A stretch of DNA of 64,000 nucleotides from positions 33,127-97,126 of the IMG/VR virus record IMGVR_UViG_2703718869_000013. One strand, given 5' to 3'. Below, piece by piece: positions 1 through 64,000 of the stretch. How positions within the stretch are numbered: position 1 is the first letter of the stretch; every line of letters begins with the position of its first letter. Source of the DNA: a virus. Taxonomy: Duplodnaviria > Heunggongvirae > Uroviricota > Caudoviricetes. The notes beneath the pieces were generated by a model, which saw only the letters and a list, made by a program, of their open reading frames with translations, made no database searches and was not told the DNA's origin. A program made the translations under genes and the position numbers.

Positions 1-1552
1 TAAAGACCCGGTTTTTGCGGGTATCTCTGATAATGCCACCGCTCAAATCGCTACAGCGTGGGCAAGTGCACTGGCTGACTACGCCGCAGCACATAAATCT
101 ATGCCGCGTCCGGAAATTCTGGCCTCCTGCCACCAGACGCTGGAAAACTGCCTGATTGAGTCCACCCGCAATAGCATGGATGCCACTAATAAAGCGATGC
201 TGGAATCCGTCGCAGCAGAGATGATGAGCGTTTCTGACGGTGTTATGCGTCTGCCTTTATTCCTCGCGATGATCCTGCCTGTTCAGTTGGGGGCAGCTAC
301 CGCTGATGCGTGTACCTTCATTCCGGTTACGCGTGACCAGTCCGACATCTATGAAGTCTTTAACGTGGCAGGTTCCTCTTTTGGTTCTTATGCTGCTGGT
401 GATGTTCTGGACATGCAATCCGTTGGTGTGTACAGCCAGTTACGTCGCCGCTATGTGCTGGTGGCAAGCTCCGATGGCACCAGCAAAACCGCAACCTTCA
501 AGATGGAAGACTTCGAAGGCCAGAATGTACCAATCCGAAAAGGTCGCACTAACATCTACGTTAACCGTATTAAGTCTGTTGTTGATAACGGTTCCGGCAG
601 CCTACTTCACTCGTTTACTAATGCTGCTGGTGAGCAAATCACTGTTACCTGCTCTCTGAACTACAACATTGGTCAGATTGCCCTGTCGTTCTCCAAAGCG
701 CCGGATAAAGGCACTGAGATCGCAATTGAGACGGAAATCAATATTGAAGCCGCACCTGAGCTGATCCCGCTGATCAACCACGAAATGAAGAAATACACCC
801 TGTTCCCAAGTCAGTTCGTTATCGCGGCTGAGCACACGGTACAGGCGGCGTATGAAGCACAGCGTGAATTTGGTCTGGACCTGGGTTCCCTACAGTTCCG
901 CACCCTGAAGGAATACCTGTCTCATGAACAGGATATGCTGCGTCTTCGCATCATGATCTGGCGTACTCTTGCGACCGACACCTTTGACATCGCTCTGCCG
1001 GTTAACCAGTCCTTTAATGTATGGGCAACCATCATTCGTGGCAAATTCCAGACTGTATATCGCGACATTATTGAGCGCGTTAAATCTTCTGGTGCGATGG
1101 GGATGTTTGCTGGTGCTGATGCAGCATCTTTCTTCAAACAGTTGCCGAAGGATTTCTTCCAGCCAGCCGAAGACTATATCCAGACTCCGTATGTTCACTA
1201 CATCGGTACCCTGTTCGGTAACGTGAAAGTGTACGAAGTACCTGCTGGTATTTGTAAGAACTTAACGACAGAGAACATTCAGTTCAGCTCGATGGATGTG
1301 CTGTGCTACGTCCGTGATGAAAATCCGGGTAAAGCAGGCTTCGTGACTGGTGATGCTGTCCCGGCTATCCCGTTCCAGCATCCGACCACTCCGGCGCTGG
1401 TCAACCGTACCACACTGTGGGGTTCGGCTATCAACGATATGCACCCACGCAACGGCGCTGATTACTTCACTCGTGTAACGCTGACAATGGCCAAAAAAGG
1501 CGGGCTTAACTTCATAAGCGGCGACACGATTGATGCCGGTGACTCTGAGTAA
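1..1552 (+). CDS. virion structural protein, 5'-truncated by the window edge (possibly major head protein)
   Basis: Frame 2 is open from base 2 with no stop before the listed ATG at 101; long ORF immediately upstream of a sheath-like gene; GC-rich hairpin 1579-1597 after the stop. Confidence 0.45.
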   Translation, partial: KDPVFAGISDNATAQIATAWASALADYAAAHKSMPRPEILASCHQTLENCLIESTRNSMDATNKAMLESVAAEMMSVSDGVMRLPLFLAMILPVQLGAATADACTFIPVTRDQSDIYEVFNVAGSSFGSYAAGDVLDMQSVGVYSQLRRRYVLVASSDGTSKTATFKMEDFEGQNVPIRKGRTNIYVNRIKSVVDNGSGSLLHSFTNAAGEQITVTCSLNYNIGQIALSFSKAPDKGTEIAIETEINIEAAPELIPLINHEMKKYTLFPSQFVIAAEHTVQAAYEAQREFGLDLGSLQFRTLKEYLSHEQDMLRLRIMIWRTLATDTFDIALPVNQSFNVWATIIRGKFQTVYRDIIERVKSSGAMGMFAGADAASFFKQLPKDFFQPAEDYIQTPYVHYIGTLFGNVKVYEVPAGICKNLTTENIQFSSMDVLCYVRDENPGKAGFVTGDAVPAIPFQHPTTPALVNRTTLWGSAINDMHPRNGADYFTRVTLTMAKKGGLNFISGDTIDAGDSE

Positions 1553-1612
1553 TCAGGGGAAGTTCTCCGTTTAACATAGCGCCCCCGTGCGGGGCGCATA
1601 ACAGGGAAAGTT

Positions 1613-3202
1613 ATGTCTCAATATTCAATTCAACAGTCATTAGGTAATGCATCCGGCGTCGCGGTTAGCCCGATCAATGCCGATGCGACGTTATCTACCG
1701 GTGTTGCATTAAATAGCAGCTTGTGGGCTGGTATTGGCGTATTTGCGCGTGGCAAGCCGTTTACTGTTCTTGCGGTTACTGAGTCCAATTACAAAGATGT
1801 TCTCGGCGAACCGCTGAAGCCGTCTTCCGGCTCACAGTTCGAACCAATTCGCCATGTATACGAAGCTATTCAGCAAACGTCAGGTTATGTTGTTCGTGCT
1901 GTTCCGGATGATGCGAAGTTCCCGATTATTATGTTCGATGAATCAGGCGAACCGGCTTACAGTGCGTTGCCATACGGTTCTGAAATTGAACTTGATAGTG
2001 GCGAAGCCTTTGCTATCTACGTTGATGATGGTGATCCGTGTATTTCACCTACCCGTGAGTTAACCATCGAAACGGCAACAGCGGACAGCGCGGGTAATGA
2101 ACGCTTCCTCTTAAAACTGACCCAGACGACTTCGCTCGGCGTGGTAACGACCCTGGAGACACACACTGTGTCTTTGGCGGAAGAAGCGAAAGATGACATG
2201 GGCCGCTTGTGTTATCTGCCTACGGCTCTGGAAGCCCGTTCTAAATATCTGCGCGCGGTTGTTAATGAAGAGCTGATTTCGACGGCGAAAGTAACAAATA
2301 AAAAATCGCTGGCGTTCACTGGTGGTACCAACGGTGATCAGTCGAAAATCTCAACCGCTGCGTACCTGCGTGCGGTTAAGGTGCTGAACAATGCGCCGTA
2401 CATGTACACCGCTGTTCTCGGCCTGGGTTGCTATGACAATGCGGCGATCACCGCGTTAGGTAATATCTGTTCTGATCGCCTGATTGATGGCTTCTTTGAT
2501 GTCAAACCGACATTGACGTATACGGAAGCGCTCTCTGCTGTTGAAGATACCGGTTTACTTGGTACCGATTATGTAAGCTGTGCTGTCTATCACTACCCGT
2601 TCTCCTGCAAAGACAAATGGACCCAATCCCGTGTGGTCTTTGGTCTGTCTGGCGTGGCGTATGCGGCGAAAGCTCGTGGCGTCAAGAAAAACTCTGATGT
2701 CGGCGGTTGGCATTACTCACCGGCTGGTGAAGAACGTGCCGTCATTGCTCGTGCGTCAATTCAACCGCTGTATCCGGAAGATACCCCGGACGAAGAAGCA
2801 ATGGTCAAGGGCCGTCTCAATAAAGTATCTGTTGGCACCTCTGGCCAGATGATCATCGACGATGCTTTAACTTGCTGCACGCAGGATAACTATCTGCACT
2901 TCCAGCACGTCCCATCCCTGATGAATGCAATCAGCCGTTTCTTTGTCCAGTTAGCCCGACAGATGAAGCATAGCCCGGACGGTATTACTGCGGCTGGCCT
3001 GACTAAAGGGATGACCAAACTTTTAGATCGCTTTGTCGCCTCCGGCGCTCTGGTGGCTCCTCGTGATCCTGATGCTGACGGTACAGAACCGTATGTGCTG
3101 AAAGTTACGCAGGCGGAATTCGATAAATGGGAAGTAGTCTGGGCCTGCTGCCCGACTGGCGTAGCCCGTCGTATCCAGGGCGTACCGCTGCTTATTAAGT
3201 AA
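1613..3202 (+). CDS. tail sheath-like protein
   Basis: 529 aa; N-terminal pattern (MSxY..., G-x-V, KPxxVLAVT) resembles contractile sheath N-termini; sits in a late operon between a capsid-like gene and small tube-sized genes. Family assignment from memory only. Confidence 0.5.
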   Translation: MSQYSIQQSLGNASGVAVSPINADATLSTGVALNSSLWAGIGVFARGKPFTVLAVTESNYKDVLGEPLKPSSGSQFEPIRHVYEAIQQTSGYVVRAVPDDAKFPIIMFDESGEPAYSALPYGSEIELDSGEAFAIYVDDGDPCISPTRELTIETATADSAGNERFLLKLTQTTSLGVVTTLETHTVSLAEEAKDDMGRLCYLPTALEARSKYLRAVVNEELISTAKVTNKKSLAFTGGTNGDQSKISTAAYLRAVKVLNNAPYMYTAVLGLGCYDNAAITALGNICSDRLIDGFFDVKPTLTYTEALSAVEDTGLLGTDYVSCAVYHYPFSCKDKWTQSRVVFGLSGVAYAAKARGVKKNSDVGGWHYSPAGEERAVIARASIQPLYPEDTPDEEAMVKGRLNKVSVGTSGQMIIDDALTCCTQDNYLHFQHVPSLMNAISRFFVQLARQMKHSPDGITAAGLTKGMTKLLDRFVASGALVAPRDPDADGTEPYVLKVTQAEFDKWEVVWACCPTGVARRIQGVPLLIK

Positions 3203-3211
3203 GGGAATACA

Positions 3212-4027
3212 ATGAGCAAAAACTTTTTTCAATCCGGGGCATTTTTGGGGAATGGACTGTCTCGTTTCGCTTTGAACTCTGATCCTGTGCAGCTGATGGA
3301 GTCCGCCCGAGCAAGCGCCGAACAGCCAACAGATCCGGTTATTAATAATAATCCGGAACCGGCGGCACAGACTAACGATAACGTTCCATCTGATCCGGCT
3401 CCTGAGCAAATCCTGGAAGGGAAAGACGGTAAAGAATGGACCGTCGAACAGGCGCACCAGATGATTCTGGAAGCTGCAAATAGAAGTGCTATGCAGAATG
3501 CGTTGAGTGATGCGGCCGACGCCGTTTTCGCCTGGGCTGATAGCGGTGATCTGACTTTCGACTCCCTTGATGGTTTCGTTCAGGCTATCGCTGGTATCTC
3601 TGATGACGACGACTCCGAAGTTACAGAAGAACAGGACGATGCCTATAACGAAGCATGGGCAAATGTTGCTGACTTCCTCGCAGCATGCGGTGTAGATGAT
3701 GACCTGATCGAAGCACTGGCTGACGATGAAGACGACGACGCAGCTGCTGATGTTGGTGCCTCTATCGCTGGTTTAGATAGCGACGACCGCGACGAACTGG
3801 AAGCGGCGTTTGTTGTTGCTGGCACTTCTGATGAAATGCTGACTGAAGCATTTAAGAAGGTTGTTCGTAATGGTGAGATCAAACTCATCCGTAAACGCCT
3901 GCGTAAAAAACGTCTGACTGCGGCTCAAAAATCGGCGCTGAAAAAAGCACGCCGTAAAGCCCAGACCGGCGCGGCAAAACTGGCCCGCAAAAAGTCAATG
4001 AAACTGCGCCGTAAGCGCCTTGGCTAA
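3212..4027 (+). CDS. hypothetical protein with strongly acidic body and Lys/Arg-rich C-terminal tail
   Basis: 271 aa; D/E-rich runs (DDEDDDAAAD, SDDDDSE) and a basic tail (KRLRKKRLTAAQKSALKKARRK...); followed by hairpin 4033-4055. Confidence 0.5.
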   Translation: MSKNFFQSGAFLGNGLSRFALNSDPVQLMESARASAEQPTDPVINNNPEPAAQTNDNVPSDPAPEQILEGKDGKEWTVEQAHQMILEAANRSAMQNALSDAADAVFAWADSGDLTFDSLDGFVQAIAGISDDDDSEVTEEQDDAYNEAWANVADFLAACGVDDDLIEALADDEDDDAAADVGASIAGLDSDDRDELEAAFVVAGTSDEMLTEAFKKVVRNGEIKLIRKRLRKKRLTAAQKSALKKARRKAQTGAAKLARKKSMKLRRKRLG

Positions 4028-4062
4028 AGGAGGAGGCCGGAGAACTCCGGCCTTTAACTTGA

Positions 4063-4644
4063 ATGGCACCTATACCTTATGGGGTTTACAGCCAGGCTGA
4101 CGGTGTATCACCATTTCTGAAAGTTACTTTAACGAACTCTCAGTACCAGGTTACCGGATATATCAGCCAGGGAGCGGCAATGAACATGGCCCAGAATTGG
4201 GAAGCGCCGTTTACCGGTATGTCCATGGGATCTGTTTCTGGTGCTCTGGGTGGTTTTGTGCAAGTAGGTACTGAAACAACGTCGGTTGCCCGTTGGAATA
4301 GCTTAATGGTTTGGGAAGGGGGGACTCCGCCGACGTTCACGCTGCCTGTAACTTTCATTGCTTTGAACAATCCATTCATTGAAGTTTCAGGCGCTATCGC
4401 CGCGTTGACAGCCATGATTAGCCCGGAACTAAAAGCGGCCAATGTTGGTGGTCGAATCCCGGAGCGCGTGACGCTAAACATTGGTCGCCGGATCAACATC
4501 ACCGATGTCGCCATCCAGGACTTAAGTTTTGATCTCGATGCGCCAAGGGATAGTAATGGATATTTCCTGAAAAACACCGTCAACCTCCAGTTGACCGGTT
4601 CTTCGATATATAACAGCTCCGATATTGTTCGGGCGTTCCAGTAA
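4063..4644 (+). CDS. putative tail tube or tail structural protein
   Basis: 193 aa ORF directly after the sheath-like gene in the same operon; size and position only. Confidence 0.35.
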   Translation: MAPIPYGVYSQADGVSPFLKVTLTNSQYQVTGYISQGAAMNMAQNWEAPFTGMSMGSVSGALGGFVQVGTETTSVARWNSLMVWEGGTPPTFTLPVTFIALNNPFIEVSGAIAALTAMISPELKAANVGGRIPERVTLNIGRRINITDVAIQDLSFDLDAPRDSNGYFLKNTVNLQLTGSSIYNSSDIVRAFQ

Positions 4645-4655
4645 AAGGATTTTAT

Positions 4656-5165
4656 ATGGGACACAATAACACTAAGGGAAACCGTAAATTTATTAAGGGC
4701 CGCTATACTGCCAACGCGGCCAAAGGCGAACGACTGGTATCTTCTGAATTCCAGCTCACTTTTGCAGGCCGTGAAGATATCAGCGTACTGGTTCGTACGT
4801 CGCAAATTCCTGAAATGACCCGCGAGGATGTGGAGGACTATGGTCCGAATGGTGTGAAGTTCAACCAGCACGGACCAATTCGAAACTCTGGGGAAATCCA
4901 GGTCCAGTGCGTGGAGACTATCGAAGGCGATATTCTTCAGTTCATCAAGGATCGCATTGCGGCGAAGGACTATGTTGATATCACGATGGCTGCTACCCCT
5001 GAATCCAAATCTTCCGGGGTTAACGCTGTGACAAAAGCTGCTACAACAATTGAAATGTTGGACTGCAAAATCTACAGTGATGCAATCGACTTTAGTACCG
5101 AAGATGTGACTGCCGCTGTGCGCCCGTCACTTCGTATCGTTTACAACTGGATTGAGTGGGATTAA
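4656..5165 (+). CDS. putative tail structural protein
   Basis: 169 aa ORF, last gene of the + strand late operon; followed by a strong terminator. Confidence 0.35.
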   Translation: MGHNNTKGNRKFIKGRYTANAAKGERLVSSEFQLTFAGREDISVLVRTSQIPEMTREDVEDYGPNGVKFNQHGPIRNSGEIQVQCVETIEGDILQFIKDRIAAKDYVDITMAATPESKSSGVNAVTKAATTIEMLDCKIYSDAIDFSTEDVTAAVRPSLRIVYNWIEWD

Positions 5166-5184
5166 GAGTCACCCCTTGTATTTT

Positions 5185-5208
5185 AAAGCTCCTACGGGAG
5201 CTTTTTTG
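5185..5208 (+). terminator. rho-independent terminator of the late structural operon
   Basis: Stem aaagctcc / ggagcttt with loop tacg, followed by tttt. Confidence 0.65.
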
Positions 5209-5248
5209 TGCTTAAATTATGCCGGTATAGCGAAATTTTGAGCATATT

Positions 5249-5545
5249 ATGGAAATTGATTTTTCATACTCTCCTGAAACGATAGAACGAAGATTCGAAA
5301 TAATTGGATGCAAAACTATTTCAGAGGAGCATTATTGGATTCTCTATGATGCCAATACATGGTTATGTGCCTTAGCAGAATGTCGGCCATCGTTATGTGC
5401 AGGGGAGGGAGGACTTCGACATAAGGTGCTGGCTACACTTGAAGTGAACACGTTACGATATTGGTGTGTCGAAATACTTAGGGATAACAAAGAATTACAT
5501 TTATTATTGCTGAATAAGTGTGCGCCTCTGCGCAGGAAAGCATAA
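5249..5545 (+). CDS. hypothetical small protein (AT-rich island)
   Basis: 98 aa ORF in AT-rich DNA after the terminator; weak RBS; no recognisable family. Confidence 0.3.
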   Translation: MEIDFSYSPETIERRFEIIGCKTISEEHYWILYDANTWLCALAECRPSLCAGEGGLRHKVLATLEVNTLRYWCVEILRDNKELHLLLLNKCAPLRRKA

Positions 5546-5711
5546 GAAAACCCAACCGCCATACTGGAATTATCAGAAGAATATGTGCGGAAAGTTATAG
5601 CTAGCTATTGAAAAGCTAAAGTAGATCGGTTAGATTTACTTTACTCATCTACCATGCGTAGAAAGAGCGATCGAACCCGATACATAGCAATATGTGTCGG
5701 GTTCAGCTTTT

Positions 5712-6176
5712 TTATGTCCCAAGTGCTCTTTTTCTGCTTTGTTTGAGTGTTCTGATTTTACTGTCATAGGTTACAACATAGGCTGTTTTGAGAAGCCAAT
5801 AGTCTCTACGTGCGGATAGCACAACAACGTAGTTTTCACACTCGTTCCAGATTACCCACTCTTCAGTTGGTCCTCGTCTTTCAGACCAACATGATATATC
5901 GCAATGGTCATAATTCCTTATCATATGCGCGATCCAGCGGATCCGCTTACACCGTTCAAGATCTGGTATTCGTTCTTCTTCTATTTTTCCCTCTGATACT
6001 AAATGCCAAAATCCGAACTCTTTCCCATCATATTCCGGTGAATAACGTAATCGAACAGGGAGACCCTTAAACGTTATATTAGAGATTAAAATATCTTCTC
6101 TAACAACATCATATACATCGTCTATATACTCTTGCCAACTTCCATTGAAGTACAATAAATCTGGCATTTGAAGCAT
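5712..6176 (-). CDS. hypothetical protein, downstream partner of a coupled two-gene operon
   Basis: ATG at 6176-6174 preceded by GGGAGG; its start overlaps the stop of the upstream gene (TGATG); AT-rich; no family recognised. The listed ORF extends to 6191. Confidence 0.5.
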   Translation of the reverse strand: MLQMPDLLYFNGSWQEYIDDVYDVVREDILISNITFKGLPVRLRYSPEYDGKEFGFWHLVSEGKIEEERIPDLERCKRIRWIAHMIRNYDHCDISCWSERRGPTEEWVIWNECENYVVVLSARRDYWLLKTAYVVTYDSKIRTLKQSRKRALGT

Positions 6177-6880
6177 CAGCGAGCCTCCCACACGAAAATA
6201 TTAAATTTACTTTCTGTTGGAAGAGTGCTTTTTAGTAACTCCCTGTTTGTATGTGATTTTATCCTGTTTATGACTTGGATTTTTCCCGCGTTGCTATTCA
6301 TTCCTCGATGAACGTAGCCTAACGCACCAATGAAAAGATCCGTTAGCTGCAATTGTTGCACTTCATGAGATCGTATATGTTGAATTCTGTTTATCGACTC
6401 ATGATTGTAATCATAGCGATCATTGTGAAGAACTCCTCTTAATTTCTCAATTTTTTCAATACCTAAAGTATCTTTTATATCTAGGTAGATATTGTATGTG
6501 TTGTTACTTTCTATTATGTTTTTTAAGACATAAAAAAACATCTTATAATAGAAAGTATTATGATCTTGATGGAATCGAGCATGGTCCAGTTGCTCTTTAT
6601 CAGGAACAACAACACCTCTAAAGCGCAATGCTGGGTTGCTGAAGAAGTAATCTACGACCTCTAAGTAAAATTCAACTTTGGACGCAGATACTTTAGTCCA
6701 CTTGATTTCGAAATCAGGTTTTAAATTGTGTTTTAATTTTAATCCCTTGATGTCTCTAGCAATTTTTTTTGTGATAGTGCCAGGACACCAAAGCGCACCC
6801 AATACCATGACTTTATTATGATCATTTAGTAGGTGACAGGATTCATCGCAGAATACATTAAATGTTCTTCGGTTCAACAT
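6176..6880 (-). CDS. hypothetical protein with an N-terminal FNVFCDES motif (DUF3800-like, tentative)
   Basis: 234 aa; N-terminal hydrophobic strand followed by D-E-S as I remember for DUF3800-type proteins; AT-rich; coupled to the downstream gene. Confidence 0.45.
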   Translation of the reverse strand: MLNRRTFNVFCDESCHLLNDHNKVMVLGALWCPGTITKKIARDIKGLKLKHNLKPDFEIKWTKVSASKVEFYLEVVDYFFSNPALRFRGVVVPDKEQLDHARFHQDHNTFYYKMFFYVLKNIIESNNTYNIYLDIKDTLGIEKIEKLRGVLHNDRYDYNHESINRIQHIRSHEVQQLQLTDLFIGALGYVHRGMNSNAGKIQVINRIKSHTNRELLKSTLPTESKFNIFVWEAR

Positions 6881-7048
6881 GTTAACTCCACTTATTGTTA
6901 GGTAGAATTGTCCGTTAGTTGTTTATTAATTGCAATAATTGGACGTTCTGATTTGCTAACTACGTCATCTTACCAGGACGCCTATGAGTTTTCCTCATGG
7001 CAAACTAGAGGTGTTGAAAGTATGCATGGTTATAATTAGAGCAATCTA

Positions 7049-7894
7049 TCACCCTCTGAATCCTACCGGTATACCCCATTGTTCGTTATCTTTATTTTTG
7101 GCTAATACCGCATTAAGAGCTTCGTTTACCGTCATGCAATGCGGTAGATTATCGAAGTTTGATATCCAGCCAATATCAGGAGAACGCTTGTTCTTCAGGT
7201 AAGCATATTTCCGCGCTGCCGCCTCTACTTTCTGCTTGAACTCATGTTTTTGAGCGCGTTTTTTGGATAACCGCAGATTGTCAGCCTTTGCTTTTGCTTC
7301 AGCGATCCATGAAGTCAATTTTTTGAGTCTGGTCGTTCCGGCACCGCCGGAAACTGATCTTTTTGTTTTTTTAACTTGTGACTTCTTATTCTTTATTGCC
7401 ACGTCATCCTGACAGGGGGAGGGGGTATCATTTTGACATGGGGGTGTGGATAAAAAATTAAATAAAGCCAATGTCTTAGCGAGAACAGCTTTAACCTTGG
7501 TTGCCGCTGAAGAGATCTTTAATTTGCTTTCAATCAGCGCATTTTTGGCTTGTTGTGCGAAGGCCAAAAAGGATGGTGTAAACCGGTACAGGTTAGCGCG
7601 ACGTTCACGGTGATCGCCGATAACAATCTCTACAGACAGAATTCCTTTGTTTACAGCTTCACGGAATGCACGAACGACGGTTGATTGGCTATAACCAGTT
7701 TCTGCCGCGATCAGGCGGTGAGGCTTGTGAATGAAGTATTCACTGGTTGTTGCCGCTAGATTTGCACATTGCGACAGGATATGCCCGGCGCTACGAGATA
7801 GACCGGAGTGTGTTACAAAGCAGGCCAATTCATAGCCAGAAAAAGTAAAATCGCTCATCGTTATACAGCTCAGGAAAGTGACTTTAGCCAGCAT
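7049..7894 (-). CDS. repL: RepL-like lytic replication initiator
   Basis: 281 aa, immediately downstream of a KilA-N protein as in the P1 kilA-repL operon; identification by size, position and basic C-terminal half. Confidence 0.6.
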   Translation of the reverse strand: MLAKVTFLSCITMSDFTFSGYELACFVTHSGLSRSAGHILSQCANLAATTSEYFIHKPHRLIAAETGYSQSTVVRAFREAVNKGILSVEIVIGDHRERRANLYRFTPSFLAFAQQAKNALIESKLKISSAATKVKAVLAKTLALFNFLSTPPCQNDTPSPCQDDVAIKNKKSQVKKTKRSVSGGAGTTRLKKLTSWIAEAKAKADNLRLSKKRAQKHEFKQKVEAAARKYAYLKNKRSPDIGWISNFDNLPHCMTVNEALNAVLAKNKDNEQWGIPVGFRG

Positions 7895-7923
7895 TACAAT
7901 GCTGGTGGTTCTTACTACGTCTG

Positions 7924-8724
7924 TTAGCGCGTTGCCGCGACAGGTACCAGCACACCAGCATCAAGCAATCGCTTCATCAGCCACTGCTGACCTTTGCCGG
8001 TTATACGAGTCGTGAAAGAAATCCTGCTTCCATTGCTTGTATCGATCACGGTTTCTTTAAGGGTGAAATACCCACGGGATATGTATTCTTGTTTGGGGAC
8101 GTTCCTGCGTTCACCGGTTGCGATCAGAATTCCGTTATCACGCAACCAGGTGAAGAGATAGTTTTGGCCCAGGCCGAGCACTTTGGCATAGTTGCCGATT
8201 AGAACCCCGCTGGCGGTAGCAACGCGTTCGGCGAATTCGACTTTAGGCGCATCCATAAGCATTTTTTGCTCCAGCCGTTGCTTTTGCTCTGCCAGGTCGG
8301 CAGCCAAACGGAGAGCTTCAGGGAGACTCTGCGGAATAGCAGGTTGTAATCTTCCGGCTCGATAGTCGATAAATGTCTGGTTTACCTTCAGCCGAAACGC
8401 GGGAGAAATCCAGCCTGCGTACTCCACAGCGAGCAATTCATGGGCAAACGTACCGCCGCCACGGCCTTCGAACGAAACTATGCAATTCTGCATAGTTTCT
8501 TTTTCAAGCTCTTCGATGAGCTGTTTAGCTGACAGCGTTCTTAGCCATTGAGCTGGCGCTTTATGGGCACCGAGTCCGCTCGCTCTGTGTAGAGCATTAA
8601 GGTTGTAACGGCCAGCGCGGTCGGTCGTAATTTCAACACCACAAATAACGGGCAGAGTGGTTGAAGGATCGACATTTTGATGAAGGTTTGATATATTCAT
8701 ATCCGCATTGAATGTTTGTTGCAT
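7924..8724 (-). CDS. kilA: KilA-like protein (KilA-N domain plus ANT/KilA-C domain)
   Basis: 266 aa; N-terminal KilA-N-like segment (YNLNALHRASG...KAPAQWLRT); C-terminal segment shared with the four Ant paralogs (APKVEFAERV...GKGQQWL). Confidence 0.7.
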   Translation of the reverse strand: MQQTFNADMNISNLHQNVDPSTTLPVICGVEITTDRAGRYNLNALHRASGLGAHKAPAQWLRTLSAKQLIEELEKETMQNCIVSFEGRGGGTFAHELLAVEYAGWISPAFRLKVNQTFIDYRAGRLQPAIPQSLPEALRLAADLAEQKQRLEQKMLMDAPKVEFAERVATASGVLIGNYAKVLGLGQNYLFTWLRDNGILIATGERRNVPKQEYISRGYFTLKETVIDTSNGSRISFTTRITGKGQQWLMKRLLDAGVLVPVAATR

Positions 8725-8792
8725 TTTTTCTCCAAATTTGCATCAACCTTCAATCACCAGCTCGAAATGGTGATTCTTTGCACTTAGAAAAC

Positions 8793-8809
8793 GAAATTTA
8801 TTAGAGCAA
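8793..8809. promoter_or_regulatory. C1-operator-like site upstream of kilA
   Basis: aaatttattagagcaaa matches the reverse complement of the P1 C1 operator consensus ATTGCTCTAATAAATTT at 16 of 17 positions. Confidence 0.6.
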
Positions 8810-8888
8810 ATTTTTCTGACTCGATCCAGATCGGGTTGGACGATCTGCTCAGAAACCTGCCAGTTTGCTGGCAGGTTTTTTTCTTTTG

Positions 8889-9932
8889 TTAACCTATTGC
8901 TACTGGTTTTAACAAACCAGCATCAAGTAGCTTGCGAGTTAACCACTGCTGGCCTTTACCCGTTAATTGGGGCGTCAGCCGTATCTGGTAGCCATTTTCA
9001 TCATCCAGCACCACTTCTTTCACCGTGAAATACCCGGCGTTAATGTACTGCTGGCGCGGTACGTTTTTGCGCGCACCAAAAGCCATGAGAATGCCGTTCT
9101 GGCGCAACCATGAGAAAAGGGCGTTTTGCTTAAGTCCAACGACCTTTGCAAAGTTCCCGATCAGGATTCCATTAGCCGCTGATACCCGGTCGGCAAAATC
9201 GACTTTAGGGGCTGCGGCCACCAGCTGTTGTTCCAACTGCATTTTCTGTTCTGCCAACTCGGCAGCCAGGCGTAGAGCTTCTGGTAATGTTTGGGGGATC
9301 GATGGGGTAGGGGAGTTTGCCTGCTGCAATTCTTCCAGTTTGTCGATCAGCGAACGGCGGACCGCTTTTGACTCGCGCGCGGCGACTCGCAAGGCTTGTT
9401 TGTAGGTCATGGTGATGACCTCAAAAGAGCGCCCAGCCCTTGTGCCATGGGATTTTGCACTTTTTGTGTAAAATTCACCTTCAAGTTCATCGAGTATTTT
9501 TTCGATGAATTTATTGTTTCTAACCTCTGGTTCTCCACATAACTTGCGTGCCTCATTGACCATCTTCAACAATGTTTGGCTGTCGATTGTGTCTCCGGTG
9601 TTGGGGATGACATTCACGGCTGGTGTTGGCGTAGCTGACGTAACAGGTGCTGGTTTCTCAACATTCAAATTTTTACCGGTCACTCTATGTGCCTCCTTTC
9701 TCATTTCTGCTGCCACCGTTGCGTAACGTAGACGTCCTTGTTCAATCAAATAATCCCTGATCTCGGCTATCAGTAGCCTGTTGATCACAGCCTTATCTGT
9801 TCGGGTATAAAAACGCCTGGTTATCATGAAATAGTTGGCAATTGCGCCGGGGATCTCCCGTGTCGGCATACAGGCAGTATGCAGGGCGATTGCTTCGGCT
9901 ATGTCATTACGGGTGACGAGAGGTTTTTTCAT
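8889..9932 (-). CDS. ant: antirepressor Ant (immI-like module A)
   Basis: 347 aa with a conserved ANT C-terminal domain; start overlaps the stop of a 73-aa icd-like ORF (ATGA), indicating translational coupling. Confidence 0.75.
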   Translation of the reverse strand: MKKPLVTRNDIAEAIALHTACMPTREIPGAIANYFMITRRFYTRTDKAVINRLLIAEIRDYLIEQGRLRYATVAAEMRKEAHRVTGKNLNVEKPAPVTSATPTPAVNVIPNTGDTIDSQTLLKMVNEARKLCGEPEVRNNKFIEKILDELEGEFYTKSAKSHGTRAGRSFEVITMTYKQALRVAARESKAVRRSLIDKLEELQQANSPTPSIPQTLPEALRLAAELAEQKMQLEQQLVAAAPKVDFADRVSAANGILIGNFAKVVGLKQNALFSWLRQNGILMAFGARKNVPRQQYINAGYFTVKEVVLDDENGYQIRLTPQLTGKGQQWLTRKLLDAGLLKPVAIG

Positions 9933-10150
9933 AAAACCCCCTGAACGTCGGCAGAGAAGGGGAGGTTCCAGTAACTAAGTGAATTGCGCGAGTTAGTTGA
10001 AAAACGGGCAGTAAAAATGCAGGGGCCATCAGGCAATTGAGAGCGTGCTTCGTCTTCTGTTGCTGCGATAACGAAGTGATAGTGGTGTTTTTTACAGGAA
10101 TAGAAACGCCAGATGAATTCTTGGCGTGCGCAAGGATTGGCATTAACCAT
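9929..10150 (-). CDS. icd: Icd-like small protein (module A)
   Basis: 73 aa (MVNANPCARQEFIWRF...), conserved in four copies, each directly upstream of and overlapping an ant gene. Confidence 0.6.
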   Translation of the reverse strand: MVNANPCARQEFIWRFYSCKKHHYHFVIAATEDEARSQLPDGPCIFTARFSTNSRNSLSYWNLPFSADVQGVL

Positions 10151-10224
10151 AGTTACGGCCTCACTAACAGGTTTAACAACCTGCTACCCGCTGTCAAACA
10201 GGTGGCAGGACGTGACAGGGTTGA

Positions 10225-10300
10225 CAGACTGGCGTTAGTGAAACCAGCAGGCCGAAGCCTCCCCATCACGCCCCACCATAATTCGGGCGTAACGCGGTTT
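10225..10300 (-). ncRNA. c4: c4-like antisense RNA (module A), approximate ends
   Basis: Conserved core (ggtggggcgtgatggggaggcttcggcctgctggttt on the minus strand) followed by heptamer CACTAAC; complementary GTTAGTG occurs upstream (plus 10345-10351) and at the icd RBS (plus 10162-10168). Confidence 0.55.
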
Positions 10301-10397
10301 ACGGACACAAAAATACCGCAATATCGGAAATCTGCGGTTGTCCGCACTAACATTCAGGCTGTCAAACCTGGTCGCAGAATTTGCTACGACGGCAGAA

Positions 10398-10425
10398 CTA
10401 TAAGCCTGAACGATTAAAAGGTCAA
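10398..10425 (-). promoter_or_regulatory. sigma70-like promoter of module A (TTGACC-N16-TATAGT)
   Basis: Reverse complement gives ttgacc then 16 nt then tatagt; the same element is conserved upstream of modules B and C. Confidence 0.5.
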
Positions 10426-10463
10426 TATGATGCGAAAAGATAGCATTCGCGACTTAAAAATAC

Positions 10464-10480
10464 AAATTTATTAGAGCATT
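10464..10480. promoter_or_regulatory. C1-operator-like site between module A and the sim locus
   Basis: aaatttattagagcatt, 16 of 17 match to the operator consensus; adjacent palindrome tttgtgcaataaatgcacaaa. Confidence 0.55.
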
Positions 10481-10576
10481 ATTTGTGCAATAAATGCACA
10501 AATGGATCTAATAACCTCTTTTTTTTAAAGGCGAAAATATGTACCCTAAATGGGTTATAAGGCAGGTGAGATTATA

Positions 10577-10708
10577 ATGAGAAGACTATTACTACCGTTA
10601 TTATTTATGGCCGGGACTGTTAATGCAGCATCAAGCGTAAAGGAGATTTGTACCGATTATACGAAATACCTTGGGCACGTTTACGCCTTTGCGATCAATG
10701 ACTATTAA
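10577..10708 (+). CDS. small secreted-type ORF, simA-like
   Basis: 43 codons (MRRLLLPLLFMAGTVNAASS...) with a signal-peptide-like N-terminus; below the ORF-track size cutoff, read by eye. Confidence 0.3.
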   Translation: MRRLLLPLLFMAGTVNAASSVKEICTDYTKYLGHVYAFAINDY

Positions 10709-10729
10709 TCCATGCGTAGGAGTGGATTT

Positions 10730-11047
10730 ATGCTGATTCGTTTGTTTTTAGTGCTTTCCTTTTTAACATTTAATGTTTTTGCTGATGAAGTTGACTTTTC
10801 GAAGGTAGATTGCAATTCAGTGGAAACAAGAAAAGCTCTTATTGAAGAATATAACGAAATATTATCGTCATATGGAATAACAGTGGTTGATTCTTATAAT
10901 CAAAAAACTATTCAGAAAGGAATAAATAAACTGGTTTGTTATGGGGTTTACCAATATTCAGATGGCTCTTCGGAGTATGTTATTTATAAAGCATACCCAA
11001 ATAGTCTTGGTGAATTGATTAGTGAGTTTAAACCGATTAATGAGTGA
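10730..11047 (+). CDS. secreted small protein, simB-like
   Basis: ATG at 10730 preceded by AGGAG (10718-10722); signal-peptide-like N-terminus (MLIRLFLVLSFLTFNVFA); AT-rich. The listed ORF starts at 10712. Confidence 0.45.
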   Translation: MLIRLFLVLSFLTFNVFADEVDFSKVDCNSVETRKALIEEYNEILSSYGITVVDSYNQKTIQKGINKLVCYGVYQYSDGSSEYVIYKAYPNSLGELISEFKPINE

Positions 11048-11054
11048 ATGGAAA

Positions 11055-11834
11055 ATGAAATTATTTAATGTAATAACATTTTGTTGTGCTATTTTTGCTG
11101 GAAGCGCGATAGCTGATAATAAATTGCCAGATTGGCTTTCTACTTCAAAAAAAGATTATGATTTAGTAAGGGTGTTCTATTTGTCTGGATTTGCCTCGAA
11201 AGCAATGAATAATCAATTTGGTTATCATTTTCCATCTGAGTTGGTTAATGATTTTAAAGATAATGAATTTGCCGCTCAGGAAAAATGGAATACAATTTCA
11301 ATTGTATATGGTGAAATAAAATCCATAAGAATGGTGAATAATGAACCAATTGTAGAGTTATTTACTCCAGGGGAAAATGCAACGCCACTAAATTATATCA
11401 AATTGAAAGTGTTGGATTCAAAACAAAACTCTCTGTTAAAACTAAAAAAAGGGGATGATATATATGCAGTGTGCTCCGGTGCTAATTTTAGGTTAGTGCC
11501 AATTCTGAGCAACTGCACTCCAGCAACTGACGTCATTGATGCTGCACTCTCTTTTTCTGGTGAATATATGTTCCCTGCTTTTGATTCTTTTTCACCTACT
11601 AAGCAAAACGTCAAATATATATTCACAAATCAAGATCCTGTTCAGATGATGAATTTTATAGGGTACCTATCCTTAGTCGATACAACGAAGGATAAGAATA
11701 AAATGGATATGGTTCGTAAGTGTACGCCTTGGAAGCCGGAATGTTCACAACAATTCGTTGATGTAATGGAAGGATTTGATAACATCATGTATAAATATGA
11801 GAGGGAATTTAAAAATTACATAGAATTAAAATAG
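11055..11834 (+). CDS. sim: exported protein, Sim/SimC-like superinfection exclusion candidate
   Basis: Signal peptide MKLFNVITFCCAIFAGSAIA; about 260 aa; lies next to a c4-icd-ant module as sim does in P1. Alternative starts at 11022 (GTG) and 11040. Confidence 0.45.
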   Translation: MKLFNVITFCCAIFAGSAIADNKLPDWLSTSKKDYDLVRVFYLSGFASKAMNNQFGYHFPSELVNDFKDNEFAAQEKWNTISIVYGEIKSIRMVNNEPIVELFTPGENATPLNYIKLKVLDSKQNSLLKLKKGDDIYAVCSGANFRLVPILSNCTPATDVIDAALSFSGEYMFPAFDSFSPTKQNVKYIFTNQDPVQMMNFIGYLSLVDTTKDKNKMDMVRKCTPWKPECSQQFVDVMEGFDNIMYKYEREFKNYIELK

Positions 11835-11866
11835 TATTTGAAATGATAGTCAATTTAAGTTTTAAC

Positions 11867-11894
11867 AAAACGCCCATTAAAGGGCGTTTTATTG
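11867..11894 (+). terminator. rho-independent terminator after the sim-like operon
   Basis: aaacgccc atta aagggcgttt followed by a T-rich run. Confidence 0.6.
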
Positions 11895-12057
11895 TTTTAC
11901 TCAAAACAACCTGACTCAAAACAACCTGATTGTGTGATAACCATATGATACTCCTCATTCCATCTACACTACCTACTCTAACTTAATGATACCATATTAC
12001 TCCCGGACGGCAATATTCCCACTCAATGGACAAATGACTACTCGTAGAATCGGGTAA

Positions 12058-12648
<591 letters not shown>

Positions 12649-12658
12649 GGGGGCTGAT

Positions 12659-13270
12659 ATGGGGCTTAATGTTGCTTCAGTAAAGTCTTATGTATCTTCG
12701 GCATTAACGACGACATTATTTGGCTCCGGCGTTGGTGAGCGGGAAGTTGGTAAGCTGACGTCAATCATCATGAACAAAATGCTGTTCGCGCAAGGATGGC
12801 AGTTCTCTGTCGAAGTTGATGGTCTGGAGGGGGCAGACTTCTTTGCTAAAGACATTACCTACCACGATTACAGCATCGAATATGAAACGATTAAAATCGG
12901 CGGAGGGAATATCCTTCAGCCAACGGAGCGTTCGCCTGGGCAGATAACAATGATGGTCAGGGACACTGTTGATGGCCTCGTTTTGGACTGGTTTAAGACG
13001 GCAAAAAGTCGGGTGATCAATCCTGACGGTACCGGGAACATACCATCTAAATATTTGCTCAATGTGCGTATTTATCGGTTGCTGTCTTCCGGCTTAACCA
13101 AACTGGAAAATGAGATGACGGTATTCCCGGTCACTACCGGCGATGTCACCTATGCGCGGGATCAGGTTACGGAATTTAAGTCATTCCCAATGACCTTCGC
13201 ATTGCACAGCACGTTTAACCAATCCTCAAGTTCTTTGGCTTCCCTTCTGGGCTTTAGTTTTTCTCTTTGA
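12659..13270 (+). CDS. tail/baseplate-associated protein
   Basis: 203 aa ORF, tight spacing within the operon. Confidence 0.4.
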   Translation: MGLNVASVKSYVSSALTTTLFGSGVGEREVGKLTSIIMNKMLFAQGWQFSVEVDGLEGADFFAKDITYHDYSIEYETIKIGGGNILQPTERSPGQITMMVRDTVDGLVLDWFKTAKSRVINPDGTGNIPSKYLLNVRIYRLLSSGLTKLENEMTVFPVTTGDVTYARDQVTEFKSFPMTFALHSTFNQSSSSLASLLGFSFSL

Positions 13271-13284
13271 ATTAAGGAGCAAGG

Positions 13285-14166
13285 ATGCTTTTACCCCTTT
13301 TCCCGCTACCATCGCGGCCAACTGAATTGATCCAGTTCCGTCAGCCAAATATTGCTGATGCGATGCGTTTCAACTCGATAACACCGGAGGAACAAGAACA
13401 ACAGACAACGGCATATTTAAAAGCCTTGCTGGCTGAACCCGTGAAACATGATCCCCTGACATGGACGGCGCAGGACCGGATTACCGCGTTATGGTGGATA
13501 TTTACTGGCTCCCGTGAAACACCGGTCGAGACATTCACCTACACCTGTAAACATTGCGGTAAAGAGCATTATTACGATTGTGATATGAATGCTCTGGCTG
13601 AAGATATCCAGGTCCTGGAAGTGGAACCTTTCATTGACGATATTGAGGTGTCTGTAGAGGGAGTACCTTATCAATGGCGTATCGTGCCGCTTGATGGTTG
13701 GGCAATGGAAATGCTGGAGATGCGCCGTGCAGCATTGCCACCTGAAGACGACGCGGAATTCAAAGAAGCGATCGTTGATTTGCGTTTTTGGGAATTCGCT
13801 TATCAGTGTGAGCTTTATAACGATGTTAGTGGTACTCGTGAAGATCAGGCTGAGCGTCGTTATGAAACGATCAAACGGATGGCCATTGATACTGAATTTA
13901 TGAAGCTGGCGGCACACATCCGGCTGGCTCATGAAAAGCTCGAACATGGTTTACCGTGCTACATCGATAAAGGCGAAATGCGTCTTCGTCTCCCGCCGCA
14001 CAAATGCCCAAACCAGGATACAAAGGAGTCCACAGAGGGTGCGTACACCCGTCTGTGGGTGCCCTTTCGGGCTACCGACTTCATTCCACAGGTGGGGATT
14101 GAAAAGCTATCAGACCTTAGTGTCCAACCTGGTTTTGTATGGGGGTATACCGATTCAGGACGCTGA
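13285..14166 (+). CDS. tail morphogenesis protein with Cys-rich motif
   Basis: 293 aa; YTCKHCGKEHYYDCD motif; immediately upstream of the sit-like gene. Confidence 0.4.
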   Translation: MLLPLFPLPSRPTELIQFRQPNIADAMRFNSITPEEQEQQTTAYLKALLAEPVKHDPLTWTAQDRITALWWIFTGSRETPVETFTYTCKHCGKEHYYDCDMNALAEDIQVLEVEPFIDDIEVSVEGVPYQWRIVPLDGWAMEMLEMRRAALPPEDDAEFKEAIVDLRFWEFAYQCELYNDVSGTREDQAERRYETIKRMAIDTEFMKLAAHIRLAHEKLEHGLPCYIDKGEMRLRLPPHKCPNQDTKESTEGAYTRLWVPFRATDFIPQVGIEKLSDLSVQPGFVWGYTDSGR

Positions 14167-14247
14167 AAGGCTTACTGAATCCTATGCGTTTTTCCTGTTG
14201 GAGAAACTGGAAGAAAAACTTAAACCGAAACGGTAGGCGATAAGATC

Positions 14248-17200
14248 ATGGAAAGAAAAAACGCCAATATTGACGATGTTATAAGGACAGTTGAAACCGC
14301 CAGCGCGAAAGAGCTGGAAGAGCTTGCAGGTATTCGGGAAGCTGTTGAAGATTTGAAAGGGGAACGAGTTGCAACTGTTGATCCTGTCTCTCGCAGTGTG
14401 TCGGCATTAAATCGCACAATCGAAAATTCCCGGCCAGACTTTGTGGCCAATGCGCCATCCGTGGACCCTATTGTTGAGGCAATGAAACGGCTTAATTTAG
14501 GGGACGTTTCTCGTGTAGTTCAGGAGGATGTTGCTCTAGAGGAACCGCAGGCCAAATCAACTACGCGAAAGGGTAAAAAACGACGCAAGAAGGCTATAAC
14601 AGAAGATGTAAAGGCGCAACGGACCGAAGCAGCCGAACACGCTCGCGAAATGTTCGGTCAAAAAGGCGGTGCGCAAAAAAGCCAAAACCAACGCGATGCG
14701 CGTGGTCGTTTTATTGGAAAGTCAGGGAGTAAGGCCGCAGCGGAAGATGCCCGTGCTGAACGTGCTGAAAAGGCCAGGCGCAAAGAGGATGATGAGCGTC
14801 TAAATGCTGAATCAGGTTTATTAAAAAAACTGTCAAAAGTAGCTGAAGGCATAGGTAACCCTTCAGAGACTCGTGCCGTCGATGCGTTAGGTTATGCCGT
14901 TGCTGGTCCATTGTGGGCAGCAGGGAAGGAGCTTGGCGGGATATCAAAAGAAGTTGGTGGATCGCTTAATGGTGCCAGAAAGTCTATTGCCGATGTGATT
15001 CGTGGCAATGACGATAACAGCCGTAGAAAAGGTTTTTTTAGGCGTAAATCGCAAAATAGTGCCGATGTCGTTCAGATTAACACCCAAAAACGGACGGTTC
15101 AGGAACTTCAGGATCAGACCAGCGAAATTAAAGAGGGCAATGACAAGATTCTCAGCGCCCTTGATCAGATAGCCAAAAACACCGGGAAAAAGAAGGGCGG
15201 CTTGCTGTCCAAATTATTTAGCCTGTTAGGGAAGGGGGCCGGTGGTATTGCCTCCCTTATTTTTGGCCGTGGGGCACTAAAGAAAGTTGGCTCGATGGCA
15301 CTCGGCGCTTTAGGTATTAAGGGGGTAGGGAAACTAGGGATTAAGGCGGTCGCAAAAGGCGCTTTACGTGCAATTCCGCTAGTCGGCACGGTGGCTGGAG
15401 GTATCTATGATGCGGTAACCGGTTGGAATGATATAGAAGCGCAACGCCGAGCGTTTGGGCTTAAATCAGGACAAGATCCATCATTCCAGCAAAAAGCCGC
15501 TTATACGTTAGCTAATGTTCTTGATATGGGGGGACTGGTATCTGGTATTAGCAGCGCCATTGGTGAGGTTCTCAAATCACTTGGATTTGAGGATATCGGC
15601 AATATGTTGCAATCATTTTCGACGGAAAGTATTGCCCAGGCCATTGATAGCGGGGTTACCAACTTAGAAACATATATTTCTAATCTTGGCGACACCATTT
15701 CTACCAAGTTCGATGATTATACAGCAAAGATTGGTGATGCTATTTCTGCATGGTTCAGTGACACCACAAAGAATCTGAACGAAAAATTAGACGCCATCAA
15801 AAACTTCTTTACTGTCGATAACCTGAAACAGGTTTTCAGTGATGCAATTGATAGTGCAATTGATTTCATTAAGAATCCTGGGAAATACATTAAAGAGGCT
15901 GGCAGTAATCTATGGAGTGCCGCAAAAGAGCTTTCAGGTGAGGTTGCAGATGCCGCTGTTCAGAGCACCCCTGTGGCCTGGGTTGCATCAAAGCTAGTCA
16001 ACAAAGCGGATGCGAAAGAGGTTACACCTGAATTAAAAACACCAGCTAAAGAAAGTCAGGAGGACAATGCTCCTAAGACTGAATATACCCCTAAAAAGGC
16101 TAATATTGTCACTCGTGTTGTAAATGCATCCCTAGATACGGCGAAAGATAGCAATAAAACAGTTAAAGAAACTGCCAATCAGATTATCAATGCAAATGCC
16201 GTAGAAACGGGCAATCGCGCGTTGCAGAAAATTGATAATGCTATTGGTCAAAATAGCTCATCATCATCGTCGCTTAATACTACTGGCACCAGGAATGACA
16301 TTCAGAAAGCTGCGGATACCTACAACAATGGCAACTTAGATGTAAAAGTCGGAAGCCTTGGCGCTGAAGGTAAGGCAAATCTCGATAAGTTGGCTCCGTA
16401 TTTTGCTGAACTAGAGAATAAATATGGCCTTCCTGAAGGTACTCTTTACGCGATCGCTGCAACTGAATCTGGTGGTGATCCTAACGCAAAATCTACGCTT
16501 ACAAGATCACCAAATGGAAAGCTAAGTGGTGGCGCTCTCGGAATGTTCCAGTTTACGAGCGTTGCTCGTGAGGAAACTGGATTATCCCGGGAAGATTCTT
16601 TTAATCCGGAAAAATCGGCAGAAGCTGCGGCTCTTCTCATGAGCAAGTATCTGAAGCAAGCCAATGGAGACTTAAACGAGGCCATCACTGCATATAACGC
16701 TGGGTTTGGCACTATCAATAAGTGGAAAAAAGGCACAGGTGACTTATCGAAAGAAAACCGTGAGTACGCGATCAAGGTCAATACTCATCGTGCTCGCTAT
16801 TTGGGTGGTGAAATCTATACACCTGGAGCAGGAGCACAGGGTGGGGCGCAATATGGAGTGAGGGGACCACTGCCTGATAACGCCGTTATCGATCAGTCTA
16901 CTGGCCTGGCGTTTACCCCTGGTGATAGCCCGTTTGAGAAAGGCGGTCTGGTAGACAAAATCGGCAATGCTGTTGGCGTTAACGATCTGGTCAACAAATT
17001 CATGAATGGCCGGGGGATGCGTCGGGAAGTCGTTCAGGGAACCCTCGAAGAACGTGCACGAGGAAGGGGAACCGCAACGGCAGCTGGCAATGTGTATGTT
17101 GATACACCTATGCCAGTTGAAGAGGCACGTCCGGTAGCAAACAACTCAAGTTACTTTGACCAACTCGGTGCACAAATGGGGATTGATGGGCTGTATGACA

Positions 17201-17580
17201 AACTCATTAATGCCCGGGGAATGCGCTCAAATAATTCTCCTCAACCAGCCTCCACGTCCCAGGTGACGACTGCCGCCAACGATTTGCAGCAACCAACCGG
17301 TCGTATGCAGATAGACGGACAGGTTATTAGTGACCTTGGCGGCTCCGGTGCCAAGCCGACAATGCAGTTGGCTGATAATACCGTTTCACTTGATGGTGAA
17401 ACGAAGCGGCTGTTTGCGCAGATGACCTCATTGCTTGCCAGGATTGAAGAGCACACTAAAGACTCGGCGAAAGGCCAGGGAACTGTCGTAAAGGTCAGCA
17501 CGCCTCAACCGGGCGTTATGCGCACGGTGCCACTGTCAATTGATGATCCGTTGATGAATGACTACGCGAGAGTTGATTGA
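14248..17580 (+). CDS. sit: Sit-like tail tape-measure / injection protein with lytic transglycosylase domain
   Basis: 1110 aa; SLT-type motif (AIAATESGGDPNAKS...GAMGMFQF...AYNAG); long low-complexity coiled regions. Confidence 0.75.
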   Translation: MERKNANIDDVIRTVETASAKELEELAGIREAVEDLKGERVATVDPVSRSVSALNRTIENSRPDFVANAPSVDPIVEAMKRLNLGDVSRVVQEDVALEEPQAKSTTRKGKKRRKKAITEDVKAQRTEAAEHAREMFGQKGGAQKSQNQRDARGRFIGKSGSKAAAEDARAERAEKARRKEDDERLNAESGLLKKLSKVAEGIGNPSETRAVDALGYAVAGPLWAAGKELGGISKEVGGSLNGARKSIADVIRGNDDNSRRKGFFRRKSQNSADVVQINTQKRTVQELQDQTSEIKEGNDKILSALDQIAKNTGKKKGGLLSKLFSLLGKGAGGIASLIFGRGALKKVGSMALGALGIKGVGKLGIKAVAKGALRAIPLVGTVAGGIYDAVTGWNDIEAQRRAFGLKSGQDPSFQQKAAYTLANVLDMGGLVSGISSAIGEVLKSLGFEDIGNMLQSFSTESIAQAIDSGVTNLETYISNLGDTISTKFDDYTAKIGDAISAWFSDTTKNLNEKLDAIKNFFTVDNLKQVFSDAIDSAIDFIKNPGKYIKEAGSNLWSAAKELSGEVADAAVQSTPVAWVASKLVNKADAKEVTPELKTPAKESQEDNAPKTEYTPKKANIVTRVVNASLDTAKDSNKTVKETANQIINANAVETGNRALQKIDNAIGQNSSSSSSLNTTGTRNDIQKAADTYNNGNLDVKVGSLGAEGKANLDKLAPYFAELENKYGLPEGTLYAIAATESGGDPNAKSTLTRSPNGKLSGGALGMFQFTSVAREETGLSREDSFNPEKSAEAAALLMSKYLKQANGDLNEAITAYNAGFGTINKWKKGTGDLSKENREYAIKVNTHRARYLGGEIYTPGAGAQGGAQYGVRGPLPDNAVIDQSTGLAFTPGDSPFEKGGLVDKIGNAVGVNDLVNKFMNGRGMRREVVQGTLEERARGRGTATAAGNVYVDTPMPVEEARPVANNSSYFDQLGAQMGIDGLYDKLINARGMRSNNSPQPASTSQVTTAANDLQQPTGRMQIDGQVISDLGGSGAKPTMQLADNTVSLDGETKRLFAQMTSLLARIEEHTKDSAKGQGTVVKVSTPQPGVMRTVPLSIDDPLMNDYARVD

Positions 17581-17936
17581 TGGCCAACAATAACGAAATT
17601 GATCCTTTACTGACGCTGGAGTTATCCGGCGTAAAAACGTATGAGTCCCAGGAGGAGGCCTGGGGCGCTCGTTTATATGAGTGGCTGAACACTTATCAGG
17701 GTGAGGTATACGGGGATCCGTCATGGGGCAATGTTTTACCGCAGTTTAAACACGAACCGACCAACTTGTCGCATGTTCAAATTGCGGTTGAGGCAATGCT
17801 GTTGCAAAAACTGACGGTAGATTTACCTGACATACCGATTTCTGGCTTGTCAGTAGCCGAGGGAGATGCTTTTGATAAGTTGAAAATATCCATTCGTATC
17901 AGGGATATAACTATCACACAGGACGTGGTGCTATGA
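17577..17936 (+). CDS. baseplate-associated small protein
   Basis: 119 aa; start overlaps the sit stop (ATGA) and its stop overlaps the next gene. Confidence 0.4.
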   Translation: MMANNNEIDPLLTLELSGVKTYESQEEAWGARLYEWLNTYQGEVYGDPSWGNVLPQFKHEPTNLSHVQIAVEAMLLQKLTVDLPDIPISGLSVAEGDAFDKLKISIRIRDITITQDVVL

Positions 17937-19366
17937 GTAAAACAACACCGACTAAAGACAGTATTCGTGCAGAGTTTGAAGAGCTTGTCGAGAAAGATTC
18001 ATTCTGGTCGAAGTTTGTCGGCTCTCAATTTGTCTCGATGCTGACATTGTTTATTACCCAGATTGTCTACAGGTGCTTTCAGTATGCCGATGCGGCGCTG
18101 GCTGAAGGCTTTATATCGACCGCGACGCGGCGTTCCTCTATCCTGGCAGCGGCAGAAACGAATAGTTACGTTGGTACCAAGCCAACACCGTCATCGGGGA
18201 TGATTGAGATCACCGCCACAAGTGAAGATGCCCCAGCGGTAATCCCCAAAAACATGCCTTTAATATCTGACGACCAGTACCCTTACATGACTATGGATGT
18301 ATGCAGGTTGGTTGACGGCACCGGTACGGTAGAAGTGGCACAGTTGGAAATCCAGGAGGTGACATATACCGTTACGGCAGCCAAAGAATTTCTGGAAGTC
18401 GTGTTATCAAAGGCTCTCACTGCTGTCTGCTATAAGCTGGAAGTATTCGTGACGACCGATGGTAAGACCACGCAGTGGTCTTCCAGCACTATGTTCCGGT
18501 TAGCCGGTAGTAAAAGCCAGGTCTACGTTGAGTTTTATAAGCCATCCGAGCAGTTGGGGGTTCGATTCGGTGATGGGCTAATTGGGCAAATACCGCCAGA
18601 AGGCTCGACCATTACACTTAAGGTATGGTGCACCAACGGAGATATAACCCTGGTTGCTGGCCAAAATCTGACGCCTGTCGATTCTGCGGCTAATTTAGCT
18701 AATTTGATTTCAGTTAAGACAACGACACCCATAACCGCAGGTACCGATGCCGAAACAACGGAGATCACACGTAATCGTGCACAATATTACCTTGCCTATG
18801 ATGATCAGGTCGTATGGGGCGGGGACTATACGTATTTTCTGGTGCGTAACATCCCGGGACTGTCCTGGGTAAAGGCATGGGGCGAAGGCCAGCAAGAGAA
18901 ATTAGATGGTGCTTATAATGTTCGGAATATCAATAAGATATTTATTTCAGGATGGCATCCAAACAAAAGCCAGTCAGAGCTTGAAGAAATGATCCTGGCT
19001 GCCTTTAAGAAGGTGCCGAATGAGTTGAACAAGAAATTCTCGTATAAAGAGGTCAGAAAACTCCCCTTTAAGATCACCATCACTGGGCGGATATCGGCAA
19101 GCCTGACCATTGAGAATGTGACCGATGAGCTGAAGTCGGCACTGGAAACAAAATTTGGGCGCGACTCAACTTTCTTTGATCCGAACCGCGTCGGGAAGTA
19201 CATCCTGATTAAGAAAAAAGACGTTTGGGCGTTTATCGAAACGCTGGGTTATTTCCGCGACTTTTATCTGGAATTTGTCGAGTGGAATGAGTCCAACGGC
19301 TTTTACGATTTCGTTTATCTGGATACAGAAAACTCCACCTTTAATATTTCGTATGAGGAGGAGTGA
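17933..19366 (+). CDS. baseplate J-like protein
   Basis: 477 aa; position between tape measure and tail fibre genes and size match baseplate J/wedge proteins of P1/P2/Mu-type tails. Confidence 0.5.
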   Translation: MSKTTPTKDSIRAEFEELVEKDSFWSKFVGSQFVSMLTLFITQIVYRCFQYADAALAEGFISTATRRSSILAAAETNSYVGTKPTPSSGMIEITATSEDAPAVIPKNMPLISDDQYPYMTMDVCRLVDGTGTVEVAQLEIQEVTYTVTAAKEFLEVVLSKALTAVCYKLEVFVTTDGKTTQWSSSTMFRLAGSKSQVYVEFYKPSEQLGVRFGDGLIGQIPPEGSTITLKVWCTNGDITLVAGQNLTPVDSAANLANLISVKTTTPITAGTDAETTEITRNRAQYYLAYDDQVVWGGDYTYFLVRNIPGLSWVKAWGEGQQEKLDGAYNVRNINKIFISGWHPNKSQSELEEMILAAFKKVPNELNKKFSYKEVRKLPFKITITGRISASLTIENVTDELKSALETKFGRDSTFFDPNRVGKYILIKKKDVWAFIETLGYFRDFYLEFVEWNESNGFYDFVYLDTENSTFNISYEEE

Positions 19367-20202
19367 TGCAGCGTTCCTGGTTTAATAACCGGCTTACATC
19401 AGCTAAGCAAAAGTCATTGCTCTATAAATCATTGGCTGATTTGGTTCAGTCAATGATGGACACCTTTGTTGACCCATGGTTGGAGCGAATTACCAACCGG
19501 AAGTCTATTTTCTCCATGAGCAAGGAGGATCTGGAGACCAGGACAAATGAACTTGGCCAGTTCTTTACTATCAGAACCTCGGACTCATCTTCCGTTCCGA
19601 TGTTGTTACAACAGCGGCTTGATGAGATCCACTTTAAGGGAACTGAACGTCCTATAAACCAGACAATTTACCGCGAATTTAACGGTATTTCTGTTTTATG
19701 GGATCCGATATATGCACCGGTGGACCTTGAGCGTCATCCCTATGGCACAGTTCTAATACCAGAAAGCACATTGGAGACTACCGGCGGCACATTCGGCGAG
19801 ATGTTTCTGACTTCCAGAGGGATGATCAGTATTCCCATAAACGACCTGGCCCGGACAATGGGTATTACTGGCACGATAGATCAGTCCGCAATTACAGAAG
19901 AAATTCTCAGAAAGTTTAATCAGTTCGTAAAGCCTCTACTGCCACTGCATATAGTGTTTGATGGGCTTACGCTCTATTTGTCGGTTGTTGTAAATGAACA
20001 GGCCGACATGATCACTTTGAACGAGATTTCTGATACCGAAAAAGCATTCTGCTGGTTTGAAACTTCGGATACAACTTCGCTTACTGGAGTTACGTCGATT
20101 AGCGCCCCGATCACCGCAACGCCTGGTGGCACTATTGTGAAAGCGACACCTACGTTTGATCGCACCCGCGCAGATGATTTGTTGCTGGATAGCGACGCCT
20201 GA
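19363..20202 (+). CDS. baseplate/tail-fibre hinge protein
   Basis: 279 aa; overlapping start; followed by GC-rich hairpin near 20214-20236. Confidence 0.4.
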   Translation: MMQRSWFNNRLTSAKQKSLLYKSLADLVQSMMDTFVDPWLERITNRKSIFSMSKEDLETRTNELGQFFTIRTSDSSSVPMLLQQRLDEIHFKGTERPINQTIYREFNGISVLWDPIYAPVDLERHPYGTVLIPESTLETTGGTFGEMFLTSRGMISIPINDLARTMGITGTIDQSAITEEILRKFNQFVKPLLPLHIVFDGLTLYLSVVVNEQADMITLNEISDTEKAFCWFETSDTTSLTGVTSISAPITATPGGTIVKATPTFDRTRADDLLLDSDA

Positions 20203-20280
20203 CAATCACCCCGTCCGCAGGGCGGGGTGACAAGTTACTTCTCTTACAATGAGGCTTCACAACAGTGATTAGGGAAAATC

Positions 20281-20715
20281 ATGTCTGACGTCTCAACAAA
20301 CCTCTATAAGAGTCAGTTGTTGGACTATTACTATCAGCGGCGCGCTGAATCGTCCATTAACAAAGGCTCTCGATTTTTAATCAGCAAGGCCGTTTTCGGT
20401 ACCAGTTCTCTGGTTACTAAGAAAGGAGATGGCACTTATGAGATTGGAGAACTGCCAAAGGCTTTCGATCTGGCAGAACTGACCAGCCAATTTTGTACCA
20501 TCAACCTCGTGCCAACCTACTCAGGTGGGATAATTACTGTCCGAATGGACCTTGATCAAAGCCAGTTGCAGGAAGGGAAAAACTACCCATTCAACACTCT
20601 GGTTGTTCTGGATAACGAGAACAAGCCAATCGCCATTATTTGTGTCCAGGAAGACTCGCTGTATGTGGGCAAAACATATACCGCAGTTATGGCCATAAAC
20701 ACGACTACAGCATAA
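20281..20715 (+). CDS. tail fibre-associated protein (R-like)
   Basis: 144 aa ORF immediately upstream of the tail fibre gene. Confidence 0.4.
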
Positions 20716-20726
20716 GGATATGCTTG

Positions 20727-23576
20727 ATGAATGACGTTACAGTTGTTACATCGGTTACTTACCCATCACCCGAGTCGTTGGCTCTGGTTGCTGATGTGCA
20801 ATACCACGAACCATATCTGTCAGCCGCGCTAAACCGAAAATTCAGGGGGATTGTTGACCCGGGATTTTATGCCGGTTTCTTACCTAAGCCTGGCGGTGGG
20901 ATGAACCTGTTAATCACCTCAGTGGATGGAGATAAAACCGCAGGCGCGGCGTCGGTGGATATTGGTGAATTCTACCAGGTAACTATTCAGCAATGTACGG
21001 ATATTCCTCTTGCACTTAGTGCAGGCAAGAAATATGCAATTGTGCTGAAGGGAAGATACCTCCTTGGAGAGGATACCTATCAGGTTAATACCGCGTCACA
21101 TATTCATGCGGCTGAATTTGTTACCAGAACCTATACCGATTCATATCAGTTAGGAGATGGGGAGCTGCTTGTTTGTACGGTGAATATCCCTGCTGGAGTA
21201 TCAGCCATTACCCAGGAGATGATTGATACATCCGAGCGTATTAACCGCACGATCGGCATTGATATCTCAGACTCTGTAACCAGTAGCAGAAGTGATGTTG
21301 CTGCAAGTTCGCTGGCAGTTAAAAAAGCCTACGATCTGGCGAACAGTAAGTATACGGCGCAGGATGCAAGCACAACGCAAAAGGGATTAGTTCAGCTCAG
21401 TAGCGAAACTAACAGCGACAGCGAAACAATGGCGGCTACCCCTAAAGCCGTTAAGTCTGTAAAAGATCTTGCTGATACCAAAGCGCCAATAGAAAGCCCG
21501 AGTCTGACAGGAACGCCAACCGCGCCGACGGCAGCGCAAGGTACAAATAGCACGCAGATCGCAAATACAGCCTTTGTTAAGGCAGCTATAACGGCACTTA
21601 TCAACGGTGCACCTGGCACACTGGATACGCTTAAAGAAATAGCTGCTGCGATCAATAACGACCCGAATTTCAGCACAACTATCAACAATGCTCTGGCTCT
21701 TAAAGCTCCTTTAGCAAGTCCTGCATTAACGGGAATACCTACTGCGCCTACCGCTGCACAGGGTACGAATAACACGCAGATTGCTACGACCGCTTATGTA
21801 AGAGCTGCCATATCCGCATTGGTTGGTTCATCACCAGAAGCTCTTGATACCCTGAATGAGCTTGCCGCAGCACTTGGTAATGACCCGAACTTTGCGACAA
21901 CAATGACAAATGCGCTGGCAGGCAAACAGCCTCTGGATGCAACTTTAACCGCGCTTGCTGGTCTTGCTACAGGCGCAAATAAATTGCCGTACTTTACCGG
22001 TACAGACACTATTTCTCAGACTGACTTAACGTCAGTCGGTCGCGATATTCTGGCCAAAACAAGCGTCCTTGCTGTTATCCAATACCTTGATTTAAGAGAA
22101 CTTGGCACAAGCGGTGAAAAGATCCCCCTGTTGAGCACGGCTAACAAATGGGGTGCACGCCAGACTTTCAACGGTGGGATCACCGGGGCGCTGACAGGGA
22201 ACGCCGACACCGCGACGAAATTAAAAACAGCCATAAACATTAATGGCGTCAGATTCGATGGTTCGGCTGACATTAATATCAATACTCTGGTATCTCGCGG
22301 TCGCGTAACGGCCCTAGAGGCGAATGCACAGGGAACATCCGGGATTCAGCTGTATGAGGCATACAACAATGGCTACCCTTCCCCCTATGGCAATGTGCTT
22401 CACCTTAAAGGTGCCACCGCTGCTGGCGAAGGTGAGTTATTCATTGGCTGGAGTGGCACGAGCGGTGACCATGCGCCCGTACATATCCGTTCGCGGCGTG
22501 ATACTGATTCTGCCAACTGGTCTGAATGGGCGCAGGTCTATACGTCAAAAGATTCAATTCCCGGCGTCAATGCCAAAGGGGATCAGGACACCTCTGGTAA
22601 TGCGGCTACAGCGACCAAGTTGCAGACAGCATGTACTATCAATGGCGTCTCGTTTGATGGTTCTACTGATATCACTTTAACCGCTGCGCATGTTGCTGCT
22701 TTTGCCAGAAGAGCAACGGATACGTATGCCGATGCGGATGGGGGCGTTCCCTGGAATGCCGAATCAGGCGCTTACAATGTCATTCGCTCTGCCGACAGCT
22801 ATATTCTGGTTAACTTCTATACCGGAGTCGGAAGTTGCCCGACCTTGCAGATGAAGGCGCATTACAGAAATGGTGGTCTGTTCTACCGTTCTTCAAGAGA
22901 CGGTTATGGTTTTGAGGAAGACTGGGCAGAAGTTTATACCTCGAAAAATCTTCCACCAGAAAGCTACCCAGTCGGCGCACCAATCCCGTGGCCATCAGAT
23001 ACCGTTCCGTCTGGTTATGCCCTGATGCAGGGGCAGACTTTTGACAAATCTGCATACCCGAAACTTGCAGCGGCTTATCCGTCAGGCGTTATTCCTGATA
23101 TGCGTGGCTGGACGATTAAGGGCAAGCCCGGCAGTGGTCGTGCCGTATTGTCTCAGGAACAGGACGGCATTAAATCGCACACCCACAGCGCCAGCGCATC
23201 CAGTACGGATTTGGGGACGAAAACCACATCGTCGTTTGATTACGGTACTAAAACGACCAGTTCATTTGATTACGGCACAAAAACTACGAATAGCGCTGGA
23301 AATCATTCACACAATATACCTGTTGGTCACACTGGCGCGGGGAATGGTGTATCAGCCGGTTTTAACGCTGCGTTAGGTACTGGTACCACGTCGAGCGCAG
23401 GCGAGCATGCTCACAATGTATATATCGGTGCCCATAACCACACTATCGGCATTGGTGCTCATGCCCATTCTGTCATTATTGGTCCCCACGGACACACCAT
23501 CACCGTTAACGCTACGGGTAACGAAGAAAACACCGTAAAAAACATCGCATTTAACTATATTGTGAGGCTTGCATAA
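20727..23576 (+). CDS. S: tail fibre protein S with lambda Stf-like distal tip
   Basis: ATG at 20727 preceded by AAGGA; repeated motif [20 protein letters not shown] of the T4 gp37 / P1 S / Mu S family; C-terminus has His-x-His boxes and ends [13 protein letters not shown] as lambda Stf does. Confidence 0.85.
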
Positions 23577-24154
23577 TGACATTCAGAATGAGTGAACAAT
23601 CACGGACCATAAAAATTTATAATCTACTGGCTGGAACCAATGAGTTTATTGGTGAAGGTGATGCATACATTCCACCTCATACAGGTCTGCCTGCAAACAG
23701 TACCGATATTGCCCCGCCAGATATTCCGGCTGGCTTCGTGGCCGTTTTCAACAGTGATGAGGCATCGTGGAATCTCGTTGAAGACCATCGGGGAAAAACC
23801 GTCTATGACGTGGCTTCCGGCGACGCGTTATTTATTTCTGAACTTGGCCCATTACCGGAAAATGTCACCTGGTTATCCCCGGAAGGGGAGTTTCAGAAGT
23901 GGAACGGCACAGCCTGGGTGAAAGATGCAGAAGCAGAAAAACTGTTCCGGATCCGGAAGGCGGAAGAAACAAAAAACAGCCTGATGCAGATGGCCAGTGA
24001 GCATATTGCGCCACTTCAGGATGCCGTAGATTTGGATATTGCGACGGAGGAAGAGGCATCGTTACTGACTGCATGGAAGACATATCGGGTATTGTTGAAT
24101 CGTGTTGATACAACAGTAGCATCGGATGTTGAGTGGCCAGTCGCCCCGCAATAA
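23576..24154 (+). CDS. tfa: tail fibre assembly protein (lambda Tfa-like)
   Basis: 192 aa, [44 protein letters not shown]..., near-identical over most of its length to lambda Tfa as I recall it. Confidence 0.85.
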
Positions 24155-24197
24155 AAGGATAAAGCCATCGATAGAAATATTGATGGCTTCATGTACT

Positions 24198-24701
24198 CTA
24201 TTTATACAATACAACACCGCTCTTTTTTGTTATATATGTGCAGTTCGATGGTATATCTTTATTTATAAAAGACATTGCACCTATTTTTACATTATCCCCA
24301 ATTTTACGTGATAATCCAATGATGCAACAATTAGCTCCGATATCAACGTTATTACCAATTTTTACTCTTGAACCAGGCATGTCACCATCTACCTGTCCAA
24401 TGGTAGTATTCTGTCGCAAAACCAGATTTTCACCAGCATCAACAGCAAAATGAACAACAATTCCAGTATGATGGGGAATTGTTAAACCTTTTCCAATATT
24501 TGCGCCCAATCCAATTTCGCAACCAAATCTGTTAATTATATTATTGTTTAACTTTCTGGCTGCTTTCTTATGTAATTTATTGCCATTAATATACATTTCA
24601 TTAGCCAGTCTCCACCAGAAAAGGAAATTCCGATTGCGCTGCTTCTTCTCTCTTAATAGTCGCCAAACATCCATTTTTTCACGCCTGATGATTTCAGCCA
24701 T
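24198..24701 (-). CDS. hexapeptide-repeat O-acetyltransferase (WcaB/CysE-like)
   Basis: Left-handed beta-helix repeats (GCEIGLGANIGKGLTIPHHTGIVV...) and WcaB-like length from Met at 24701; the listed ORF extends to 24770; very AT-rich flanks. Confidence 0.6.
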   Translation of the reverse strand: MAEIIRREKMDVWRLLREKKQRNRNFLFWWRLANEMYINGNKLHKKAARKLNNNIINRFGCEIGLGANIGKGLTIPHHTGIVVHFAVDAGENLVLRQNTTIGQVDGDMPGSRVKIGNNVDIGANCCIIGLSRKIGDNVKIGAMSFINKDIPSNCTYITKKSGVVLYK

Positions 24702-25525
24702 CCAGTAGCTCAATAGAGCTTTTGAATTCCCGAAGATGACAAAGTGAATAGCTATTAAGTAACATAACATATTGCAACTGCCTATATTTTTTGGTTTCTA
24801 TGTTTATATATTGACATTATAATTAAAACAATAATCATCAGTGTGTTACTGCGTTCCTGCTAAACTAAATCAACGCACAATGTAAACACAAATGTTAATT
24901 TTAAACTGAGCGCTAAAGGGATGTCAATATTGTATTGATAATGAGTTGCAAGATTGCCAACACTTTCTATATTTTTGGATGTAATAATTTATATTTTATC
25001 TATTTAGTGTTTCTTTAGACTTATTAAGGATGTCATTATTAATTTATGGCTTGCCATTTCTATACATATCTGTTAAAAATTTTGACTTGTTTGTTGAAAA
25101 TAGATTTAATTGATTGGTTTATTTTTTACATGACGCTCTTTAATATAGCTTCAGGTATATATAAGCACAATGCATTATTTCCAGAGGAAATTAACAAAAT
25201 TGTTAGCTCTTATTTGTTGAGCTTATAGATATTAATTAAGGCCCGATTCCGGGCCTTTCCTCATTCCGGCTTTTCGGGAAACGTTACTGGAAGGATGGAG
25301 GTATCCGTGGATTCGACTTTCTGCGCATAGAGAATCCACTCGGTTAATTTTTGTTTACCCTGAACGGAAATAATGCCTAGCCGTAACTGTGAGTCCCAGA
25401 GCTGAGTTTTATCCCTGACGAGCTGTAGCAGGCTTTGCTTTTCTTTTTCCGCTTGTTGTCTTTGCATGACCGGTTGAGAAGTTACTTTGCATACCATTAC
25501 CTCCTGACAACGTAGGAGGGAACTT

Positions 25526-25855
25526 GTGCTTGACACACAGGAATTAGCTCCAGTTGCTATTGCGCTCCTGCTTTCAGTAATTGGTGGGATAGGCACGTTC
25601 CTGATGGATGTCCGAGACGGTCGCCAGTCTGGCAATTTGTTGGGATTGGTTACGGAGATCTTTGTTGCAGTGACAGCTGGCGCGGTGGCGTACCTATTGG
25701 GGCAACACGAGGGCTGGGAGTTATCAATTACGTACTTAATGGTAACGATAGCCAGCAATAACGGTCATGAGGTGATTTCAGGGATGAAACGAGTGAATAT
25801 CGATAGCATTCTGAATGTTCTTACAAGTTTGGTGAAAAAGGGAGGTGGGAAATGA
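25526..25855 (+). CDS. lydA: holin (LydA-like)
   Basis: 109 aa with two hydrophobic helices; GTG start preceded by AGGAGGG (25514-25520); followed by an overlapping lydB-like gene. Confidence 0.55.
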   Translation: MLDTQELAPVAIALLLSVIGGIGTFLMDVRDGRQSGNLLGLVTEIFVAVTAGAVAYLLGQHEGWELSITYLMVTIASNNGHEVISGMKRVNIDSILNVLTSLVKKGGGK

Positions 25856-26295
25856 TTGGCTGGGGTGTATGCGCTCTTGCGTTAGCCTTAGCCGATCGCT
25901 ATTTGCTAAAACGCAAGGACATCACGCATTTAGAACTTGGTGATGTGGAAATTAAACCGGGTTTCATCCGGGTGCCGTTCAAATACCGGTCTAAATTCCC
26001 GTTTTTGCGCGGCGCAACGGTCAGATATTGGATCCGCGATGTTCAGAAGCCAACGACAGTGATTGAAGGCGAACAACGTTGTCTGACGTCGGCTGAACAG
26101 GGCGAAAACAGTGAATGGTTGTACATACCCACTGAATATATGGGTAAAGGAGAACGGCTGTGGCATTTCAACGTCATGGTTACGCATGGCGACTCGTTCA
26201 TTAACCCGTTGTATCGGATTTTCCCTGTTACTCAGCAAATCCGCAGAAGTTACGTAATAAATCTCGCACAGGATGTGTCAGATGACGAAAAATAA
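25852..26295 (+). CDS. lydB: LydB-like antiholin / lysis regulator
   Basis: 147 aa with N-terminal hydrophobic segment, overlapping the holin stop. Confidence 0.45.
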   Translation: MIGWGVCALALALADRYLLKRKDITHLELGDVEIKPGFIRVPFKYRSKFPFLRGATVRYWIRDVQKPTTVIEGEQRCLTSAEQGENSEWLYIPTEYMGKGERLWHFNVMVTHGDSFINPLYRIFPVTQQIRRSYVINLAQDVSDDEK

Positions 26296-26884
26296 GTATG
26301 CAACGGTCGATTTTGACCAGGTTAATGAAAAGGGGCTGAAATCCCTTATCGCGGCGATCAATAAAACCGGTGTTACGGTAATTGAGGTTGACTCCAGCAA
26401 CCGCGCAACAACGAAAGATGGCGTTAAAGTTAAAACCGCAAAGCTGGTTCTTAACGACGGACAAATTCTTGCCATACAGGTAAACGATACTGGCGATATA
26501 TCGTCTGTGAGGCTGAATGGAAAAGCTATTCCTAACGCTCAGTCGCCGGATATCAAGACGCTTGGTACCGTCATGGGGCAAGCGGCCCGCAAAAACTCCG
26601 CAAAATTCCAGAAATCACTGATCGCCAAAGCGAAACGTGTTGCCAATCCGGTAGACAAGAAACCGGCAGTAAAATCCAACTTTCAGCGCCTGCAAGAGGC
26701 AAAACAGCGGAATGCTCAGGTGGTTGCCGCTTATAAATCAGCGCAGAACTCGGTGTCTTTCAATCAACAGCAGATCACTGATTTGCGGGCGAAGCTGGAT
26801 AAGGAGACAGGCCGACTCAATAACGAAAAGGCCCGAAATGGCGAACTCAAACGCCGTCTTAAGCAACTGAAAGCAGGAAATTAA
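26273..26884 (+). CDS. hdf: Hdf-like protein (homolog of a DarA fragment)
   Basis: Shares motifs NDGQILAI and KNSAKFQ with the downstream 639-aa DarA-like protein (SDGQTISI, KNSAKFQ); start may be ATG at 26282. Confidence 0.5.
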   Translation: MCQMTKNKYATVDFDQVNEKGLKSLIAAINKTGVTVIEVDSSNRATTKDGVKVKTAKLVLNDGQILAIQVNDTGDISSVRLNGKAIPNAQSPDIKTLGTVMGQAARKNSAKFQKSLIAKAKRVANPVDKKPAVKSNFQRLQEAKQRNAQVVAAYKSAQNSVSFNQQQITDLRAKLDKETGRLNNEKARNGELKRRLKQLKAGN

Positions 26885-26885
26885 C

Positions 26886-28805
26886 ATGGAACAGTTCAAT
26901 ATCAATAAAGGGGTGGCGATCAAGCCTGGGCTTGACGTGCTTCCCCCGCCAGTGACTGATGATGAATATCGCGCATTAATGGCCGGTGAGGACCGCTATC
27001 TGATGACGGAATCCAACACCCTGGAGGAAATCGAGGCTACGTTCTTCTATGACACGCCGATCCACTGGTGTGCTACGGATTTACTGGAGGCGATTAGTTC
27101 TACTCGTTTGCAGCTACACCGGACCATGCAGGCATTTGTCCGGGCATTGAACCAGAAGCTGAATGGTACCGGAATCTCTGCGGGGAGTGATAAAACGGGG
27201 GACGTGGCCCAGAACGGTGCACGCGCGATCGGCGGGGCTGAAATTGGCCGGGCGCGTAACGTTAACGGGCTGCCGGTTCTGCCAGCCATTATTCCGCTCA
27301 GTGATGGTCAGACTATCAGCATTCTGTTTCATAGCCCGACAGCGGAAAACCGGATCACCAATAGCGATACGCTGATTGCTTTCCAGTTCTTACTGAATAA
27401 AAAAGACGTTACTCATACCGTTGCTCCGATGAGTGGACGTGATATGACGCTGGCGCAGGTCACCATGAAACTTGCCAACCTTGCAGAGAAAAACTCGGCA
27501 AAATTCCAGCGTGCGCAGAAGAAGAAAAAAGCCCTGGTTGATGAAATAACCCAACTACAGGCTGACAGTGACCAGAAAGAGGATGCCATGAGCGACCTCG
27601 CGGATCAGGTGGCAGCGGTAGAAGGCCAGAAGGCAGATCTGGAGCAGAAAATTAACGTGGTTGCTTCGGAAGCGGATTCTCTTTATCAAGAAAATGAGCG
27701 TTTGCAGGCGGAGATTGATCAGCTCAATCGCACTGGTGGGCGCGATACCATTGCTCCTGCGGGGATGACTGGTGGGCACTCTCGCGTGCTGACGGATCGC
27801 CTTGCCAGTATCAAAAATCGTATGCATATGGACGGGGAAGCGACGCTCAGTAATGGTGCATCAATGAAGCAATTCATTGGGGATGGCGAAGGGTATATCC
27901 AGTTAACCGATCCGGATGGCAGCGTATACATGATCAAGGCTAAATCCATACAGGGTGTGGACATGGCAGATGCGATCGGCAAGCTGTTTAAAGCCTATAA
28001 AGCGGGTAATGTATCGGAATACCTGGTCCAACCAGAAGAACATAAACCGGAAAACGTCGAACCTGAACCAGCGGAGGATACCGGTAGCTCTTCGCCTGAA
28101 CCAGAAGTCTCTGTAGGTGCATATCGATATGCCCTGCAAATGCGTCCGGCGGCCCCTGGCGCAATACCTGAAGGTAACAAAGCAATTCTGCCGCGCCCTG
28201 ATGAAGGTGACCCGTATTATGAATATGCACGCTACGGCATTGCTACTTACGATACCCCGCTTTCTGATCAGCAAATGAGTGAGTACGACCTGAAGTTATT
28301 GCCTCGCGAGGATTCTTTCGACTTCCTGGCGAAGACACTTACTAATGGTCCGTTTGGCAAATATGCACAAAAAGCTCTGGATCTGGCCACCAGCTCACCA
28401 GACGAGTTCCGCGTAATGCTGAAAACTCAGTTTCAAAAAACTTTCCCCAATATTGCGTTTCCGGGGGGCGCTGGCACCGAGAAAATGGTGCAGAGCATGA
28501 TCAATGCATTGCAGGCCGAAGTCGGTGAGATTACTCAGCCAGAACCTGCCCCGGCACAGCCTGATGAAACGGTTAGCGAAGCAGATGCAGAGGCTAATAA
28601 AGCCATTGAATATCTCAATAACGTGATGGATATGCAAAGCACTGACATGGCGGAGATCCGTAACGCCCGGGGTAATGTCCGGGAAGCGATTGCAGCCCTT
28701 CAGGCTGCCGGGCGTTTTGAGGAAAACGAAGAGCTGGTTAATGGCGCTGCTCGCCACCTGGCTGATCTGCTGGTAGCAATCCAGAAAGCGGGGGTAGCGG
28801 CATGA
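26886..28805 (+). CDS. darA: DarA-like virion antirestriction protein
   Basis: 639 aa; position after lydAB as in the P1 darA operon; coiled-coil central region. Confidence 0.55.
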   Translation: MEQFNINKGVAIKPGLDVLPPPVTDDEYRALMAGEDRYLMTESNTLEEIEATFFYDTPIHWCATDLLEAISSTRLQLHRTMQAFVRALNQKLNGTGISAGSDKTGDVAQNGARAIGGAEIGRARNVNGLPVLPAIIPLSDGQTISILFHSPTAENRITNSDTLIAFQFLLNKKDVTHTVAPMSGRDMTLAQVTMKLANLAEKNSAKFQRAQKKKKALVDEITQLQADSDQKEDAMSDLADQVAAVEGQKADLEQKINVVASEADSLYQENERLQAEIDQLNRTGGRDTIAPAGMTGGHSRVLTDRLASIKNRMHMDGEATLSNGASMKQFIGDGEGYIQLTDPDGSVYMIKAKSIQGVDMADAIGKLFKAYKAGNVSEYLVQPEEHKPENVEPEPAEDTGSSSPEPEVSVGAYRYALQMRPAAPGAIPEGNKAILPRPDEGDPYYEYARYGIATYDTPLSDQQMSEYDLKLLPREDSFDFLAKTLTNGPFGKYAQKALDLATSSPDEFRVMLKTQFQKTFPNIAFPGGAGTEKMVQSMINALQAEVGEITQPEPAPAQPDETVSEADAEANKAIEYLNNVMDMQSTDMAEIRNARGNVREAIAALQAAGRFEENEELVNGAARHLADLLVAIQKAGVAA

Positions 28806-29167
28806 CACTATCAGCTATTGAGTTAATGGACCTCAGCGATAAGTTGGATGCTCTGATGTCCAAAGCGGCTACCGCGAGTGGCATGGAGTTGCTGGATATC
28901 AGCGATGAAATTGACCAGATCATGCAACAGATGGGGTACGGCGCGTCTGGCGACGGTAGTGGCGAGGAGAAACAACCTTCGGAACATGATGGTGTGCCAA
29001 AACTGGTTGCTGATTTCCTGGCTGATAAATTCGTCGATCAGAGCACCGATGCATTTATCGGTACGTTGCAGGACTTGAGTCAATATGTTGGCACATACAT
29101 CGATCTGGACCAGGTTAAACAGCACACGGCGGCATGGATAGCCGCCAACATTAAAGAGGCAGCGTGA
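28802..29167 (+). CDS. ddrA: DdrA-like small acidic protein
   Basis: 121 aa, overlapping the darA stop; acidic. Confidence 0.4.
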   Translation: MTLSAIELMDLSDKLDALMSKAATASGMELLDISDEIDQIMQQMGYGASGDGSGEEKQPSEHDGVPKLVADFLADKFVDQSTDAFIGTLQDLSQYVGTYIDLDQVKQHTAAWIAANIKEAA

Positions 29168-30514
29168 CATCCTCCACGCCCCGAAGGGCGTGGATTCCTG
29201 CTACGTTCAGGCTGTCGCCTGAATCATTTCGGTGGGTTCCTGCTTCAACGGGCGGCCTGACTGCACCATCCCTCCACAGGCAAGTACGGCGTGTCCCGCC
29301 GCTAAAATGTTACGAGCGCCGTTTACATCGGCGTTCGCTGTATATCCACATACCTGGCATCTGAATTTACTTTGTGACAGGCGATTTTCTTTCGCTGTAT
29401 GACCACAGCACGCGCAACGCTGGCTTGTGTACGCTGGCGGAACAGCAAGCACCTGACCGCCACGCCAGAGCTGCTTGTACTCAAGCTGGCGGCGCATTTC
29501 ATACCAGCCCTGATCCAGTATCGAACGGTTTAAACCTGATTTTGCCCGGACATTGCGACCCGGATGACTTATCGTTCCCGCCGCTGACTTTGACATGTAT
29601 TTAACCTTCAAATCCTCAATGACAATCATTGCGTGGTTTTTGCTGATGATCGTTGTGACTTTATGAAGGTAGTCTCTGCGGATATTTGCGATACGAAAAT
29701 GCAGTCGCTGTATTTTGCGTTTCTGCTTCTGCCAGTTGTTGCTGAATTTGACCTTGCGGCTTAACTGTCGCTGAAGTCTCGCCAGCTTCTTCTGGTTTTT
29801 CTGAAAACTGTTTACAGGCTCAAAGACTGTGCCATCTGACAGCGTGGCGAGTTTAGCCACGCCAGCATCCAGCCCGATCATTGATGCTGAAGGGTGAACC
29901 GGAGTGGATATTTCACTTTCTGTCTGAATACTGATGTACCACTTACCGCAGGACTGGCTGACAGTGACATTTTTCACAACTCCCGTGACCTGACGGCTAT
30001 TCCGGTAGCGCATCCAGCCCAGTTTCGGCAGAAAAATACGGCTGTTTTCCTGATCGAGCTTAACGCCCTGCGGGTAGCGAAATGCATCATTCTGTCCCCG
30101 CTTTTTGAATCGGGGAAAAGCAGCCCGATTCTGGAAGAAGTTTTTGTAAGCCCGCTCAAGGTCTTTCAGTGACTGTTGCAATGGCTGTGAGGGAGAATCT
30201 ATAAGCCATTCGGTTTCAGTGTCTTTTTTCCACTCAACCAACCAGGAAGCCATTTTCGTGTAAGGGATGTATTTTTTACCGGCCTCATGATTCTCATTCT
30301 GAAGCGCCAGAGCACGGTTGAAAACGAAACGACAAGCTCCGGCAAAGTGCCTCATTTGACACTCCTGTTGACCATCTGGTTTTAACCGGAATTTGAATGA
30401 CACCTGTTGTTTCATGTCACTATTTTAAGCAAAAATAGCCGGGAGGAAAACTGTGCCTTATATCCCCACTATGAGGAGCGTAGGGGGCGGCACATTGGAT
30501 AAGGCGTAACAGGG
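29168..30514 (-). mobile_element. IS200/IS605-family insertion element carrying tnpB only; boundaries approximate
   Basis: TnpB ORF with flanking non-coding DNA inserted between ddrA and ddrB; subterminal hairpin ccacgccc cgaa gggcgtgg at 29174-29193; no tnpA ORF seen. Confidence 0.55.
29207..30415 (-). CDS. tnpB: TnpB (OrfB) RNA-guided nuclease-type transposase-associated protein
   Basis: 402 aa; RuvC-like motifs ([21 protein letters not shown]) and C-terminal zinc finger CACCGH...CQVCG. Confidence 0.85.
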
Positions 30515-33502
30515 ATGAGCTTAAGCGATCAGGTGGTAATGGCCACCAGCATAGAAACGCTGATCGAGCTGCTAAAGAACCTGCCCGATTATGGGCGGGT
30601 TTCGTATGTGGTGACAGCGAAGGGAGACGAGGTAAAAACAGCGTTTGATATCGTCGATGCCTCAGTTCTTTTGGTATCCAATACTCTGGATGGGAAAATT
30701 AATCCAGACTATCCCCAGGAACTTCAGCCGCGCGACCGGACCCGCGCATCCAGCCTTCTTCAGGTTAACCAGATATCCAAAGATTTGCGGCCTGCTCAGC
30801 TTACCGATTCCGGTTTATCCAGCCATGGCGCGCCGATAATTGGTGAGGACAATGCCGTTGAGTCAGGTAATGGACGGACCATGGGGATCATCAAAGCCTA
30901 TCAGGACGGCAATGCGGATCGGTATCGTGAGTACCTGATTGATCATGCGACCGAATTCGGCATACGACCTGAAAAGGTTGAATCAATGACGGCTCCGGTA
31001 CTGGTGCGCCGCCGGTTAACTAAGGTTGACCGCGTTCAGTTTGCCAAGGACTCAAATATTTCTGATCTTCAGGAAATGGCAGCCAGTGAAAAGGCTTTTG
31101 TTGATGCCGACAGCATAACACCGGCGATGATGGCGCTTTTTAACCCGTCAGAAAGCGGAGATCTGCTTAGCCGCAGTAATGACGCGTTTATTCGCGGATT
31201 TATGACGCAAGTTGGTGCCACACAGGCGGCTGGCCTTGTAACTGAAGATGGGCGACCAACACGGCAACTTGTTGACCGTATACAAAACGCGATCTTTGCC
31301 AAGGCATATAAGGATGCGCGCCTGGTAAGGATGGTTGCAGAAGAACCTGATCCGGATATGCGTAATGTTCTGACGGCGCTTAATGCGGCAGCCAATGATT
31401 TTGTCCAGATGCAGGCTTTATCAGGAGAAGCGCACAAGCAGGCTGTGACAACTATTGTTGATGGCATTGAGACAGCGGATAGCCTCGATAAAAAGGCGCT
31501 GGCGGCATTGAAAGATGCGGTAGACCTGGTAAGGCAATCGAAGGAGTCAGGCCAGCATATTACCGATGTTATTGCTCAGGGGGATATGTTCAGCGAAACG
31601 GCCCCGGAAGTGAAAGCACTCGCGTTGTTCATCGTCGCGAATAACCGTAGCGCGAAGCGTATGGCCACCGCCTTTAAGTTGATGGCGCAACGTATCAATG
31701 ATGAGTTACAGCACCAGGGCCAGGCGCTCGGGGATATGTTTGGCGGCGGCGATGTGTCGTTACAGGATATCCTTCGCCAAGTATCTCAGGAACTGGAAAA
31801 CGAAGGTATGCAAGGGATATCTGGCGGTCTTTTCGAGTCAGCTTCTGGCGGTAGTTACAACGGTGTTGCTCCATATACCAGCTTGCTATTACATCGGGCA
31901 TCCGGCATCAAAGACATTATTCATCTGATCAGGCTGCTTTCCCGTACAGATCCCCAGGATGAACAGCTTGTTCAAGTGCTTGCGCATTTTGTTCGAATGC
32001 CTGTTGCCGACGTGAAAAAATGGTGCCGATTATTCGGTATCAGCAATTCGTTACTTCGCGGCTTGTTAAATCACGCATCCTCCCTTGGGCGCGATGGCTT
32101 TGACGAGATAGCGCAGGCGATAAAAAACGGAGATATGCCACCAGCTATTGACTGGTTTTCCATTCGCCCAACCAGGGTGAAAGCATTCCTTAGCGCGGCG
32201 CATTCGGCATCACCATTGGCAGAAATGGTTCAGAGGTTATCGCTCATATTCACAGACCATACCGCGTTGGGTGATCTGACTCTGGACGAGATGAAAGAAG
32301 CCTCCATTCAGTGGGCCGATCAACAAAATGAGGTTAACTCAGACTTCTTGCCAGCATTCAGGAAGGCCGTTAGTAAAGCGGATGATGCCCGTGGAATTCT
32401 GAAGGCATTTAAGGCATTGCAAAGTCGGGTTAATAAACATGTCGGTGATATCGATGGGGTAACGGCGGAAGGCAGGGATATCCTTAAAGAGCACGGCATA
32501 ACGCCAGAGTTTATTGATGAGATCAGGACGGATATGCAGCGTGAGGTCGTATCGTCCCTGCAAATTGTAGTCAGAGCGTTGGCGGATGCTAATCCGAAGA
32601 GTGCGGCCATTGTTAACCGGGTTATTGGTGATATTGAAGCATCGGAGGGCATGGGGGCGCTGAAACACTTCCTTTCGCGAGCGTTTAATCCTAACGGCAA
32701 TATTCTCCCCGGCATTATTGGTGAGGCTAAAAAGTATGTCAGCGAAGAAGAACTTGAGCATCTTGACCAACTACTTAAGCGATTCTCATATAACCCGCAG
32801 ACACGCTGGCAAATGAATCAGCGAAGTATGGGTTCGGTCCACGAGAAAGTGTTATCCGCCATGAACAGTGCGATCGCCAACTCATCCGTATCTGAAGAAA
32901 AAGCTCTTGAGTGGGCCGACTCTTTTATCACGGAAGAAGTGGAAGAAGCCCGCGCTGGACAGAATGGTGGGATAGACCTGCGCAAGGAACTTGCTGATAT
33001 TTATCGCCTGACCGGCGGTAAAATTTCGACCTTATCAAAGGTGGTTCACCACCAGGGAAGGGCATATGCAAATCTTAATGGTGTTGTTGCTGTCAATTTG
33101 AACGATGAAAATGCAAGTGCACTGTGGCACGAGCTGGGTCATCATCTTGAGTACAGTAACCCAGGTTTGTTAGAGAAAGCCCGGTCATTCCTGAAGGCCA
33201 ATGTTGAAGGGGATAAGCCATCTTTCGTCAATATCGGTGGGCGTGGCAAGCCTGAATGGTGCTTCAGATCTCGATTGAGTAATATTTATATGGCGAAGGT
33301 ATACCCGCCAGCCTCAGTAAGTAACACCGGGAAAATTCGGCAGAAATCACCGACTATTTCCAAAACGTCAGCAACGGAAGTATTCTCTATGGCTCTTCAG
33401 TTGTATCATGGCAAAGAGGCCGCTGCCGCATCACTGATGAATGGTGACGGATTGCTGGAACTGTTATTAGGTGTGGCAAAGGAGCTAAATAATGCAGATT
33501 AA
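30515..33502 (+). CDS. ddrB: DdrB-like large protein with HExxH motif
   Basis: 995 aa; position in the dar operon; HELGHH at 33128-33145. Confidence 0.45.
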   Translation: MSLSDQVVMATSIETLIELLKNLPDYGRVSYVVTAKGDEVKTAFDIVDASVLLVSNTLDGKINPDYPQELQPRDRTRASSLLQVNQISKDLRPAQLTDSGLSSHGAPIIGEDNAVESGNGRTMGIIKAYQDGNADRYREYLIDHATEFGIRPEKVESMTAPVLVRRRLTKVDRVQFAKDSNISDLQEMAASEKAFVDADSITPAMMALFNPSESGDLLSRSNDAFIRGFMTQVGATQAAGLVTEDGRPTRQLVDRIQNAIFAKAYKDARLVRMVAEEPDPDMRNVLTALNAAANDFVQMQALSGEAHKQAVTTIVDGIETADSLDKKALAALKDAVDLVRQSKESGQHITDVIAQGDMFSETAPEVKALALFIVANNRSAKRMATAFKLMAQRINDELQHQGQALGDMFGGGDVSLQDILRQVSQELENEGMQGISGGLFESASGGSYNGVAPYTSLLLHRASGIKDIIHLIRLLSRTDPQDEQLVQVLAHFVRMPVADVKKWCRLFGISNSLLRGLLNHASSLGRDGFDEIAQAIKNGDMPPAIDWFSIRPTRVKAFLSAAHSASPLAEMVQRLSLIFTDHTALGDLTLDEMKEASIQWADQQNEVNSDFLPAFRKAVSKADDARGILKAFKALQSRVNKHVGDIDGVTAEGRDILKEHGITPEFIDEIRTDMQREVVSSLQIVVRALADANPKSAAIVNRVIGDIEASEGMGALKHFLSRAFNPNGNILPGIIGEAKKYVSEEELEHLDQLLKRFSYNPQTRWQMNQRSMGSVHEKVLSAMNSAIANSSVSEEKALEWADSFITEEVEEARAGQNGGIDLRKELADIYRLTGGKISTLSKVVHHQGRAYANLNGVVAVNLNDENASALWHELGHHLEYSNPGLLEKARSFLKANVEGDKPSFVNIGGRGKPEWCFRSRLSNIYMAKVYPPASVSNTGKIRQKSPTISKTSATEVFSMALQLYHGKEAAAASLMNGDGLLELLLGVAKELNNAD

Positions 33503-33812
33503 AATCGCAGCGCCATTAGGTGGAGATGCCATTATCGAATTTGATGATAATGAAGAAGTTTCCGGGCGTTTAAGCATTATCTCCGGTGACATTACCGAGG
33601 ACATGATCGCTGAAGCCATAGCTGGGGCAAATCCCAATAGCTATATGGGATTCGTTAACACCCTTGATGCTCCCGCAAGTGATGTTCTCCGAACGCTGCA
33701 TCTTTACGCTGGCTGGTTTGTTGATTGGCCAGCAGTAGATGGTGGCGATGAGGATGATGATGACGATGAAGAGGGTTTTAGTGATGAAACAGTCAACCAA
33801 CTCTTGTATTGA
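33492..33812 (+). CDS. small highly acidic protein
   Basis: 106 aa ending DGGDEDDDDDEEGFSDETVNQLLY; overlaps the ddrB stop. Confidence 0.45.
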   Translation: MQIKIAAPLGGDAIIEFDDNEEVSGRLSIISGDITEDMIAEAIAGANPNSYMGFVNTLDAPASDVLRTLHLYAGWFVDWPAVDGGDEDDDDDEEGFSDETVNQLLY

Positions 33813-34015
33813 CAGGAATTGGCATAGAATTGATTGTTCAAATTTCATCCATCACATAGACGACTTCATGTTATTTGCCTGATAATTATGGCCTTAATAA
33901 CCCATGTATATCTTTTGGGTTATATTCTTATCTTTAACAAGGTTATAAGAGCGACAATGATAAATTTATCACTATCGCTCTTATAACTCTTTGTTAGCTA
34001 TAGCTTTAAACAAAT

Positions 34016-34303
34016 TTAGTTTTGAGGCAATGCAACAAAAGTCAGCTCTTGATCTTTGATTAATGCTTTTGTTTGTTTGGATGTAATTCCCACTTTAGTT
34101 TTTACATCATTGTGGAGCTTCTTATACGCTTTTATTTCATCTGCTGTATATCGGAAGCCATTTGCACTGTTACTGGACAGTTGAAGTGCGATTACGTCAT
34201 CACTGACACCCGCATCGCTTAGCTTAGCTATGCGGGTAATAGTGTGGCCTGCGCGAGTGTTTGTGGTGGATATTTTGTCTAAGAAATTGTTCAGTTTTTC
34301 CAT
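34016..34303 (-). CDS. hypothetical protein (AT-rich island)
   Basis: 95 aa ORF in AT-rich DNA between hairpin elements; no family recognised. Confidence 0.35.
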   Translation of the reverse strand: MEKLNNFLDKISTTNTRAGHTITRIAKLSDAGVSDDVIALQLSSNSANGFRYTADEIKAYKKLHNDVKTKVGITSKQTKALIKDQELTFVALPQN

Positions 34304-34549
34304 TGTTTACAACCTCTTACTTGAGTTTATTGCCAGTAGAATTGCCACTATTCTTTTGCCTCAACGAATCACAATGTACTGGAATAAGAAACTATGAGCA
34401 ATACTTACGCTTTGCGAATACAGAAGATGAATAATCAACTTATTACTAAAATGTTAATAATATTATTCTGTTACATAGTGTTCGCTATAACAATCGGGAG
34501 TTGAATGCTAATTCAATAAATAAAGAACCCGCCAATTGGCGGGTTCTTT

Positions 34550-35332
34550 TTAATCACTTTCCACTTCTTCCGTGGTGTTTTCTTGCAGTTCTGTTAATGC
34601 AGCACGACATAGGTTCCGGGCATTGGCTATAGCCACACTTTTGACTTCATCCGTCATCGTGCAGGTAATGTACTGATCGAGTTCTTCAGCGCGGATGATG
34701 CTTTTGCCAATCAGAAACTGTATTTGCCAGAGCAGATCGGCATCCATAATCAGAATTTCTGCCGGGCCTTCAGGGCCAGCCGGGAAGGAAACATAAGACT
34801 GTTTGCCCAGGCCGACAACTCGACAACTTGCTTCAAGAATTGCGCGCTTGAGGTCTGACTTTATAACGGAAACAGGTTGATTTTCACCAGTGATTACGCC
34901 GTTGACATGGAAAGGCATGTAGCTTGAAATACGCTCCACTTTCCACACACCAGCAAGCGATCCTTCATGCAGCACAATGGGGGTAACCGCGAGTTTCATC
35001 TCACCATATAGCTGCTGGCAGATAGCTGGATTGCTGAATACATCTAAAGGCTCACATTCAAACAGCGGCGCAATCTGCATGAGGTCCATCATGGTCATCC
35101 CTGGGGTACGAGCAGTAATGAATCTGCGCATACCAGTATCCATTGCGCTCCAGATTGCTACACCATGCTTTTTGCTCACTTCTTCAGTAAAGCCAAGGTG
35201 GCACATGATGGTTTTTTCGATAGCCAGATCAGAGATCGAAACCTTTTCGCCAGGCACACCATCATTATTGATGGTCACTTCGACACTCTGACCATTACGC
35301 AGGCGGTATTGAATTGCTTTAGTATTTTCCAC
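34550..35332 (-). CDS. hypothetical protein, third gene of the ssb operon
   Basis: 260 aa; 6-bp gap from the upstream gene; hairpin gaacccgcc aatt ggcgggttc at its 3' end. Confidence 0.5.
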   Translation of the reverse strand: MENTKAIQYRLRNGQSVEVTINNDGVPGEKVSISDLAIEKTIMCHLGFTEEVSKKHGVAIWSAMDTGMRRFITARTPGMTMMDLMQIAPLFECEPLDVFSNPAICQQLYGEMKLAVTPIVLHEGSLAGVWKVERISSYMPFHVNGVITGENQPVSVIKSDLKRAILEASCRVVGLGKQSYVSFPAGPEGPAEILIMDADLLWQIQFLIGKSIIRAEELDQYITCTMTDEVKSVAIANARNLCRAALTELQENTTEEVESD

Positions 35333-35338
35333 GTTAAA

Positions 35339-36016
35339 TCACTCCACTACAAACCAGTCACATGCCAGTAAGTCGCCTACAGAAGGAACCCACGGAACAA
35401 CTACACCTTGTGCATTTTTTAAGGCGAAATAAGCACCATACGGAACGAGGTCGCCGGGGAAATATCCCTTAATGGCTTCCATTCGTGCCGGGTACTGTCC
35501 TTCAGGAACCAGCCAGCAGAATTGGTTTTCGCCGTTCCACCCGCGTCGGGCAACTTTCTTGCCATCCTTCAGCCACATCAGCGCGTCAGAAAAGTCGGCT
35601 GCTTCAAGGTCGATTTCTTCTTGTAGAGTAGCGATACCGCCAGCAGAAATAGTTACGTCCCTGGCTGTAATGAATGTCACCCCATTGTGACCTTCAATGC
35701 TGAGCGATACCCCATTTTCGAAGAAGTCGTTAGTCCGACTAAAGCCTTCTTCAAATGTTTTTTCTGGCGAATAGGACAGAGATCCGTCCTCATAAGCGAC
35801 CAGATATCCGCCAATTTCTGGTCGGTGTTTTTGCAAAAATATTTTATCAACATGGACTTTTACCCCTTCTGGCTCAACGACTTCGATGTTGCAAAAAAGG
35901 ACCACATCCATTAGGGCGATAATTTCGATATCTTTGATTTTTGAGGCGCGAACTGTTTTATGGCTTTTGTATTTTGGAAGTGCCGTCAAAAGCTCTTTCG
36001 TTGTCATGTTATTCAT
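35339..36016 (-). CDS. protein with C-terminal DUF2829 / Tad2-like domain (candidate anti-defence sponge)
   Basis: C-terminal 80 aa FSDALMWLKDGKKVARRGWNGENQFCWLV...WVPSVGDLLACDWFVVE fit the DUF2829 pattern as I remember it (F-x-E/D-A-L..LK-x-GKKV-x-R-x-GW...DLLA-x-DW). Confidence 0.5.
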   Translation of the reverse strand: MNNMTTKELLTALPKYKSHKTVRASKIKDIEIIALMDVVLFCNIEVVEPEGVKVHVDKIFLQKHRPEIGGYLVAYEDGSLSYSPEKTFEEGFSRTNDFFENGVSLSIEGHNGVTFITARDVTISAGGIATLQEEIDLEAADFSDALMWLKDGKKVARRGWNGENQFCWLVPEGQYPARMEAIKGYFPGDLVPYGAYFALKNAQGVVVPWVPSVGDLLACDWFVVE

Positions 36017-36213
36017 AGTCTTTCCTCTGCTTAAAACCTGATGTATTGCGCCTTCAGGTGGGTCAGGAATGTTTTCCCACCAGCGAACGCAATATCTCGG
36101 GGTGTTCTATTCGTTAAAAGCGCGTGCCATTGCCAACTTTGGCGTTTTTGAGCGAGTTCGTGCTTTTGTCGGCGTCTGGACCACCGCTTTTTTTTCAGTC
36201 GTTTTTTACACAT

Positions 36214-36702
36214 TCAAAACGGAATATCGTCGTCAAAGTCCATTGGAGGTTCGTTATTAGCGTTGCTCTGAGGTTTACCGCCACCACTGTATTGCTGGTG
36301 GTTTTGAGGTTGGTTTGATTGCCCCCAGCCATTTGTGGACTGTGAATCGTCGCGACGAGCGCCGATCATTTGCATGGTGCCGCCCTGGCTGACGATAATT
36401 TCCGTCGTGTAACGTTCTACACCGGCGTCATCTGTCCACTTACGGGTTTTAAGTTTCCCTTCGATGTAGACCTGAGAACCTTTTCGTAAATACTCACTCG
36501 CAATTTCAGCAAGTTTTCCGAACAAAACGACTTTATGCCATTCTGTTTGCTCTTTCTGTTGGCCCGTTTGCTTGTCGCGCCATGATTCATTCGTTGCGAT
36601 GCTGAGTCTTCCGACCGCTCCGCCATTTGGTATATACCTGATCTCCGGGTCTTGCCCCAGGGTACCAATCAGGATGACTTTGTTTACACCGCGTTGTGCC
36701 AC
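36214..36702 (-). CDS. ssb: single-stranded DNA-binding protein
   Basis: 162 aa; OB-fold N-terminus typical of SSB, Gly/Gln-rich linker, acidic tail DFDDDIPF. Confidence 0.9.
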
Positions 36703-36721
36703 TTATCTTACCTAATAAAAT

Positions 36722-36738
36722 AAATTAATTAGAGCAAT
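36722..36738. promoter_or_regulatory. C1-operator-like site in the divergent ssb / lyz promoter region
   Basis: aaattaattagagcaat, 16 of 17 match to the operator consensus (reverse complement orientation). Confidence 0.55.
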
Positions 36739-36871
36739 AATGTATATCTTTGAAACGTAGCTAACAAGTGATTTGCATTATCCTGTGCCTTCTAAAGGGA
36801 TCGAGTCAGTCGGTATTGGCTGTGAATGGGTGTTTGTCCTGGAGCGTAAAAAATTCGCTTATGAGGTCTTT

Positions 36872-37429
36872 ATGAAGGGAAAAACAGCCGCAGGAGGCGG
36901 TGCAATTTGCGCTATCGCGATGATGATTACCATCGTGATGGATAATGGCAATGTGCGAACCAACCAGGCGGGGCTTGAGCTTATCGGAAACGCTGAAGGT
37001 TGCCGACGTGATCCATACAAGTGCCCGGCGGGTGTATGGACCGACGGGATCGGTAATACACACGGGGTAACGCCTGGCGTGCGAAAAACCGACCAGCAAA
37101 TCGCCGCTGATTGGGAAAAGAATATCCTGATCGCTGAACGCTGTATTAACCAGCACTTCCGGGGCAAAGACATGCCCGATAATGCCTTCAGCGCAATGAC
37201 AAGCGCGGCATTCAATATGGGATGCAATAGTTTACGGACCTACTACAGCAAAGCGCGAGGCATGCGAGTCGAAACGTCCATCCACAAGTGGGCGCAGAAA
37301 GGGGAATGGGTGAATATGTGTAACCATCTCCCTGATTTTGTGAACAGTAACGGCGTCCCCCTGCCCGGGTTAAAGATTCGCCGTGAAGAAGAACGCCAGC
37401 TTTGCCTGACGGGGCTTGTCAATGAATAA
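36872..37429 (+). CDS. lyz: SAR endolysin (P1 Lyz-like, T4-lysozyme family)
   Basis: 185 aa from MKGKTAAGGGAICAIAMMITIV (signal-anchor-release N-terminus) with catalytic E...CRRD...T triad region ELIGNAEGCRRDPYKCPAGVWTDGIGNT; the listed ORF starts earlier at 36773. Confidence 0.9.
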   Translation: MKGKTAAGGGAICAIAMMITIVMDNGNVRTNQAGLELIGNAEGCRRDPYKCPAGVWTDGIGNTHGVTPGVRKTDQQIAADWEKNILIAERCINQHFRGKDMPDNAFSAMTSAAFNMGCNSLRTYYSKARGMRVETSIHKWAQKGEWVNMCNHLPDFVNSNGVPLPGLKIRREEERQLCLTGLVNE

Positions 37430-37673
37430 ACTCCGGCAGCTCCGCCGACTTTCGACAATGAAGTTATCGCTGGCGGCGATAGTTTTTGACTCGATTTTCA
37501 TGGCGGTATATGTGCTCAATGAGACGTGGCCACTGGAACCACTATTATATGCCGGGCTTCGGCTGTGCCTGACATTTTTGAGCATGGCTGCAAGATTGAT
37601 GCAGCAGAAAGAAACCGCTTCAGATTGCCCACGTCGCGCGGTGCGCAAATATATGGCACGCAGGCGAAGATGA
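37422..37673 (+). CDS. small membrane protein overlapping the lyz stop (lysis-associated candidate)
   Basis: ATG at 37422 overlaps the lyz stop (ATGAATAA); two hydrophobic segments; basic C-terminus; the listed ORF starts at 37416. Confidence 0.3.
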   Translation: MNKLRQLRRLSTMKLSLAAIVFDSIFMAVYVLNETWPLEPLLYAGLRLCLTFLSMAARLMQQKETASDCPRRAVRKYMARRRR

Positions 37674-37683
37674 TTTAACCATT

Positions 37684-37717
37684 ATTGCTCTAATAAATTT
37701 GATTTATTAGAGCAAAT
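37684..37717. promoter_or_regulatory. paired inverted C1-operator-like sites upstream of module B
   Basis: ATTGCTCTAATAAATTT (perfect consensus, 37684-37700) followed by inverted atttattagagcaaat (37702-37717). Confidence 0.7.
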
Positions 37718-37741
37718 AACCTACCATCGAACACGGCTCTA

Positions 37742-37770
37742 TTGATCTCATCGTCGTTCAGGCTTATAGT
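37742..37770 (+). promoter_or_regulatory. sigma70-like promoter of module B (TTGATC-N17-TATAGT)
   Basis: ttgatc 37742-37747, tatagt 37765-37770. Confidence 0.5.
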
Positions 37771-37869
37771 TCCACCGTCGTAGCAAATTCTGCGACCAGG
37801 TTTGACAGCCTGAATACTTGTGCGGACAACCGCAGATTTCCGATATTGCGGTATTTTTGTGTCCGTAAA

Positions 37870-37950
37870 ACCGCGTTACGCCCGAATTATGGTGGGGCGT
37901 GATGGGGAGGCTTCGGCCTGCTGGTTTCACAAGTGCCAGTCTGTCAACCC
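37870..37950 (+). ncRNA. c4: c4-like antisense RNA (module B), approximate ends
   Basis: Core ggtggggcgtgatggggaggcttcggcctgctggtttca followed by a' CACAAGT (37928-37934) and b' CTGTCA; complementary ACTTGTG at 37816-37822 and 38000-38006, and TGACAG upstream and downstream. Confidence 0.6.
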
Positions 37951-38017
37951 TGTCACGTCCTGCCACCTGTTTGACAGCGGGTAGCAGGTTGTTAATTCAA
38001 CTTGTGAGGCCGTAACT

Positions 38018-38239
38018 ATGGTTAATGCCAATCCTTGCGCACGCCAAGAATTCATCTGGCGTTTCTATTCCTGTAAAAAACACCACTATCACTTCGTTAT
38101 CGCAGCAACTGAAGACGAAGCACGCTCTCAATTGCCTGATGGCCCCTGCATTTTTACTGCCCGTTTTTCAACTAACTCGCGCAATTCACTTAGTTACTGG
38201 AGCCTCCCCTTCTCTGCCGACGTTCAGGGGGGTTTATGA
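38018..38239 (+). CDS. icd: Icd-like small protein (module B)
   Basis: 73 aa, stop overlaps the ant start; RBS overlapped by the ACTTGTG target heptamer. Confidence 0.6.
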   Translation: MVNANPCARQEFIWRFYSCKKHHYHFVIAATEDEARSQLPDGPCIFTARFSTNSRNSLSYWSLPFSADVQGGL

Positions 38240-39279
38240 AAAAACCTCTCGTCACCCGTAATGACATAGCCGAAGCGATCGCCCTGCATACTGCCTGTAT
38301 GCCGACACGGGAGATCCCCGGCGCAATTGCCAACTATTTCATGATAACCAGGCGTTTTTATACCCGAACAGATAAGGCTGTGATCAACAGGCTACTGATA
38401 GCCGAGATCAGGGATTATTTGATTGAACAAGGACGTCTACGTTACGCAACGGTGGCAGCAGAAATGAGAAAGGAGGCACATAGAATGACCAGTAATAATT
38501 TGAATGTTAAAAAACCAGCATCTGTTGCTTCAGCTACGCCATCACCAGCTGTGAATGTTATCTCCAACACTGGAGATACAATCGACAGCCAGACGCTGTT
38601 AAAGATGGTTAATGAGGCGCGCAAGCTATGTGGGGAAAATGAGATCCGCAATAACGATTTTCTCAATAGAATTAAGGATGAACTTGATGGGGAATTTTAC
38701 GAAACTTTCGTAAAATCCCATGGCACAAGGGCCGGGCGCTCTTTTGAGGTCATAACCATGACCTACAAACAAGCCCTGCGAGTCGCCGCGCGCGAGTCAA
38801 AAGCGGTCCGCCGTTCGCTGATCGACAAACTGGAAGAATTGCAGCAGGCAAACTCCCCTACCCCATCGATCCCCCAAACATTACCAGAAGCCCTACGTCT
38901 GGCTGCCGAGTTAGCAGAACAGAAAATGCAGTTGGAACAACAGCTGGTGGCCGCAGCCCCTAAAGTCGATTTTGCTGACCGGGTATCAGCGGCTAATGGA
39001 ATCCTGATCGGGAACTTTGCAAAGGTCGTTGGACTTAAGCAAAACGCCCTTTTCTCATGGTTGCGCCAGAACGGCATTCTCATGGCTTTTGGTGCGCGCA
39101 AAAACGTACCGCGCCAGCAATACATCAACGCCGGGTATTTCACGGTGAAAGAAGTGGTGCTGGATGATGAAGATGGTTACCAGATACGGCTGACGCCCCA
39201 ATTAACGGGTAAAGGCCAGCAGTGGTTGACGCGTAAACTGCTCGATGCAGGTTTATTAAAGCCTGTAGCGGCTGAGTGA
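38236..39279 (+). CDS. ant: antirepressor Ant (module B)
   Basis: 347 aa, about 90 percent identical to the module A Ant by eye; conserved ANT C-terminal domain. Confidence 0.75.
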   Translation: MKKPLVTRNDIAEAIALHTACMPTREIPGAIANYFMITRRFYTRTDKAVINRLLIAEIRDYLIEQGRLRYATVAAEMRKEAHRMTSNNLNVKKPASVASATPSPAVNVISNTGDTIDSQTLLKMVNEARKLCGENEIRNNDFLNRIKDELDGEFYETFVKSHGTRAGRSFEVITMTYKQALRVAARESKAVRRSLIDKLEELQQANSPTPSIPQTLPEALRLAAELAEQKMQLEQQLVAAAPKVDFADRVSAANGILIGNFAKVVGLKQNALFSWLRQNGILMAFGARKNVPRQQYINAGYFTVKEVVLDDEDGYQIRLTPQLTGKGQQWLTRKLLDAGLLKPVAAE

Positions 39280-39309
39280 TTAAATTAAAAAGGCGGCCTT
39301 TCGGCCGCC
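39280..39309. terminator. bidirectional hairpin terminator between ant B and pro
   Basis: ggcggcc tttc ggccgcc preceded by an A/T run; the same element follows ant C at 46975-47000. Confidence 0.5.
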
Positions 39310-39354
39310 AGTGATTTCAGATACCCCGGCAGCCGCCGGGGTTATTTTTGGTGG

Positions 39355-42085
<2,731 letters not shown>

Positions 42086-42387
42086 TTAATTAGAACAATT
42101 CACATCATGTTTGAACGGAATTTAACACTAGTCACTTGTTAAGGATTACCAATGAACAAGCTATCTATGTGGTGTTTCGCTGTTCAAGTGTCAGCGAAAT
42201 ATTGAAATATATTAGTGCAATAACATTTCATCGGGCGCCGATTAGATACGGCGTGGAAAAGGTGGAAGGCAAAAGCTATGACCGACTACGCCGGACGTGA
42301 AATAATATGTCCACACTATCTGATACAATAAAACCGAATAGGACATAACTTCGACGTCAAAGCCTTGGCACAGGCTGGAGAGAAAAC

Positions 42388-42636
42388 TTGAAAAAGCGAT
42401 ACTACACAGTAAAGCATGGGACGCTACGAGCATTACAAGAGTTTGCTGACAAGCATAACGTTGAGGTGCGCAGGGAAGGGGGAAGTAAAGCTCTGCGCAT
42501 GTACCGTCCGGACGGGAAATGGCGTACGGTCGTCGATTTCAAAACTAACAGTGTTCCCCAGGGCGTCCGCGATCGGGCATTCGAAGAATGGGAGCAGATC
42601 ATCATAGATAATGCTCTGCTACTAAATGCTGACTGA
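42388..42636 (+). CDS. hypothetical small basic protein
   Basis: 82 aa; faint resemblance to HicA/YcfA-type small RNA-binding toxins (GSKALRMYRPDGKWRTVV) but lacks the His and any adjacent antitoxin ORF. Confidence 0.3.
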   Translation: MKKRYYTVKHGTLRALQEFADKHNVEVRREGGSKALRMYRPDGKWRTVVDFKTNSVPQGVRDRAFEEWEQIIIDNALLLNAD

Positions 42637-42674
42637 GTTTAATATTACAATATTATCTGGGAGATAAATGCATA

Positions 42675-43409
42675 TTATTTTCCAGATAATAACTGATGTT
42701 TTGCATATTCACGTGGCGTGCAATTATAATATTGCCTGAACAGGCACACAAAGTACGATGTACTACTAAAGCCACAGCTTTCTGATACTTGTTTGACTGA
42801 ATGATTTTGCTTTAGTAATTTAATAGCGAAAGCCATCCGTGTATCAAGTAATAACTTACTGAAGGAGGTGTTTTCCAATAATAGTTTTTTCTTTATTAAG
42901 CTTTCACTCATGTAGAGATAATCGGTTAGGTCTCTTAGTTTCCAGTGTTTAGATACATCTGAAAGAAATATGCTGCGCACTTTCCCTGAGAAAGTGGGCA
43001 TACCAGACGTAAGAAATGCTCTAAAGTTATCAACATCATTAAAAATTGAGAGTAATGAAAAAGTTACTGCCTCCCTAAAATCAGAATGGATATGATTTTG
43101 GTCGCTTATATTATCGATCATCCTGATTAATAAATCAGGATAGGCAAAAGACTTTTTTAGCAAATGTGGACACTTATCCAGCGATTGGTTTCCAAGGTTG
43201 TTGCTGCATAATAAATAGTTTCTTACGGTATTATCATTGAGTTCGAATTCTATATATTTGTCTGAATACATTTTTAAGCATTCATGCTCAGAATGCTTAA
43301 GCAACAACACATCACCGTAATTTAATATCAAGAAATCCTTAAGAAATTGAAAGCTTATAGGTTTCTTTATGAGTATGAAGTAACAAACTGCTGACATGGC
43401 CACCACCAT
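42675..43409 (-). CDS. AraC-family transcriptional regulator (AppY/EnvY-like)
   Basis: C-terminal helix-turn-helix region LIKKKLLLENTSFSKLLLDTRMAFAIKLL...GFSSTSYFVCLFRQYY closely resembles E. coli AppY as I recall it; AT-rich gene. Confidence 0.8.
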   Translation of the reverse strand: MVVAMSAVCYFILIKKPISFQFLKDFLILNYGDVLLLKHSEHECLKMYSDKYIEFELNDNTVRNYLLCSNNLGNQSLDKCPHLLKKSFAYPDLLIRMIDNISDQNHIHSDFREAVTFSLLSIFNDVDNFRAFLTSGMPTFSGKVRSIFLSDVSKHWKLRDLTDYLYMSESLIKKKLLLENTSFSKLLLDTRMAFAIKLLKQNHSVKQVSESCGFSSTSYFVCLFRQYYNCTPREYAKHQLLSGK

Positions 43410-43535
43410 TCTAAAGAGGCTTTGAATAAGAATAGAGATAGCCAGGCTCAGAAATCAAGAAGTTGTGTAAAAATAAAATTATTGATTTATGTCACATTTT
43501 TTGATTGTTTTAATTGATGTTTTTCAATATTATCA

Positions 43536-43559
43536 CAAACAAACAAACAAACAAACAAA
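43536..43559. repeat. tetranucleotide microsatellite (CAAA)6 in a divergent promoter region
   Basis: Six perfect tandem CAAA units between the divergently transcribed AraC-like and EAL genes. Confidence 0.95.
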
Positions 43560-43661
43560 TAAATTGACATTTAATCTACAAAAGTAGAGTGTAACTCTTG
43601 TAAATATAGGGGGCTCGTTATCTGAGCAAAATCAAGCAATTTAAAACTTGAGGGTGGGGAT

Positions 43662-44351
43662 ATGGAAGTTATCTACATTGCAGAACCAATCATTTCTACG
43701 AGCACGAACAAGTTGATTGCAGTAGAAGTGTTAAGCAGATTTCGCTCCAAAGATGGTGTCGCTCTTCCTACTCAAAGAGTATTGGGTATGTTTACCAATA
43801 AGATGAAGATTAATTTACTTAAATCACAACTTAACACAATAATGAAATACAAGTGTTTTTTTGAACGCCATAATATACTATGTTCTATTAATGTAGATTA
43901 TGATACATGTATATATATATACAGTAATAAACAAACTCAAGAGTTAATTAAAAACAATAAATTTATAGCTCTTGAGATATCAGAAAACTACCCTGATTTA
44001 AGCGATGAGGATTACGTTATACCCTTTCTCCTGACTTTGACAGACTATGTTTGGCTTGATGATTTTGGAAGTGGCAACACCACCATGAAAACATTAATTA
44101 AAAATAAATACCATGCAATAAAACTTGATAAGGCCTTTTTCCAAGAATATGGGACTAATCCTCATTTTGATGTCATTATTAGTAATTTAAAAAAATTATG
44201 CCCGAATATCATCGCTGAAGGTGTTGAAAACATTGAGTGTCATAAGCTATCAAAAGGGATAGGGCTATGGGGTGCCCAGGGATATTTTTTTCCATCAATT
44301 CCTCTGGTGGAGATTGAGTCCATAGATAGTAAGTGGCTATCAGATTTATGA
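43662..44351 (+). CDS. stand-alone EAL-domain c-di-GMP phosphodiesterase (PdeH/YhjH-like)
   Basis: 229 aa with conserved EAL catalytic motifs: EVL, EISE, DDFGSGNTT, KLDK, EGVE, QGY; architecture and length like E. coli PdeH. Confidence 0.8.
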   Translation: MEVIYIAEPIISTSTNKLIAVEVLSRFRSKDGVALPTQRVLGMFTNKMKINLLKSQLNTIMKYKCFFERHNILCSINVDYDTCIYIYSNKQTQELIKNNKFIALEISENYPDLSDEDYVIPFLLTLTDYVWLDDFGSGNTTMKTLIKNKYHAIKLDKAFFQEYGTNPHFDVIISNLKKLCPNIIAEGVENIECHKLSKGIGLWGAQGYFFPSIPLVEIESIDSKWLSDL

Positions 44352-44404
44352 GATGCAGAGAGTTAGGATATTGATATGAACGTCTAAGCACCTCATTACC
44401 ATGC

Positions 44405-45049
44405 TTAAAAGATGTTATCCTTACCTGTTAATTTACCTTGAGGAACTTTAGCGAGCTCCATCCGATAAAATGCTCTTATCATATTTACAAATGGTTCATA
44501 TGGTGAATATCTGTTGTCTTGTTCAGTAATGGTGTTTGTCATTGTCCTGATGAAGTCTGCGCTTGCCACGTTGTTGTATTCCGTTGCGAAGCAGCATAAC
44601 AACGTCAGAACGTGCTCTGTCGTTATTTCGCTCCAGTTGATGTTGAAAAACTCATCGCCTTTTTTATCGTGTTCGGAATCGAAGATGCTTTGGTGGAGGA
44701 TGTATTTGCCGGATTCCTTGCGCGGTAACTTGATTGCTTTCTGGCGTTCCAGCTCCTTATAAATCTGCATTGCCTCAATTAGTACCGGCCTGCCGTTCAT
44801 GAAGGGATCGCGCAACCTTACACGCTGGCCAACTCGACCAGTAATAAAGCTGTTTTCCTCTTCCACCAGCACGATAAAACCCTTCTCCTCTTTTTCTCGC
44901 AATTCGCGCAGCAGCTGGAGTTCCATATCGCGGCGGCGTTCAGGGTAGCTGGTCCGCTCAGCCATTATCAGCTCGTTATTGATCCATGCAGCAGTCATTG
45001 ACGCCGGTTTGCCGACGCTCATCGAAACAACGCATATTTTCTTATCCAT
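44405..45049 (-). CDS. hypothetical protein
   Basis: 214 aa from ATG at 45049 preceded by GGGGGAG; the listed ORF extends to 45196; no family recognised. Confidence 0.45.
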   Translation of the reverse strand: MDKKICVVSMSVGKPASMTAAWINNELIMAERTSYPERRRDMELQLLRELREKEEKGFIVLVEEENSFITGRVGQRVRLRDPFMNGRPVLIEAMQIYKELERQKAIKLPRKESGKYILHQSIFDSEHDKKGDEFFNINWSEITTEHVLTLLCCFATEYNNVASADFIRTMTNTITEQDNRYSPYEPFVNMIRAFYRMELAKVPQGKLTGKDNIF

Positions 45050-45309
45050 AGCTCCCCCTACAAAAAAGAAAAGCCACCAGCGGCGGCTTAGCAATACAAC
45101 TGAAGGTAGCGCCCGGTACTCAGACTGTGCCGTCCATGGAATATTTGAAAAGGGATCCATCCGTACCGGGCGTGTGATGATTTTGACTGAAGTCACTTGT
45201 CAGTTGTCAATTATTTATTATTAAAAATAATATATTTATTAGTGCATACAAATAATACACTAAGTGTGCACATTGCAACCTCAGAGAGGAAACATTCAAC
45301 CAGATTGTT

Positions 45310-45326
45310 ATTGCTCTAATAAATTT
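45310..45326. promoter_or_regulatory. C1-operator-like site upstream of module C
   Basis: ATTGCTCTAATAAATTT, perfect match to the consensus, followed by a degenerate inverted copy. Confidence 0.7.
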
Positions 45327-45496
45327 GATTTATTGGGGCAAATAAACTACTATTGGACGCCAGACTATTGATCTTCCTGTTGTTCAGGCTTATAGTTCCT
45401 ACGCCGTAGCAAATTCTGCGACCGGGTTTAGCAGCCTGAATGTACATGCGGACAACCGCAGATTTCCGATATTGCGGTATTTTTATGTCCGTAAAA

Positions 45497-45577
45497 CCGC
45501 GTTACGCCCGAATTATGGTGGGGCGTGATGGGGAGGCTTCGGCCTGCTGGTTTCATGTACGCCAGTCTGCTAACCCC
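45497..45577 (+). ncRNA. c4: c4-like antisense RNA (module C), approximate ends
   Basis: Same core as module B; a' CATGTAC (45554-45560) with targets GTACATG at 45442-45448 and 45626-45632; b elements TAGCAG / CTGCTA instead of TGACAG / CTGTCA. Confidence 0.6.
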
Positions 45578-45643
45578 GTCACGTCCTGCCACCCGTTTAG
45601 CAGCGGGTAGCAGGTTGTTAAACCTGTACATGAGGCCGTAACT

Positions 45644-45865
45644 ATGGTTAATGCCAATCCTTGCGCACGCCCTGAATTTATCTGGCGCTTTTACTCCTGC
45701 CAGAAACGCCACTATCACTTCGTTATTGCACCGACAGAAGATGAGGCACGTTCTCAGCTTCCGGATGCTCCCTGCATTTTCTCCGCACGCTTTTCTACTG
45801 ACTCGCGCAATTCTCTCAGTTACTGGTGCCTCCCTGTTAACGCTTCTGTTCAGGAGGGGCTATGA
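45644..45865 (+). CDS. icd: Icd-like small protein (module C)
   Basis: 73 aa paralog; stop overlaps the ant start. Confidence 0.6.
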   Translation: MVNANPCARPEFIWRFYSCQKRHYHFVIAPTEDEARSQLPDAPCIFSARFSTDSRNSLSYWCLPVNASVQEGL

Positions 45866-46974
45866 GAACGTCATTAGTCACCCGTGAAGAGATGATCGAG
45901 GCAATTGAACAGCACACAATCTGTATCAGCACCAGGGATATACCAGGCGTTATTGCCAACTACTTCATGATCACCAAACAACTTTACCGGAGAAAGGACA
46001 AGAACGCGGTTCACCGTATCCTGTTGTCTGATATCCGCGAATACCTGCTCGAACAGGGTCATCTGAATTACGCAACCGTCGCAGCCGAAGCACGCAAGGA
46101 GGCACACAGAATGAAAGCAACTAACGTTAAATCAGAAAAAATTTATGCACCTTCAGTTCAGGAATCGGAACTGGTGGTTGTTCAGAATCAGCCGGATGAA
46201 ATTCCCGTTCTGGAATGGCAGGGAGTACGTGTCGTAACAACCGAAACTCTTGCTAGAGGGTATGGGGTCGATGAAGCCAATATTCGCAACAATTTGTCTC
46301 GCAACCTTGACCGCTTTGAAGAAGGTAAGCATTACTTTCTTCTAACTGGTTTAAAATTAAGAGAATTTAAGAACAGAGTAACCGGAAGTTACTCTGTTGG
46401 TAAGAACGCCAGAAGCCTTACACTCTGGACAGAGCGCGGCGCTGCACGCATGTCTAAGATCGTGGACACAAATGAAGCATGGGCATTCTTTGAAAAACTG
46501 GAAGACAGCTACTTCCGGCAAAAAGAACAGCAACCGGTCGCAATCCCTCAGACGCTTCCCGAAGCTCTGCGCCTGGCTGCCGAGCTGGCTGAACAAAAGC
46601 AACTTCTGGAACAGAAAGCCCACCAGCTAAATCAGCAGCTGGTGGCCGCCGCCCCTAAAGTCGATTTTGCCGACCGGGTATCAGGGGCCAAGGGGATCCT
46701 GATTGGAAATTTTGCAAAGGTTGTTGGGCTTAAGCAAAACGCGTTGTTTGCCTGGTTACGGGGGAACGGCATCCTGATAGCGTCCGGTGGACGTAAAAAT
46801 GTGCCGTTCCAGCAATACATCAACGCCGGGTATTTCACGGTGAAAGAAGTGGTGCTGGATGATGAAGATGGTTACCAGATACGGCTGACGCCCCAATTAA
46901 CGGGTAAAGGCCAGCAGTGGTTGACGCGTAAACTGCTCGAAGCTGGCTTGTTAAAACCGGTGGCGGCTGAATGA
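45862..46974 (+). CDS. ant: antirepressor Ant, type 2 (module C)
   Basis: 370 aa; different central domain from modules A/B (AntA/ORF6N-like, PVLEWQGVRVVTTETLARGYG) plus the shared ANT C-terminus. Confidence 0.75.
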   Translation: MRTSLVTREEMIEAIEQHTICISTRDIPGVIANYFMITKQLYRRKDKNAVHRILLSDIREYLLEQGHLNYATVAAEARKEAHRMKATNVKSEKIYAPSVQESELVVVQNQPDEIPVLEWQGVRVVTTETLARGYGVDEANIRNNLSRNLDRFEEGKHYFLLTGLKLREFKNRVTGSYSVGKNARSLTLWTERGAARMSKIVDTNEAWAFFEKLEDSYFRQKEQQPVAIPQTLPEALRLAAELAEQKQLLEQKAHQLNQQLVAAAPKVDFADRVSGAKGILIGNFAKVVGLKQNALFAWLRGNGILIASGGRKNVPFQQYINAGYFTVKEVVLDDEDGYQIRLTPQLTGKGQQWLTRKLLEAGLLKPVAAE

Positions 46975-47213
46975 TTAAAAAAGGCGGCCTTTCGGCCGCC
47001 AATGATGTCACGGAGTCTATAATGGCAATGTCTTCGTAGTTGACTAAAGCCACAACTCAATTATAACAATTAATTATAGCAATAGTGGCTATTTTATTTA
47101 TCGCGAATCACATTTTTTCTCTTCAGTACATGTGTGCTATACTCCTTCTTGATTGATTGGATGCGGAATACAAACCCGCTCTTTTGTGCAGCCTGGCTCC
47201 TTGCCAGGCTTTT

Positions 47214-47525
47214 TTATTTCATCATGGAAGCTGTTAACGCTTTGGACCTTGCTGAACTGATTGAGAGGGCTTTGTCAACGTGCCCCAAAAATTCGCCAAA
47301 CTCAGACATCACTTTAGCAAAACCGCGCCGTGCTTCTTCCTCGGTGGCGTTCATCACGAAATGTTCAGCACCACGCATACTTTTGACAGGGAACGCAACG
47401 GATATTGAGTCAATATCAGGCATTCTATCGCTCAGCTTTACAGTGACAATGACGGCTGGCGACTGAATATTAGTGCTTACAGACAGCACTACATATTTTC
47501 CGTCGATGTTGAAATCCTTTCTCAT
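47214..47525 (-). CDS. hypothetical protein downstream of cre
   Basis: 103 aa with good coding character; the overlapping + strand ORF 47134-47466 is judged spurious. Confidence 0.45.
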   Translation of the reverse strand: MRKDFNIDGKYVVLSVSTNIQSPAVIVTVKLSDRMPDIDSISVAFPVKSMRGAEHFVMNATEEEARRGFAKVMSEFGEFLGHVDKALSISSARSKALTASMMK

Positions 47526-47575
47526 ATGTCACCATAAATATCAAAGAATTAGAGCAATCATTTACGCGTTGATGG

Positions 47576-48607
47576 CTAATCGCCATCTTCCAGCAGGCGC
47601 ACCATTGCCCCTGTTTCACTATCCAGGTTACGAATGTAGTTCATGACAATATTTACGTTGGTCCAGCCACCAGCTTGCATGATCTCCGGTATTGAAACTC
47701 CGGCGCGGGCCATATCTCGCGCGGCACCGACACGGGCACTATGTCCAGACCAGGCCAGGTATCGCTGACCAGAGTCATCTTTTGCCCCGTAAATCAATCG
47801 GTGAGTTGCTTCAAAAATCCCTTCCAGGGCGCGAGTTGATAGCTGGCTGGTGGATGATGGCGCGGCAACACCATTTTTTCTGACGCGGCAAAACAGGTAG
47901 TTATTCGGATCATCAGCTACACCAGAGACAGAAATCCATCGCTCAACCAGTTTAGTTACCCCCAGGCTAAGTGCCTTCTCTACACCAGCGGTGCTAACCA
48001 GCGTTTTCGTTCTGCCAATATGGATTAACATTCTCCCACCGTCAGTACGTGAGATATCTTTAACCCTGATCCTAGAAATTTCGGCTATACGTAACAGGGT
48101 GTTATAAGCAATCCCCAGAAATGCCAGATTACGTATATCCTGGCAGCGATCGCTATTTTCCATGAGTGAACGAACCTGGTCGAAATCAGTGCGTTCGAAC
48201 GCCAGCGCCTGTTTTGCACGCTCACCGGCATCAACGTTTTCTTTTCGGATCCGTCGCATGACCAGTGAAACAGCATTGCTGTCACTTGGTCGTGGCAGCC
48301 CGGACCGACGATGAAGCATGTTTAGCTGGCCCAAATGTTGCTGGATAGTTTTTACTGCCAGACCACGCGCCTGAAGATATAGAAGGTAATCGCGAACATC
48401 TTCAGGTTCTGCGGGAAACCATTTCCGGTTATTCAACATGCACCATGCCGCCCACGACCGGCAAACGGACAGAAGCATTTTCCAGGTATGATCAGAAAAC
48501 GCCTGGCGATCCCTGAACATGTCCATCAGGTTCTTGCGAACCTCATCACTCGTTGCATCGACCGGCAATGCAGGCAAATTTTGGTGAACGGTTAACGAAT
48601 TAGTCAT
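47576..48607 (-). CDS. cre: Cre site-specific tyrosine recombinase
   Basis: 343 aa; matches P1 Cre along its whole length with a few substitutions as far as I can recall (for example N-terminus MTNSL versus MSNLL); loxP lies 820 bp upstream. Confidence 0.97.
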   Translation of the reverse strand: MTNSLTVHQNLPALPVDATSDEVRKNLMDMFRDRQAFSDHTWKMLLSVCRSWAAWCMLNNRKWFPAEPEDVRDYLLYLQARGLAVKTIQQHLGQLNMLHRRSGLPRPSDSNAVSLVMRRIRKENVDAGERAKQALAFERTDFDQVRSLMENSDRCQDIRNLAFLGIAYNTLLRIAEISRIRVKDISRTDGGRMLIHIGRTKTLVSTAGVEKALSLGVTKLVERWISVSGVADDPNNYLFCRVRKNGVAAPSSTSQLSTRALEGIFEATHRLIYGAKDDSGQRYLAWSGHSARVGAARDMARAGVSIPEIMQAGGWTNVNIVMNYIRNLDSETGAMVRLLEDGD

Positions 48608-48999
48608 TTATTATGCGTGATTTTAACAGTTAAGCCTTGTTCATGAAGTATCTCATCAATAATTCGAATCACATCCCCTGGTAGATCATCGTTCTCGAAA
48701 TATCTGTGATCGGGGATTTCTACAGTGATTGGGGTTGCTGCTTTATGCAAAATCCGAACAATCTTTTTTTCTTTTTTGCATGTTGCATATTCAGCCTCTT
48801 CGATATCTATCCAGCTCGCACCATCAAATTGCTGGTAAACCCGAGTGTATAGTAAGCGGTTTCGCTTTACTTCTTCTGCTAACTCCCAAATTGCAACAGC
48901 CATAGCACGTTCATTTTCATTCGTTCCAGGGTTAGCAGCTTTTTGTTTTGCGTCGTTCAGTAAGGCGTTTACCTTGGCATCTGTCAGGCCATTAAACAT
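48604..48999 (-). CDS. cra: cre-associated upstream protein (Cra-like)
   Basis: 131 aa; stop overlaps the cre start; positioned between loxP and cre. Confidence 0.45.
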   Translation of the reverse strand: MFNGLTDAKVNALLNDAKQKAANPGTNENERAMAVAIWELAEEVKRNRLLYTRVYQQFDGASWIDIEEAEYATCKKEKKIVRILHKAATPITVEIPDHRYFENDDLPGDVIRIIDEILHEQGLTVKITHNK

Positions 49000-49018
49000 T
49001 CATCACCTCATGATCAAG

Positions 49019-49240
49019 TTAAATTATTGTTTTCAGCAGAGTGTACAGGATTGGCTCTGCCTTTACCTGGTTATGGTTCTCGTCATAGAAACGCCAGCGA
49101 CCGCGCGTGCGTTCTATTTTCTCTTCACCGCGAGATAATGACTGTTGGTAACTATCACGCTCAAACCATTTTGCCCGCCAGTAACCACGGTTTTTCTCAA
49201 GCTCAAGATGAGTGGACACTTTAGCAGCTGAATATCCCAT
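49019..49240 (-). CDS. hypothetical small protein between loxP and cra
   Basis: 73 aa ORF; may instead be regulatory leader of the cre operon. Confidence 0.25.
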   Translation of the reverse strand: MGYSAAKVSTHLELEKNRGYWRAKWFERDSYQQSLSRGEEKIERTRGRWRFYDENHNQVKAEPILYTLLKTII

Positions 49241-49337
49241 TTTTCACCTCTGATTGATTGGTGGTGCTAAGTGCGCTACGCGAAATCTGGAGCACTAACA
49301 CTGCCAACATTTCGCAGATTTTACGTAGCGCAACCTT

Positions 49338-49357
49338 GATCAAATGATCAAGTGATC
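49338..49357. promoter_or_regulatory. cluster of three Dam GATC sites in the cre upstream region
   Basis: ttgatcaaatgatcaagtgatcac: GATC at 49338, 49346 and 49354. Confidence 0.6.
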
Positions 49358-49429
49358 ACTATTTGACCTGATAAGGTATTGAACTGTATGGATTTACAGG
49401 TAAATTAATCATGTTCAATAACCCTTAAG

Positions 49430-49463
49430 ATAACTTCGTATAATGTATGCTATACGAAGTTAT
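49430..49463. other. loxP: loxP recombination site
   Basis: Exact 34-bp site ATAACTTCGTATA-ATGTATGC-TATACGAAGTTAT (13-bp inverted repeats, 8-bp spacer). Confidence 0.98.
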
Positions 49464-49506
49464 TAGGTCCGAAGAGGAGTTTACGTCCAGCTACGCATAA
49501 AAATCA

Positions 49507-49523
49507 AGAATTATTAGAGCAAT
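49507..49523. promoter_or_regulatory. C1-operator-like site (Op99-type) upstream of coi/c1
   Basis: agaattattagagcaat, 15 of 17 match to the operator consensus. Confidence 0.5.
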
Positions 49524-49583
49524 AAATTTTGAGAGAAAAATCCCACTCCACCAGCCAAAAACTGGATTGTTTTTCATAGTTGT

Positions 49584-49610
49584 TTGACAATTGCTCTAAT
49601 AAATTATAGT
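49584..49610 (+). promoter_or_regulatory. promoter TTGACA-N15-TATAGT overlapped by a C1-operator-like site (49590-49606)
   Basis: ttgaca 49584-49589, tatagt 49605-49610, with ATTGCTCTAATAAATTa embedded; classic repressor-over-promoter arrangement directing transcription toward coi and c1. Confidence 0.6.
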
Positions 49611-49844
49611 TTTGCCGCCGTTACGTAATACGACTTTGGATTCACTATTTAATGTGTCTTCAGCGTTGTAGAGCGGCTCAGAAGGAAATGAGCAAACAGG
49701 GAAACCTTATACAACGGCATTACAGCTATGCATTGCTCATCTTACACACAGCGCAATGTTGTTAGATTACCCCAGCATGGATCATGGGTGAAACAGTAGG
49801 TCAGAGCTTCAGGCTCTGTGTTGTCAATACAGTGAGGCATAATT

Positions 49845-50054
49845 ATGGCTTTCATTCAACCAACCATCGACGACGTTAGACATTGCTCTAACGCTTTATC
49901 TGTAGACCCTGCCGAAACCGACGCTGCCCGCGCCATTGCTGAACACTACTCAAAGATATCCAATCAGGAGTACCGCATCACCCAAGACGACCTGGATGAT
50001 CTCACTGACACAATCGAATATCTCATGGCCACTAACCAGCCAGACTCACAATAA
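49845..50054 (+). CDS. coi: Coi-like C1 inactivator
   Basis: 69 aa acidic protein immediately upstream of the c1-like gene, as in the P1 immC region. Confidence 0.55.
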   Translation: MAFIQPTIDDVRHCSNALSVDPAETDAARAIAEHYSKISNQEYRITQDDLDDLTDTIEYLMATNQPDSQ

Positions 50055-50164
50055 ATGCACTAATAAATCTATTATTTTCGTTGGATCCTTCTATAATGGT
50101 GGCCAACAACTCCCAGTGTAATCCGCTGTGAGTTGTTGGCCATGTCAATTCTGGAGGAGGATCA

Positions 50165-51016
50165 ATGATAAATTATGTCTACGGCGAACAACTGTACCAG
50201 GAGTTCGTCAGCTTCAGGGATCTCTTTCTAAAAAAAGCTGTTGCACGCGCCCAACACGTTGATGCCGCCAGCGACGGTCGTCCTGTACGCCCGGTTGTCG
50301 TTCTGCCGTTCAAAGAAACGGACAGCATTCAGGCTGAAATTGATAAATGGACTTTAATGGCGCGGGAACTGGAACAGTACCCAGACCTCAATATCCCAAA
50401 GACTATTTTATATCCAGTGCCTAACATCCTTCGCGGTGTGCGTAAGGTTACAACTTATCAGACAGAAGCTGTGAACAGCGTCAACATGACCGCTGGCCGC
50501 ATTATTCATCTGATTGATAAGGACATTCGCATCCAGAAAAGCGCGGGGATCAATGAGCACAGTGCGAAATACATAGAGAACCTGGAAGCAACAAAAGAGC
50601 TAATGAAGCAGTACCCGGAGGATGAAAAATTCCGTATGCGTGTACACGGCTTTAGCGAAACAATGCTGCGCGTCCATTACATTTCCAGTAGCCCTAACTA
50701 CAATGATGGTAAATCAGTTAGTTACCATGTGCCGCTGTGTGGTGTGTTTATCTGCGATGAAACTCTCCGTGATGGAATCATCATCAACGGTGAATTCGAG
50801 AAAGCAAAATTTAGCCTTTATGACTCTATAGAACCGATCATCTGCGACCGCTGGCCGCAGGCAAAAATATATCGCCTGGCAGATATTGAAAATGTAAAAA
50901 AACAAATTGCCATCACTCGCGAAGAGAAAAAGGTTAAGTCAGCCGCATCAGTTGCGCGCAGCCGTAAAACCAAGAAGGGGCAGCCAGTAAACGACAACCC
51001 CGAAAGCGCGCAATAA
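50165..51016 (+). CDS. c1: C1-like primary repressor of lysogeny
   Basis: 283 aa, P1 C1 size; strong RBS GGAGGAGG; many matches to the C1 operator consensus across the window. Confidence 0.75.
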   Translation: MINYVYGEQLYQEFVSFRDLFLKKAVARAQHVDAASDGRPVRPVVVLPFKETDSIQAEIDKWTLMARELEQYPDLNIPKTILYPVPNILRGVRKVTTYQTEAVNSVNMTAGRIIHLIDKDIRIQKSAGINEHSAKYIENLEATKELMKQYPEDEKFRMRVHGFSETMLRVHYISSSPNYNDGKSVSYHVPLCGVFICDETLRDGIIINGEFEKAKFSLYDSIEPIICDRWPQAKIYRLADIENVKKQIAITREEKKVKSAASVARSRKTKKGQPVNDNPESAQ

Positions 51017-51018
51017 AT

Positions 51019-51041
51019 TATGCCCGGCATCAACCGGGCAT
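51019..51041. terminator. bidirectional hairpin terminator between c1 and ant D
   Basis: atgcccgg catcaa ccgggcat between convergent genes. Confidence 0.5.
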
Positions 51042-51048
51042 TCTTCCA

Positions 51049-52167
51049 TTATTCAGCCGCCACCGGTTTTAACAAGCCAGCATCGAGCAGTTTACGCGTC
51101 AACCACTGCTGGCCTTTACCCGTTAATTGAGGCGTCAACCGTATCTGGTAGCCATCTTCATCATCCAGCACCACTTCTTTCACCGTGAAATACCCGGCGT
51201 TGATGTACTGCTGGAACGGCACATTTTTACGTCCACCGGACGCTATCAGGATGCCGTTCTCCCGTAACCAGACAAACAGCGCGTTTTGCTTAAGTCCAAC
51301 AACCTTTGCAAAATTCCCAATCAGGATCCCTTTAGCTACTGATACCCGGTCGGCAAAATCGACTTTAGGAGCGGCGGCCACCAGCTGCTGATTTAGCTGG
51401 TGGGCTTTCTGTTCCAGAAGTTGCTTTTGTTCAGCCAGTTCGGCAGCCAGGCGTAGGACTTCAGGAAGCGTCTGGGGGATTGCGATCGGTTGCTGTTCTT
51501 TTTGTCGGAAGTAGCTGTCTTCCAGTTTTTCAAAGAATGCCCATGCCTGATCGGTTTCGAGCATTTTAGCGTGGCGGGCTGCGCCGCGTTCTGTCCAGAG
51601 GGTGAGTGAGCGAACATTGCGAGCAATTTTTACAGAGTAGTTTAAAGCTACTCTGTGCTTCAACTCGCGCAATGATTCTCCTTCAACTTTGAAAAAGTGC
51701 TTCCCTTCAACAAAGCGTACTTTGTTCTCATGATGATTTTGGCGAATACGGATTGTTTCTGTCCCATACCCTCTCGCAAGAGTCTCGGTTGTCACTACAC
51801 GCACTCCCTGCCATTCCAGAACGGGAATTTCATCAGACTGATTCTGAACAACCACCAGCTCCGATTCCTGAACTGAAGGTGCATGAATTTTTTCTAATTT
51901 AACGTTATTTGCTTTCATTCTGTGTGCCTCCTTGCGTGCTTCGGCTGCGACGGTTGCGTAATTCAGATGACCCTGTTCGAGCAGGTATTCGCGGATATCA
52001 GACAACAGGATACGGTGAACCGCGTTCTTGTCCTTTCTCCGGTAAAGTTGTTTGGTGATCATGAAGTAGTTGGCAATAACGCCAGGTATATCCCTGGTGC
52101 TGATACAGATTGTGTGCTGTTCAATTGCCTCGATCATCTCTTCACGGGTGACTAATGACGTTCTCAT
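51049..52167 (-). CDS. ant: antirepressor Ant, type 2 (module D)
   Basis: 372 aa, close paralog of the module C Ant. Confidence 0.75.
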   Translation of the reverse strand: MRTSLVTREEMIEAIEQHTICISTRDIPGVIANYFMITKQLYRRKDKNAVHRILLSDIREYLLEQGHLNYATVAAEARKEAHRMKANNVKLEKIHAPSVQESELVVVQNQSDEIPVLEWQGVRVVTTETLARGYGTETIRIRQNHHENKVRFVEGKHFFKVEGESLRELKHRVALNYSVKIARNVRSLTLWTERGAARHAKMLETDQAWAFFEKLEDSYFRQKEQQPIAIPQTLPEVLRLAAELAEQKQLLEQKAHQLNQQLVAAAPKVDFADRVSVAKGILIGNFAKVVGLKQNALFVWLRENGILIASGGRKNVPFQQYINAGYFTVKEVVLDDEDGYQIRLTPQLTGKGQQWLTRKLLDAGLLKPVAAE

Positions 52168-52385
52168 AGTCCCTCCTGAGCAGAAGCGTTAACAGGGAGG
52201 CACCAGTAACTGAGAGAATTGCGTGAATCAGTGGAAAAACGGGCAGAGAAAATACATGGGGCGTCAGGAAGCTGAGAGCGAGCCTCATCTTCTGTTGGTG
52301 CAATAACGAAGTGATAGTGACGTTTTTGGCAGGAGTAAAAGCGCCAGATAAATTCAGGATGAGTTGGGGTAGGGATAGTAGCCAT
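52164..52385 (-). CDS. icd: Icd-like small protein (module D)
   Basis: 73 aa from MATIPTPTHPEFIWRF...; RBS AAGGAGG; the listed 187-aa ORF (to 52727) is an upstream read-through artefact. Confidence 0.55.
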   Translation of the reverse strand: MATIPTPTHPEFIWRFYSCQKRHYHFVIAPTEDEARSQLPDAPCIFSARFSTDSRNSLSYWCLPVNASAQEGL

Positions 52386-52469
52386 ATTGGCAGCCTCCTT
52401 AGACGTTGGTATGTAACCACCGCAGAAGAGACCAATCTTGCTGGCGGTGGACTGTACGGAGTTGGCCTT

Positions 52470-52530
52470 ACTGGCGTCCAAGGTAACCAGCCTACCCGAA
52501 GGTAGCCCCATACAGCCCACCATTGTAGAG
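52470..52530 (-). ncRNA. c4: divergent c4-like antisense RNA (module D), approximate ends
   Basis: Minus-strand core ggtgggctgtatggggctaccttcgggtaggctggtta; loop CTTGGACG can pair with CGTCTAAG at the icd RBS (one G-U wobble); GTCTAAG also upstream (plus 52581-52587). Confidence 0.45.
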
Positions 52531-52703
52531 GTGTGCGTGTACGCCGATACAAAAAAAGACGCGAGCGGCGTCTGTATCGCCTTAGACTTAAGCGGGAGGC
52601 CAATCCCGGCACCCGTTTTAATGAGGTGCCTGATAAGCATAAACCGAAAATGCCTCAAGGCGCAAGAGGTCAGGCTCAATGTAACATCGGTAGTTAAAAA
52701 ACA

Positions 52704-52720
52704 CAATTTATTAGAGCAAA
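52704..52720. promoter_or_regulatory. C1-operator-like site upstream of module D
   Basis: caatttattagagcaaa, 15 of 17 match to the operator consensus. Confidence 0.55.
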
Positions 52721-52723
52721 TAT

Positions 52724-54208
52724 TCATTCATTAAGCCATGCCAGAGCTTCATCAACCTGCGCTTCGTCTTCGACGCTAAGCACTTCATCCTGGGGAACAT
52801 AATCCGCCAGCATAGCGAAACAATATGTATCCCAATGGTCTGGTGAGTGCAGGTTGAGTTTTTTCTTCATATCCTCCTTACTCATCACTTTCCATTGACC
52901 TGCGGAGTTAATCCCTACAGGGATTTTCGACGCTTCCTCAATAGTTTCATTACCCTTATCCAGTCTCATACGACCAGATTTTACGGCCTCTGCGGCTTGA
53001 ACGTTGGCATAAGCACGTTTATCAAAGTACAGGCTCTTATCTTCACGGCTATGCATCTTTTTACCCCAGCGTATACGCTGTACGGTAATACCATAATACT
53101 CGTACATCAGATCCGCCGTTGCTTTACCCAGGCCATCGCCGTCTATCGCTATGGTGATATTTGGGAATCGCTCAGGATTACATTCTGCGAAAATTTTGGC
53201 GGCAAGCTGCGTTTCTGTAACGTCTGTGTATTCCAGCATTCGATAGTTGATTACACGGCGTTTATTTCGCTGGCCGGACACCATCATGATATTAATAACG
53301 GACTTATCTCGTCCTGTGCCACCAGCAACGTCAACACATGCAACCCAGCCCCATCCTTTGGCAATCTTGACTTTCCGCCGCGTTGCACGTTCAACCTCAT
53401 CACGTCCAAGAAGGAAGCCATCCTGTGATTTAGGAAATAGGCCGCGTACCTTAATCATGTACATAGGGTTATCACGCCCGCCGTACTCCGCCAGCTTCAT
53501 TTTGATAAATGCTGGCGTTACCAGCGGTGATTCCTCACTGTTAAGCGTGATCGCCGTATAAACGCCATCAGGGTTACCAGGCCGCTTGGCCAGTTTATGG
53601 TGAGTATCGTAGAAATAGCCGCTTGGGCGTGTAGGCTGTGACAGCAATAAGATGCGGTTATCCTGTCCGGTAAGAGCACCGGTGATGATACCGAAAGCTC
53701 TATCACTGACACCGGAGGCTTCATCGATAATATACAGAAGATGATCTGCGTGTTCACCTGCGAGAGCTTCTTCACTTCCCAGACGAAAGCCCTTCGGTAC
53801 TACAGTCCATACACCTTTACCAGTAACTTCATAAAAAGCGGTTTCTGTCAGAACAAAATAATCCGCAAGCCATGGAAAACGGCTGGTGGCCGTAGCCCAG
53901 TTTATCTTGATGTACTTGAATATACCGGTCATTACCTGCTGAATTTTGTTCGCAACGATAATGGCACGGGCACCGGGATACATGATTATGAACAACATGA
54001 TCATGATAGAAGTCATGTCTGATTTCCCGGTACCGTGACCAGACGAAACAGATGTCTTGCTACCCTGTTCCTGCACAGACTCAATAATCAGATCCTGCTG
54101 CCAGGTAGGTGTTTTGCCGAACAAAACATCAGCGGCCGCAATCCAGTCATAACGATATAGCGCCACCAGCTCGCGCCAACGTGGATCCGTTACGCAACTT
54201 CTGGCCAT
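52724..54208 (-). CDS. pacB: terminase large subunit (PacB-like)
   Basis: 494 aa; Walker A SGHGTGKS and Walker B-like IIDEAS; directly downstream of the pacA-like gene. Confidence 0.8.
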
Positions 54209-55401
54209 TAATCATCATCCCCGTATAGCTTGCGGGTAACTTCTTCGTCTTCCTCCTCGTCTTCGTCCAGGTCTTGTTCCAGCCATGGTTCGTTTGATAC
54301 ACCTTCAGTATCAACATCTCCATAACCGCCTGTATCAACGATATCGGCGATTTCTTCCCTACGTTGCTCAATCCACAATGCAGCATCGGCGCGGCGGTTG
54401 GCGGCCCGTTCTCGCGCAACTTTGTCCAGATCTTCAAGAGAAGGGCCACCGACGGCAGTTTGCCTTTCCTCATCATCGGTATTTGTCTTAGGAGCACGCA
54501 GATCGGCTTTGATTTGTTCCAGCATCAGGGGCGGCACTTTCCCTCCATGCGCCTCGATGAATTCAGCCGCTTCCAGCACTGACCAGTTATTTTCACGCTT
54601 TCGTTCGTATGCCAGCTTAACAATGCCAGCTTGCCCCATAGATAAAGCGTGCTTTTCCGCCTCCCGGCTTTCTTTTCGATAGTTATTCCGGATGCTGTAA
54701 ATGGTGTTGATCAGGCTGCTTATCTGCGCGGAACAGCTGTTTAGCATGCTCGCGATACGGTATTCAGGCGGAGTACCTTCATCATCGGCTTTTTGCTGAT
54801 CGCGCATTTCCTGCACCAAGCGAATACACGTATCCCTGGCGTTCTCCAGCATAAGGAGATGAGAAAGAGACTTTTCAAGAAGAGTGGTTTCCAGAACATC
54901 GGCCCCGGACCGACGCAACATAGCGCGCGCGGCCTTCCGCGCTTCAACGTTATCTATCAGGTAATCGCCAGCTTCAAATTCAAAGCGTTCACCATCATCA
55001 TCCAGGGTGTCGCGTTCCAGGCGATCACGTAAGGTCCGGTGGGCGCGGGTGATCACGTCATGATCATCTGAACGATCATTTATGCGCTTATTTTGGCGCT
55101 TCGCATTCTCTACTGCGGCACTGACAACGGCATTAACTCTTTGTTTTTCCGCTATTTCCGCCGCAATGTGATCACCTGAATGTTGATCATTAGAGTGATC
55201 AATGATCATGCTTTTTAGTGGCTTCCTGACTGGCTTATTTGGCTTGCGGCTGTCCGCAGTCCTGGTGTCTTCTTTGAAGGCACGGAGATAACGACGTGCG
55301 GTATTAGGGTTAAGATTAAACTCGGCGGCATACTGTGCGATGGTGTAACCACCATCTCGCGCCAGGCGAGCAAAATTCTTTTTGTGATCGTCCCAGGTCA
55401 C
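54208..55401 (-). CDS. pacA: terminase small subunit / pac-recognition protein (PacA-like)
   Basis: 397 aa; contains the clustered TGATCA hexamers characteristic of the P1 pac site within its coding sequence. Confidence 0.75.
55022..55208. other. pac: pac packaging site: two clusters of four TGATCA/CGATCA hexamers
   Basis: Hexamers at 55022, 55050, 55061, 55073 and at 55169, 55184, 55196, 55203, each containing a Dam GATC site. Confidence 0.7.
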
Positions 55402-55486
55402 TTATGCTTCCTTTCGTAAAAACTCTTTTTGACGCGAGGGTAACGAAAGTCACATGTCAAAAGGCCCGGAACGGGCAAGCAATCAA

Positions 55487-55939
55487 TCAGATACGTGCAG
55501 ATGTGGCATTACCGTAATGACGGTGCTGACGGGCCACCTTATTGAAAAGTTGACGCGCCATTACCCAAGGCTGGTGCTCCCGGCGTTCCTTTTCGTCCTG
55601 CGTCATATAGAGTTCGTTCTGGAGTTTTTCATCAAACCGGCGCGGAGCGCGGCTACGGCGAAAGAATTCAGGATTCAGAGAGTGGATCTGAAATCTACGT
55701 GGGCGTGTACTGTCATCAATCAAAACAGACGAATACTTAGACACAGCGATAGCCTTTAAGCGCAGATAAACATCGCGCTTATCGACATCCAGATGCGGGT
55801 ATTCCTTTTCAAGAATTGCTGCGAGTTCTTTCGCTGATAGAAGAGATTTAGTGCGGATCATGTAATCCGCAATCTCGTACGATGTTATTCGTGAGTGATT
55901 TATTTCCATGAAGTGGCGTCCCTGCCAGTTAAGTAACAT
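55487..55939 (-). CDS. lpa: Lpa-like late promoter activator
   Basis: 150 aa basic protein upstream of pacA, preceded by a C1-operator-like site; identification by position and size. Confidence 0.5.
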   Translation of the reverse strand: MLLNWQGRHFMEINHSRITSYEIADYMIRTKSLLSAKELAAILEKEYPHLDVDKRDVYLRLKAIAVSKYSSVLIDDSTRPRRFQIHSLNPEFFRRSRAPRRFDEKLQNELYMTQDEKERREHQPWVMARQLFNKVARQHRHYGNATSARI

Positions 55940-56009
55940 CCTGTCACCTACTGATTAGCCCATGTCAACTAATCAACGTCGAATATAATACCCTCGATTA
56001 AAGAAATAG

Positions 56010-56026
56010 CAATACATTAGAGCAAT
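56010..56026. promoter_or_regulatory. C1-operator-like site upstream of lpa
   Basis: caatacattagagcaat, 14 of 17 match to the operator consensus. Confidence 0.4.
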
Positions 56027-56027
56027 T

Positions 56028-57071
56028 TTATCTAACGCTCGACGAGTGACTTGTGATAGCGCCAACTCCAAGCGCGTAATCAAAGAACAATCGTTGATGC
56101 ATCGCCAGCCTACCGTGCGTCTTCTCCCAATTATCGCGGTCACGCTCAATATCACGCTGGCATGACTGGCACAGAGGAATAGCATAAATGTCATGCGCGC
56201 ATAATCGACTATGACGAACGATATAAGGCGTAATGTGAGCGACAGCTCCCGCAGCTCCACAGCCACAGCATGGACGGGAAGCCACAAAGTCCATGTACTC
56301 GGGCAATTTTAGCGATTGAAGTTTTGGTATTTTGAAATGCGCCATGCCAGGGTCGGAGTCAACATCCACAGGGCATACTTTTGCACGCATCGGCGCGGCG
56401 CGTTCTTCCATCATCTGAACATATGCTGTAGCGCGATCGTCATACGGGCGAATATCCGCCTCTTTCAGAGGTCCGCTATCCTGCGTTGCGGCTTTCATCT
56501 TATTTATTGATATACGGCAAACTTCTTCCGGCATCAGGTGCATCATGTTGCGCATGAAAGCCCACCAGCACAGTTCCTGAATACTTAAATCATGGCCATC
56601 TGAAAGCCCCATTTCCTGACGGGCGACATCCAGTATCCAGTTAACGCGATTATTATGCAGCGTTTCTTTCAGCTCATTAAAACCACGCATCCGGTAATGG
56701 TTATCGTGATGCCAGCACAACAACACCGCGCTATTGTCTCGTTCTGCGTGGACAATATGGTTGTCACACCAGCTACGATCTGCGGCCTGGCATTGTCCCT
56801 CTTTCCTGCGCAACCACGCCACCAGCGCGTCAATTCCACCAATACGGCGAAACAGTTCATCGCTGTTAAAAAACGGCTGCAACGCCTCATTTGTTGCCAT
56901 GGTTTGCTCGGTAACAACGAGGCCGTCTTCCATGTGCTCGATTAACTCACGCGGCACCGGCTCCATAATAAATTTACGGCCAGCCTCCACCAGCTTTCTG
57001 ACCTCCTGATCCACTTTGAACGTGGCGAGGCCAAGCTCTTTCTGTACAAAGGGAGTAATTACGGCTTTCAC
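56028..57071 (-). CDS. PdcB-like protein (post-doc region)
   Basis: 347 aa, Cys/His-rich; located between doc and lpa. Confidence 0.4.
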
Positions 57072-57098
57072 ATCACACCTTTCATCACTGATTGGGCT

Positions 57099-57299
57099 TT
57101 ATCTGCTGCCCGGCATTCTCTGTTTAAGCACAACCATTTCCTGACGGCATAACACAGCAATAGCGGTCCTGGCACCAATTTGCTTACCAACCAGGTATTG
57201 CTTTACCTTGCGGCGACTCACGCCATCAAGAAGCATCTTTAACGCTTCACGGGACAATTTGTTGTATTTGCGTGCCATTAATCTACTCCGCAGAGCCAT
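57099..57299 (-). CDS. small basic protein (PdcA-like)
   Basis: 66 aa ORF overlapping the doc 3' end. Confidence 0.25.
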
Positions 57300-57663
57300 A
57301 CAATCTACGTAACGTGTCGGCGACAGAAGATACAGATATCTCGCCAGTCGCAGCGCCTACAGTAAGGTCTGCCAGTTCAGGTGAATCAAATACCTGCACC
57401 CCGTTACGGCGTAGAAATAGCAGCGCACTGTTTAGCGCGGTACGCTTATTGGCATCATTGAATATATGCCCTCTCGCTGTAGCCACAAGGTAGGTGGCGG
57501 AGACTTCGAAAAGGTCGGTGATCTCTTCGTAGGCAACTCTGGCCTGAACTCTCCCGATAATGGCCTCTGCCCTACCCGGATCTGACATTCCCGGCAGGCC
57601 GCCGTAGCGGCTTATATTCGCATCATGAAGCGCAATAAGTTCTTCCGGTGATATATGCCTCAT
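57283..57663 (-). CDS. doc: Doc toxin (Fic-fold kinase) of the phd-doc addiction module
   Basis: 126 aa, [40 protein letters not shown]..., matches P1 Doc. Confidence 0.92.
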
Positions 57664-57884
57664 TATCGGTTAACCAGTTCCTTGTTGGTGGAGTCCAGGG
57701 TGTCAAACAGGGATGCAAATTCAGCATCCAGCGCCGCTTTTTTGTAGGCTTCGAAAGTAGCCTTGCTGACAATTACTGCTGGCTCACGGCCTCTGCGGGT
57801 GATTTCAACCTCTTCCCCGGCTTCAACATTGTTGAGCACTTCAGAAAGGTTGCCGCGCGCGGTACGGAAGTTAATGGATTGCAT
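57663..57884 (-). CDS. phd: Phd antitoxin
   Basis: 73 aa from [39 protein letters not shown]..., matches P1 Phd; stop overlaps the doc start. The listed ORF starts two codons earlier. Confidence 0.92.
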
Positions 57885-57956
57885 AAACACCTCGTGTACT
57901 CGTTATGTGTACACAATTATAAACTTCACAGGCATAAAGCACCAGCACTTTGCAGC

Positions 57957-58346
57957 TTAAATCACCGGACAATCATCAAATTCCCCACTTCGGGCATCAT
58001 TGATGACATGAGTGATCACACCAAAAACAGCATTACTGCACGTGTATCCATCGTCATCTACTGGTAATGCCTCTTTCTTCCCGGTGCTTAAATCCTCCAG
58101 GTGCTGGCGCGGATACTTCCTGTATCTCTTTATGCGATATTCACCCTCCATAGCGCACACAAGCAGAGAACCATCAACCGGAGTAAGCGAGGAATCAACC
58201 ACCAGCAAAGCACCCCGCAATATTCCCTCACGGTGATGGCTATCAGCTGCCCGCATGAAGTAGGTTGCTGATGGATGCCTGATTAGTTGCTGATCAAGAG
58301 AAATTCGGCTTTCAACATAATCCGCCGCAGGAGAAGGGAAGCCCAT
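57957..58346 (-). CDS. humD: HumD (UmuD-like, LexA/S24 peptidase family)
   Basis: 129 aa with S24 autopeptidase-like region (CAMEGEYRIKRYRK); LexA box 20 bp upstream. Confidence 0.75.
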   Translation of the reverse strand: MGFPSPAADYVESRISLDQQLIRHPSATYFMRAADSHHREGILRGALLVVDSSLTPVDGSLLVCAMEGEYRIKRYRKYPRQHLEDLSTGKKEALPVDDDGYTCSNAVFGVITHVINDARSGEFDDCPVI

Positions 58347-58365
58347 AGCGTTTTCACCTCAATAA

Positions 58366-58385
58366 TACTGTTCATTTATACAGTA
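58366..58385. promoter_or_regulatory. LexA (SOS) box
   Basis: TACTGTTCATTTATACAGTA = CTGT-N8-ACAG palindrome in the humD / 58521 divergent promoter region. Confidence 0.75.
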
Positions 58386-58520
58386 TACATTAAAGAGACA
58401 CCTTTGGTGCAAACGCGTTACGTACATCAACCACCGCTGATGATTTTGTGCTCTTTGCTACTATTCATCACCAACGGATCAGCGTAACCTCGTTGCCAAT
58501 CAGTTAATAAGGAATTAGCT

Positions 58521-58931
58521 ATGCCTAATCGCATTCCTCTCGATCCTGTATTGCCCAAAAATTTTGACTGCACTCCTAACGAGAAACGCTCTAAAGCTCA
58601 GCTGGACGCCTGGTGGGACCATCCCTATGGGGTTACAGAACATGACGGGAAAATTGTTGTTTATTGTCTGAATGGTGGTGCGTGGGACCGTCCATCCGTG
58701 CTTGGTTTGGCAAATAACTATGATGAAGCCTGTGAACTTGCCGAAAGACAGCAGGCTAGATGGGTGAAAACACGGTCACAGCCGACATTCATGTTTTCAA
58801 AAGAACCGCCATTTATACTGGCGAGGATGCCGCAGCGACCGGATCATCAACAAGAAATTGTTGCTGAATTTTCCTCAAGGGATGAGATGAATCTCTTCTC
58901 ATTAAAGCAGGAAGAAAGGGAGCGCGTCTAA
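58521..58931 (+). CDS. hypothetical protein divergent from humD (possibly SOS-regulated)
   Basis: 136 aa ORF with RBS; shares the LexA-box-containing intergenic region. Confidence 0.45.
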   Translation: MPNRIPLDPVLPKNFDCTPNEKRSKAQLDAWWDHPYGVTEHDGKIVVYCLNGGAWDRPSVLGLANNYDEACELAERQQARWVKTRSQPTFMFSKEPPFILARMPQRPDHQQEIVAEFSSRDEMNLFSLKQEERERV

Positions 58932-59167
58932 GTGTCTCCAACTCTCGACCACAACCGGATGAACATGGCCCAGCTCGCCTGGTACAGCAAAGAATTAGAT
59001 ATGTCTATTGCCCGGCTTGAAAACGAAAAAGCCGCTATCCAAGCCCAGCATGAAGGGGTAGTAACCGGGTAGCTACGAGAACTGCCAACTATTCGGAAAA
59101 ACGTACGCTAATTAGCGTACGTTTTCATTCCATTGGGCTTCAGACGCCTTCACCGTCTTGTTCTTTG

Positions 59168-60097
59168 CTACGGATATTCGTAATGCATGTTTTCATCCGG
59201 ATAAGGGTTGTCAAACGCATTTGCAGAAACACGGATCGTCAAATTATCCGATAATCCTTCGATCATCTCCAAAATCTCAGGCGGACAACTTTTGTCAAAG
59301 GTCAACACAAAGTCATAGATCAAACCGTCATCACTACTGTTTTCCTGTGTGTCCCATTCCAGCAATTCAAGATCTTCGTCTGTTATGCCAAGCTCCGCTG
59401 CCAGTCTGCTCTGAGGAGGTTTGCCATACTTTAGCTCCGGGTCAACCCTGTCGTCATTGACGCAGCCTCCAGCTTCAAGCTCGAAATCGTAAAAACCGCG
59501 CTTGCCAGCCATGCGGGGCAATATCACCTTCACAACTATATCAAGGGTGTCACCACAGAACGGCCTATCGTCCAGTGTCTCGCCCTTGTACTGGATTTTG
59601 GCAATAGCCACCAATTTGTCACCACGATCCTCGATTTGCACATCGTCATAATAAGCATCGAAAAATTCCGCATTGGTTTCAGCCATCAAACCGGAAAGCT
59701 GGTCATCTATAAGAGATTGGCAATCGGGTAGTAAGACTTCGACAATATAGTTTTCCAGTGTGTCATGGATCCAGACATTTCCACCACATAGCCCTTCACT
59801 GGTAAGCATGTCTGATAGAAGCCTGGCGAGGTCAATTGACTGGGTAAGGTCATTTGGCAAACCGTTGAGTTTCGAGCGTCTGTCATTCATCAACGGTATA
59901 TCAGGAATGAAGATATATGCCTCTTCGAGCTGAACCAGCGGGTAGGTCTTCTCGGCCATGAGTGCCGCATGGCTCTTGTAACCGAAAAATGCTGCAACCA
60001 GCTCTCTTGCATGTGAAGCTTTTAGTTTTTCAGTGGATTGGGAAACATGATTTTGACGTAGGAAATCTGCGCAAAGTTTTGAGAGATCGGTACTCAT
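59168..60097 (-). CDS. hypothetical acidic protein
   Basis: 309 aa, D/E-rich; no family recognised. Confidence 0.45.
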   Translation of the reverse strand: MSTDLSKLCADFLRQNHVSQSTEKLKASHARELVAAFFGYKSHAALMAEKTYPLVQLEEAYIFIPDIPLMNDRRSKLNGLPNDLTQSIDLARLLSDMLTSEGLCGGNVWIHDTLENYIVEVLLPDCQSLIDDQLSGLMAETNAEFFDAYYDDVQIEDRGDKLVAIAKIQYKGETLDDRPFCGDTLDIVVKVILPRMAGKRGFYDFELEAGGCVNDDRVDPELKYGKPPQSRLAAELGITDEDLELLEWDTQENSSDDGLIYDFVLTFDKSCPPEILEMIEGLSDNLTIRVSANAFDNPYPDENMHYEYP

Positions 60098-60591
60098 AGT
60101 AGTGATCCTGTCTTAACAATGCTGGACTTTAAAAGTAGTGGTAAGTGTTTAAGTCACTACGCTTGCCAGCATGGTTAATAAAGATCAACTGTCATTGGCA
60201 GGTAGTTCGATTTGCTGTCTTTTAGGTCACTTACAGCCTTGGCAATCAGCTCCGATACCTAAGATACCAGAATGGCCGATTTTAGCAAGACGAATAAATG
60301 ATGCTTTCAGCTAGCCATGTCCTAGCATGGCCAGATTTTGGGTGTTCGTATTTATTTCATTGACCAGCAATATAATCGTTAATCTGGTTACTCGGAGACG
60401 GGCTGCAACATCGAGCGCAGCGCGTGAAGGTGGAAGGATAAAAGTTGGCAGTTATCTCAGCTACCCGGTCACTCTCCCATGAAGTAGTTCTGAACCGGAT
60501 TAGAGAAATGCAAAACGATAACAGAGGCTAAATCGAGGTAGAAAACACATTATTTAAGGCCACTAATTGTGGCCTTAAAGGGGAGAGATGC

Positions 60592-61146
60592 TTATTGGCT
60601 ATGGCTAAAAATCAAATGAGACACTTCATTTGGTTGTAGCTCGTCAAGATCCGGGGCCACAAAACCTTTTCCGAAAGACTTCACAAGAGATTCACCAGCC
60701 GCATCATTGTCACCTATTACACGAAAGTCATACGGCAGCATCGCAAGTTGACGGCGTAATCCTGCGGAGAAAGTCGAACCTAACAGCGCCCACGAATTGC
60801 CGCCCGCATTGTGTACAGCTGCGCTCTTAAAAATAGACTCAGTTATCCATATTGGGCCATCTTTTAAAGGAAGATAGGTTCCCCAAAGTAACTGTCTGCC
60901 GTGTGATCGCGTGAAATACCGGGCCATCTTCGGATTGCTATGCTGCTTAGGAGCACCTGGTCTATATGTCTGATACCCAGCCAACATCCCATCAAACCTG
61001 TATAGAGGGAATGTAACTACTCCTTCGCTTTCATCGATCCACTGTCTATATGGGTGTATATCATGGCGGTAGTTACGAGTTAGCAAATGAGCTTCCAGCT
61101 TTCCAAATTTTGTCATAATTCCGTTCTTCCTGGCTTTTAGCTGCAA
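60592..61146 (-). CDS. hypothetical protein with a possible Toprim-like motif
   Basis: 184 aa; ITESIF (Glu) and VIGDNDAAGE (DxD) are reminiscent of Toprim catalytic motifs; weak evidence. Confidence 0.35.
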   Translation of the reverse strand: MQLKARKNGIMTKFGKLEAHLLTRNYRHDIHPYRQWIDESEGVVTFPLYRFDGMLAGYQTYRPGAPKQHSNPKMARYFTRSHGRQLLWGTYLPLKDGPIWITESIFKSAAVHNAGGNSWALLGSTFSAGLRRQLAMLPYDFRVIGDNDAAGESLVKSFGKGFVAPDLDELQPNEVSHLIFSHSQ

Positions 61147-61164
61147 TATTGCAGTTGCTCATGT

Positions 61165-61431
61165 TTAAAGCTCACATTTCCAGATGGTATTCTGAACACC
61201 CGAACCGGGAGCGAGATGGGGATTAGCATTCGCGCTATGCTGATATACAGCTTTAGACTTCCCATATTGCTGACAGGCTTTATCTGCGGTTTTTTGCAGG
61301 CTATCCAGGCCATACCAACCATCTGACTGTATGCTTACCTTTTCACCGTCGTTGTATTGCACCATTGCGCACCCAGATATAGCCAGTATCGCGCCGACAA
61401 TAACGCTTTTCCATAAAACTCTATGCAACAT
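61165..61431 (-). CDS. lipoprotein
   Basis: Signal peptide with lipobox (VIVGAILAISGC); Met at 61431 likely start; the listed ORF extends to 61437. Confidence 0.55.
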   Translation of the reverse strand: MLHRVLWKSVIVGAILAISGCAMVQYNDGEKVSIQSDGWYGLDSLQKTADKACQQYGKSKAVYQHSANANPHLAPGSGVQNTIWKCEL

Positions 61432-61476
61432 ATACAAAAATCCCCTCTGTGAATTGAGGGGATTTTAGCATGGTGA

Positions 61477-61737
61477 TCAGACATCAGCTTTATGCAGAAT
61501 TTTATCCACCAGCGATGTGATTTTTTCTGCCAGGTCATCATTACTTACCCAATCCTGGCGGGCAGCCAGAACGGGCGACAAGGCTAATATTAACTCTCGT
61601 CGTAATGATACGTTCCTTGCTACAGGCGGAATACGTGGTGCTGGTGGTGGTTTAAGCCCCTCACTCCCTTGTATTTCTGGAGTATTCGGCTGATAGCCAT
61701 TAGTTATTTTCGGCGGTATTGGACGAGGACGAAACAT
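61477..61737 (-). CDS. proline-rich small protein
   Basis: 86 aa from ATG at 61737 preceded by GGAGG; PRPIPPKIT...KPPPAPRIPP; the listed ORF extends to 61857. Confidence 0.45.
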   Translation of the reverse strand: MFRPRPIPPKITNGYQPNTPEIQGSEGLKPPPAPRIPPVARNVSLRRELILALSPVLAARQDWVSNDDLAEKITSLVDKILHKADV

Positions 61738-61741
61738 CGCG

Positions 61742-62026
61742 CTACCTCCTACACTCAGGGCAAGTGTTCCCTTCCGCAAAGTAGGGGAAACTGCTATCAA
61801 GTTCATCACACCATCTGCGATGCTCGTAGCACCAAAAAGCCTCCCACGGTAAACCAAAAGACTTCATCCACCGGGACACTCGATCTGGTATATCTGCTGG
61901 TGGCAGTTCTTCTGGCAATAATTTGCCTGATAATTCCCTTTCCGCCCGCGCCAGCATTCCTTTTAGACTCGCATTCTCTTTTTCAAGAATCTCTATGCGC
62001 GCCTGTAACTCAGCTTTCGTTGGCAT
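61742..62026 (-). CDS. coiled-coil protein with C-terminal Cys cluster
   Basis: 94 aa from ATG at 62026 preceded by a GAGG RBS; the listed ORF extends to 62107. Confidence 0.4.
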   Translation of the reverse strand: MPTKAELQARIEILEKENASLKGMLARAERELSGKLLPEELPPADIPDRVSRWMKSFGLPWEAFWCYEHRRWCDELDSSFPYFAEGNTCPECRR

Positions 62027-62660
62027 GGTCCGCCTCATGCTTTTCAGCCGCCAGCGGCAATAAAGCCCTGGCCATCTTATGAACCAATAGTGCATCAATA
62101 ATGCCAAGCGTATGCCCTGGCTTAATGTTTAATGCCGCCTCGAGGTGACATCTTTCCAGGCCACTTTTCTCGACTTGTTTATGATGATCTGGCGTAATAA
62201 CGTCGCCCAAAACACGGCTAATTCTTTCTCGTAATTGCTGGGTGCCAGCACACTTGATCGCTGTATCGTGGAGACGGTTAACCAGTTCGCGATAAACATG
62301 CGGCTTAATGCGGATACGTTCACCGGTGACGCCCTTTCCTGGCGCTGGCACCGAACTATCCGGAATATCCGGATAGTTGCCAGCCTCGTAAGCTACCCGC
62401 AGCCAGTGCATGAATGTTTCAGTGGACACACAACCACAGTCCACATCGATTTTTCCGCGTTGCTGTTCCAGCCACTGCTCAAAATTCAATCTACACGTAT
62501 TACTTTCATGTTGCTCTTTTTGTCTCAAGGCCAGCATCTGCTGGGCTATTTCCAATACTTCATCTGCCGTATATCCAGCACCGTGACCATACATTTCGAT
62601 ACGGGAAATAATCTCTGATATACGCTCTTCAGTGATTCTGGTCATTTCTTTTTGCGCCAT
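62010..62660 (-). CDS. hypothetical protein
   Basis: 216 aa ORF, 3' end overlapping the next gene by 17 nt. Confidence 0.45.
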   Translation of the reverse strand: MAQKEMTRITEERISEIISRIEMYGHGAGYTADEVLEIAQQMLALRQKEQHESNTCRLNFEQWLEQQRGKIDVDCGCVSTETFMHWLRVAYEAGNYPDIPDSSVPAPGKGVTGERIRIKPHVYRELVNRLHDTAIKCAGTQQLRERISRVLGDVITPDHHKQVEKSGLERCHLEAALNIKPGHTLGIIDALLVHKMARALLPLAAEKHEADHANES

Positions 62661-63016
62661 TTCTTTTCACATTCCTTAGTCCATTTTTCAATGTTCATTT
62701 TGGCAATATCAGTCATTCCATCACCTAAGAAATACTTTTTCCGGTATGTCTTACACTTAAACCACACTACAACAGCCACCAGCCAGAAAATAAAAGGCCA
62801 TACAGCAATACCAACGACAGCCGCGATAAAGCCCAATATCCATAAATGAAGCTCTCCAACTTCTGTTTCCGGCAATATTCTTAAAGAATTAAACAGCAGG
62901 CTGAACGAATGGTCGTATGCATTGGCAGTATAAGACATGCAATCCATATAATTAAAGTCATAGCCTGCGGCTGCCGCCCATAATGGGCGGTCAAGAAAAT
63001 GTTTTAGTGTCATCAT
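62642..63016 (-). CDS. small membrane protein
   Basis: 124 aa with one strongly hydrophobic segment (LWILGFIAAVVGIAVWPFIFWLVAVVVWF) and a Lys-rich C-terminus. Confidence 0.45.
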   Translation of the reverse strand: MMTLKHFLDRPLWAAAAGYDFNYMDCMSYTANAYDHSFSLLFNSLRILPETEVGELHLWILGFIAAVVGIAVWPFIFWLVAVVVWFKCKTYRKKYFLGDGMTDIAKMNIEKWTKECEKKWRKKK

Positions 63017-63022
63017 ATAAAT

Positions 63023-63316
63023 TTAAGGTTCAGACCAGTTATCTTCAATAGCAATGCTTAATCTTTGTAGCCATTCTGCTAATTTCAGCATTGCTTCTCT
63101 TTCGCTTAAACCACGAGGAAAATCATCAAGCGATATTGTTGGCTTGAAGCCCCCGTAATTATCCATTTCAACGGTCAGATTTTGCTCCAGTACGGTATTC
63201 CTTACGCGGCTATTGTGGCGAAGCAAATATACTGAACGTGATTTATTGGTTTTGTGGTCGAGCTGATATTCGGTAAGTATCATCTGGCTTTTGCCATGAC
63301 TATTACCTCTCCACAT
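63023..63316 (-). CDS. hypothetical protein
   Basis: 97 aa from ATG at 63316 preceded by GAGGTAAG; the listed ORF extends to 63412. Confidence 0.4.
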   Translation of the reverse strand: MWRGNSHGKSQMILTEYQLDHKTNKSRSVYLLRHNSRVRNTVLEQNLTVEMDNYGGFKPTISLDDFPRGLSEREAMLKLAEWLQRLSIAIEDNWSEP

Positions 63317-63323
63317 ACTTACC

Positions 63324-63446
63324 TCACTTAATAAAACAACTCCATGCGTAGTTGATGATTTTTTCCCACGTAATATAAATCTGCACTCCGGCAGTAAAAC
63401 CAAAGCCAACAATTGCTGAAAAAATCAAAACATTTACTTTTGACAT
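63324..63446 (-). CDS. 40-aa hydrophobic peptide
   Basis: MSKVNVLIFSAIVGFGFTAGVQIYITWEKIINYAWSCFIK; its stop abuts the RBS of the next gene; read by eye, below the ORF-track size cutoff. Confidence 0.3.
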   Translation of the reverse strand: MSKVNVLIFSAIVGFGFTAGVQIYITWEKIINYAWSCFIK

Positions 63447-63494
63447 TATAAATTTTCTCTCGGTGTCGTAGGTGATAGCACCATAATTTCTAAT

Positions 63495-63746
63495 TTAGTG
63501 AGTTAGCAGTTCCATTTTTTGGATGATTTCCGCATGAGCATCATCGTTGTCAACACTTAACTCGTTTAATGCCTCTCGCACTACATCAACTTCTTCTGGT
63601 TGGAAGAAGTCATCTCGGTAGTCACCAAATAGAACCGAAACAAGCCTGCCACCAGCAACATCAAGATTGGCGCTAACAGGTGGCTCTTTACCATCCTCAA
63701 ATTCGACTACAAAAGTTAATTTCCCCATCGTTACCACCAGCGACAA
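63495..63746 (-). CDS. hypothetical acidic small protein
   Basis: 83 aa ORF; no family recognised. Confidence 0.35.
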   Translation of the reverse strand: MSLVVTMGKLTFVVEFEDGKEPPVSANLDVAGGRLVSVLFGDYRDDFFQPEEVDVVREALNELSVDNDDAHAEIIQKMELLTH

Positions 63747-64000
63747 ATTGAATACAAACCCAGTGCTGCCGCCATCACAATTCCTACCGTTGCGAATGCT
63801 TCAGGCCAGCTCATTGACCTGCCTCCTGGGGAGGTTCTGGTAGCAGCATCCAGAACAAGGCGTTCCCTAACCACGATAAAGTGCCGTCGCTCAACTCCAC
63901 GTATTCCCCTTGCACCTGTCCTGCCATATACTCACCGTGCTTTGAATAAATTAAAATCCAATCATCTTGAGCGGGCATTCGCTCACTACAGCTTATCCAA

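What the first reader, a model, noticed from the sequence alone, without database searches (positions are those of the whole stretch)
5712..6880. AT-rich, translationally coupled two-gene operon after repL: candidate defence or abortive-infection module
Two genes (234 aa, then 154 aa) lie on the minus strand directly downstream of repL, with stop and start overlapping (TGATG) and base composition clearly more AT-rich than the flanking phage genes. The first has an N-terminal FNVFCDES motif that I associate with DUF3800-type proteins; the second matches nothing I recognise. Compact coupled pairs of atypical composition in phage accessory slots are typical of defence cargo. Caveat: canonical P1 has two uncharacterised genes (rlfA, rlfB) in roughly this position, so this may be their counterpart.
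Basis: partly seen in the sequence, partly recalled or inferred. Interest (0 to 1): 0.65.

Follow-up and report, generated by a model that had tools for sequence, protein, structure and literature searches.

The report
P1 rlfA-rlfB: untested candidate defence pair
The two genes are the long-known but uncharacterised rlfA and rlfB genes of phage P1: an RNase H2-like nuclease and a small partner protein that travel together across many bacterial phyla, often inside restriction-modification operons, so they are a catalogued but still untested candidate anti-phage system, not a new discovery.

Summary

Both proteins match PADLOC candidate PDC-M04, one of 145 untested "embedded" candidates. In 80 species-level genomes from many phyla, the B gene follows A in every locus with room for it. 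In 20-28% of loci the pair sits beside type I restriction genes.

In P1-like plasmids the pair occupies a swappable slot. Only 98 of 680 carry it; others carry hokD, Ail/Lom or unknown genes. CRISPRi showed both genes dispensable for P1 lytic growth.

Best reading: a nuclease-based immunity cassette carried as cargo. Function is inferred, not shown. The genes are already known, so interest is modest.

The parts
6176..6880 (-). rlfA: 234-aa DUF3800 protein with an RNase H2-like fold. Candidate catalytic residues are D12, E13, D134 (or D137) and D181, the last within the motif Q178-L-T-D181.
5712..6176 (-). rlfB: 154-aa partner protein with no Pfam family. It has an alpha+beta fold with a four-stranded sheet. 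H58 is invariant, and R69, R75, R78, W57, W81 and W97 are nearly so.
6174..6178 (-). TGATG stop/start overlap that couples rlfA and rlfB, preceded by GGGAGG at 6189..6184.
   Evidence: Sequence. The same tight junction recurs in homologous loci: a 4-nt overlap in 28 and a 1-nt overlap in 17 of 77 loci, and all junctions lie within 17 nt.
7029..7045 (-). ATTGCTCTAATTATAAC, the counterpart of the P1 C1 operator Orlf (former Op55), starting 3 nt after the repL stop. Only the ATTGCTCTAAT half is shared with other slot alleles.
   Evidence: P1 annotation. The sequence is identical to P1 here. It has 5 mismatches to the operator consensus, so it was not found at 3 or fewer mismatches. Allele comparison. 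C1 binding was not tested here.
6907..6935 (-). Predicted weak promoter PrlfA (TTGCAA, 17 nt, GACAAT), taken from the P1 annotation.
   Evidence: P1 annotation. The sequence is identical in the window. It matches 8 of 12 consensus positions and falls below the threshold of the consensus scan. It is a prediction only.
5673..5704 (.). 14-bp hairpin between the convergent rlfB and pmgF genes. The T-run lies on the + strand, so it reads as the pmgF terminator and perhaps a bidirectional one.
   Evidence: Terminator scan. Conserved in P1.
5209..7034 (.). The exchangeable low-GC cassette (pmgF, rlfB, rlfA) in the repL-bplB slot of P1-like phage-plasmids.
   Evidence: Alleles carrying hokD, a 198-aa ORF or Ail/Lom diverge from the window exactly after the bplB terminator and after ATTGCTCTAAT. 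Published as variable region 5 (PMC9603915).

Best explanation
The pair is P1 rlfA-rlfB, an instance of the widespread two-gene cassette that PADLOC lists as candidate PDC-M04. I read it as a nuclease-based immunity or abortive-infection module carried as accessory cargo in the exchangeable repL-bplB slot of P1-like phage-plasmids. RlfA is a metal-dependent nuclease with a type 2 RNase H fold and intact acidic residues, so it probably acts on RNA:DNA hybrids or structured nucleic acid. RlfB is made in fixed proportion by translational coupling and probably binds RlfA. It would serve either as the faster-evolving sensor or specificity subunit, or as a His/Arg-dependent RNase effector. The complex would stay latent until an invading phage or plasmid supplies its substrate or trigger, and would then degrade nucleic acid and stop the infection. 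Several steps are shown: identity with rlfAB, the fold of RlfA, strict A-B linkage and coupling, residence in restriction operons and mobile-element cargo sites, and dispensability for P1 growth. Other steps are inferred: complex formation, the substrates, the trigger, and any anti-phage effect at all.
Confidence: 0.55

Rival explanations
1. Toxin-antitoxin or addiction module. RlfB (or RlfA) is a growth-arresting nuclease held in check by its partner, and the pair stabilises the plasmid prophage and the genomic islands it sits in, with no dedicated anti-phage role.
For: The two genes are tightly coupled. RlfB weakly resembles RelE, YafQ, HigB and colicin D toxins. The commonest alternative allele in the same P1 slot is the hokD toxin-antitoxin gene. 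Homologues sit in mobile elements. RlfB is found split into two ORFs beside an intact RlfA in Methylomonas and in a Desulfuromonadales genome, as expected if RlfB were a dispensable toxin.
Against: The upstream partner is a 234-aa, very highly conserved enzyme with intact catalytic residues. It is not a small, labile DNA-binding antitoxin. There is no profile similarity of RlfB to known toxin families. P1 already has phd-doc. Toxin-antitoxin behaviour and abortive infection are not mutually exclusive.
Confidence: 0.15
2. Accessory function in P1 lytic replication, which is the original meaning of 'rlf' (replication-linked function). The RNase H-like RlfA would process the transcript or R-loop at oriL inside repL, or remove primers, with RlfB as a cofactor.
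For: The pair lies immediately downstream of repL/oriL on the same strand, with no recognisable terminator between them. A C1 operator is annotated at the junction. The pair is co-induced with repL in P1vir infection. RlfA has an RNase H2 fold.
Against: CRISPRi knock-down of either gene leaves plating unchanged, though that screen also missed repL. 582 of 680 P1-like plasmids lack the pair yet keep repL. The cassette is low-GC foreign DNA with sharp junctions. In at least 15 phyla its homologues sit in restriction operons and islands with no phage replicon nearby. The 'replication protein' label of phrog_16230 only echoes the P1 gene name.
Confidence: 0.12
3. A weapon used by the phage during lytic growth. 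This could be host take-over, exclusion of competing phages from an induced cell, or counter-defence, for example destruction of RNA:DNA hybrid molecules such as retron msDNA.
For: The pair is placed in an early, C1-controlled transcription unit and is expressed during infection. The nuclease fold is specific for hybrids.
Against: Most homologues are chromosomal and co-oriented with host restriction genes, often with start codons overlapping the hsdS stop. This fits a host-protective role. Among 50,697 phage records, RlfA-like genes occur only in the P1/P7 group and a handful of other phages, those with a named host being prophage-type.
Confidence: 0.1
4. An accessory or regulator of type I restriction-modification, for example restriction alleviation or a guard of the enzyme, that P1 picked up by chance.
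For: In 20 of 72 loci the upstream neighbour is a type I specificity subunit, and in 10-13 of 73 the downstream neighbour is HsdR. This is the position prrC occupies in the prr locus (my own knowledge).
Against: Most loci, including P1, the Enterobacter prophage and the E. coli integrative element, have no type I system next to the pair. P1 encodes a type III system, not a type I system.
Confidence: 0.05

Closest known systems
Phage P1 rlfA/rlfB (P7 rapA/rapB)
   Same: Same genes, with the same position between repL and pmgF/bplB. Nucleotide identity is 97.2%, and 232/234 and 152/154 residues are identical. The operator and predicted promoter are the same.
   Different: Two conservative amino-acid changes in each protein. 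The window is closest to phage JL22 (99.8% nucleotide identity; RlfA 100% identical).
PADLOC phage defence candidate PDC-M04 (Payne et al. 2024 preprint, cassette CAS_00034)
   Same: Both proteins hit the A and B models over their full length, are adjacent and lie on the same strand. My independent sample reproduces the embedding in type I RM systems.
   Different: PDC-M04 is a prediction without experimental support. Here the cassette is not embedded in a defence system but sits behind a phage lytic replicon.
Type 2 RNase H (RNase HII / H2A)
   Different: Sequence identity is only 7-13%, and there is no RNase_HII Pfam hit. RlfA has an extra invariant Cys/His cluster next to the DE motif (C11, C15, H16, C32). 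Its partner RlfB is unrelated to the RNase H2 B and C subunits.
Retron type VII (DUF3800 effector) and TPR-DUF3800 accessory genes of Cas12a2/a3 and type VI-F loci
   Same: The same Pfam domain is used in immune contexts.
   Different: The window has no reverse transcriptase, msr/msd RNA or CRISPR array nearby. Retron DUF3800 proteins lack the Q of the QxxD motif, whereas RlfA keeps it. Those systems have no RlfB partner.
PrrC anticodon nuclease in the EcoprrI (prr) locus
   Same: A latent RNase gene nested between hsdS and hsdR of a type I system. This is the placement seen for many RlfAB homologues. The comparison rests on my own knowledge of the prr locus.
   Different: PrrC is a single ABC-ATPase-type protein. 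There is no sequence or fold relation. In P1 the pair is not next to a type I system.
RelE/ParE, colicin D and CdiA 'BECR' RNase toxins

Membership tests
P1 rlfA/rlfB orthologues | High sequence identity to the P1 genes, and the same neighbours (repL upstream; pmgF and bplB downstream) | tested here: met
   97.2% nucleotide identity over 3 kb with conserved gene order. 232/234 and 152/154 residues identical.
Pfam DUF3800 (PF12686) | Score above the gathering threshold; N-terminal DE motif and C-terminal QxxD motif | tested here: met
   53.1 bits against a cut-off of 21, covering profile positions 1-148 of 149. D12-E13 and Q178-L-T-D181 are present (D12, E13, D181 invariant; Q178 nearly invariant).
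PADLOC PDC-M04 | An A-model protein and a B-model protein encoded adjacently on one strand | tested here: met
   PDC-M04A E 2.2e-95 and PDC-M04B E 3.5e-51. The genes overlap by one base.
PADLOC PDC-M04 | Protection against phage, needed for the step from candidate to defence system | not testable with these tools
   The literature held here lists PDC systems as untested. No paper links rlfA or rlfB to defence.
Type 2 RNase H | RNase H fold with four acidic catalytic residues | tested here: met
Type 2 RNase H | Sequence membership (RNase_HII profile) and cleavage of RNA:DNA hybrids | tested here: not met
   No RNase_HII Pfam or NCBIfam hit. No PDB sequence hit. Enzymatic activity is not testable here.
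RelE/BECR RNase toxins (for RlfB) | Significant fold or profile similarity | tested here: inconclusive
Type II toxin-antitoxin system | A small labile antitoxin with a DNA-binding domain paired with a toxin | tested here: not met
   The partner of RlfB is a 234-aa conserved enzyme with no DNA-binding domain hit. Toxicity and neutralisation are not testable here.
Retron type VII | A reverse transcriptase and msr/msd RNA next to the DUF3800 gene | tested here: not met
   The neighbours are repL and pmgF. Rfam found nothing in 5100-7300.
DUF3800-associated RNA motifs (DUF3800-I to XI, drum, skipping-rope) | A structured RNA of one of these Rfam families near the gene | tested here: not met
   No hit in the region at E up to 10, in the whole window, or in 20 homologous loci.
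Phage replication proteins (database label of RlfB) | Homology to a replication protein family, or a requirement for phage growth | tested here: not met
   No family hit apart from a PHROG that is named after the P1 gene. Non-essential by CRISPRi. Absent from most P1-like plasmids.

The most novel reading that the evidence does not exclude
RlfAB is a true and mechanistically new two-protein immune system. An RNase H2-like nuclease with an unusual Cys/His site at its active centre works with a His/Arg-dependent partner. Together they recognise an RNA:DNA hybrid or replication intermediate of an invader and shut the infection down. Phage P1, a laboratory workhorse for 70 years, would have carried the system unnoticed, under repressor control, so that it may act at induction or entry and not in the resting lysogen.
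Probability: 0.3. Interest if true: 0.6.

Novelty: already known. Interest (0 to 1): 0.35.

Why it matters
If the cassette does protect against phages, it would turn one of the commonest untested candidates into a validated system. It was counted as 679 embedded cassettes in the PADLOC study. More than 5,000 close RlfA relatives were found here. It would give the DUF3800 domain, which also appears in retrons and CRISPR loci, its first defined activity. It would also explain a 20-year-old pair of 'replication-linked' genes in P1. The P1 copy is an unusually convenient entry point, because the genetics, a deletion-tolerant slot and natural alleles lacking the pair already exist. As it stands, the finding adds no new kind of system. 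It links two existing labels (rlfAB and PDC-M04) and adds structural and contextual detail.

Tried and rejected
- **DUF3800 RNA motifs.** I searched Rfam in the region (E up to 10), the whole window and 20 homologous loci. Nothing relevant appeared.
- **Solved structures by sequence.** Neither protein's profile gave a significant hit. The weak 'antitoxin' hit for RlfB (E 1.3) vanished with the larger profile.
- **Second check of the RlfB fold.** Foldseek against the PDB was not significant. I therefore treat the RNase toxin fold as a lead only.
- **Apparent RlfB fusions.** Longer proteins in the representative library (P0191, P0238, P0283) have low-complexity N-terminal extensions. They look like miscalled ORFs, not domain fusions.
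- **Database names for RlfB.** 'Replication protein' (PHROG, RefSeq P1) and 'oxidoreductase' (NCBI) have no homology support.
- **Literature.** No paper holds 'PDC-M04' in its main text. The search for Op55 was swamped by unrelated hits. The 2004 P1 genome paper is not held.
- **C1 operator.** The operator after repL has 5 mismatches to the consensus and was missed at 3 or fewer mismatches. I rely on the P1 annotation for it.
- **Not possible here.** A model of the RlfA-RlfB complex, and inspection of active-site geometry.

Full report
**1. What is there**

The region holds two minus-strand ORFs. The first runs 6880..6176 (234 aa, ATG start). The second starts at the ATG at 6176..6174 and ends at 5712 (154 aa). 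The upstream TGA stop and the downstream ATG share one base (TGATG), and each start is preceded by a Shine-Dalgarno-like motif. The gene immediately upstream on the same strand (7894..7049) is repL. GC is 35.0% for the first gene and 39.1% for the second, against 44.8% for repL and 46.8% for the whole window.

**2. Identity**

A 3-kb query around the pair matches phage P1 at 97.2% nucleotide identity, P7 at 97.9% and phage JL22 at 99.8%, with the same gene order. [quoted passage not shown] It also annotates a C1 operator (Orlf, former Op55) just after the repL stop and a predicted promoter, PrlfA. The window proteins differ from P1 RlfA and RlfB by two residues each. Codon differences are mostly synonymous (8:2 and 9:2), which indicates purifying selection.

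**3. The proteins**

- **RlfA conservation.** In 28 homologues from several phyla, 45 columns are invariant. They include D12, E13, D134, D137 and D181 (the DE and QxxD motifs) and a Cys/His cluster (C15, H16, C32, with C11 nearly invariant) next to the DE pair.
- **RlfB family.** RlfB has no Pfam, NCBIfam or PDB sequence match. A profile search of 1.8 billion representatives finds 1,788 relatives, almost all stand-alone proteins of about 150-190 residues. Over 143 of them only H58 is invariant. P5, F56, W57, R69, R75, R78, W81 and W97 are nearly so.

**4. The pair is one unit, found far beyond phages**

Both proteins hit the two components of the PADLOC candidate PDC-M04 (2.2e-95 and 3.5e-51). 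The source preprint derived 145 candidates from genes embedded in BREX, DISARM and type I RM systems. It lists this cassette (679 occurrences) as 'assign as candidate PDC-M04' and states that the candidates are untested. A later study excluded them for that reason.

I checked the association independently. A search seeded only on RlfA returned 80 loci, one genome per species. By record title they span Pseudomonadota, Bacteroidota, Nitrospirota, Chloroflexota, Cyanobacteriota, Desulfobacterota, Acidobacteriota, Actinomycetota, Bacillota and others, all at 48-75% identity. The results were:

- An RlfB-profile hit lies immediately downstream on the same strand in all 79 of these loci that have room for it. 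The one exception is cut by the contig end.
- The A stop and the nearest in-frame B start overlap by 4 nt in 28 loci and by 1 nt in 17, out of 77.
- RlfA is more conserved than RlfB (mean pairwise identity 58% against 40%), and their divergences correlate (r 0.50).
- The gene just upstream is a type I specificity subunit in 18 of 72 loci (Pfam) or 20 of 72 (PADLOC).
- The gene just downstream is HsdR in 10-13 of 73 loci.
- Other neighbours include GmrSD/HEC-06, type III and MmeI-type enzymes and KwaB.

Individual loci show the same picture. Methylomonas has hsdM-hsdS-A-B-hsdR. An Algoriphagus integrative element has hsdMS, a reverse transcriptase, A-B, hsdR and a pAgo. In an Enterobacter prophage and an E. 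coli integrative element the pair sits next to the integrase. No DUF3800-associated RNA motif accompanies this subfamily.

**5. The P1 setting**

Of 680 P1-like plasmids that match the flanks, only 98 carry this allele. The others carry an 81-aa ORF plus hokD, a 198-aa ORF, or an Ail/Lom gene. The alleles diverge exactly after the bplB terminator (about 5208) and exactly after ATTGCTCTAAT, the conserved half of the operator (7035). The exchangeable cassette is therefore window 5209-7034. This corresponds to the published low-GC 'variable region 5'.

Among 5,426 complete E. coli genomes, 121 carry the pair, almost always on plasmids. Among 50,697 phage records, RlfA-like genes occur only in the P1/P7 group and a few other phages. 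CRISPRi knock-down of rlfA or rlfB does not reduce P1 plating. The genes are transcribed during P1vir infection.

**6. Interpretation**

The strict linkage, the coupling, the spread across phyla by transfer, the residence in restriction operons and cargo sites, and the dispensability for P1 all point to a self-contained accessory module. The best fit is nuclease-based immunity or abortive infection (confidence 0.55). RlfA is the likely catalytic core. RlfB is either the faster-evolving sensor or a second RNase.

Against this, nothing has been tested, and the slot also carries non-defence cargo. In P1 the pair sits in a repressor-controlled early lytic context, so expression in the lysogen is unproven. 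The rivals are a plain addiction module (0.15), a lytic replication aid (0.12), a lytic-phase weapon or counter-defence (0.10) and a restriction accessory (0.05). The replication reading is weakened by dispensability, by absence from 86% of P1-like plasmids, and by the non-phage contexts of homologues.

**7. Novelty and score**

The genes have been named since the P1 genome annotation, the slot's variability is published, and the cassette is already in PADLOC as a candidate. What this analysis adds:

- the explicit link rlfAB = PDC-M04;
- the exact cassette boundaries;
- an unbiased confirmation of the restriction-operon association;
- the RNase H2 fold match, with invariant acidic and Cys/His residues;
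- the conservation pattern and tentative fold of RlfB.

That makes it a good, cheap experimental target, but not a new kind of system. Novelty is 'already known' and interest is 0.35.

Noticed in passing
window 8889-10403 (-), 37684-39279 (+), 45310-46974 (+), 51049-52720 (-): The window holds four c4-icd-ant (ImmI-type) immunity modules, whereas the stretch of the P1 reference record examined here annotates one such module. Each of the four has a C4 antisense RNA hit above the Rfam threshold and an Ant-like ORF of 347-372 aa, and a C1-operator-like site lies nearby. A 73-aa icd-like ORF was seen in modules 2 and 3. Ant copy 2 is 94% identical to the canonical Ant. Copies 3 and 4 are about 55% identical to it and 88% to each other. 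The first three c4 copies differ mainly in a short central segment (ACTAACG / ACAAGTG / TGTACG), which may be the target-pairing region; the fourth is divergent throughout.
   Followed up: partly
window 5715-6176 (-): RlfB carries unsupported database names: 'replication protein' (PHROG 16230, RefSeq P1) and 'oxidoreductase' (NCBI, several genera). No Pfam, NCBIfam or PDB sequence similarity backs either name.
   Followed up: yes
window 6179-6880 (-), residues 11-32 of RlfA: An invariant or nearly invariant Cys/His cluster (C11, C15, H16, C32) flanks the catalytic DE motif of this RNase H-like protein. It could be a structural or regulatory metal site.
   Followed up: no
L002-L004 (Methylomonas, about 10684-11178 in L002) and L031 (884-1381): In these loci RlfB is split into two ORFs while RlfA is intact, so loss of RlfB beside an intact RlfA is tolerated.
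   Followed up: no
L005/L015 (Algoriphagus pacificus), about 6180-17620 in L005: A dense island on an integrase-bearing element: fused hsdM/S, a 502-aa reverse transcriptase, RlfA, RlfB, hsdR, a 325-aa unknown protein and a Piwi-domain Argonaute. It is the only locus where I saw a reverse transcriptase directly upstream of the pair.
   Followed up: no
window 23919-24117 (+) and 52552-52629 (-): Rfam hits above threshold to the IS009 RNA and to the isrK Hfq-binding sRNA. The isrK hit lies next to the fourth C4 copy.
   Followed up: no
window 5186-5208 (+): The bplB terminator hairpin (AAAGCTCCTACGGGAGCTTTTTT) is the exact left breakpoint shared by all slot alleles. The right breakpoint falls inside the C1 operator. 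This suggests cassette exchange by recombination at these two short conserved elements.
   Followed up: partly

Follow-up and report, generated by a model that had tools for sequence, protein, structure and literature searches.

Predicted C1 operators head four antirepressor cassettes in a P1-like phage-plasmid

In this work, we analysed dispersed copies of a 17-bp motif in a 64,000-nucleotide stretch of the viral record IMGVR_UViG_2703718869_000013 (the window), identified by sequence comparison as a P1-like phage-plasmid, syntenic with P1 in reverse-complement orientation. The motifs very probably form the operator set of a P1-type master repressor C1. The C1 regulon itself is textbook material, which the multi-cassette arrangement extends modestly. 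Less ordinary is the presence of four complete antirepressor cassettes, each with a leading operator and its own antisense-RNA specificity.

In P1, about 22 dispersed operators sharing an asymmetric 17-bp consensus are bound by C1, which represses repL and lpa (PMC8546580). Of the window sites, eleven are collinear with binding sites annotated for "phage repressor C1" in the P1 record (AF234172), nine of them with exactly the same sequence (orthologues in table 1). Seven of the nine had been proposed as C1 operators in a preliminary description of this DNA, and they turned out to be copies of Op53, Op51, Op21, Op99e, Op99d, Op99a and Op94. Moreover, the annotated P1 promoter hexamers (-35/-10) are unchanged at the homologous positions of the P1-orthologous sites, including those of PkilA, P1ssb, P2ssb, P1coi and Plpa and all four hexamers at the 10464 operator, which overlaps the -35 of the upstream promoter (P2c4/P51a). 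By orthology, the 8794 operator would govern kilA-repL (lytic replication) and the 49590 operator imcAB-coi-c1. The element bearing the sites also encodes the cognate C1 repressor, together with coi and lxc, and its Lpa is identical to that of P1 at 150/150 positions. Consensus, a 99% identical repressor and positions relative to genes and promoters are thus common to both elements, but the window adds operators on three further immI cassettes. The P1 operators Odmt, Oban, O26, Oppp, OpmgR and OpmgT lie either beyond the window or in DNA that has been replaced.

Table 1. Predicted C1 operators, immI cassettes and C1 circuit genes in the window. Scores are from the P1 operator matrix; mismatches are to ATTGCTCTAATAAATTT.
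Feature	Position	Strand	Bits	Mismatches	Sequence	Remarks
Orlf (Op55) orthologue	7029..7045	-	17.3		ATTGCTCTAATTATAAC, identical to P1	lies downstream of repL, upstream of rlfA
OrepL (Op53) orthologue	8794..8810	-	23.5	1	TTTGCTCTAATAAATTT, identical to P1	overlaps PkilA -10
Cassette A (native immI)	8889..10480	-				C4 RNA 10283-10198, icd 10150-9929, ant 9932-8889; Rfam C4 68.8 bits, c4-a1b1 55.5 bits
Oc4 (Op51) orthologue, cassette A	10464..10480	-	25.3	1	AATGCTCTAATAAATTT, identical to P1	
Ossb (Op21) orthologue	36722..36738	-	25.4	1	ATTGCTCTAATTAATTT, identical to P1	between divergent ssb and lyz
Cassette B	37684..39279	+				inserted between lydD and pro; C4 RNA 37885-37970, icd 38018-38239, ant 38236-39279; Rfam C4 68.6 bits, c4-a1b1 57.1 bits
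Palindromic double operator, cassette B	37684..37716	.	27.0 and 20.3	0 and 3	ATTGCTCTAATAAATTTGATTTATTAGAGCAAA	33 bp; sites 37684-37700(+) and 37700-37716(-)
Candidate C1 operator, frameshifted darB 5' remnant	42205..42221	-	22.4	2	ATTGCACTAATATATTT	not annotated in P1
lxc	42388..42636	+				C1 corepressor; 82/82 identical to P1 Lxc
Omat (Op2b) orthologue	45232..45248	-	19.1		TATGCACTAATAAATAT (P1: CATGCACTAATAAATAT)	upstream of mat; Pmat -35 identical
Cassette C	45310..46974	+				replaces ref; C4 RNA 45511-45596, icd 45644-45865, ant 45862-46974; Rfam C4 71.7 bits
Cassette C operator	45310..45326	+	27.0	0	perfect consensus	
Oref (Op2a) orthologue	47067..47083	-	19.2		ATTGCTATAATTAATTG	collinear with P1 1962-1978
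Candidate C1 operator, cre-c8 intergenic	47542..47558	-	18.3		ATTGCTCTAATTCTTTG	not annotated in P1
Oc1e (Op99e) orthologue	49507..49523	-	24.3	2	identical to P1	adjoins lox/cre promoter P4cre
Oc1d (Op99d) orthologue	49590..49606	+	25.1	1	identical to P1	between P1coi -35 and -10
coi	49845..50054	+				C1 inactivator; 68/69 identical to P1 Coi
Oc1c (Op99c) orthologue	49882..49898	+	14.5		ATTGCTCTAACGCTTTA, identical to P1	within coi
Oc1a (Op99a) orthologue	50054..50070	+	22.8	3	AATGCACTAATAAATCT, identical to P1	half of bivalent autoregulatory operator at Pc1
c1	50165..51016	+				repressor predicted to read the 17-bp sites; 281/283 identical to P1 C1.100 (99%)
Cassette D	51049..52720	-				between c1 and pacB; C4 RNA 52527-52440, icd-like 52385-52164, ant 52167-51049; Rfam C4 75.9 bits
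Cassette D operator	52704..52720	-	21.3	2	TTTGCTCTAATAAATTG	overlaps upstream-promoter -35 (TTGTGT); 4 nt from pacB stop codon
Olpa (Op94) orthologue	56010..56026	-		3	ATTGCTCTAATGTATTG, identical to P1	overlaps -35 of Plpa (late-gene activator promoter)

Two of the sites have no annotated counterpart in AF234172. The one at 42205, with the prt/darB promoter region on one side and lxc on the other, had been placed upstream of prt and called weak. The match is there, but it lies in the darB 5' remnant, its target is uncertain and its score is not a weak one; the other site called weak, at 50054, is also present. The P1 homologue of the 42205 site (17166-17182) matches less well, at 16.6 bits, and both substitutions that separate the two bring the window copy nearer to the consensus; an identical copy exists in pE2865-1. 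The second site, at 47542, is some 20 nt ahead of the c8 start and has homologues in P1 (1485-1501, 17.7 bits) and pE2865-1 (19.8 bits). Judging from homology and conservation, C1 would bind both. They may instead be conserved operator-like sequences outside the regulon, a reading that we do not favor but take seriously: besides the missing annotation, a search at both sites found no overlapping promoter, and the P1 homologue of the first falls within the coding sequence of darB, about 100 nt past the promoter predicted for that gene. Against it, both positions are kept in P1, the window and pE2865-1 at 16.6-22.4 bits, by chance the whole window should contain just about 0.5 sites scoring 15 bits or more, and the darB-site changes run towards the consensus.

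The preliminary description had noted an operator-like site at each of four ant modules. Each module proved to be a complete immI cassette headed by such a site, with the operator over a -35, a second promoter, a C4 antisense RNA, icd and ant; the full order in cassette A is operator, two promoters, a1/b1, C4 RNA, a2/b2, icd, ant. The Rfam C4 family (RF01695, gathering score 45) gave four matches, one per cassette, at 68.6-75.9 bits. All four icd frames have 73 codons and overlap an intact ant by 4 nt, with ant spanning 347, 347, 370 and 372 codons in A, B, C and D, respectively. Every Ant carries the KilAC/ANT domain (PF03374, E about 1e-31), and those of C and D combine ORF6N with ANT. Relative to P1 immI, cassette A encodes Ant and Icd at 97% and 96% identity, cassette B is 92% identical and cassette C 78-80%; cassette D has intact ORFs and a leader that also matches isrK. 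The operators of B, C and D are paralogues of Op51, and in all four cassettes the operator is co-oriented with the cassette, 330-335 nt upstream of the icd ATG. When the cassettes were scanned with a simple promoter consensus, none of the upstream promoters was called; the scan recovered just the second promoter in B (TTGATC-17-TATAGT) and C, and no promoter in D.

The cassettes differ in the short elements by which C4 would recognize its targets. The a/b elements are TTGACAG/GTTAGTG in A (the P1 type), TTGACAG/ACTTGTG in B and TTAGCAG/GTACATG in C, whose "a" element is that of P7; in D they are TTGGCCT/TTGGTCT for a and GTCTAAGG for b. In every cassette the targets a1/b1, upstream of c4, and a2/b2, at the icd start, are complementary to a'/b' of its C4. 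Cognate a'/a and b'/b pairing is 7/7 throughout (with G-U pairs in D) and non-cognate pairing is lower, with compensatory changes across all a/b elements between cassettes. Ten of the 15 leader differences between A and B lie in b1, b' and b2, and 15 of the 24 between A and C lie in the six a/b elements. Since the four a/b sequences are distinct, each cassette is expected to be mainly under its own C4, and the four RNAs would not be expected to cross-react. Nonetheless, A and B have the "a" element in common and their "b" elements pair at 4-6/7 if G-U is allowed, so that some cross-talk between them is possible. By analogy with P1 and P7, C4 would repress icd-ant in trans with type specificity, and Ant would inactivate C1.

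Similar cassettes are found in other genomes. Among icd-ant cassettes in IMG/VR, 150 of 151 have a co-oriented operator of at least 15 bits located 329-358 nt upstream of icd, a proportion that overstates the independent evidence because the cassettes are close relatives with some redundancy among them (116 unique leaders out of 155). The operator variant of cassette D is the second commonest among them, and those that could be parsed show at least 12 C4 loop/tail types. About half of the P1-like plasmids carry two or more cassettes, with up to four per genome and five or more insertion points; pE2865-1 is a second four-cassette plasmid, and each of its cassettes has an operator. Additional icd-ant copies receive brief mention in the literature (PMC6906374; PMC6799933), in which we found no study of the operators or the C4 specificities of such copies. 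D6 is a distant relative with differing lysogeny control. Its cassette, searched for a P1-type operator, yielded none (best match 7.6 bits), and no Lxc was detected in a D6-like prophage (PMC6799933).

The site heading cassette B had been described as paired, and its partner is indeed present on the opposite strand. In the upstream promoter, both the -35 (TTGATT) and the spacer are covered by the pair. As in the bivalent operators of P1 (Op72ab at ban, Op99ab at c1), the two 17-bp sites are inverted, with 3' ends inward, over a promoter. Those operators, however, have a 6-bp overlap, a total of 28 bp and an offset of 11, compared with a 1-bp overlap, 33 bp and an offset of 16 in cassette B. 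The latter does not therefore belong to the P1 bivalent type, its sites being about half a helical turn farther apart, whereas the Op99ab orthologue in the window (50054-50081) has the P1-type overlap. Cassette B shares its 33-mer type with 12 of the 150 public cassettes and with pE2865-1. Cassette C has a degenerate inverted second half-site (45326-45342, 10.4 bits).

In a lysogen, C1 together with Lxc would occupy these asymmetric sites of 17 bp, turning off lytic replication through kilA-repL as well as lpa, ssb, mat, the autoregulatory coi-c1 region and further early functions. The sites lie on or next to sigma-70 promoters in the P1-orthologous set and in cassettes B, C and D, unlike at 42205 and 47542. 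The four paralogous immI cassettes are headed by four of the sites, or five with the paired one. A second promoter about 40 nt beyond the operator would be left uncovered, and C1 would therefore throttle only part of cassette transcription. Past this promoter come a1/b1, the C4 RNA gene, a2/b2 over the icd ribosome-binding region, icd and the overlapping ant, with Ant synthesis in each cassette probably blocked by its own C4 RNA; in P1, C4 RNA represses Ant synthesis (PMC8546580; also the P1 annotation). The earlier suggestion that one repressor silences replication, antirepressor, lysis and late-activator functions holds for repL and lpa, but Ant would be controlled mainly through C4, with C1 acting only on the upstream promoter. 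Lysis would be under C1 mostly indirectly: the 36722 site is the ssb operator, and lyz has an Lpa-dependent late promoter in the P1 record.

Homology and conservation suggest that C1 binds the operators of the three extra cassettes as well. These operators could be C1-binding passengers without regulatory consequence, at most sinks that titrate C1, with Ant expression decided by the uncovered second promoter and the C4 RNA. A P51b-like promoter is in fact kept downstream of the operator in every cassette, and about 15 plasmid-borne operator copies lower the lysogeny frequency of P1 at low multiplicity (PMC8546580), which means that operator number alone has an effect. We nevertheless regard this as quite improbable. 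The cassettes are only 69-81% identical overall, yet an alignment of five cassette leaders shows TGCTCTAATAAATT as invariant while the following 40 or so columns diverge. The promoter geometry is also kept in all four, with the operator 3' end over the -35, a 17-nt spacer and a -10 of the form TAnnnT. Moreover, the operator keeps its fixed distance in the public cassettes, and a recurrent variant doubles it into a promoter-covering palindrome.

The number of sites likewise argues for a genuine operator set. Both strands of the window contain 13 matches to ATTGCTCTAATAAATTT with at most three mismatches, against 0.39 expected, and none of 100 shuffles reached 13 (maximum 3). A position-weight matrix derived from the 20 annotated C1 operators of the P1 record (AF234172) found 16 sites of at least 15 bits, compared with a mean of 0.52 (maximum 3) under a first-order Markov model of the window and 1.19 (maximum 4) under a second-order model trained only on its AT-richest 10 kb (37% GC, some of the sites included). 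All 17 window sites score 14.5-27 bits, comparable with the annotated P1 operators (14.5-27 bits, with Oc1b as an outlier at 5.8). The motif is rich in A and T, and low-GC intergenic DNA surrounds several of the sites, but the idea that they are functionless chance 17-mers of AT-rich intergenic DNA is already refuted by these counts, which exceed even a null that itself includes some of the sites, and by the base identity of nine sites to annotated P1 operators, leaving it practically no credence. The preliminary description had proposed such a matrix scan and had named matches no better than AT-rich background as evidence against a regulon; given a count far above the AT-rich null, that is not what was found. 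Each of its sites is present as a match with at most three mismatches, the one upstream of kilA starting at 8794 instead of 8793, and the Op55, Omat, Oref, cre-c8 and Op99c sites are additions to its list.

The immI regions of P1 and P7 (Op51, P51a/P51b, c4, icd, ant1/ant2) have the same order and spacing of parts as all four window cassettes. P1 and P7 carry one cassette each, however, against four in this element at four genome positions; two of the four a/b combinations are unlike those of P1 or P7, and the Ant proteins of C and D differ in their central domain, ORF6N. In the immI region of P22, with its sar antisense RNA, and in the isrK region of Salmonella Gifsy-1, a small RNA and a protein repressor together silence an antirepressor. 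The window cassettes resemble these in having an antirepressor that would be silent in the lysogen, and the leader of cassette D gives the one Rfam isrK match. The repressors and operators of P22 and Gifsy-1 differ, and a P1-type operator is not expected there.

Taken jointly, the data lead us to propose, tentatively and short of an even expectation, that P1-family phage-plasmids accumulate C1-wired operator-C4-icd-ant cassettes whose C4 and target sequences are combinatorially diversified, as part of an immunity arms race. If so, the leading operator would keep each cassette tied to the C1 circuit of the resident, and the 33-bp palindromic double operator would mark a more tightly repressed cassette variant. 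A multi-cassette prophage would express several C4 RNAs and in this way silence antirepressors from more than one immunity type of incoming relatives. As a superinfecting phage, the same element would need just a single cassette unrecognized by the resident C4 to inactivate the resident C1. The extra cassettes may thus broaden both superinfection immunity and escape from the immunity of resident prophages, which would amount to an RNA-specificity arms race inside one repressor family.

The window is part of a P1-like phage-plasmid (Punavirus). It corresponds to the reverse complement of P1, with which it is syntenic and shares 94-98% identity across most of its length. The product of its c1 gene is identical to P1 C1.100 at 281 of 283 positions, and Coi (68/69), Lxc (82/82) and Lpa (150/150) match the P1 proteins as closely. 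In P1, C1 recognises some 22 scattered operators that have exactly the asymmetric consensus found here, and it represses RepL and Lpa; Coi and Ant1/Ant2 are its antagonists and Lxc its helper (PMC8546580). The differences from P1 include the deletion of darB and ulx, the replacement of res/mod and the insertion of three immI-like (c4-icd-ant) stretches at new places. Where P1 carries the EcoP1 res/mod genes, we found an AraC-family HTH regulator and an EAL-domain protein, possibly a c-di-GMP phosphodiesterase cargo gene. Other observations are an ORF with a Tad2-like (Thoeris anti-defence 2) domain, a TnpB/IS605-family ORF, a separate match to the Rfam IS009 RNA and, at 59055-62045 and 62391-64000, P1-unlike DNA with several ORFs that have no Pfam match (see table).

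The operator consensus ATTGCTCTAATAAATTT has 13 matches with at most three mismatches on both strands of the window, against a mean of 0.39 and a maximum of 3 in dinucleotide-preserving shuffles. As operator list we took the 20 binding sites that the GenBank annotation of the P1 record AF234172 assigns to 'phage repressor C1', and we derived a position-weight matrix from them. In the matrix scan of the window, 16 sites scored 15 bits or more. The mean number of such sites was 0.52 (maximum 3) under a first-order Markov null and 1.19 (maximum 4) under a second-order null, made deliberately unfavourable by training it only on the window's AT-richest 10 kb (37% GC). With 16 sites against these means, the possibility raised in the preliminary description, that the matches do not rise above the background of AT-rich DNA, did not hold, and all three nulls rule out a chance origin. 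Every site of that description was recovered, including its two weaker ones and the inverted partner of its paired site, and five more were added.

Features of the window. Operators are given by first position or range; the last column tells whether the preliminary description had the site.
Feature	Position	Strand	P1 counterpart or surroundings	Comparison or remarks	Preliminary description
Operator	7029-7045		Orlf/Op55	identical to P1	absent
Operator	8794		OrepL/Op53	identical to P1	listed (as 8793)
Operator, cassette A	10464		Oc4/Op51	identical to P1	listed
Operator	36722		Ossb/Op21	identical to P1	listed
Operator, cassette B	37684			inverted partner at 37700	listed as paired
Candidate operator	42205-42221		frameshifted darB 5' remnant	22.4 bits; P1 17166-17182, 16.6 bits	weaker
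Operator	45232-45248		Omat	1 change vs P1	absent
Operator, cassette C	45310				listed
Operator	47067-47083		Oref	2 changes vs P1	absent
Candidate operator	47542-47558		between cre stop and c8 start	18.3 bits; P1 1485-1501, 17.7 bits; pE2865-1, 19.8 bits	absent
Operator	49507		Oc1e/Op99e	identical to P1	listed
Operator	49590		Oc1d/Op99d	identical to P1	listed
Operator	49882-49898		Oc1c/Op99c	identical to P1; 14.5 bits	absent
Operator	50054		Oc1a/Op99a	identical to P1	weaker
Operator, cassette D	52704			starts 4 nt from pacB stop	listed
Operator	56010		Olpa/Op94	identical to P1	listed
C4 RNA, cassette A (Rfam)	10283-10198	-	native immI position	a TTGACAG; b GTTAGTG (P1 type)	
C4 RNA, cassette B (Rfam)	37885-37970	+	between lydD and pro	a TTGACAG; b ACTTGTG	
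C4 RNA, cassette C (Rfam)	45511-45596	+	in place of ref	a TTAGCAG (as in P7); b GTACATG	
C4 RNA, cassette D (Rfam)	52527-52440	-	between c1 and pacB	a TTGGCCT / TTGGTCT; b GTCTAAGG	
isrK match	52552-52629		a1/b1 leader of cassette D	Rfam, 60.8 bits (gathering score 50)	
c1	50165-51016				
lxc	42388-42636				
darB/ulx deletion joint	42294|42360		P1 17093|10026	region 42076-42636	
AraC-family regulator	42675-43409	-	in place of res/mod		
EAL-domain protein	43662-44351	+	in place of res/mod		
Tad2-like ORF, 225 codons	35339-36016		adjoins ssb, in DNA substituting for isaA-IS1-isaB	Pfam PF11195, E 1.6e-22	
TnpB/IS605-family ORF	29207-30415		inserted in dar operon region	OrfB_IS605 and Cas12f1-like TNB domains	
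IS009 RNA match	23919-24117		near tail-fibre genes	Rfam, 192 bits	
DNA without similarity to P1	59055-62045 and 62391-64000		replaces P1 region of Op88 and pmgT-pmgV	ORFs e.g. 59168-60097, 60592-61146 (-)	

Operators were assigned to P1 sites by collinearity and sequence comparison. A consensus promoter scan around them proved too strict, overlooking the P1-annotated PkilA, P1coi and Pssb, and we therefore took the promoters from the P1 annotation and compared their hexamers directly. For PkilA, P2c4/P1c4, P2ssb/P1ssb, Plpa, P1coi, P4cre, Pc1 and PrlfA, both hexamers (-35 and -10) are identical to those of P1 at homologous positions, so that the operator-promoter relationships known from P1 carry over to the window. 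The dispersed C1 regulon, correctly recognised in the preliminary description, is textbook P1 biology. The further proposal that a single repressor silences replication, antirepressor, lysis and late-activator functions stands for replication and the late activator. Control of lysis is indirect, as the site at 36722 is the ssb operator and the lyz promoter is late and Lpa-dependent in the P1 record, and for the antirepressors the proposal is incomplete, as the operator covers the upstream promoter only. At the place of the recombination-enhancement gene ref, cassette C lies in opposite orientation (45250-47090), and the Oref/P2ref promoter that remains there (47060-47088, minus strand) is now directed into the 3' end of its ant gene; it could yield a C1-controlled transcript antisense to that gene.

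Two sites, at 42205 and 47542, have no counterpart among the operators annotated in AF234172. Their position is conserved, with homologues in P1 and in pE2865-1, an E. coli plasmid that has the strong version of the 42205 site unchanged, which makes a chance origin unlikely. A consensus scan around each site found no overlapping promoter, and we therefore treat both as candidates only. In the neighbourhood of the first, darB and ulx are deleted, all three P1-annotated lxc promoters are gone, and lxc, encoding an identical protein, now follows the darB promoter region and the site at 42205, with a promoter-like site across the deletion joint (42278-42306). The same darB-remnant/lxc arrangement is found in pE2865-1. 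With lxc so placed, C1 might here control the gene of its own corepressor.

Four C4 RNA genes score above the Rfam gathering threshold, each within a compact, roughly 1.6-kb cassette, here called A to D. The order of parts is the same in all four: C1 operator, upstream promoter, second promoter, the C4 target sites a1/b1, c4, the target sites a2/b2, icd and ant. In 4/4, the operator points the same way as the cassette and precedes the icd ATG by 330-335 nt. In the upstream promoter (equivalent to P51a/P2c4), the operator's final 2-3 bases overlap the -35 element, and a spacer of 17 nt separates this element from a TAnnnT -10; the second (equivalent to P51b/P1c4) follows about 40 nt downstream and reads TTGAyC-17-TATAGT in A to C. 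The a2/b2 sites lie at the ribosome-binding site of icd, which has 73 codons and is overlapped by ant by 4 nt. All four ant genes are intact (347, 347, 370 and 372 codons in A to D) and encode a KilAC/ANT domain; in C and D the central domain is of the ORF6N type, unlike that of P1. When the leaders of P1 and of A to D were aligned, the block TGCTCTAATAAATT was invariant and the next ~40 columns poorly conserved, a pattern resembling a footprint. These features show the extra 'ant' genes to be complete immI cassettes, each with its own predicted C1 operator and C4 specificity. An origin of B to D as recent internal duplications of A was rejected, since B is 92% and C and D are 69-81% identical to P1 immI, and C and D also differ in the Ant central domain. 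The leader of cassette D matches isrK, a family described from a Salmonella prophage, suggesting that leaders of the isrK type and the a1/b1 leaders of C4 cassettes represent one kind of element.

Cassette B carries a 33-bp palindrome, ATTGCTCTAATAAATTTGATTTATTAGAGCAAA, made of two inverted operators that share one base; it extends across the upstream promoter's -35 element and spacer. The bivalent operators of P1 (ban, c1) overlap by six bases and measure 28 bp, whereas this pair has a different geometry, with its halves farther apart by roughly half a turn of the helix. Among 150 public cassettes, 12 have a palindrome of this type, as does the cassette downstream of dbn in pE2865-1, and cassette C retains a decayed second operator half (10.4 bits).

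The recognition elements vary among the cassettes and co-vary inside each of them. In every cassette the C4 counterparts a' and b' are fully complementary to both target copies, and non-cognate combinations of C4 and target pair more poorly. Since A and B have the same 'a' element, some cross-talk between these two is conceivable. Of the 15 differences between the leaders of A and B, 10 are in the three b elements; for A and C, the six a/b elements contain 15 of the 24 leader differences. This concentration argues that all four cassettes are probably functional and under selection on RNA specificity.

The cassettes of related elements show the same organization. Scans of IMG/VR with the Ant proteins gave 159 loci, with 151 icd-ant cassettes having enough upstream sequence; in 150 of these, which belong to a set of close relatives with some redundancy (116 unique leaders), an operator scoring 15 bits or more precedes icd by 329-358 nt and points the same way as the cassette. 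The operators comprise 15 sequence variants, all keeping TGCTCTAAT. The single exception (IMGVR_UViG_2698536372_000019), with none at the expected distance, is on a contig with three cassettes. Loci of the A/B type show many combinations of a and b elements, always co-varying. The public leaders comprise at least 12 loop/tail specificity types, a lower bound because our regular expression for the C4 loop parsed 85 of the 116 unique leaders; on these, cognate and non-cognate run lengths were weakly separated. The C4-icd-antirepressor cassette of the distant relative D6, our one negative control, differs from A to D in having no P1-type operator (best match in 1.8 kb, 7.6 bits). One D6-like prophage is described as having no detected Lxc (PMC6799933).

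Among plasmids of PLSDB, a C4-icd match occurs at 1145 places in 687 records. Of 60 records sampled at even intervals, 27 had one place, 25 two, five three and three four. The multi-cassette arrangement is therefore common, with at least two cassettes in about half of the sampled P1-like plasmids and four in a few per cent. We read pE2865-1 (NZ_AP018809.1) in full: its cassettes occupy the ref position, the native position, a site downstream of dbn and the pacB-c1 interval, each with an operator, and their four a/b pairs are all different. The dbn cassette (69568-71153 of that plasmid) marks a fifth insertion site for an operator-C4-icd-ant unit; its a/b elements, TTGACAG / GTACATG, recombine those of cassettes A and C.

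In each cassette, C1 would act on the upstream promoter and C4 would block icd-ant translation at a2/b2, while the second immI promoter is reportedly constitutive in P1. According to the P1 record, Oc4 controls c4 expression and C4 represses icd-ant translation at a2/b2 (AF234172 annotation). Several cassettes may plausibly widen both immunity and the escape from it. The literature makes passing mention of extra icd-ant copies, among them those of pSvP1, an ant gene in the pacB-c1 interval of pTZ20_1P and RCS47 (PMC6906374), and another c4-icd region in a D6-like prophage (PMC6799933). In the full-text literature, of which our coverage was partial, we found no analysis of the operators or C4 specificities of the extra cassettes, and an earlier description is possible.

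The C1 regulon as such is established P1 biology, which the window matches almost base for base; in itself it is an ordinary finding and matters little. A by-product is a site-by-site operator map of a P1-like plasmid-phage, with the five added sites and the two unannotated candidates. Judged on sequence, the operators of the three extra cassettes and these two candidates would be the new members of the regulon. The multi-cassette architecture of immunity is a reasonable lead: cassette number and C4 type should tell which P1-like plasmids exclude or induce each other, a prediction that bears on heteroimmunity among the P1-like plasmids spreading resistance genes in Enterobacteriaceae.

Follow-up and report, generated by a model that had tools for sequence, protein, structure and literature searches.

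The window analysed here, a stretch of 64,000 nucleotides of viral DNA, carries cre, c1, pacB, kilA and lyz, markers that identify it as a P1-like phage-plasmid. Its best database matches (94–97% identity) are plasmids and complete E. coli genomes. In E. coli, E. albertii and Salmonella, phage-plasmids of this kind are common vehicles of resistance genes. As judged from sequence, the element contains four complete and intact immI cassettes of the P1 type, each a self-contained unit. The order of parts is the same in all four: a C1 operator, a promoter (in D a weak candidate), a leader with sites a1 and b1, the C4 RNA, sites a2 and b2, icd, ant and a G+C-rich terminal hairpin. An earlier note had claimed four c4–icd–ant copies, A to D, with a common layout; their coordinates, strands and layout proved to be as claimed, with four Rfam C4 matches, four operators and the icd and ant reading frames in place.

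Module A (8889–10480, minus strand) is the canonical immI, with P1-type specificity. Its operator (10464–10480) has one mismatch to the consensus ATTGCTCTAATAAATTT and precedes a promoter, TTGACC-17-TATAGT (10397–10425), and the target sites a1 (10359–10365) and b1 (10345–10351). The c4 sequence (10198–10283; Rfam family RF01695) contains b' (CACTAAC, 10234–10240) and a' (10221–10227), and is followed by a2 (10191–10197), b2 (10162–10168), icd (9929–10150) and ant (8889–9932), all on the minus strand. This module is syntenic with P1 positions 45620–51220 (97.4% identity), and its a' and b' are identical to those of P1 c4.

Compared with P1, modules B, C and D are discrete cassettes of 1.65–1.73 kb that run from operator to hairpin and have clean insertion junctions. 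Module B (37670–39322, plus strand) is a 1653-bp insertion between lydD/lydE and pro that replaces 19 bp of P1 (20066–20084). On the plus strand lie its operator (37684–37700, no mismatch, with an inverted half-site at 37700–37716), promoter TTGATC-17-TATAGT (37742–37770), a1 (37802–37808), b1 (37816–37822), c4 (37885–37970; RF01695) with b' (CACAAGT, 37928–37934) and a' (37941–37947), a2 (37971–37977), b2 (38000–38006), icd (38018–38239), ant (38236–39279) and hairpin (39292–39309). Module C (45248–46976, plus strand) stands in place of P1 ref (P1 2070–2628) in inverted orientation, and the Omat operator is retained beside it (approximately 45231–45248). Its parts, likewise on the plus strand, are an operator without mismatches (45310–45326), promoter TTGATC-17-TATAGT (45368–45396), a1 (45428–45434), b1 (45442–45448), c4 (45511–45596; RF01695) with b' (CATGTAC, 45554–45560) and a' (CTGCTAA, 45567–45573), a2 (45597–45603), b2 (45626–45632), icd (45644–45865) and an ant of the ORF6N type (45862–46974); the hairpin (46983–47000) lies in the P1 backbone just past the end of the cassette.

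Module D (51016–52725, minus strand) is inserted between the stop codons of pacB and c1, where its 1710 bp take the place of 27 bp of P1. Its operator (52704–52720, minus strand) has two mismatches to the consensus, and its leader (52552–52629) matches the isrK family (RF01394, 60.8 bits versus a gathering score of 50). Within this leader are a1 (52597–52603), b1 (52580–52587) and a terminator hairpin (52557–52573). Then follow, on the minus strand, c4 (52440–52527; RF01695) with b' (CCTTGGAC, 52476–52483) and a' (AGGCCAA, 52462–52468), a2 (52429–52435), b2 (52397–52404), icd (52164–52385), an ORF6N-type ant (51049–52167) and a hairpin (51020–51041). Only in module D does an isrK-type leader with its own terminator precede the short ORF coupled to the antirepressor. 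The same insertions with the same junctions recur in many independent plasmid and genome records.

The upstream regions, for which the earlier note had allowed that alignment might show no relation to c4, are clearly related to it: at A to D the Rfam C4 model scores 68.6–75.9 bits against a gathering score of 45 (E-values 5e-13 to 3e-11). Comparison with P1/P7 immI and with the c4 family returned module A as canonical immI and RF01695 in all four modules. The c4-a1b1 family (RF03163) is matched in A and B, and the four upstream regions, when aligned, have a mean column identity of 81%. Each module has, as had been proposed, its own C1-operator-like site with zero to two mismatches to the consensus, which has 13 matches in the whole window versus 0.39 expected from shuffles. 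The offset of this predicted C1 site from the module is equal to that in P1 in all four cases, and the distance from operator to promoter in each cassette is that of P1 Oc4/Op51. A promoter resembling P51b (TTGAC/TC-17-TATAGT) lies at the P1 position in A, B and C, and module D has a weak, hand-read candidate (TTGCGC-18-TATGCT) 5' of the isrK start that falls below the consensus threshold of the scan. A promoter like P51a, close to the C1 operator and overlapped by it, is annotated in the P1 record and was read by eye in B and C. In every module icd encodes 73 aa (a match to phrog_1426), and its stop overlaps the ant start by 4 nt (ATGA). Site b2 covers the icd Shine–Dalgarno sequence, abutting or overlapping GAGG or AAGGAGG. 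The ant genes of A, B, C and D encode 347, 347, 370 and 372 aa, and all keep an internal Ant2 start at codon 84, preceded by AAGGAGG.

The four b' loops given above are all different, and there are three different a' sequences, A and B having the same one. Where b' differs between the c4 RNAs, the two b sites of each module differ in complementary fashion. In the window, every module has exactly two copies of each of its a and b targets and exactly one of its a' and of its b'; targets are exact complements in A, B and C and include G–U pairs in D. The four c4 RNAs share one consensus fold, in which eight pairs show compensatory changes on both sides. P1 and P7 c4, the classic heteroimmune pair, differ at exactly the positions that vary here. 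The duplex between b' loop and leader has a predicted energy of −11.6 to −13.9 kcal/mol when the pair is cognate and of −2.1 to −7.8 kcal/mol when it is not. For a', where flanking G+C-rich pairings dominate the duplex energy, cognate and non-cognate pairs could not be told apart, and hence our energy estimates of orthogonality are based on the b' loops. Since the b' loops differ and each has its own complementary targets, the four switches should, by sequence, not cross-regulate one another; some cross-talk between A and B is possible, as they share a' and their b' differ at three of seven positions. The modules had been described as separately controlled, and the data go further than that, in that the recognition loop differs in each c4 and is matched by its own targets.

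The same rule holds across the family. Among 113 P1-type modules from IMG/VR, spanning seven b' alleles and two a' alleles, a1, a2, b1 and b2 exactly complement the a' and b' of the module's own c4 in every case, and the complement of any other allele appears in none of the 113. D-type modules in the survey have two alleles, with covarying targets. Altogether the survey contains at least nine b' alleles, compared to the two classical ones, and 29 P1-type c4 modules lie in other contexts, outside P1-like backbones.

Copy number was gauged in 60 plasmid records, a spread sample of those with a c4/icd match. Twenty-eight records have one copy, 24 have two, six have three and two have four; hence about half of plasmid records with a match have at least two copies and about 3% have four, which makes four copies the high extreme of a widespread pattern. 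The view that such an array is unusual therefore stands with respect to reference P1 but not among plasmids, where 32 of the 60 sampled records have two or more copies. Another, independent array of four is found in plasmid NZ_CP013030.1; its modules, too, all differ in b' type, and one lies at a fifth site, adjoining dnaB (P1 ban). In 29 pairs of P1-type modules residing together, the two members always differ in a', in b' or in both. The difference in specificity between co-resident modules had P = 0.011 in a global shuffle but was not significant when shuffled within sites (P = 0.13), and with the site–allele link thus controlled, we claim no selection for distinct types beyond that link.

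P1 and P7 have one immI each, whereas immI is present four times in this element, each time at a different backbone site, and the copies have between them four b' and three a' sequences. All four have the part order and c4 fold of P1 immI (Oc4/Op51, P51a/P51b, c4, icd, ant1/ant2) and share its a1/b1 and a2/b2 logic, icd–ant coupling, nested Ant2 start and C1 operator. Module A, with 97% identity and the same specificity, is the P1 locus itself, and two of the Ants, unlike those of P1 and P7, have an ORF6N central domain. Module D resembles isrK–orf45–anrP of Salmonella Gifsy-1, in which isrK RNA and a terminator likewise lie 5' of a short reading frame to which an antirepressor gene is coupled (PMC4825925). 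Unlike Gifsy-1, module D has a C1 operator before the leader, a C4 RNA of high score and an icd of 73 aa after it, and a P1 backbone. In the Gifsy-1 model, as set out in the accessible text, IsrK activates in trans, and no antisense RNA of the c4 type is mentioned (PMC4825925). In the literature that could be searched, extra ant genes are mentioned only in passing, for the P1-like plasmids RCS47, pTZ20_1P and pSvP1 (PMC6906374, accessible part). These are the same insertions, with ant between pacB and c1 and icd–ant homologues near mat; that part of the paper treats the extra ants as cargo or variable regions and leaves undescribed the c4 RNAs, their matched specificities, the cassette boundaries and the stacking (PMC6906374). 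The annotation of RCS47 also has ant adjoining c1. The system is thus of a known kind; new here are the four specificities, the family-wide target rule, the cassette boundaries and the finding that stacking is common.

The best explanation for the array, and one we consider probable, is that stacked orthogonal immI cassettes broaden both immunity and the ability to break it, a role drawn from the P1/P7 model. The label given earlier to the array, an anti-immunity arsenal, is likewise a reasonable reading of P1/P7 biology. Each module would produce a single transcript comprising the a1/b1 leader, the c4 RNA and the icd–ant message with a2/b2. In a lysogen, each c4 would block translation of icd, and hence expression of ant, from its own cassette, and would likewise silence an incoming phage with the same c4 type; the lysogen would then be immune to relatives carrying any subset of its four types. 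An infected lysogen lacking even one of the four c4 types would allow the unmatched Ant to be made, which would inactivate C1 and break immunity. Taken together, silencing in the lysogen and unmatched Ant on infection would mean that stacking widens both defence and attack. The cassettes, which sit at several backbone sites, are probably portable operator-to-hairpin units reshuffled by recombination. In phage P22, too, a second immunity region (immI: sar antisense RNA, ant, arc/mnt) uses an antisense RNA and repressors to silence an antirepressor, and an unmatched antirepressor of a superinfecting phage breaks immunity, as proposed here. P22 differs from the present modules in that sar is an unrelated, true cis-antisense RNA, there is no coupling ORF of the icd type, and the region is single copy.

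A broader and more tentative proposal, which we regard as somewhat less likely to be right than wrong, is a combinatorial, RNA-coded immunity in which at least nine mutually orthogonal c4/target alleles reside on portable cassettes that occupy at least five backbone sites and undergo recombination among themselves. The outcome would be a nested hierarchy of co-circulating elements: an element whose c4 set contains that of a rival would be immune to the rival and would also break the rival's immunity. As a side consequence, the short a1/b1 leader RNAs, IsrK among them, may act as decoys that titrate c4.

In all of this the Ants are assumed to bind C1. The c1 gene (50165–51016, plus strand), encoding the primary repressor, lies in a region 98% identical to P1 93232–94800, which includes c1, and its product is presumed to be what the Ants act on and what binds the four module operators. 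One could suppose instead that the paralogous Ants are kept for inactivating different repressors, either C1 variants or the repressors of unrelated co-resident prophages. The element could then, in the manner of the trans-acting Gifsy antirepressors, induce or cross-talk with other prophages, with the orthogonal c4 RNAs merely silencing each Ant. The Ants do fall into the two types proposed earlier, as judged by Pfam domains and pairwise identities: identity is 93% between AntA and AntB and about 60% between either of them and AntC or AntD, and ORF6N is found only in the latter two. Divergence is greatest in the central region (mid-region dN 0.10 for A versus B, 0.21 for C versus D and about 0.9–1.0 between types), and this, along with the restriction of ORF6N, the isrK-family leader of module D (a family described at the Gifsy-1 antirepressor locus; PMC4825925) and the 29 modules outside P1-like backbones, is what different targets would predict. 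For the central and N-terminal regions of AntA and AntB, Pfam gave no match even at E = 10, and PHROGs gave only generic antirepressor families. However, all four Ants fall in phrog_63 and the central regions of both types match PHROG 1726 (phrog_1726), and so these domains, instead of being unrelated, may share a distant ancestor. Strong conservation of the N-terminal 85 aa and the C-terminal 137 aa in all four Ants is consistent with a common partner, and the C1 operator on every cassette links it to the P1 circuit. As noted earlier, KilA shares the C-terminal domain: Pfam ANT/KilAC is found in it and in all four Ants. Its gene (7924–8724, minus strand), encoding KilA-N and ANT/KilAC, lies downstream of module A with a C1 operator before it (8794–8810). 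We consider different targets unlikely as the main reason for the array, and in any case compatible with stacked immunity.

It is less likely still that the cassettes are amplifiers of induction, such that, when C1 falls, transcription of all four ant genes rises together and makes induction steeper and more committed, the c4 types being an accident of cassette origin. The C1 operator upstream of each promoter at the P1 Oc4/Op51 spacing is consistent with this, as is the palindromic operator of B, which resembles the bivalent operators of P1. Identical copies would give the same dosage benefit, however, and the idea leaves unexplained both the perfect covariation of allele and target across the family and the near absence of co-resident modules of the same type.

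Another possibility, which we hold to be very improbable, is selfish stabilisation, in which Icd as toxin and c4 RNA as antidote would behave like a type I toxin–antitoxin system, so that plasmid loss is punished and cassettes, being hard to lose, accumulate. In the P1 record, Icd is described as inhibiting cell division and KilA as able to kill the host, icd is under purifying selection, and discrete cassettes occupy several insertion sites. But c4 is a processed, structured, stable RNA from the same transcript as its target, a stability relation opposite to that of hok/sok-type systems, and relatives already carry modules of the phd/doc and hok/sok types.

The dN/dS ratios of module genes (0.06–0.15) indicate that the paralogs are old and constrained. 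A dS of up to about 2 rules out recent duplication of the modules in situ. The idea that the modules are decaying duplicates or an assembly artefact without present function, to which we give almost no credence, is refuted by this divergence under constraint, by the intact regulatory parts and by recurrence in many independent records.

The textbook account of P1 immunity has a single c1 repressor and a single immI. Our data indicate that reference P1 is the minimal case, and that natural P1-like phage-plasmids often combine several immI cassettes that differ in RNA specificity. For synthetic biology, the alleles also offer a natural collection of short antisense regulators that are orthogonal to one another and whose targets covary perfectly with them. 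If the logic proposed here is true, the set of c4 types in a phage-plasmid would predict coexistence, exclusion or mutual induction, which would matter for plasmid epidemiology and for the use of delivery vectors derived from P1.

Collinear blocks of the window match P1 (NC_005856) with 90–98% identity by local BLAST, which, on sequence grounds, identifies the window as part of a P1-like phage-plasmid. The nearest database records are plasmids of E. coli and E. albertii (94–97% identity), and no database record showed at least 99% identity over most of either query. ORF calls place KilA at 7924-8724 (minus strand), the P1 lysozyme at 36773-37429 (plus), Cre at 47576-48607 (minus), C1 at 50165-51016 (plus) and PacB at 52724-54208 (minus). 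Relative to P1, there is a 412-bp insertion between cra and cre (48611-49022), encoding a 131-aa ORF (48604-48999, minus) with its stop overlapping the start of cre; plasmid NZ_CP013030.1 has this ORF too (43136-43531), annotated as hypothetical. Separately, Rfam IS009 gives a full-length match (192 bits) at 23919-24117 (plus), and another in NZ_CP013030.1 (L149 16242-16440), within or beside a tail fibre assembly gene.

The earlier note had proposed that the window carries four paralogous c4-icd-ant modules, A (8889-10480, minus), B (37684-39279, plus), C (45310-46974, plus) and D (51049-52721, minus), and its observation is correct in every detail. Rfam C4 scores above the gathering threshold in all four (68.6–75.9 bits versus 45), and their upstream regions align with a mean column identity of 81%. 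As claimed, a C1-operator-like site is present in each, with the consensus found at the 5' edge of all four (0–2 mismatches); across the whole window, there are 13 consensus matches compared to 0.39 expected. The 73-aa icd ORF is coupled to ant by a 4-nt overlap of stop and start in every module. Two types of Ant are indeed seen (A/B versus C/D), ORF6N being present only in those of C and D, and the ANT/KilAC domain is shared by all four Ants and KilA, which also has KilA-N.

With P1's own annotation as guide, each module reads in the order C1 operator, promoters, leader with target sites a1/b1, c4, second targets a2 and b2, icd, ant and hairpin. In B and C, the operator-overlapping promoter (annotated in P1 as P51a) was read by eye, and a P51b-like promoter (TTGAC/TC-17-TATAGT) is present in A, B and C. 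For D, the candidate is weaker (TTGCGC-18-TATGCT) and lies directly upstream of the isrK 5' end. A terminator hairpin following a1/b1 was detected by scan in the D leader; similar hairpins can be seen by eye in the leaders of A–C, unreported by the scan. The b2 site abuts or overlaps the icd Shine-Dalgarno sequence, all four modules have AAGGAGG ahead of an internal Ant2 start (codon 84), and a G+C-rich hairpin directly after the ant stop codon closes the modules. The c4 fold is common to all four, with eight pairs changed on both sides in D versus the others. In B, the operator (37684-37716) forms a near-perfect overlapping inverted pair, ATTGCTCTAATAAATTT and, on the other strand, TTTGCTCTAATAAATCA; this arrangement resembles P1's bivalent operators, and its second half is degenerate in C.

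The c4 antisense RNA has two recognition loops, a' and b', and the b' sequence is different in each of the four modules. These loops (a'/b') are CTGTCAA/CACTAAC in A, identical to P1, CTGTCAA/CACAAGT in B, CTGCTAA/CATGTAC in C and AGGCCAA/CCTTGGAC in D. Within each module, the complements of its own a' and its own b' occur exactly twice, at a1/a2 and b1/b2, with the pairing in D including G-U pairs. Duplexes between loop and leader are predicted at −11.6 to −13.9 kcal/mol for cognate combinations versus −2.1 to −7.8 kcal/mol for non-cognate ones. The P7 loops (CTGCTAA/CACAATC) differ from those of P1 at these positions, and hence the classical P1/P7 difference sits exactly there. Thus, four intact modules are present, and their sequences predict that none cross-regulates another.

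To survey the family, we used two exact anchors to retrieve c4 loci from IMG/VR. In all 113 P1-type modules with complete flanks, each of the four target sites is an exact complement of the module's own a' or b', and in none of them is the complement of another allele found. Among these 113 modules there are 12 combinations of 7 b' alleles with 2 a' alleles, and the D-type c4 has two alleles, whose targets covary. Such covariation provides strong comparative evidence that pairing between loop and target is functional and sets specificity. Some of the IMG/VR loci, among them L003, L004, L006, L009, L010, L013 and L025, carry P1-family a'/b' alleles in flanks without any match to the window; these RNA specificities therefore circulate in non-P1 phage backbones as well. 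One further locus, L005 (IMGVR_UViG_3300010935_000281, anchor 583-602, minus), begins with the first hairpin common to c4 and then diverges (...GGTTTCCGTTATTGATCAGTCGACTAACCCC...); it may belong to a further specificity class or be a copy that has been rearranged.

Modules A and B have Rfam c4-a1b1 matches, and the leader of D matches isrK. The isrK match (52552-52629, minus) corresponds to the a1/b1 leader of D, with a terminator of its own at the end; it contains a1 (52597-52603), b1 (52580-52587) and the terminator hairpin (52557-52573). A short RNA of the IsrK kind would offer c4-D the two sites that it also recognizes on the icd leader, and could thus serve as a decoy for c4. If so, the published "activation" of anrP by IsrK (PMC4825925) would be recast as anti-antisense. 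In P1-type leaders, a hairpin and U-run following b1 can be seen by eye.

Comparison with P1 shows that A is the canonical immI, and that B, C and D are cassettes that begin a few bases from their own operator and end at or near the post-ant hairpin. Cassette B (37670-39322) is a 1653-bp insertion replacing 19 bp between lydD/lydE and pro. Cassette C (45248-46976) lies in place of ref, in inverted orientation, with Omat kept. For D (51016-52725), the P1 sequence replaced is 27 bp lying between the stop codons of pacB and c1. Plasmid NZ_CP013030.1 likewise has four modules, of which three occupy sites A, B and D and one a fifth site adjoining dnaB (P1 ban); their b' types are all different (CACAATC, CATTCGT, CCTTGGAC and CATGTAC). 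At site B, its junctions are the same as in the window and its c4 and Ant types differ, indicating that cassettes exchange their contents by recombination. In the survey as a whole, a given allele is not tied to one site (e.g. CACAATC occurs at A, B and C), although the D type is confined to the pacB/c1 site. The dnaB-adjacent cassette (L150 22380-23900, NZ_CP013030.1 72380-73900), whose site is unused in the window, has b' CATGTAC and shares its end hairpin (ATGCCCGG...CCGGGCAT) with cassette D. Another hairpin, GGCGGCC(N4)GGCCGCC, follows ant in cassettes B (39292-39309) and C (46983-47000) and is also found between c8 and ref in P1 (NC_005856 ~2047-2064); this hairpin may anchor recombination or may mark the source from which cassette B was copied. 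Where cassette C replaces ref, P1's Oref operator (47067-47083, 3 mismatches) and Pref region remain in place (46977-47083), and hence C1-controlled transcripts starting at Pref would enter antC from its 3' end in the antisense direction, crossing the hairpin at 46983-47000.

Between Ant types, dN/dS is 0.08–0.15 for the N-terminal 85 aa and C-terminal 137 aa, and for icd it is 0.07–0.12, with dS in between-type comparisons ranging from 0.75 to more than 2. Within type, the Ant C-terminus gives 0.06–0.11; the antA/antB N-termini and icdA/icdB are near-identical, with too few changes for informative ratios. Ant segments are mosaic, antC versus antD dS being 0.018 at the N-terminus and 0.57 in the middle. 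Low dN/dS, high dS and mosaicism point to old, constrained paralogs assembled by recombination, and rule out recent duplicates or relics. Variability in Ant is greatest in the central region, both types of which still match phrog_1726.

How unusual is such an array, as the earlier note held it to be? PLSDB contains 1141 c4/icd places in 683 records, and among 60 evenly spaced records, 28 have one place, 24 two, six three and two four. Four cassettes are therefore rare, but they represent the tail of a common stacking pattern. In the phage collection, none of the records listed has more than two copies, P1 and P7 having one each. A cassette is present at site B in 11 of the 789 plasmid records and in 15 of the 761 complete E. 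coli genomes that gave a match, and in 46 plasmid records a single place covers at least 80% of query 44000-54500, the cre/c1 region including cassettes C and D. Co-resident P1-type pairs never share both a' and b' (0/29, in 14 phylogenetically non-independent genomes), and one of 29 shares b' alone. Shuffling gave a global P of 0.011 for type sharing and a P of 0.13 within site classes. This pattern fits selection for distinct types, but the data do not establish such selection once the association of allele with site is taken into account. The sole same-type pair seen within one contig is in L144 (IMGVR_UViG_2698536372_000019), where two tandem D-type c4 copies of identical specificity lie ~1.5 kb apart (anchors 999-1019 and 2565-2585).

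The mechanism we propose builds on established P1/P7 genetics, reportedly worked out by Wandersman & Yarmolinsky (1977) and by Citron & Schuster (1990). By analogy with P1/P7, each c4 would block icd translation, and thereby ant expression, of its own type only. It follows that a lysogen should be immune to P1-like phages carrying any subset of its four c4 types, and that the phage should overcome immunity in any lysogen missing one of the four. One rival, that different Ants have different repressor targets, is compatible with this reading; others are amplification of induction and toxin-antitoxin-like stabilisation.

The finding is real and the earlier reading of it right, in a system that is well known (P1/P7 immunity genetics is summarized in PMC12197685). 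Extra ant genes between pacB and c1 in RCS47 and pTZ20_1P, and icd-ant homologues near mat in pSvP1, are entered as variable regions in PMC6906374; in the literature searched, we found the accompanying c4 RNAs, matched specificities, cassette structure and stacking undescribed. The chief interest lies in the orthogonal allelic series and the logic of its stacking, for which we propose the functional role outlined here.

Follow-up and report, generated by a model that had tools for sequence, protein, structure and literature searches.

Four immI cassettes with distinct C4 antisense-RNA codes occupy conserved slots, in inverted pairs, on a P1-like phage-plasmid

We analysed a 64,000-nucleotide stretch of viral DNA (the window) and found that it belongs to a P1-like phage-plasmid, collinear with P1, P7 and many P1-like plasmids at 95-98.5% identity. 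It contains two large pairs of inverted repeats. The arms of the first pair, A and B, lie at 8870..10427 and 37740..39298 (repeat search and gapped blastn) and are separated by 27.3-27.6 kb, while those of the second pair, C and D, lie at 45671..46985 and 51038..52358, with inner edges 4.05 kb apart. The repeat search resolved A/B into two parts (8870-10300 / 37868-39298, 1431 nt, 93%; 10298-10427 / 37740-37869, 130 nt, 92%), and likewise C/D (45671-46293 / 51736-52358, 623 nt, 93%; 46417-46985 / 51038-51606, 569 nt, 92%). By gapped blastn, A and B are 94.0% identical over 1,517 bp (88 mismatches, 3 gaps), the longest uninterrupted matches being 207, 143, 115 and 106 bp; C and D are 89.5% identical over 1,315 bp with 17 gap openings, and their longest perfect tracts measure 175 and 85 bp. 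Repeats of such length cannot have arisen by chance. The inverted modules of a preliminary description are thus confirmed, but its term "near-identical" overstates their similarity. Between C and D the similarity is limited to icd-ant, and their C4 and leader parts are unrelated in sequence. B/C and A/D also form direct repeats, at ~81-88% identity.

The enclosed landmarks agree with the preliminary description. Arms A and B bracket a 27.3-kb segment (10428..37739) with sim, baseplate, tail and tail-fibre genes, lysis genes, dar-region genes, ssb and lyz; the sim, tail, lysis, ssb and lysozyme genes were named from their counterparts in P1 and in the annotated relative NZ_CP077553.1, with both of which the window is collinear. 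Arms C and D bracket 4.05 kb (46986..51037) holding a c8-like ORF, cre (47576-48607, minus strand), an exact loxP match (49430-49463), coi and c1 (50165-51016, plus strand). The larger segment is oriented with respect to kilA-repL and pro-prt as in P1 and every relative examined, and the orientation of the smaller one is likewise constant among relatives. Directly downstream of cassette A lies kilA (7924..8724, minus strand), which encodes KilA-N and KilAC domains; its KilAC part is a weak third copy in repeat family D1. Comparison with CP013030 showed that the recombination-enhancing gene ref is missing from the window element and that cassette C stands in its place.

Each of A, B, C and D is a complete, self-contained P1 immI cassette, with a C1 operator, promoter, leader in which a1/b1 act as decoys, processed C4 antisense RNA, a2/b2 sites, icd, ant1/ant2 and a hairpin, in that order. 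C1-operator matches number nine against 0.03 expected, and four of these lie at the cassette heads. All four C4 RNAs score 68.6-75.9 bits with the Rfam C4 model (RF01695; gathering threshold 45) and share an identical fold, and sigma-70-like promoter sites and hairpins occur at homologous positions across the cassettes. All four have uninterrupted reading frames for icd, ant1 and ant2. The icd product has 73 aa and its gene overlaps ant1; the a2/b2 sites overlap the icd ribosome-binding site. Ant, of 347-372 aa, contains a KilAC domain (E about 1e-31); ant2 starts in frame at an offset of 249 nt and has its own Shine-Dalgarno (SD) sequence.

Cassette A (8851..10480, minus strand) occupies the canonical P1 slot upstream of kilA-repL and is 98.5% identical to P1 immI. 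It comprises a C1 operator (10464-10480), a promoter-like site (10425-10397), a1 (10359-10365), b1 (10345-10351), the C4 RNA (10198-10283; Rfam C4 68.8 bits, c4-a1b1 55.5 bits) with b' CACTAAC (10234-10240), a2 (10191-10197), b2 (10162-10168), icd (9929-10150), ant1 (8889-9932, 347 aa; Pfam ANT/KilAC E=5e-31) with the ant2 start codon at 9681-9683, and the hairpin (8851-8880). Cassette B (37684..39309, plus strand), between lyz and pro, has its operator at 37684-37700, a promoter-like site at 37742-37770, a1 at 37802-37808, b1 at 37816-37822, the C4 RNA at 37885-37970 (Rfam C4 68.6 bits, c4-a1b1 57.1 bits) with b' CACAAGT at 37928-37934, a2 at 37971-37977, b2 at 38000-38006, icd at 38018-38239, ant1 at 38236-39279 (347 aa; ant2 start codon 38485-38487) and the hairpin at 39292-39309.

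Between mat and the c8-like ORF/cre lies cassette C (45310..47000, plus strand): operator 45310-45326, promoter-like site 45368-45396, a1 45428-45434, b1 45442-45448, C4 RNA 45511-45596 (71.7 bits) with b' CATGTAC at 45554-45560, a2 45597-45603, b2 45626-45632, icd 45644-45865 and hairpin 46983-47000. Its ant1 (45862-46974, 370 aa; ant2 start codon 46111-46113) encodes ORF6N and KilAC domains (Pfam ORF6N and ANT). Cassette D (51020..52720, minus strand), between c1 and pacB, has a divergent C4 scaffold. It begins with an operator-like site carrying two mismatches (52704-52720) and an isrK-like leader (52552-52629; Rfam isrK 60.8 bits) that contains a1 (52597-52603) and b1 (52580-52587), followed by the C4 RNA (52440-52527; 75.9 bits), a2 (52429-52435), b2 (52397-52404), icd (52164-52385), an ORF6N-KilAC ant1 (51049-52167, 372 aa; ant2 start codon 51916-51918) and the hairpin (51020-51041).

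In P1 and P7, which are heteroimmune, C4 RNA pairs with a2/b2 and blocks icd translation, so that the Ant antirepressor, which inactivates the C1 repressor, is not made. The boxes of the two phages read GTTAGTG/TTGACAG (P1) and GATTGTG/TTAGCAG (P7). We found four different b-box codes in the window: GTTAGTG (P1 type), ACTTGTG, GTACATG and GTCTAAGG. The b1/b'/b2 and a1/a'/a2 boxes covary perfectly; the code changes coordinately at all three sites within each cassette, and each C4 box matches its own two targets. Duplexes of the b' loop are predicted at -11.6 to -13.9 kcal/mol for cognate and -2.1 to -8.1 kcal/mol for non-cognate pairs. Four distinct C4 codes predict mutual heteroimmunity and non-redundancy, so that the modules are not redundant duplicates, a point missed in the preliminary description. 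The a-box is common to A and B, and partial cross-repression between these two is possible. Because operators, promoters, C4 fold and three-site pairing are kept with compensatory changes, the pairing appears to be under purifying selection.

Ten multi-cassette plasmids from E. coli and E. albertii, with 36 cassettes in all, share these slots and orientations. Among them, no b-type is duplicated within one element; random shuffling gave an expectation of 6.2 duplicates and reached zero in 0.01% of shuffles, a statistic that is confounded by slot-type linkage and by the shared ancestry of the sampled plasmids. In 41 PLSDB records, cre-c1 lies between cassettes C and D and is oriented as in the window. 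A slot-B cassette, likewise always oriented as in the window, is present in 11 PLSDB and 15 RefSeq records, and the C+D and slot-B records together span at least two species.

We consider it likely (probability roughly 0.75) that the element carries four stacked immI cassettes with non-redundant codes in fixed slots, exchanged by block replacement rather than by inversion. The four paralogous cassettes occupy conserved intergenic slots at kilA-repL (A), lyz/pro (B), mat/cre (C) and c1/pacB (D). If each is expressed and functions as in P1, its C4 RNA would pair with its own a2/b2 sites and switch off icd translation; with icd translationally coupled to ant1/ant2, Ant would be absent and the C1 repressor spared, presumably without cross-reaction between the codes. 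The inverted-repeat geometry is probably a by-product of fixed slot orientation, in which every extra cassette ends tail-to-tail with the 3' end of its neighbour.

The preliminary description had proposed that homologous recombination inverts the bracketed segments and yields isomers. The geometry is right for this. RecA pathways need a minimum homology of roughly 25-30 bp, and since the arms (1.3-1.5 kb) match perfectly over as much as 207 and 175 bp, recombination between them is physically possible. In phage lambda, inverted repeats of ~800 bp that differ by 0-4% invert via host RecABCD at ~4e-4 per lytic cycle, and the frequency falls to ~9e-7 at 22% divergence (PMC2327257). RecA-mediated inversion at a low frequency, roughly 1e-4 to 1e-6, is plausible. 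However, among the entries that include the flanks (529 and 708 PLSDB records, 529 and 703 complete E. coli genomes), none matched the synthetic inverted-isomer junctions for A/B and C/D. Consensus assemblies display the majority orientation only, and minority isomers are invisible in them, which leaves the isomer idea unsupported rather than refuted. Frequent flip-flop between two to four genome isomers nevertheless appears quite unlikely: the slot-B and C+D records all show one orientation, the arms have diverged by 6-10.5% without homogenisation, whereas in true flip-flop systems the recombination itself holds the repeats near-identical, and ref is absent. A crossover within the 5' 250 bp of A/B would also break the match between C4 and its targets and would probably be selected against. 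Inversion is neither a fixed nor a programmed feature, and we see no evidence of stable isomers. Repeats of this length are sufficient to trouble short-read assemblers, and if repeats had been collapsed or wrongly joined, or two P1-like plasmids mixed, extra modules or a chimeric B could in principle have resulted. Such an artefact is extremely improbable, as the four-slot layout recurs with the same boundaries and orientations in the independent, complete plasmids NZ_CP077553.1, NZ_CP117572.1, NZ_CP034163.1 and NZ_CP074905.1. The last of these aligns without a break to all of the window's lyz-B-pro region (96.1%) and has a slot-A-type cassette in slot B; in NZ_CP027443.1 a single alignment covers the full C-to-D region (99.1%).

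Equal gene content and high identity within the pairs (94% and 89.5%) would also fit a recent intragenomic duplication, with A/B and C/D as paralogues lacking functional differentiation. This is very unlikely given the relationships of the cassettes. The core of cassette B (37754-39119; 1,366 nt) is 99.85% identical to the cassette in slot A of p15648-1, with 2 differing positions, compared with only 94% identity to the window's own cassette A, whereas its flanks outside the core follow the slot-B lineage. Cassette B is chimeric, its core being a block imported from a slot-A-type cassette; near-identity to a slot-A allele of another lineage is also what an assembly mixture would produce. Cassette C is closer to the slot-B cassette of CP013030 (96.4% identity) than to D, and in p08_4358-1 the cassette in slot A is of P7 type and that in slot B of P1 type. 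Ectopic recombination among cassettes, on which isomer formation would also draw, has demonstrably happened. The four internally compensated codes and the orthology of the slots across species also argue against duplication. The evolutionary trace of this recombination is block replacement rather than inverted segments: cassettes are swapped between slots and between elements, with the exchange running through the conserved leader and the 3' end that codes for KilAC. Some extra cassettes may be silent or in partial decay, and the icd in slot C of one relative, p06-3542, is truncated. A reading of B-D as wholly inert, hitch-hiking remnants, with the repeats playing no part in inversion or immunity, would fit this truncation, the lack of kilA-repL downstream of B-D and the fact that a single cassette suffices for ~60% of P1-like plasmids. 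It is nonetheless unlikely, in view of the intact frames, the preserved operators, promoters and C4 fold, and the compensated three-site complementarity.

The tripartite immunity of P1 and P7, including immI (Op51-c4-icd-ant1/ant2), was reportedly described by Heinrich, Velleman, Schuster, Citron and others. Cassette A is this operon; B, C and D repeat its parts and their order, and the boxes vary between cassettes in the same manner as between P1 and P7, where the change underlies heteroimmunity. However, P1 and P7 have one cassette each, which drives kilA-repL, whereas the window element has four slots and four codes, its C and D Ant proteins add an ORF6N domain, and D has a divergent C4 scaffold and an isrK-like leader. 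The C4 families form Rfam clan CL00128, and isrK is RF01394. In P4/phiR73 CI RNA immunity and in isrK-anrP-antQ of Gifsy-1, a processed antisense RNA similarly pairs with repeated targets in its own transcript, and cassette D combines a leader that scores as isrK with an RNA that scores as C4; those systems, however, serve satellite-phage immunity and prophage anti-Q control and are not stacked in multiple heterospecific copies. The immI region of P22 (ant, arc, mnt, sar) is also a secondary immunity region that determines heteroimmunity, with an antirepressor silenced in lysogens partly by antisense RNA, but it is single-copy, and neither its proteins nor its RNA are related to those of the cassettes. 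Large inverted repeats likewise bracket unique segments, with inversion formally possible, in HSV-1 L/S, the plastid IR, yeast 2-micron FLP and the P1 Cin/cix C-segment. There the arms are near-identical or a dedicated recombinase site is present, and both orientations are abundant, in contrast to the diverged arms and single orientation seen here. Extra icd-ant copies have been reported in the P1-like plasmids RCS47, pTZ20_1P and pSvP1 (Venturini et al. 2019, PMC6906374): ant between pacB and c1 corresponds to slot D, and icd-ant1/2 homologues near mat/res to slot C. They were mentioned in passing as insertions; their C4 RNAs, boxes, slots, exchange and inverted geometry were not analysed (PMC6906374).

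In conclusion, a stacked, non-redundant immunity/anti-immunity code would be a more interesting reading of these repeats than genome isomers.

We compared the window with itself and recovered two pairs of large inverted repeats, far above chance, formed by four immI cassettes (A, 8851..10480, minus strand; B, 37684..39309, plus; C, 45310..47000, plus; D, 51020..52720, minus). The A/B pair was found at 8870-10300 and 37868-39298 (1,431 nt, 93%), with an added stretch at 10298-10427 and 37740-37869 (130 nt, 92%), and the C/D pair at 45671-46293 and 51736-52358 (623 nt, 93%), with a second stretch at 46417-46985 and 51038-51606 (569 nt, 92%). In gapped alignments, A and B were 94.0% identical over 1,517 bp, with longest perfect tracts of 207, 143, 115 and 106 bp. 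C and D were 89.5% identical over 1,315 bp; this alignment needed 17 gap openings, its longest perfect tracts were 175 and 85 bp, and only icd-ant is common to the two. A chance or low-complexity origin was ruled out, as the arms are 1.3-1.5 kb of coding sequence. The preliminary description had listed the genes of both bracketed segments correctly (sim to lyz, 27.3 kb, and cre-loxP-c1, 4.05 kb) and had overstated the likeness of A and B in calling them near-identical. B/C and A/D also form direct repeats at ~81-88%. The repeat between B (37740-39298) and C (45366-46985) was 81-87% identical with a 132-bp perfect tract, and recombination across it would remove pro and prt (head processing and portal) to give a defective, plasmid-only derivative. 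Apart from the ant cassettes, self-comparison detected no inverted repeats of at least 100 nt in the whole window (1-64000), so the P1-type C-segment with its ~0.6-kb inverted repeats seems to be absent. In the tail-fibre region where this segment would lie, relatives have a serine acetyltransferase gene. Repeats of this size are a practical hazard in assembly and annotation.

The element is closely related to phage P1. Module A and its flanks are 98.5% identical to the P1 immI-kilA-sim region, and the stretch from 36000 to 54500, read in reverse, is collinear with P1 from coordinate 21740 to 1 and then with c1/pacB. P1 itself has module A only. The window has matches in hundreds of P1-like plasmids, from E. 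coli, E. albertii, Salmonella and Shigella, and the best database matches reach 95-99%, each over part of the window. Landmarks include kilA (7924-8724) downstream of cassette A, cre (47576-48607), a single loxP site matching exactly (49430-49463), c1 (50165-51016) and pacB, which starts at 52724. At the position of P1 darB/res/mod lies a low-GC island (36%; 42200-44400) that encodes an AraC-type HTH protein (42675-43409, minus strand) and an EAL-domain protein (43662-44351, plus strand); the same pair is present in p08_3342-2, p08_4358-1 and pEA50_2. An Rfam IS009 match (192 bits; 23919-24117, plus strand) falls wholly within a 192-aa ORF (23576-24154) that corresponds to the tail-fibre-assembly gene of relatives, and the match is therefore probably coding-sequence homology rather than an sRNA.

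Cassettes A-D share every sequence-level feature of the P1/P7 immI operon, except for the downstream kilA-repL, which is absent in B-D. The C1 operator consensus ATTGCTCTAATAAATTT had nine matches in the window compared to 0.03 expected, and four of them head the cassettes (A, 10464-10480; B, 37684-37700; C, 45310-45326; D, 52704-52720; 0-2 mismatches). Just downstream of the operator, A, B and C have a promoter-like TTGACC/TTGATC-17-TATAGT at a homologous position, and no such site scored above the scan threshold at D. Since the scan of the whole window returned 24 sites against 24.5 expected, that is, no overall enrichment, only the positional conservation at the cassette heads is meaningful. 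All four cassettes encode a C4 antisense RNA (Rfam RF01695; 68.6-75.9 bits, gathering score 45) with the same fold of a long stem, a tetraloop hairpin and a b' loop. Cassettes A and B also matched the Rfam c4-a1b1 motif, and the leader of D has an isrK-like element. The isrK match (60.8 bits; 52552-52629, minus strand) is the a1/b1 leader of this cassette, which suggests that the isrK family corresponds to the target or leader part of a C4-type antisense module. In RefSeq (PGAP), the c4 region is at present annotated as a pseudogene of an 'ash family protein'.

Downstream of C4, each cassette has a 73-aa icd with an ATGA overlap with ant1, an in-frame ant2 start with its own Shine-Dalgarno sequence at nt 249, and a GC-rich hairpin 3' of ant. 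The KilAC domain (ANT, PF03374) is present in all four Ant proteins (E 3e-31 to 5e-31). Ant A and Ant B are 347 aa long, and Ant C (370 aa) and Ant D (372 aa) have ORF6N (PF10543) besides KilAC. Only cassette A has the kilA-repL read-through arrangement; the 3' ends of B, C and D meet pro, the c8-like ORF and c1, respectively, tail-to-tail. B, C and D are thus immI cassettes without the replicon part. From homology to P1, with A at 98.5%, Ant1/Ant2 would bind and inactivate C1, and C4 would repress Ant synthesis in trans; both components have been summarized (PMC8546580).

The classic example of heteroimmunity determined by an antisense RNA is the pair P1 and P7. In these phages, the a' and b' elements of C4 pair with the target sites a1/b1 and a2/b2 of the immI transcript, b2 overlaps the icd ribosome-binding site, and heteroimmunity arises because these short box sequences differ. 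The pairing and its consequence were reportedly worked out by Citron and Schuster (1990, 1992), Heinrich and colleagues (1994, 1995) and Biere and colleagues (1992). We compared the boxes of the four cassettes. Their b-boxes are GTTAGTG in A (the P1 type), ACTTGTG in B, GTACATG in C and GTCTAAGG in D, and their a-boxes are TTGACAG in both A and B, TTAGCAG in C and TTGGCCT/TTGGTCT in D. Each box is present three times per cassette in mutually complementary form, with exact 7-nt complements at all three places in A-C and likewise in D with one G-U pair, and b2 abuts GAGG, the icd Shine-Dalgarno sequence. Computed duplexes between b' loop and target were -11.6 to -13.9 kcal/mol for cognate pairs and -2.1 to -8.1 kcal/mol for non-cognate pairs. 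The P7 cassette has GATTGTG/TTAGCAG, and by this comparison A-D differ from each other at least as much as P1 differs from P7. The four cassettes are therefore predicted from their boxes to be mutually heteroimmune, and A and B might cross-react in part through their common a-box.

Next to the window, we assessed how widely such cassettes are distributed. The conserved ant 3' end was found at 1,007 places in 667 PLSDB records (~1.5 per record), and in a spread sample of PLSDB records, a single copy was the rule, two or three were frequent and four were rare. We examined 10 multi-cassette E. coli and E. albertii elements together with P7 and p15648-1. Their cassettes occupy the same slots as in the window, namely sim|kilA (A), lyz|pro (B), mat|cre side (C), where the cassette replaces ref, and c1|pacB (D). 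NZ_CP013030.1 has an additional, fifth slot (E), bounded by the baseplate operon and dbn-ban (dnaB-like). Orientation was invariant among these relatives (A-, B+, C+, D-, E- in the orientation of the window), and all extra cassettes lie tail-to-tail with their neighbour. The 36 cassettes comprise nine b-box types, with three-way complementarity in all of them, and further code variants in this set sit on a D-like scaffold. A third C4 scaffold (PGAP 'ash family protein') has covarying boxes of its own, with b-box GCAAAAGG or GTCAAAGG and a-box TTGGAAC or TTGAGAC, and sits in slot A in some plasmids and in slot D in others (~20505-20830 in L002, ~4161-4490 in L014, ~46400-46730 in L010 and ~1000-1332 in L015, all fetched stretches of relatives). 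The slot-E cassette (NZ_CP013030.1 72380-73632; 22380-23632 of the fetched stretch L004) has the GTACATG code. This code is otherwise found in slot C, and NZ_CP013030.1 is without slot C.

No code occurred twice within one element among the 36 cassettes of the 10 multi-cassette elements. Random shuffling gave 6.2 expected duplicates, and none in only 0.01% of shuffles, a statistic inflated by the linkage between slot and type and by the shared ancestry of the sampled plasmids. We accordingly take the non-redundancy of codes within elements as suggestive.

A simple, recent duplication within the element was considered as the origin of the repeats and ruled out, as B and C each match a cassette of another plasmid more closely than their own partner arm. 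The core of cassette B (37754-39119), which covers a1/b1, C4, a2/b2, icd and most of ant, differs at 2 of 1,366 positions from the slot-A cassette of p15648-1 (NZ_CP009051.1), and the identity of cassette B to A of the window is only 94%. Outside the core, the operator region on the lyz side, the final ~150 nt of ant and the flank next to pro go with the slot-B lineage of other plasmids. The A/B inverted repeat therefore exists because a heterologous slot-A-type unit was copied into the oppositely facing slot B. An import of this kind has happened independently in p08_4358-1 (NZ_CP074905.1), which has a P7-type code in slot A and a P1-type code in slot B, plus C and D codes (slot A, L011 30200-32000; slot B, L012 4650-6450, both in fetched stretches). 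Its slot-B cassette is 97.6% identical to the window's A, and its lyz-B-pro region matches the window in a single piece at 96.1%. At 45248-46976, cassette C exactly replaces ref, as its flanks align with the mat gene and c8-like ORF of NZ_CP013030.1, between which that plasmid has ref. An alignment of 1,708 bp between window C (45308-47010) and the cassette in slot B of NZ_CP013030.1 (L003 29039-30744) showed 96.4% identity, and despite this the b-boxes differ (GTACATG and ACGAATG), so specificity seems to shift by small, coordinated substitutions on a conserved scaffold. On this evidence, the cassettes act as exchangeable units, with limits at a conserved leader and the KilAC-coding 3' end.

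An assembly artefact is ruled out as the main explanation by at least four independent complete plasmids that share all four slots, and single-piece matches that span B and the whole C-to-D region also speak against it. The preliminary description had proposed that recombination between the arms flips the bracketed segments, so that the element exists as isomers. The window does resemble a flip-flop system in that large inverted repeats bracket unique segments. However, in flip-flop isomerization ongoing recombination keeps the arms identical or nearly so, and the bracketed segment occurs in both orientations; here the arms are 94.0% and 89.5% identical and the assemblies of relatives show one orientation only. 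We built synthetic junctions (kilA flank with the reverse-complemented lyz/ssb flank, and mat flank with the reverse-complemented c1 flank) and searched PLSDB and 5,426 complete E. coli genomes. No joined inverted halves were found in the 529 and 708 PLSDB records that contain the flanks, nor in the 529 and 703 E. coli genomes that do. Many records show the parental arrangement instead. In 41 from PLSDB, C and D enclose cre-loxP-c1 in the same orientation as in the window, and one of these is 99.1% identical across the whole 7.3 kb. A cassette was present in slot B of 11 records in PLSDB and 15 in RefSeq, in every case as lyz > cassette > < pro. Thus, no fixed inversion was sampled, in at least two species, which leaves room for rare inversions within a population. 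NZ_CP013030.1, with ant at an unexpected coordinate, looked like a rearrangement and turned out to hold the fifth slot E, with no inversion.

Inversion of the segments is possible in principle, and the isomer proposal is to this extent partly supported. In replicating lambda, 800-bp inverted repeats with 0-4% divergence invert at ~4e-4 per lytic cycle through host RecABCD, and at 22% divergence at ~9e-7 (PMC2327257). By analogy, inversion at ~1e-4 to 1e-6 would be plausible in the window element, and it is probably rare. The arms are not homogenized, B being closer to the cassette of another plasmid (99.85%) than to its own partner arm A, and this argues against frequent exchange between them. 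Stimulation of arm recombination by Ref was also considered and ruled out, since ref is replaced by cassette C and tblastn with Ref found no homologue in the window. The inversion idea matters little unless long reads reveal abundant isomers. In the mechanism proposed here, the inverted repeats are a by-product of the stacked cassettes.

We put the probability at roughly one in two that these elements stack up to four or five heterospecific immI cassettes in fixed slots as a combinatorial code of immunity and anti-immunity, with the repeats as the footprint of an arms race and not an inversion device. Each cassette would be expressed and constitutively supply its own C4 RNA, which would silence its own icd-ant and leave the other types unrepressed, and the operator-overlapping promoter would additionally be under C1 control, as in P1. 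With its four C4 types, a resident is expected to keep incoming ant cassettes of the same types silent, and an invader that brings four ant cassettes is expected to escape wherever the resident is short of even one matching C4. Ant made by the escaped invader would inactivate C1, and the invader would enter lytic growth and induce the resident as well. By this logic of silencing and escape, selection would favour different codes, never the same one twice, together with shuffling. New codes would arise by coordinated changes at the three box sites, and recombination through the conserved cassette ends would move cassettes among slots and among elements.

Four stacked heterospecific immI cassettes are a variant of the well-known P1/P7 system. 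For RCS47, pTZ20_1P and pSvP1, additional ant or icd-ant genes, located between pacB and c1 and close to mat, were mentioned in passing (PMC6906374). In the literature covered, which was incomplete, for example for subscription papers, we found only passing mentions of multi-cassette immI or inversion isomers in P1-like elements, and no analysis of the C4 codes, slots, exchange or inverted geometry of the extra copies. P1-like phage-plasmids are frequent in E. coli, Shigella, Salmonella and E. albertii, and resistance genes are often among their cargo. If the combinatorial reading is true, their superinfection immunity and mutual induction would be combinatorial rather than binary. It would then help to determine which phage-plasmids can live side by side, displace one another or induce one another, with consequences for how their cargo spreads, and would also be relevant to P1-based tools. 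The cassettes would also offer a testable system for how RNA-based immunity specificities evolve through three coordinated changes.
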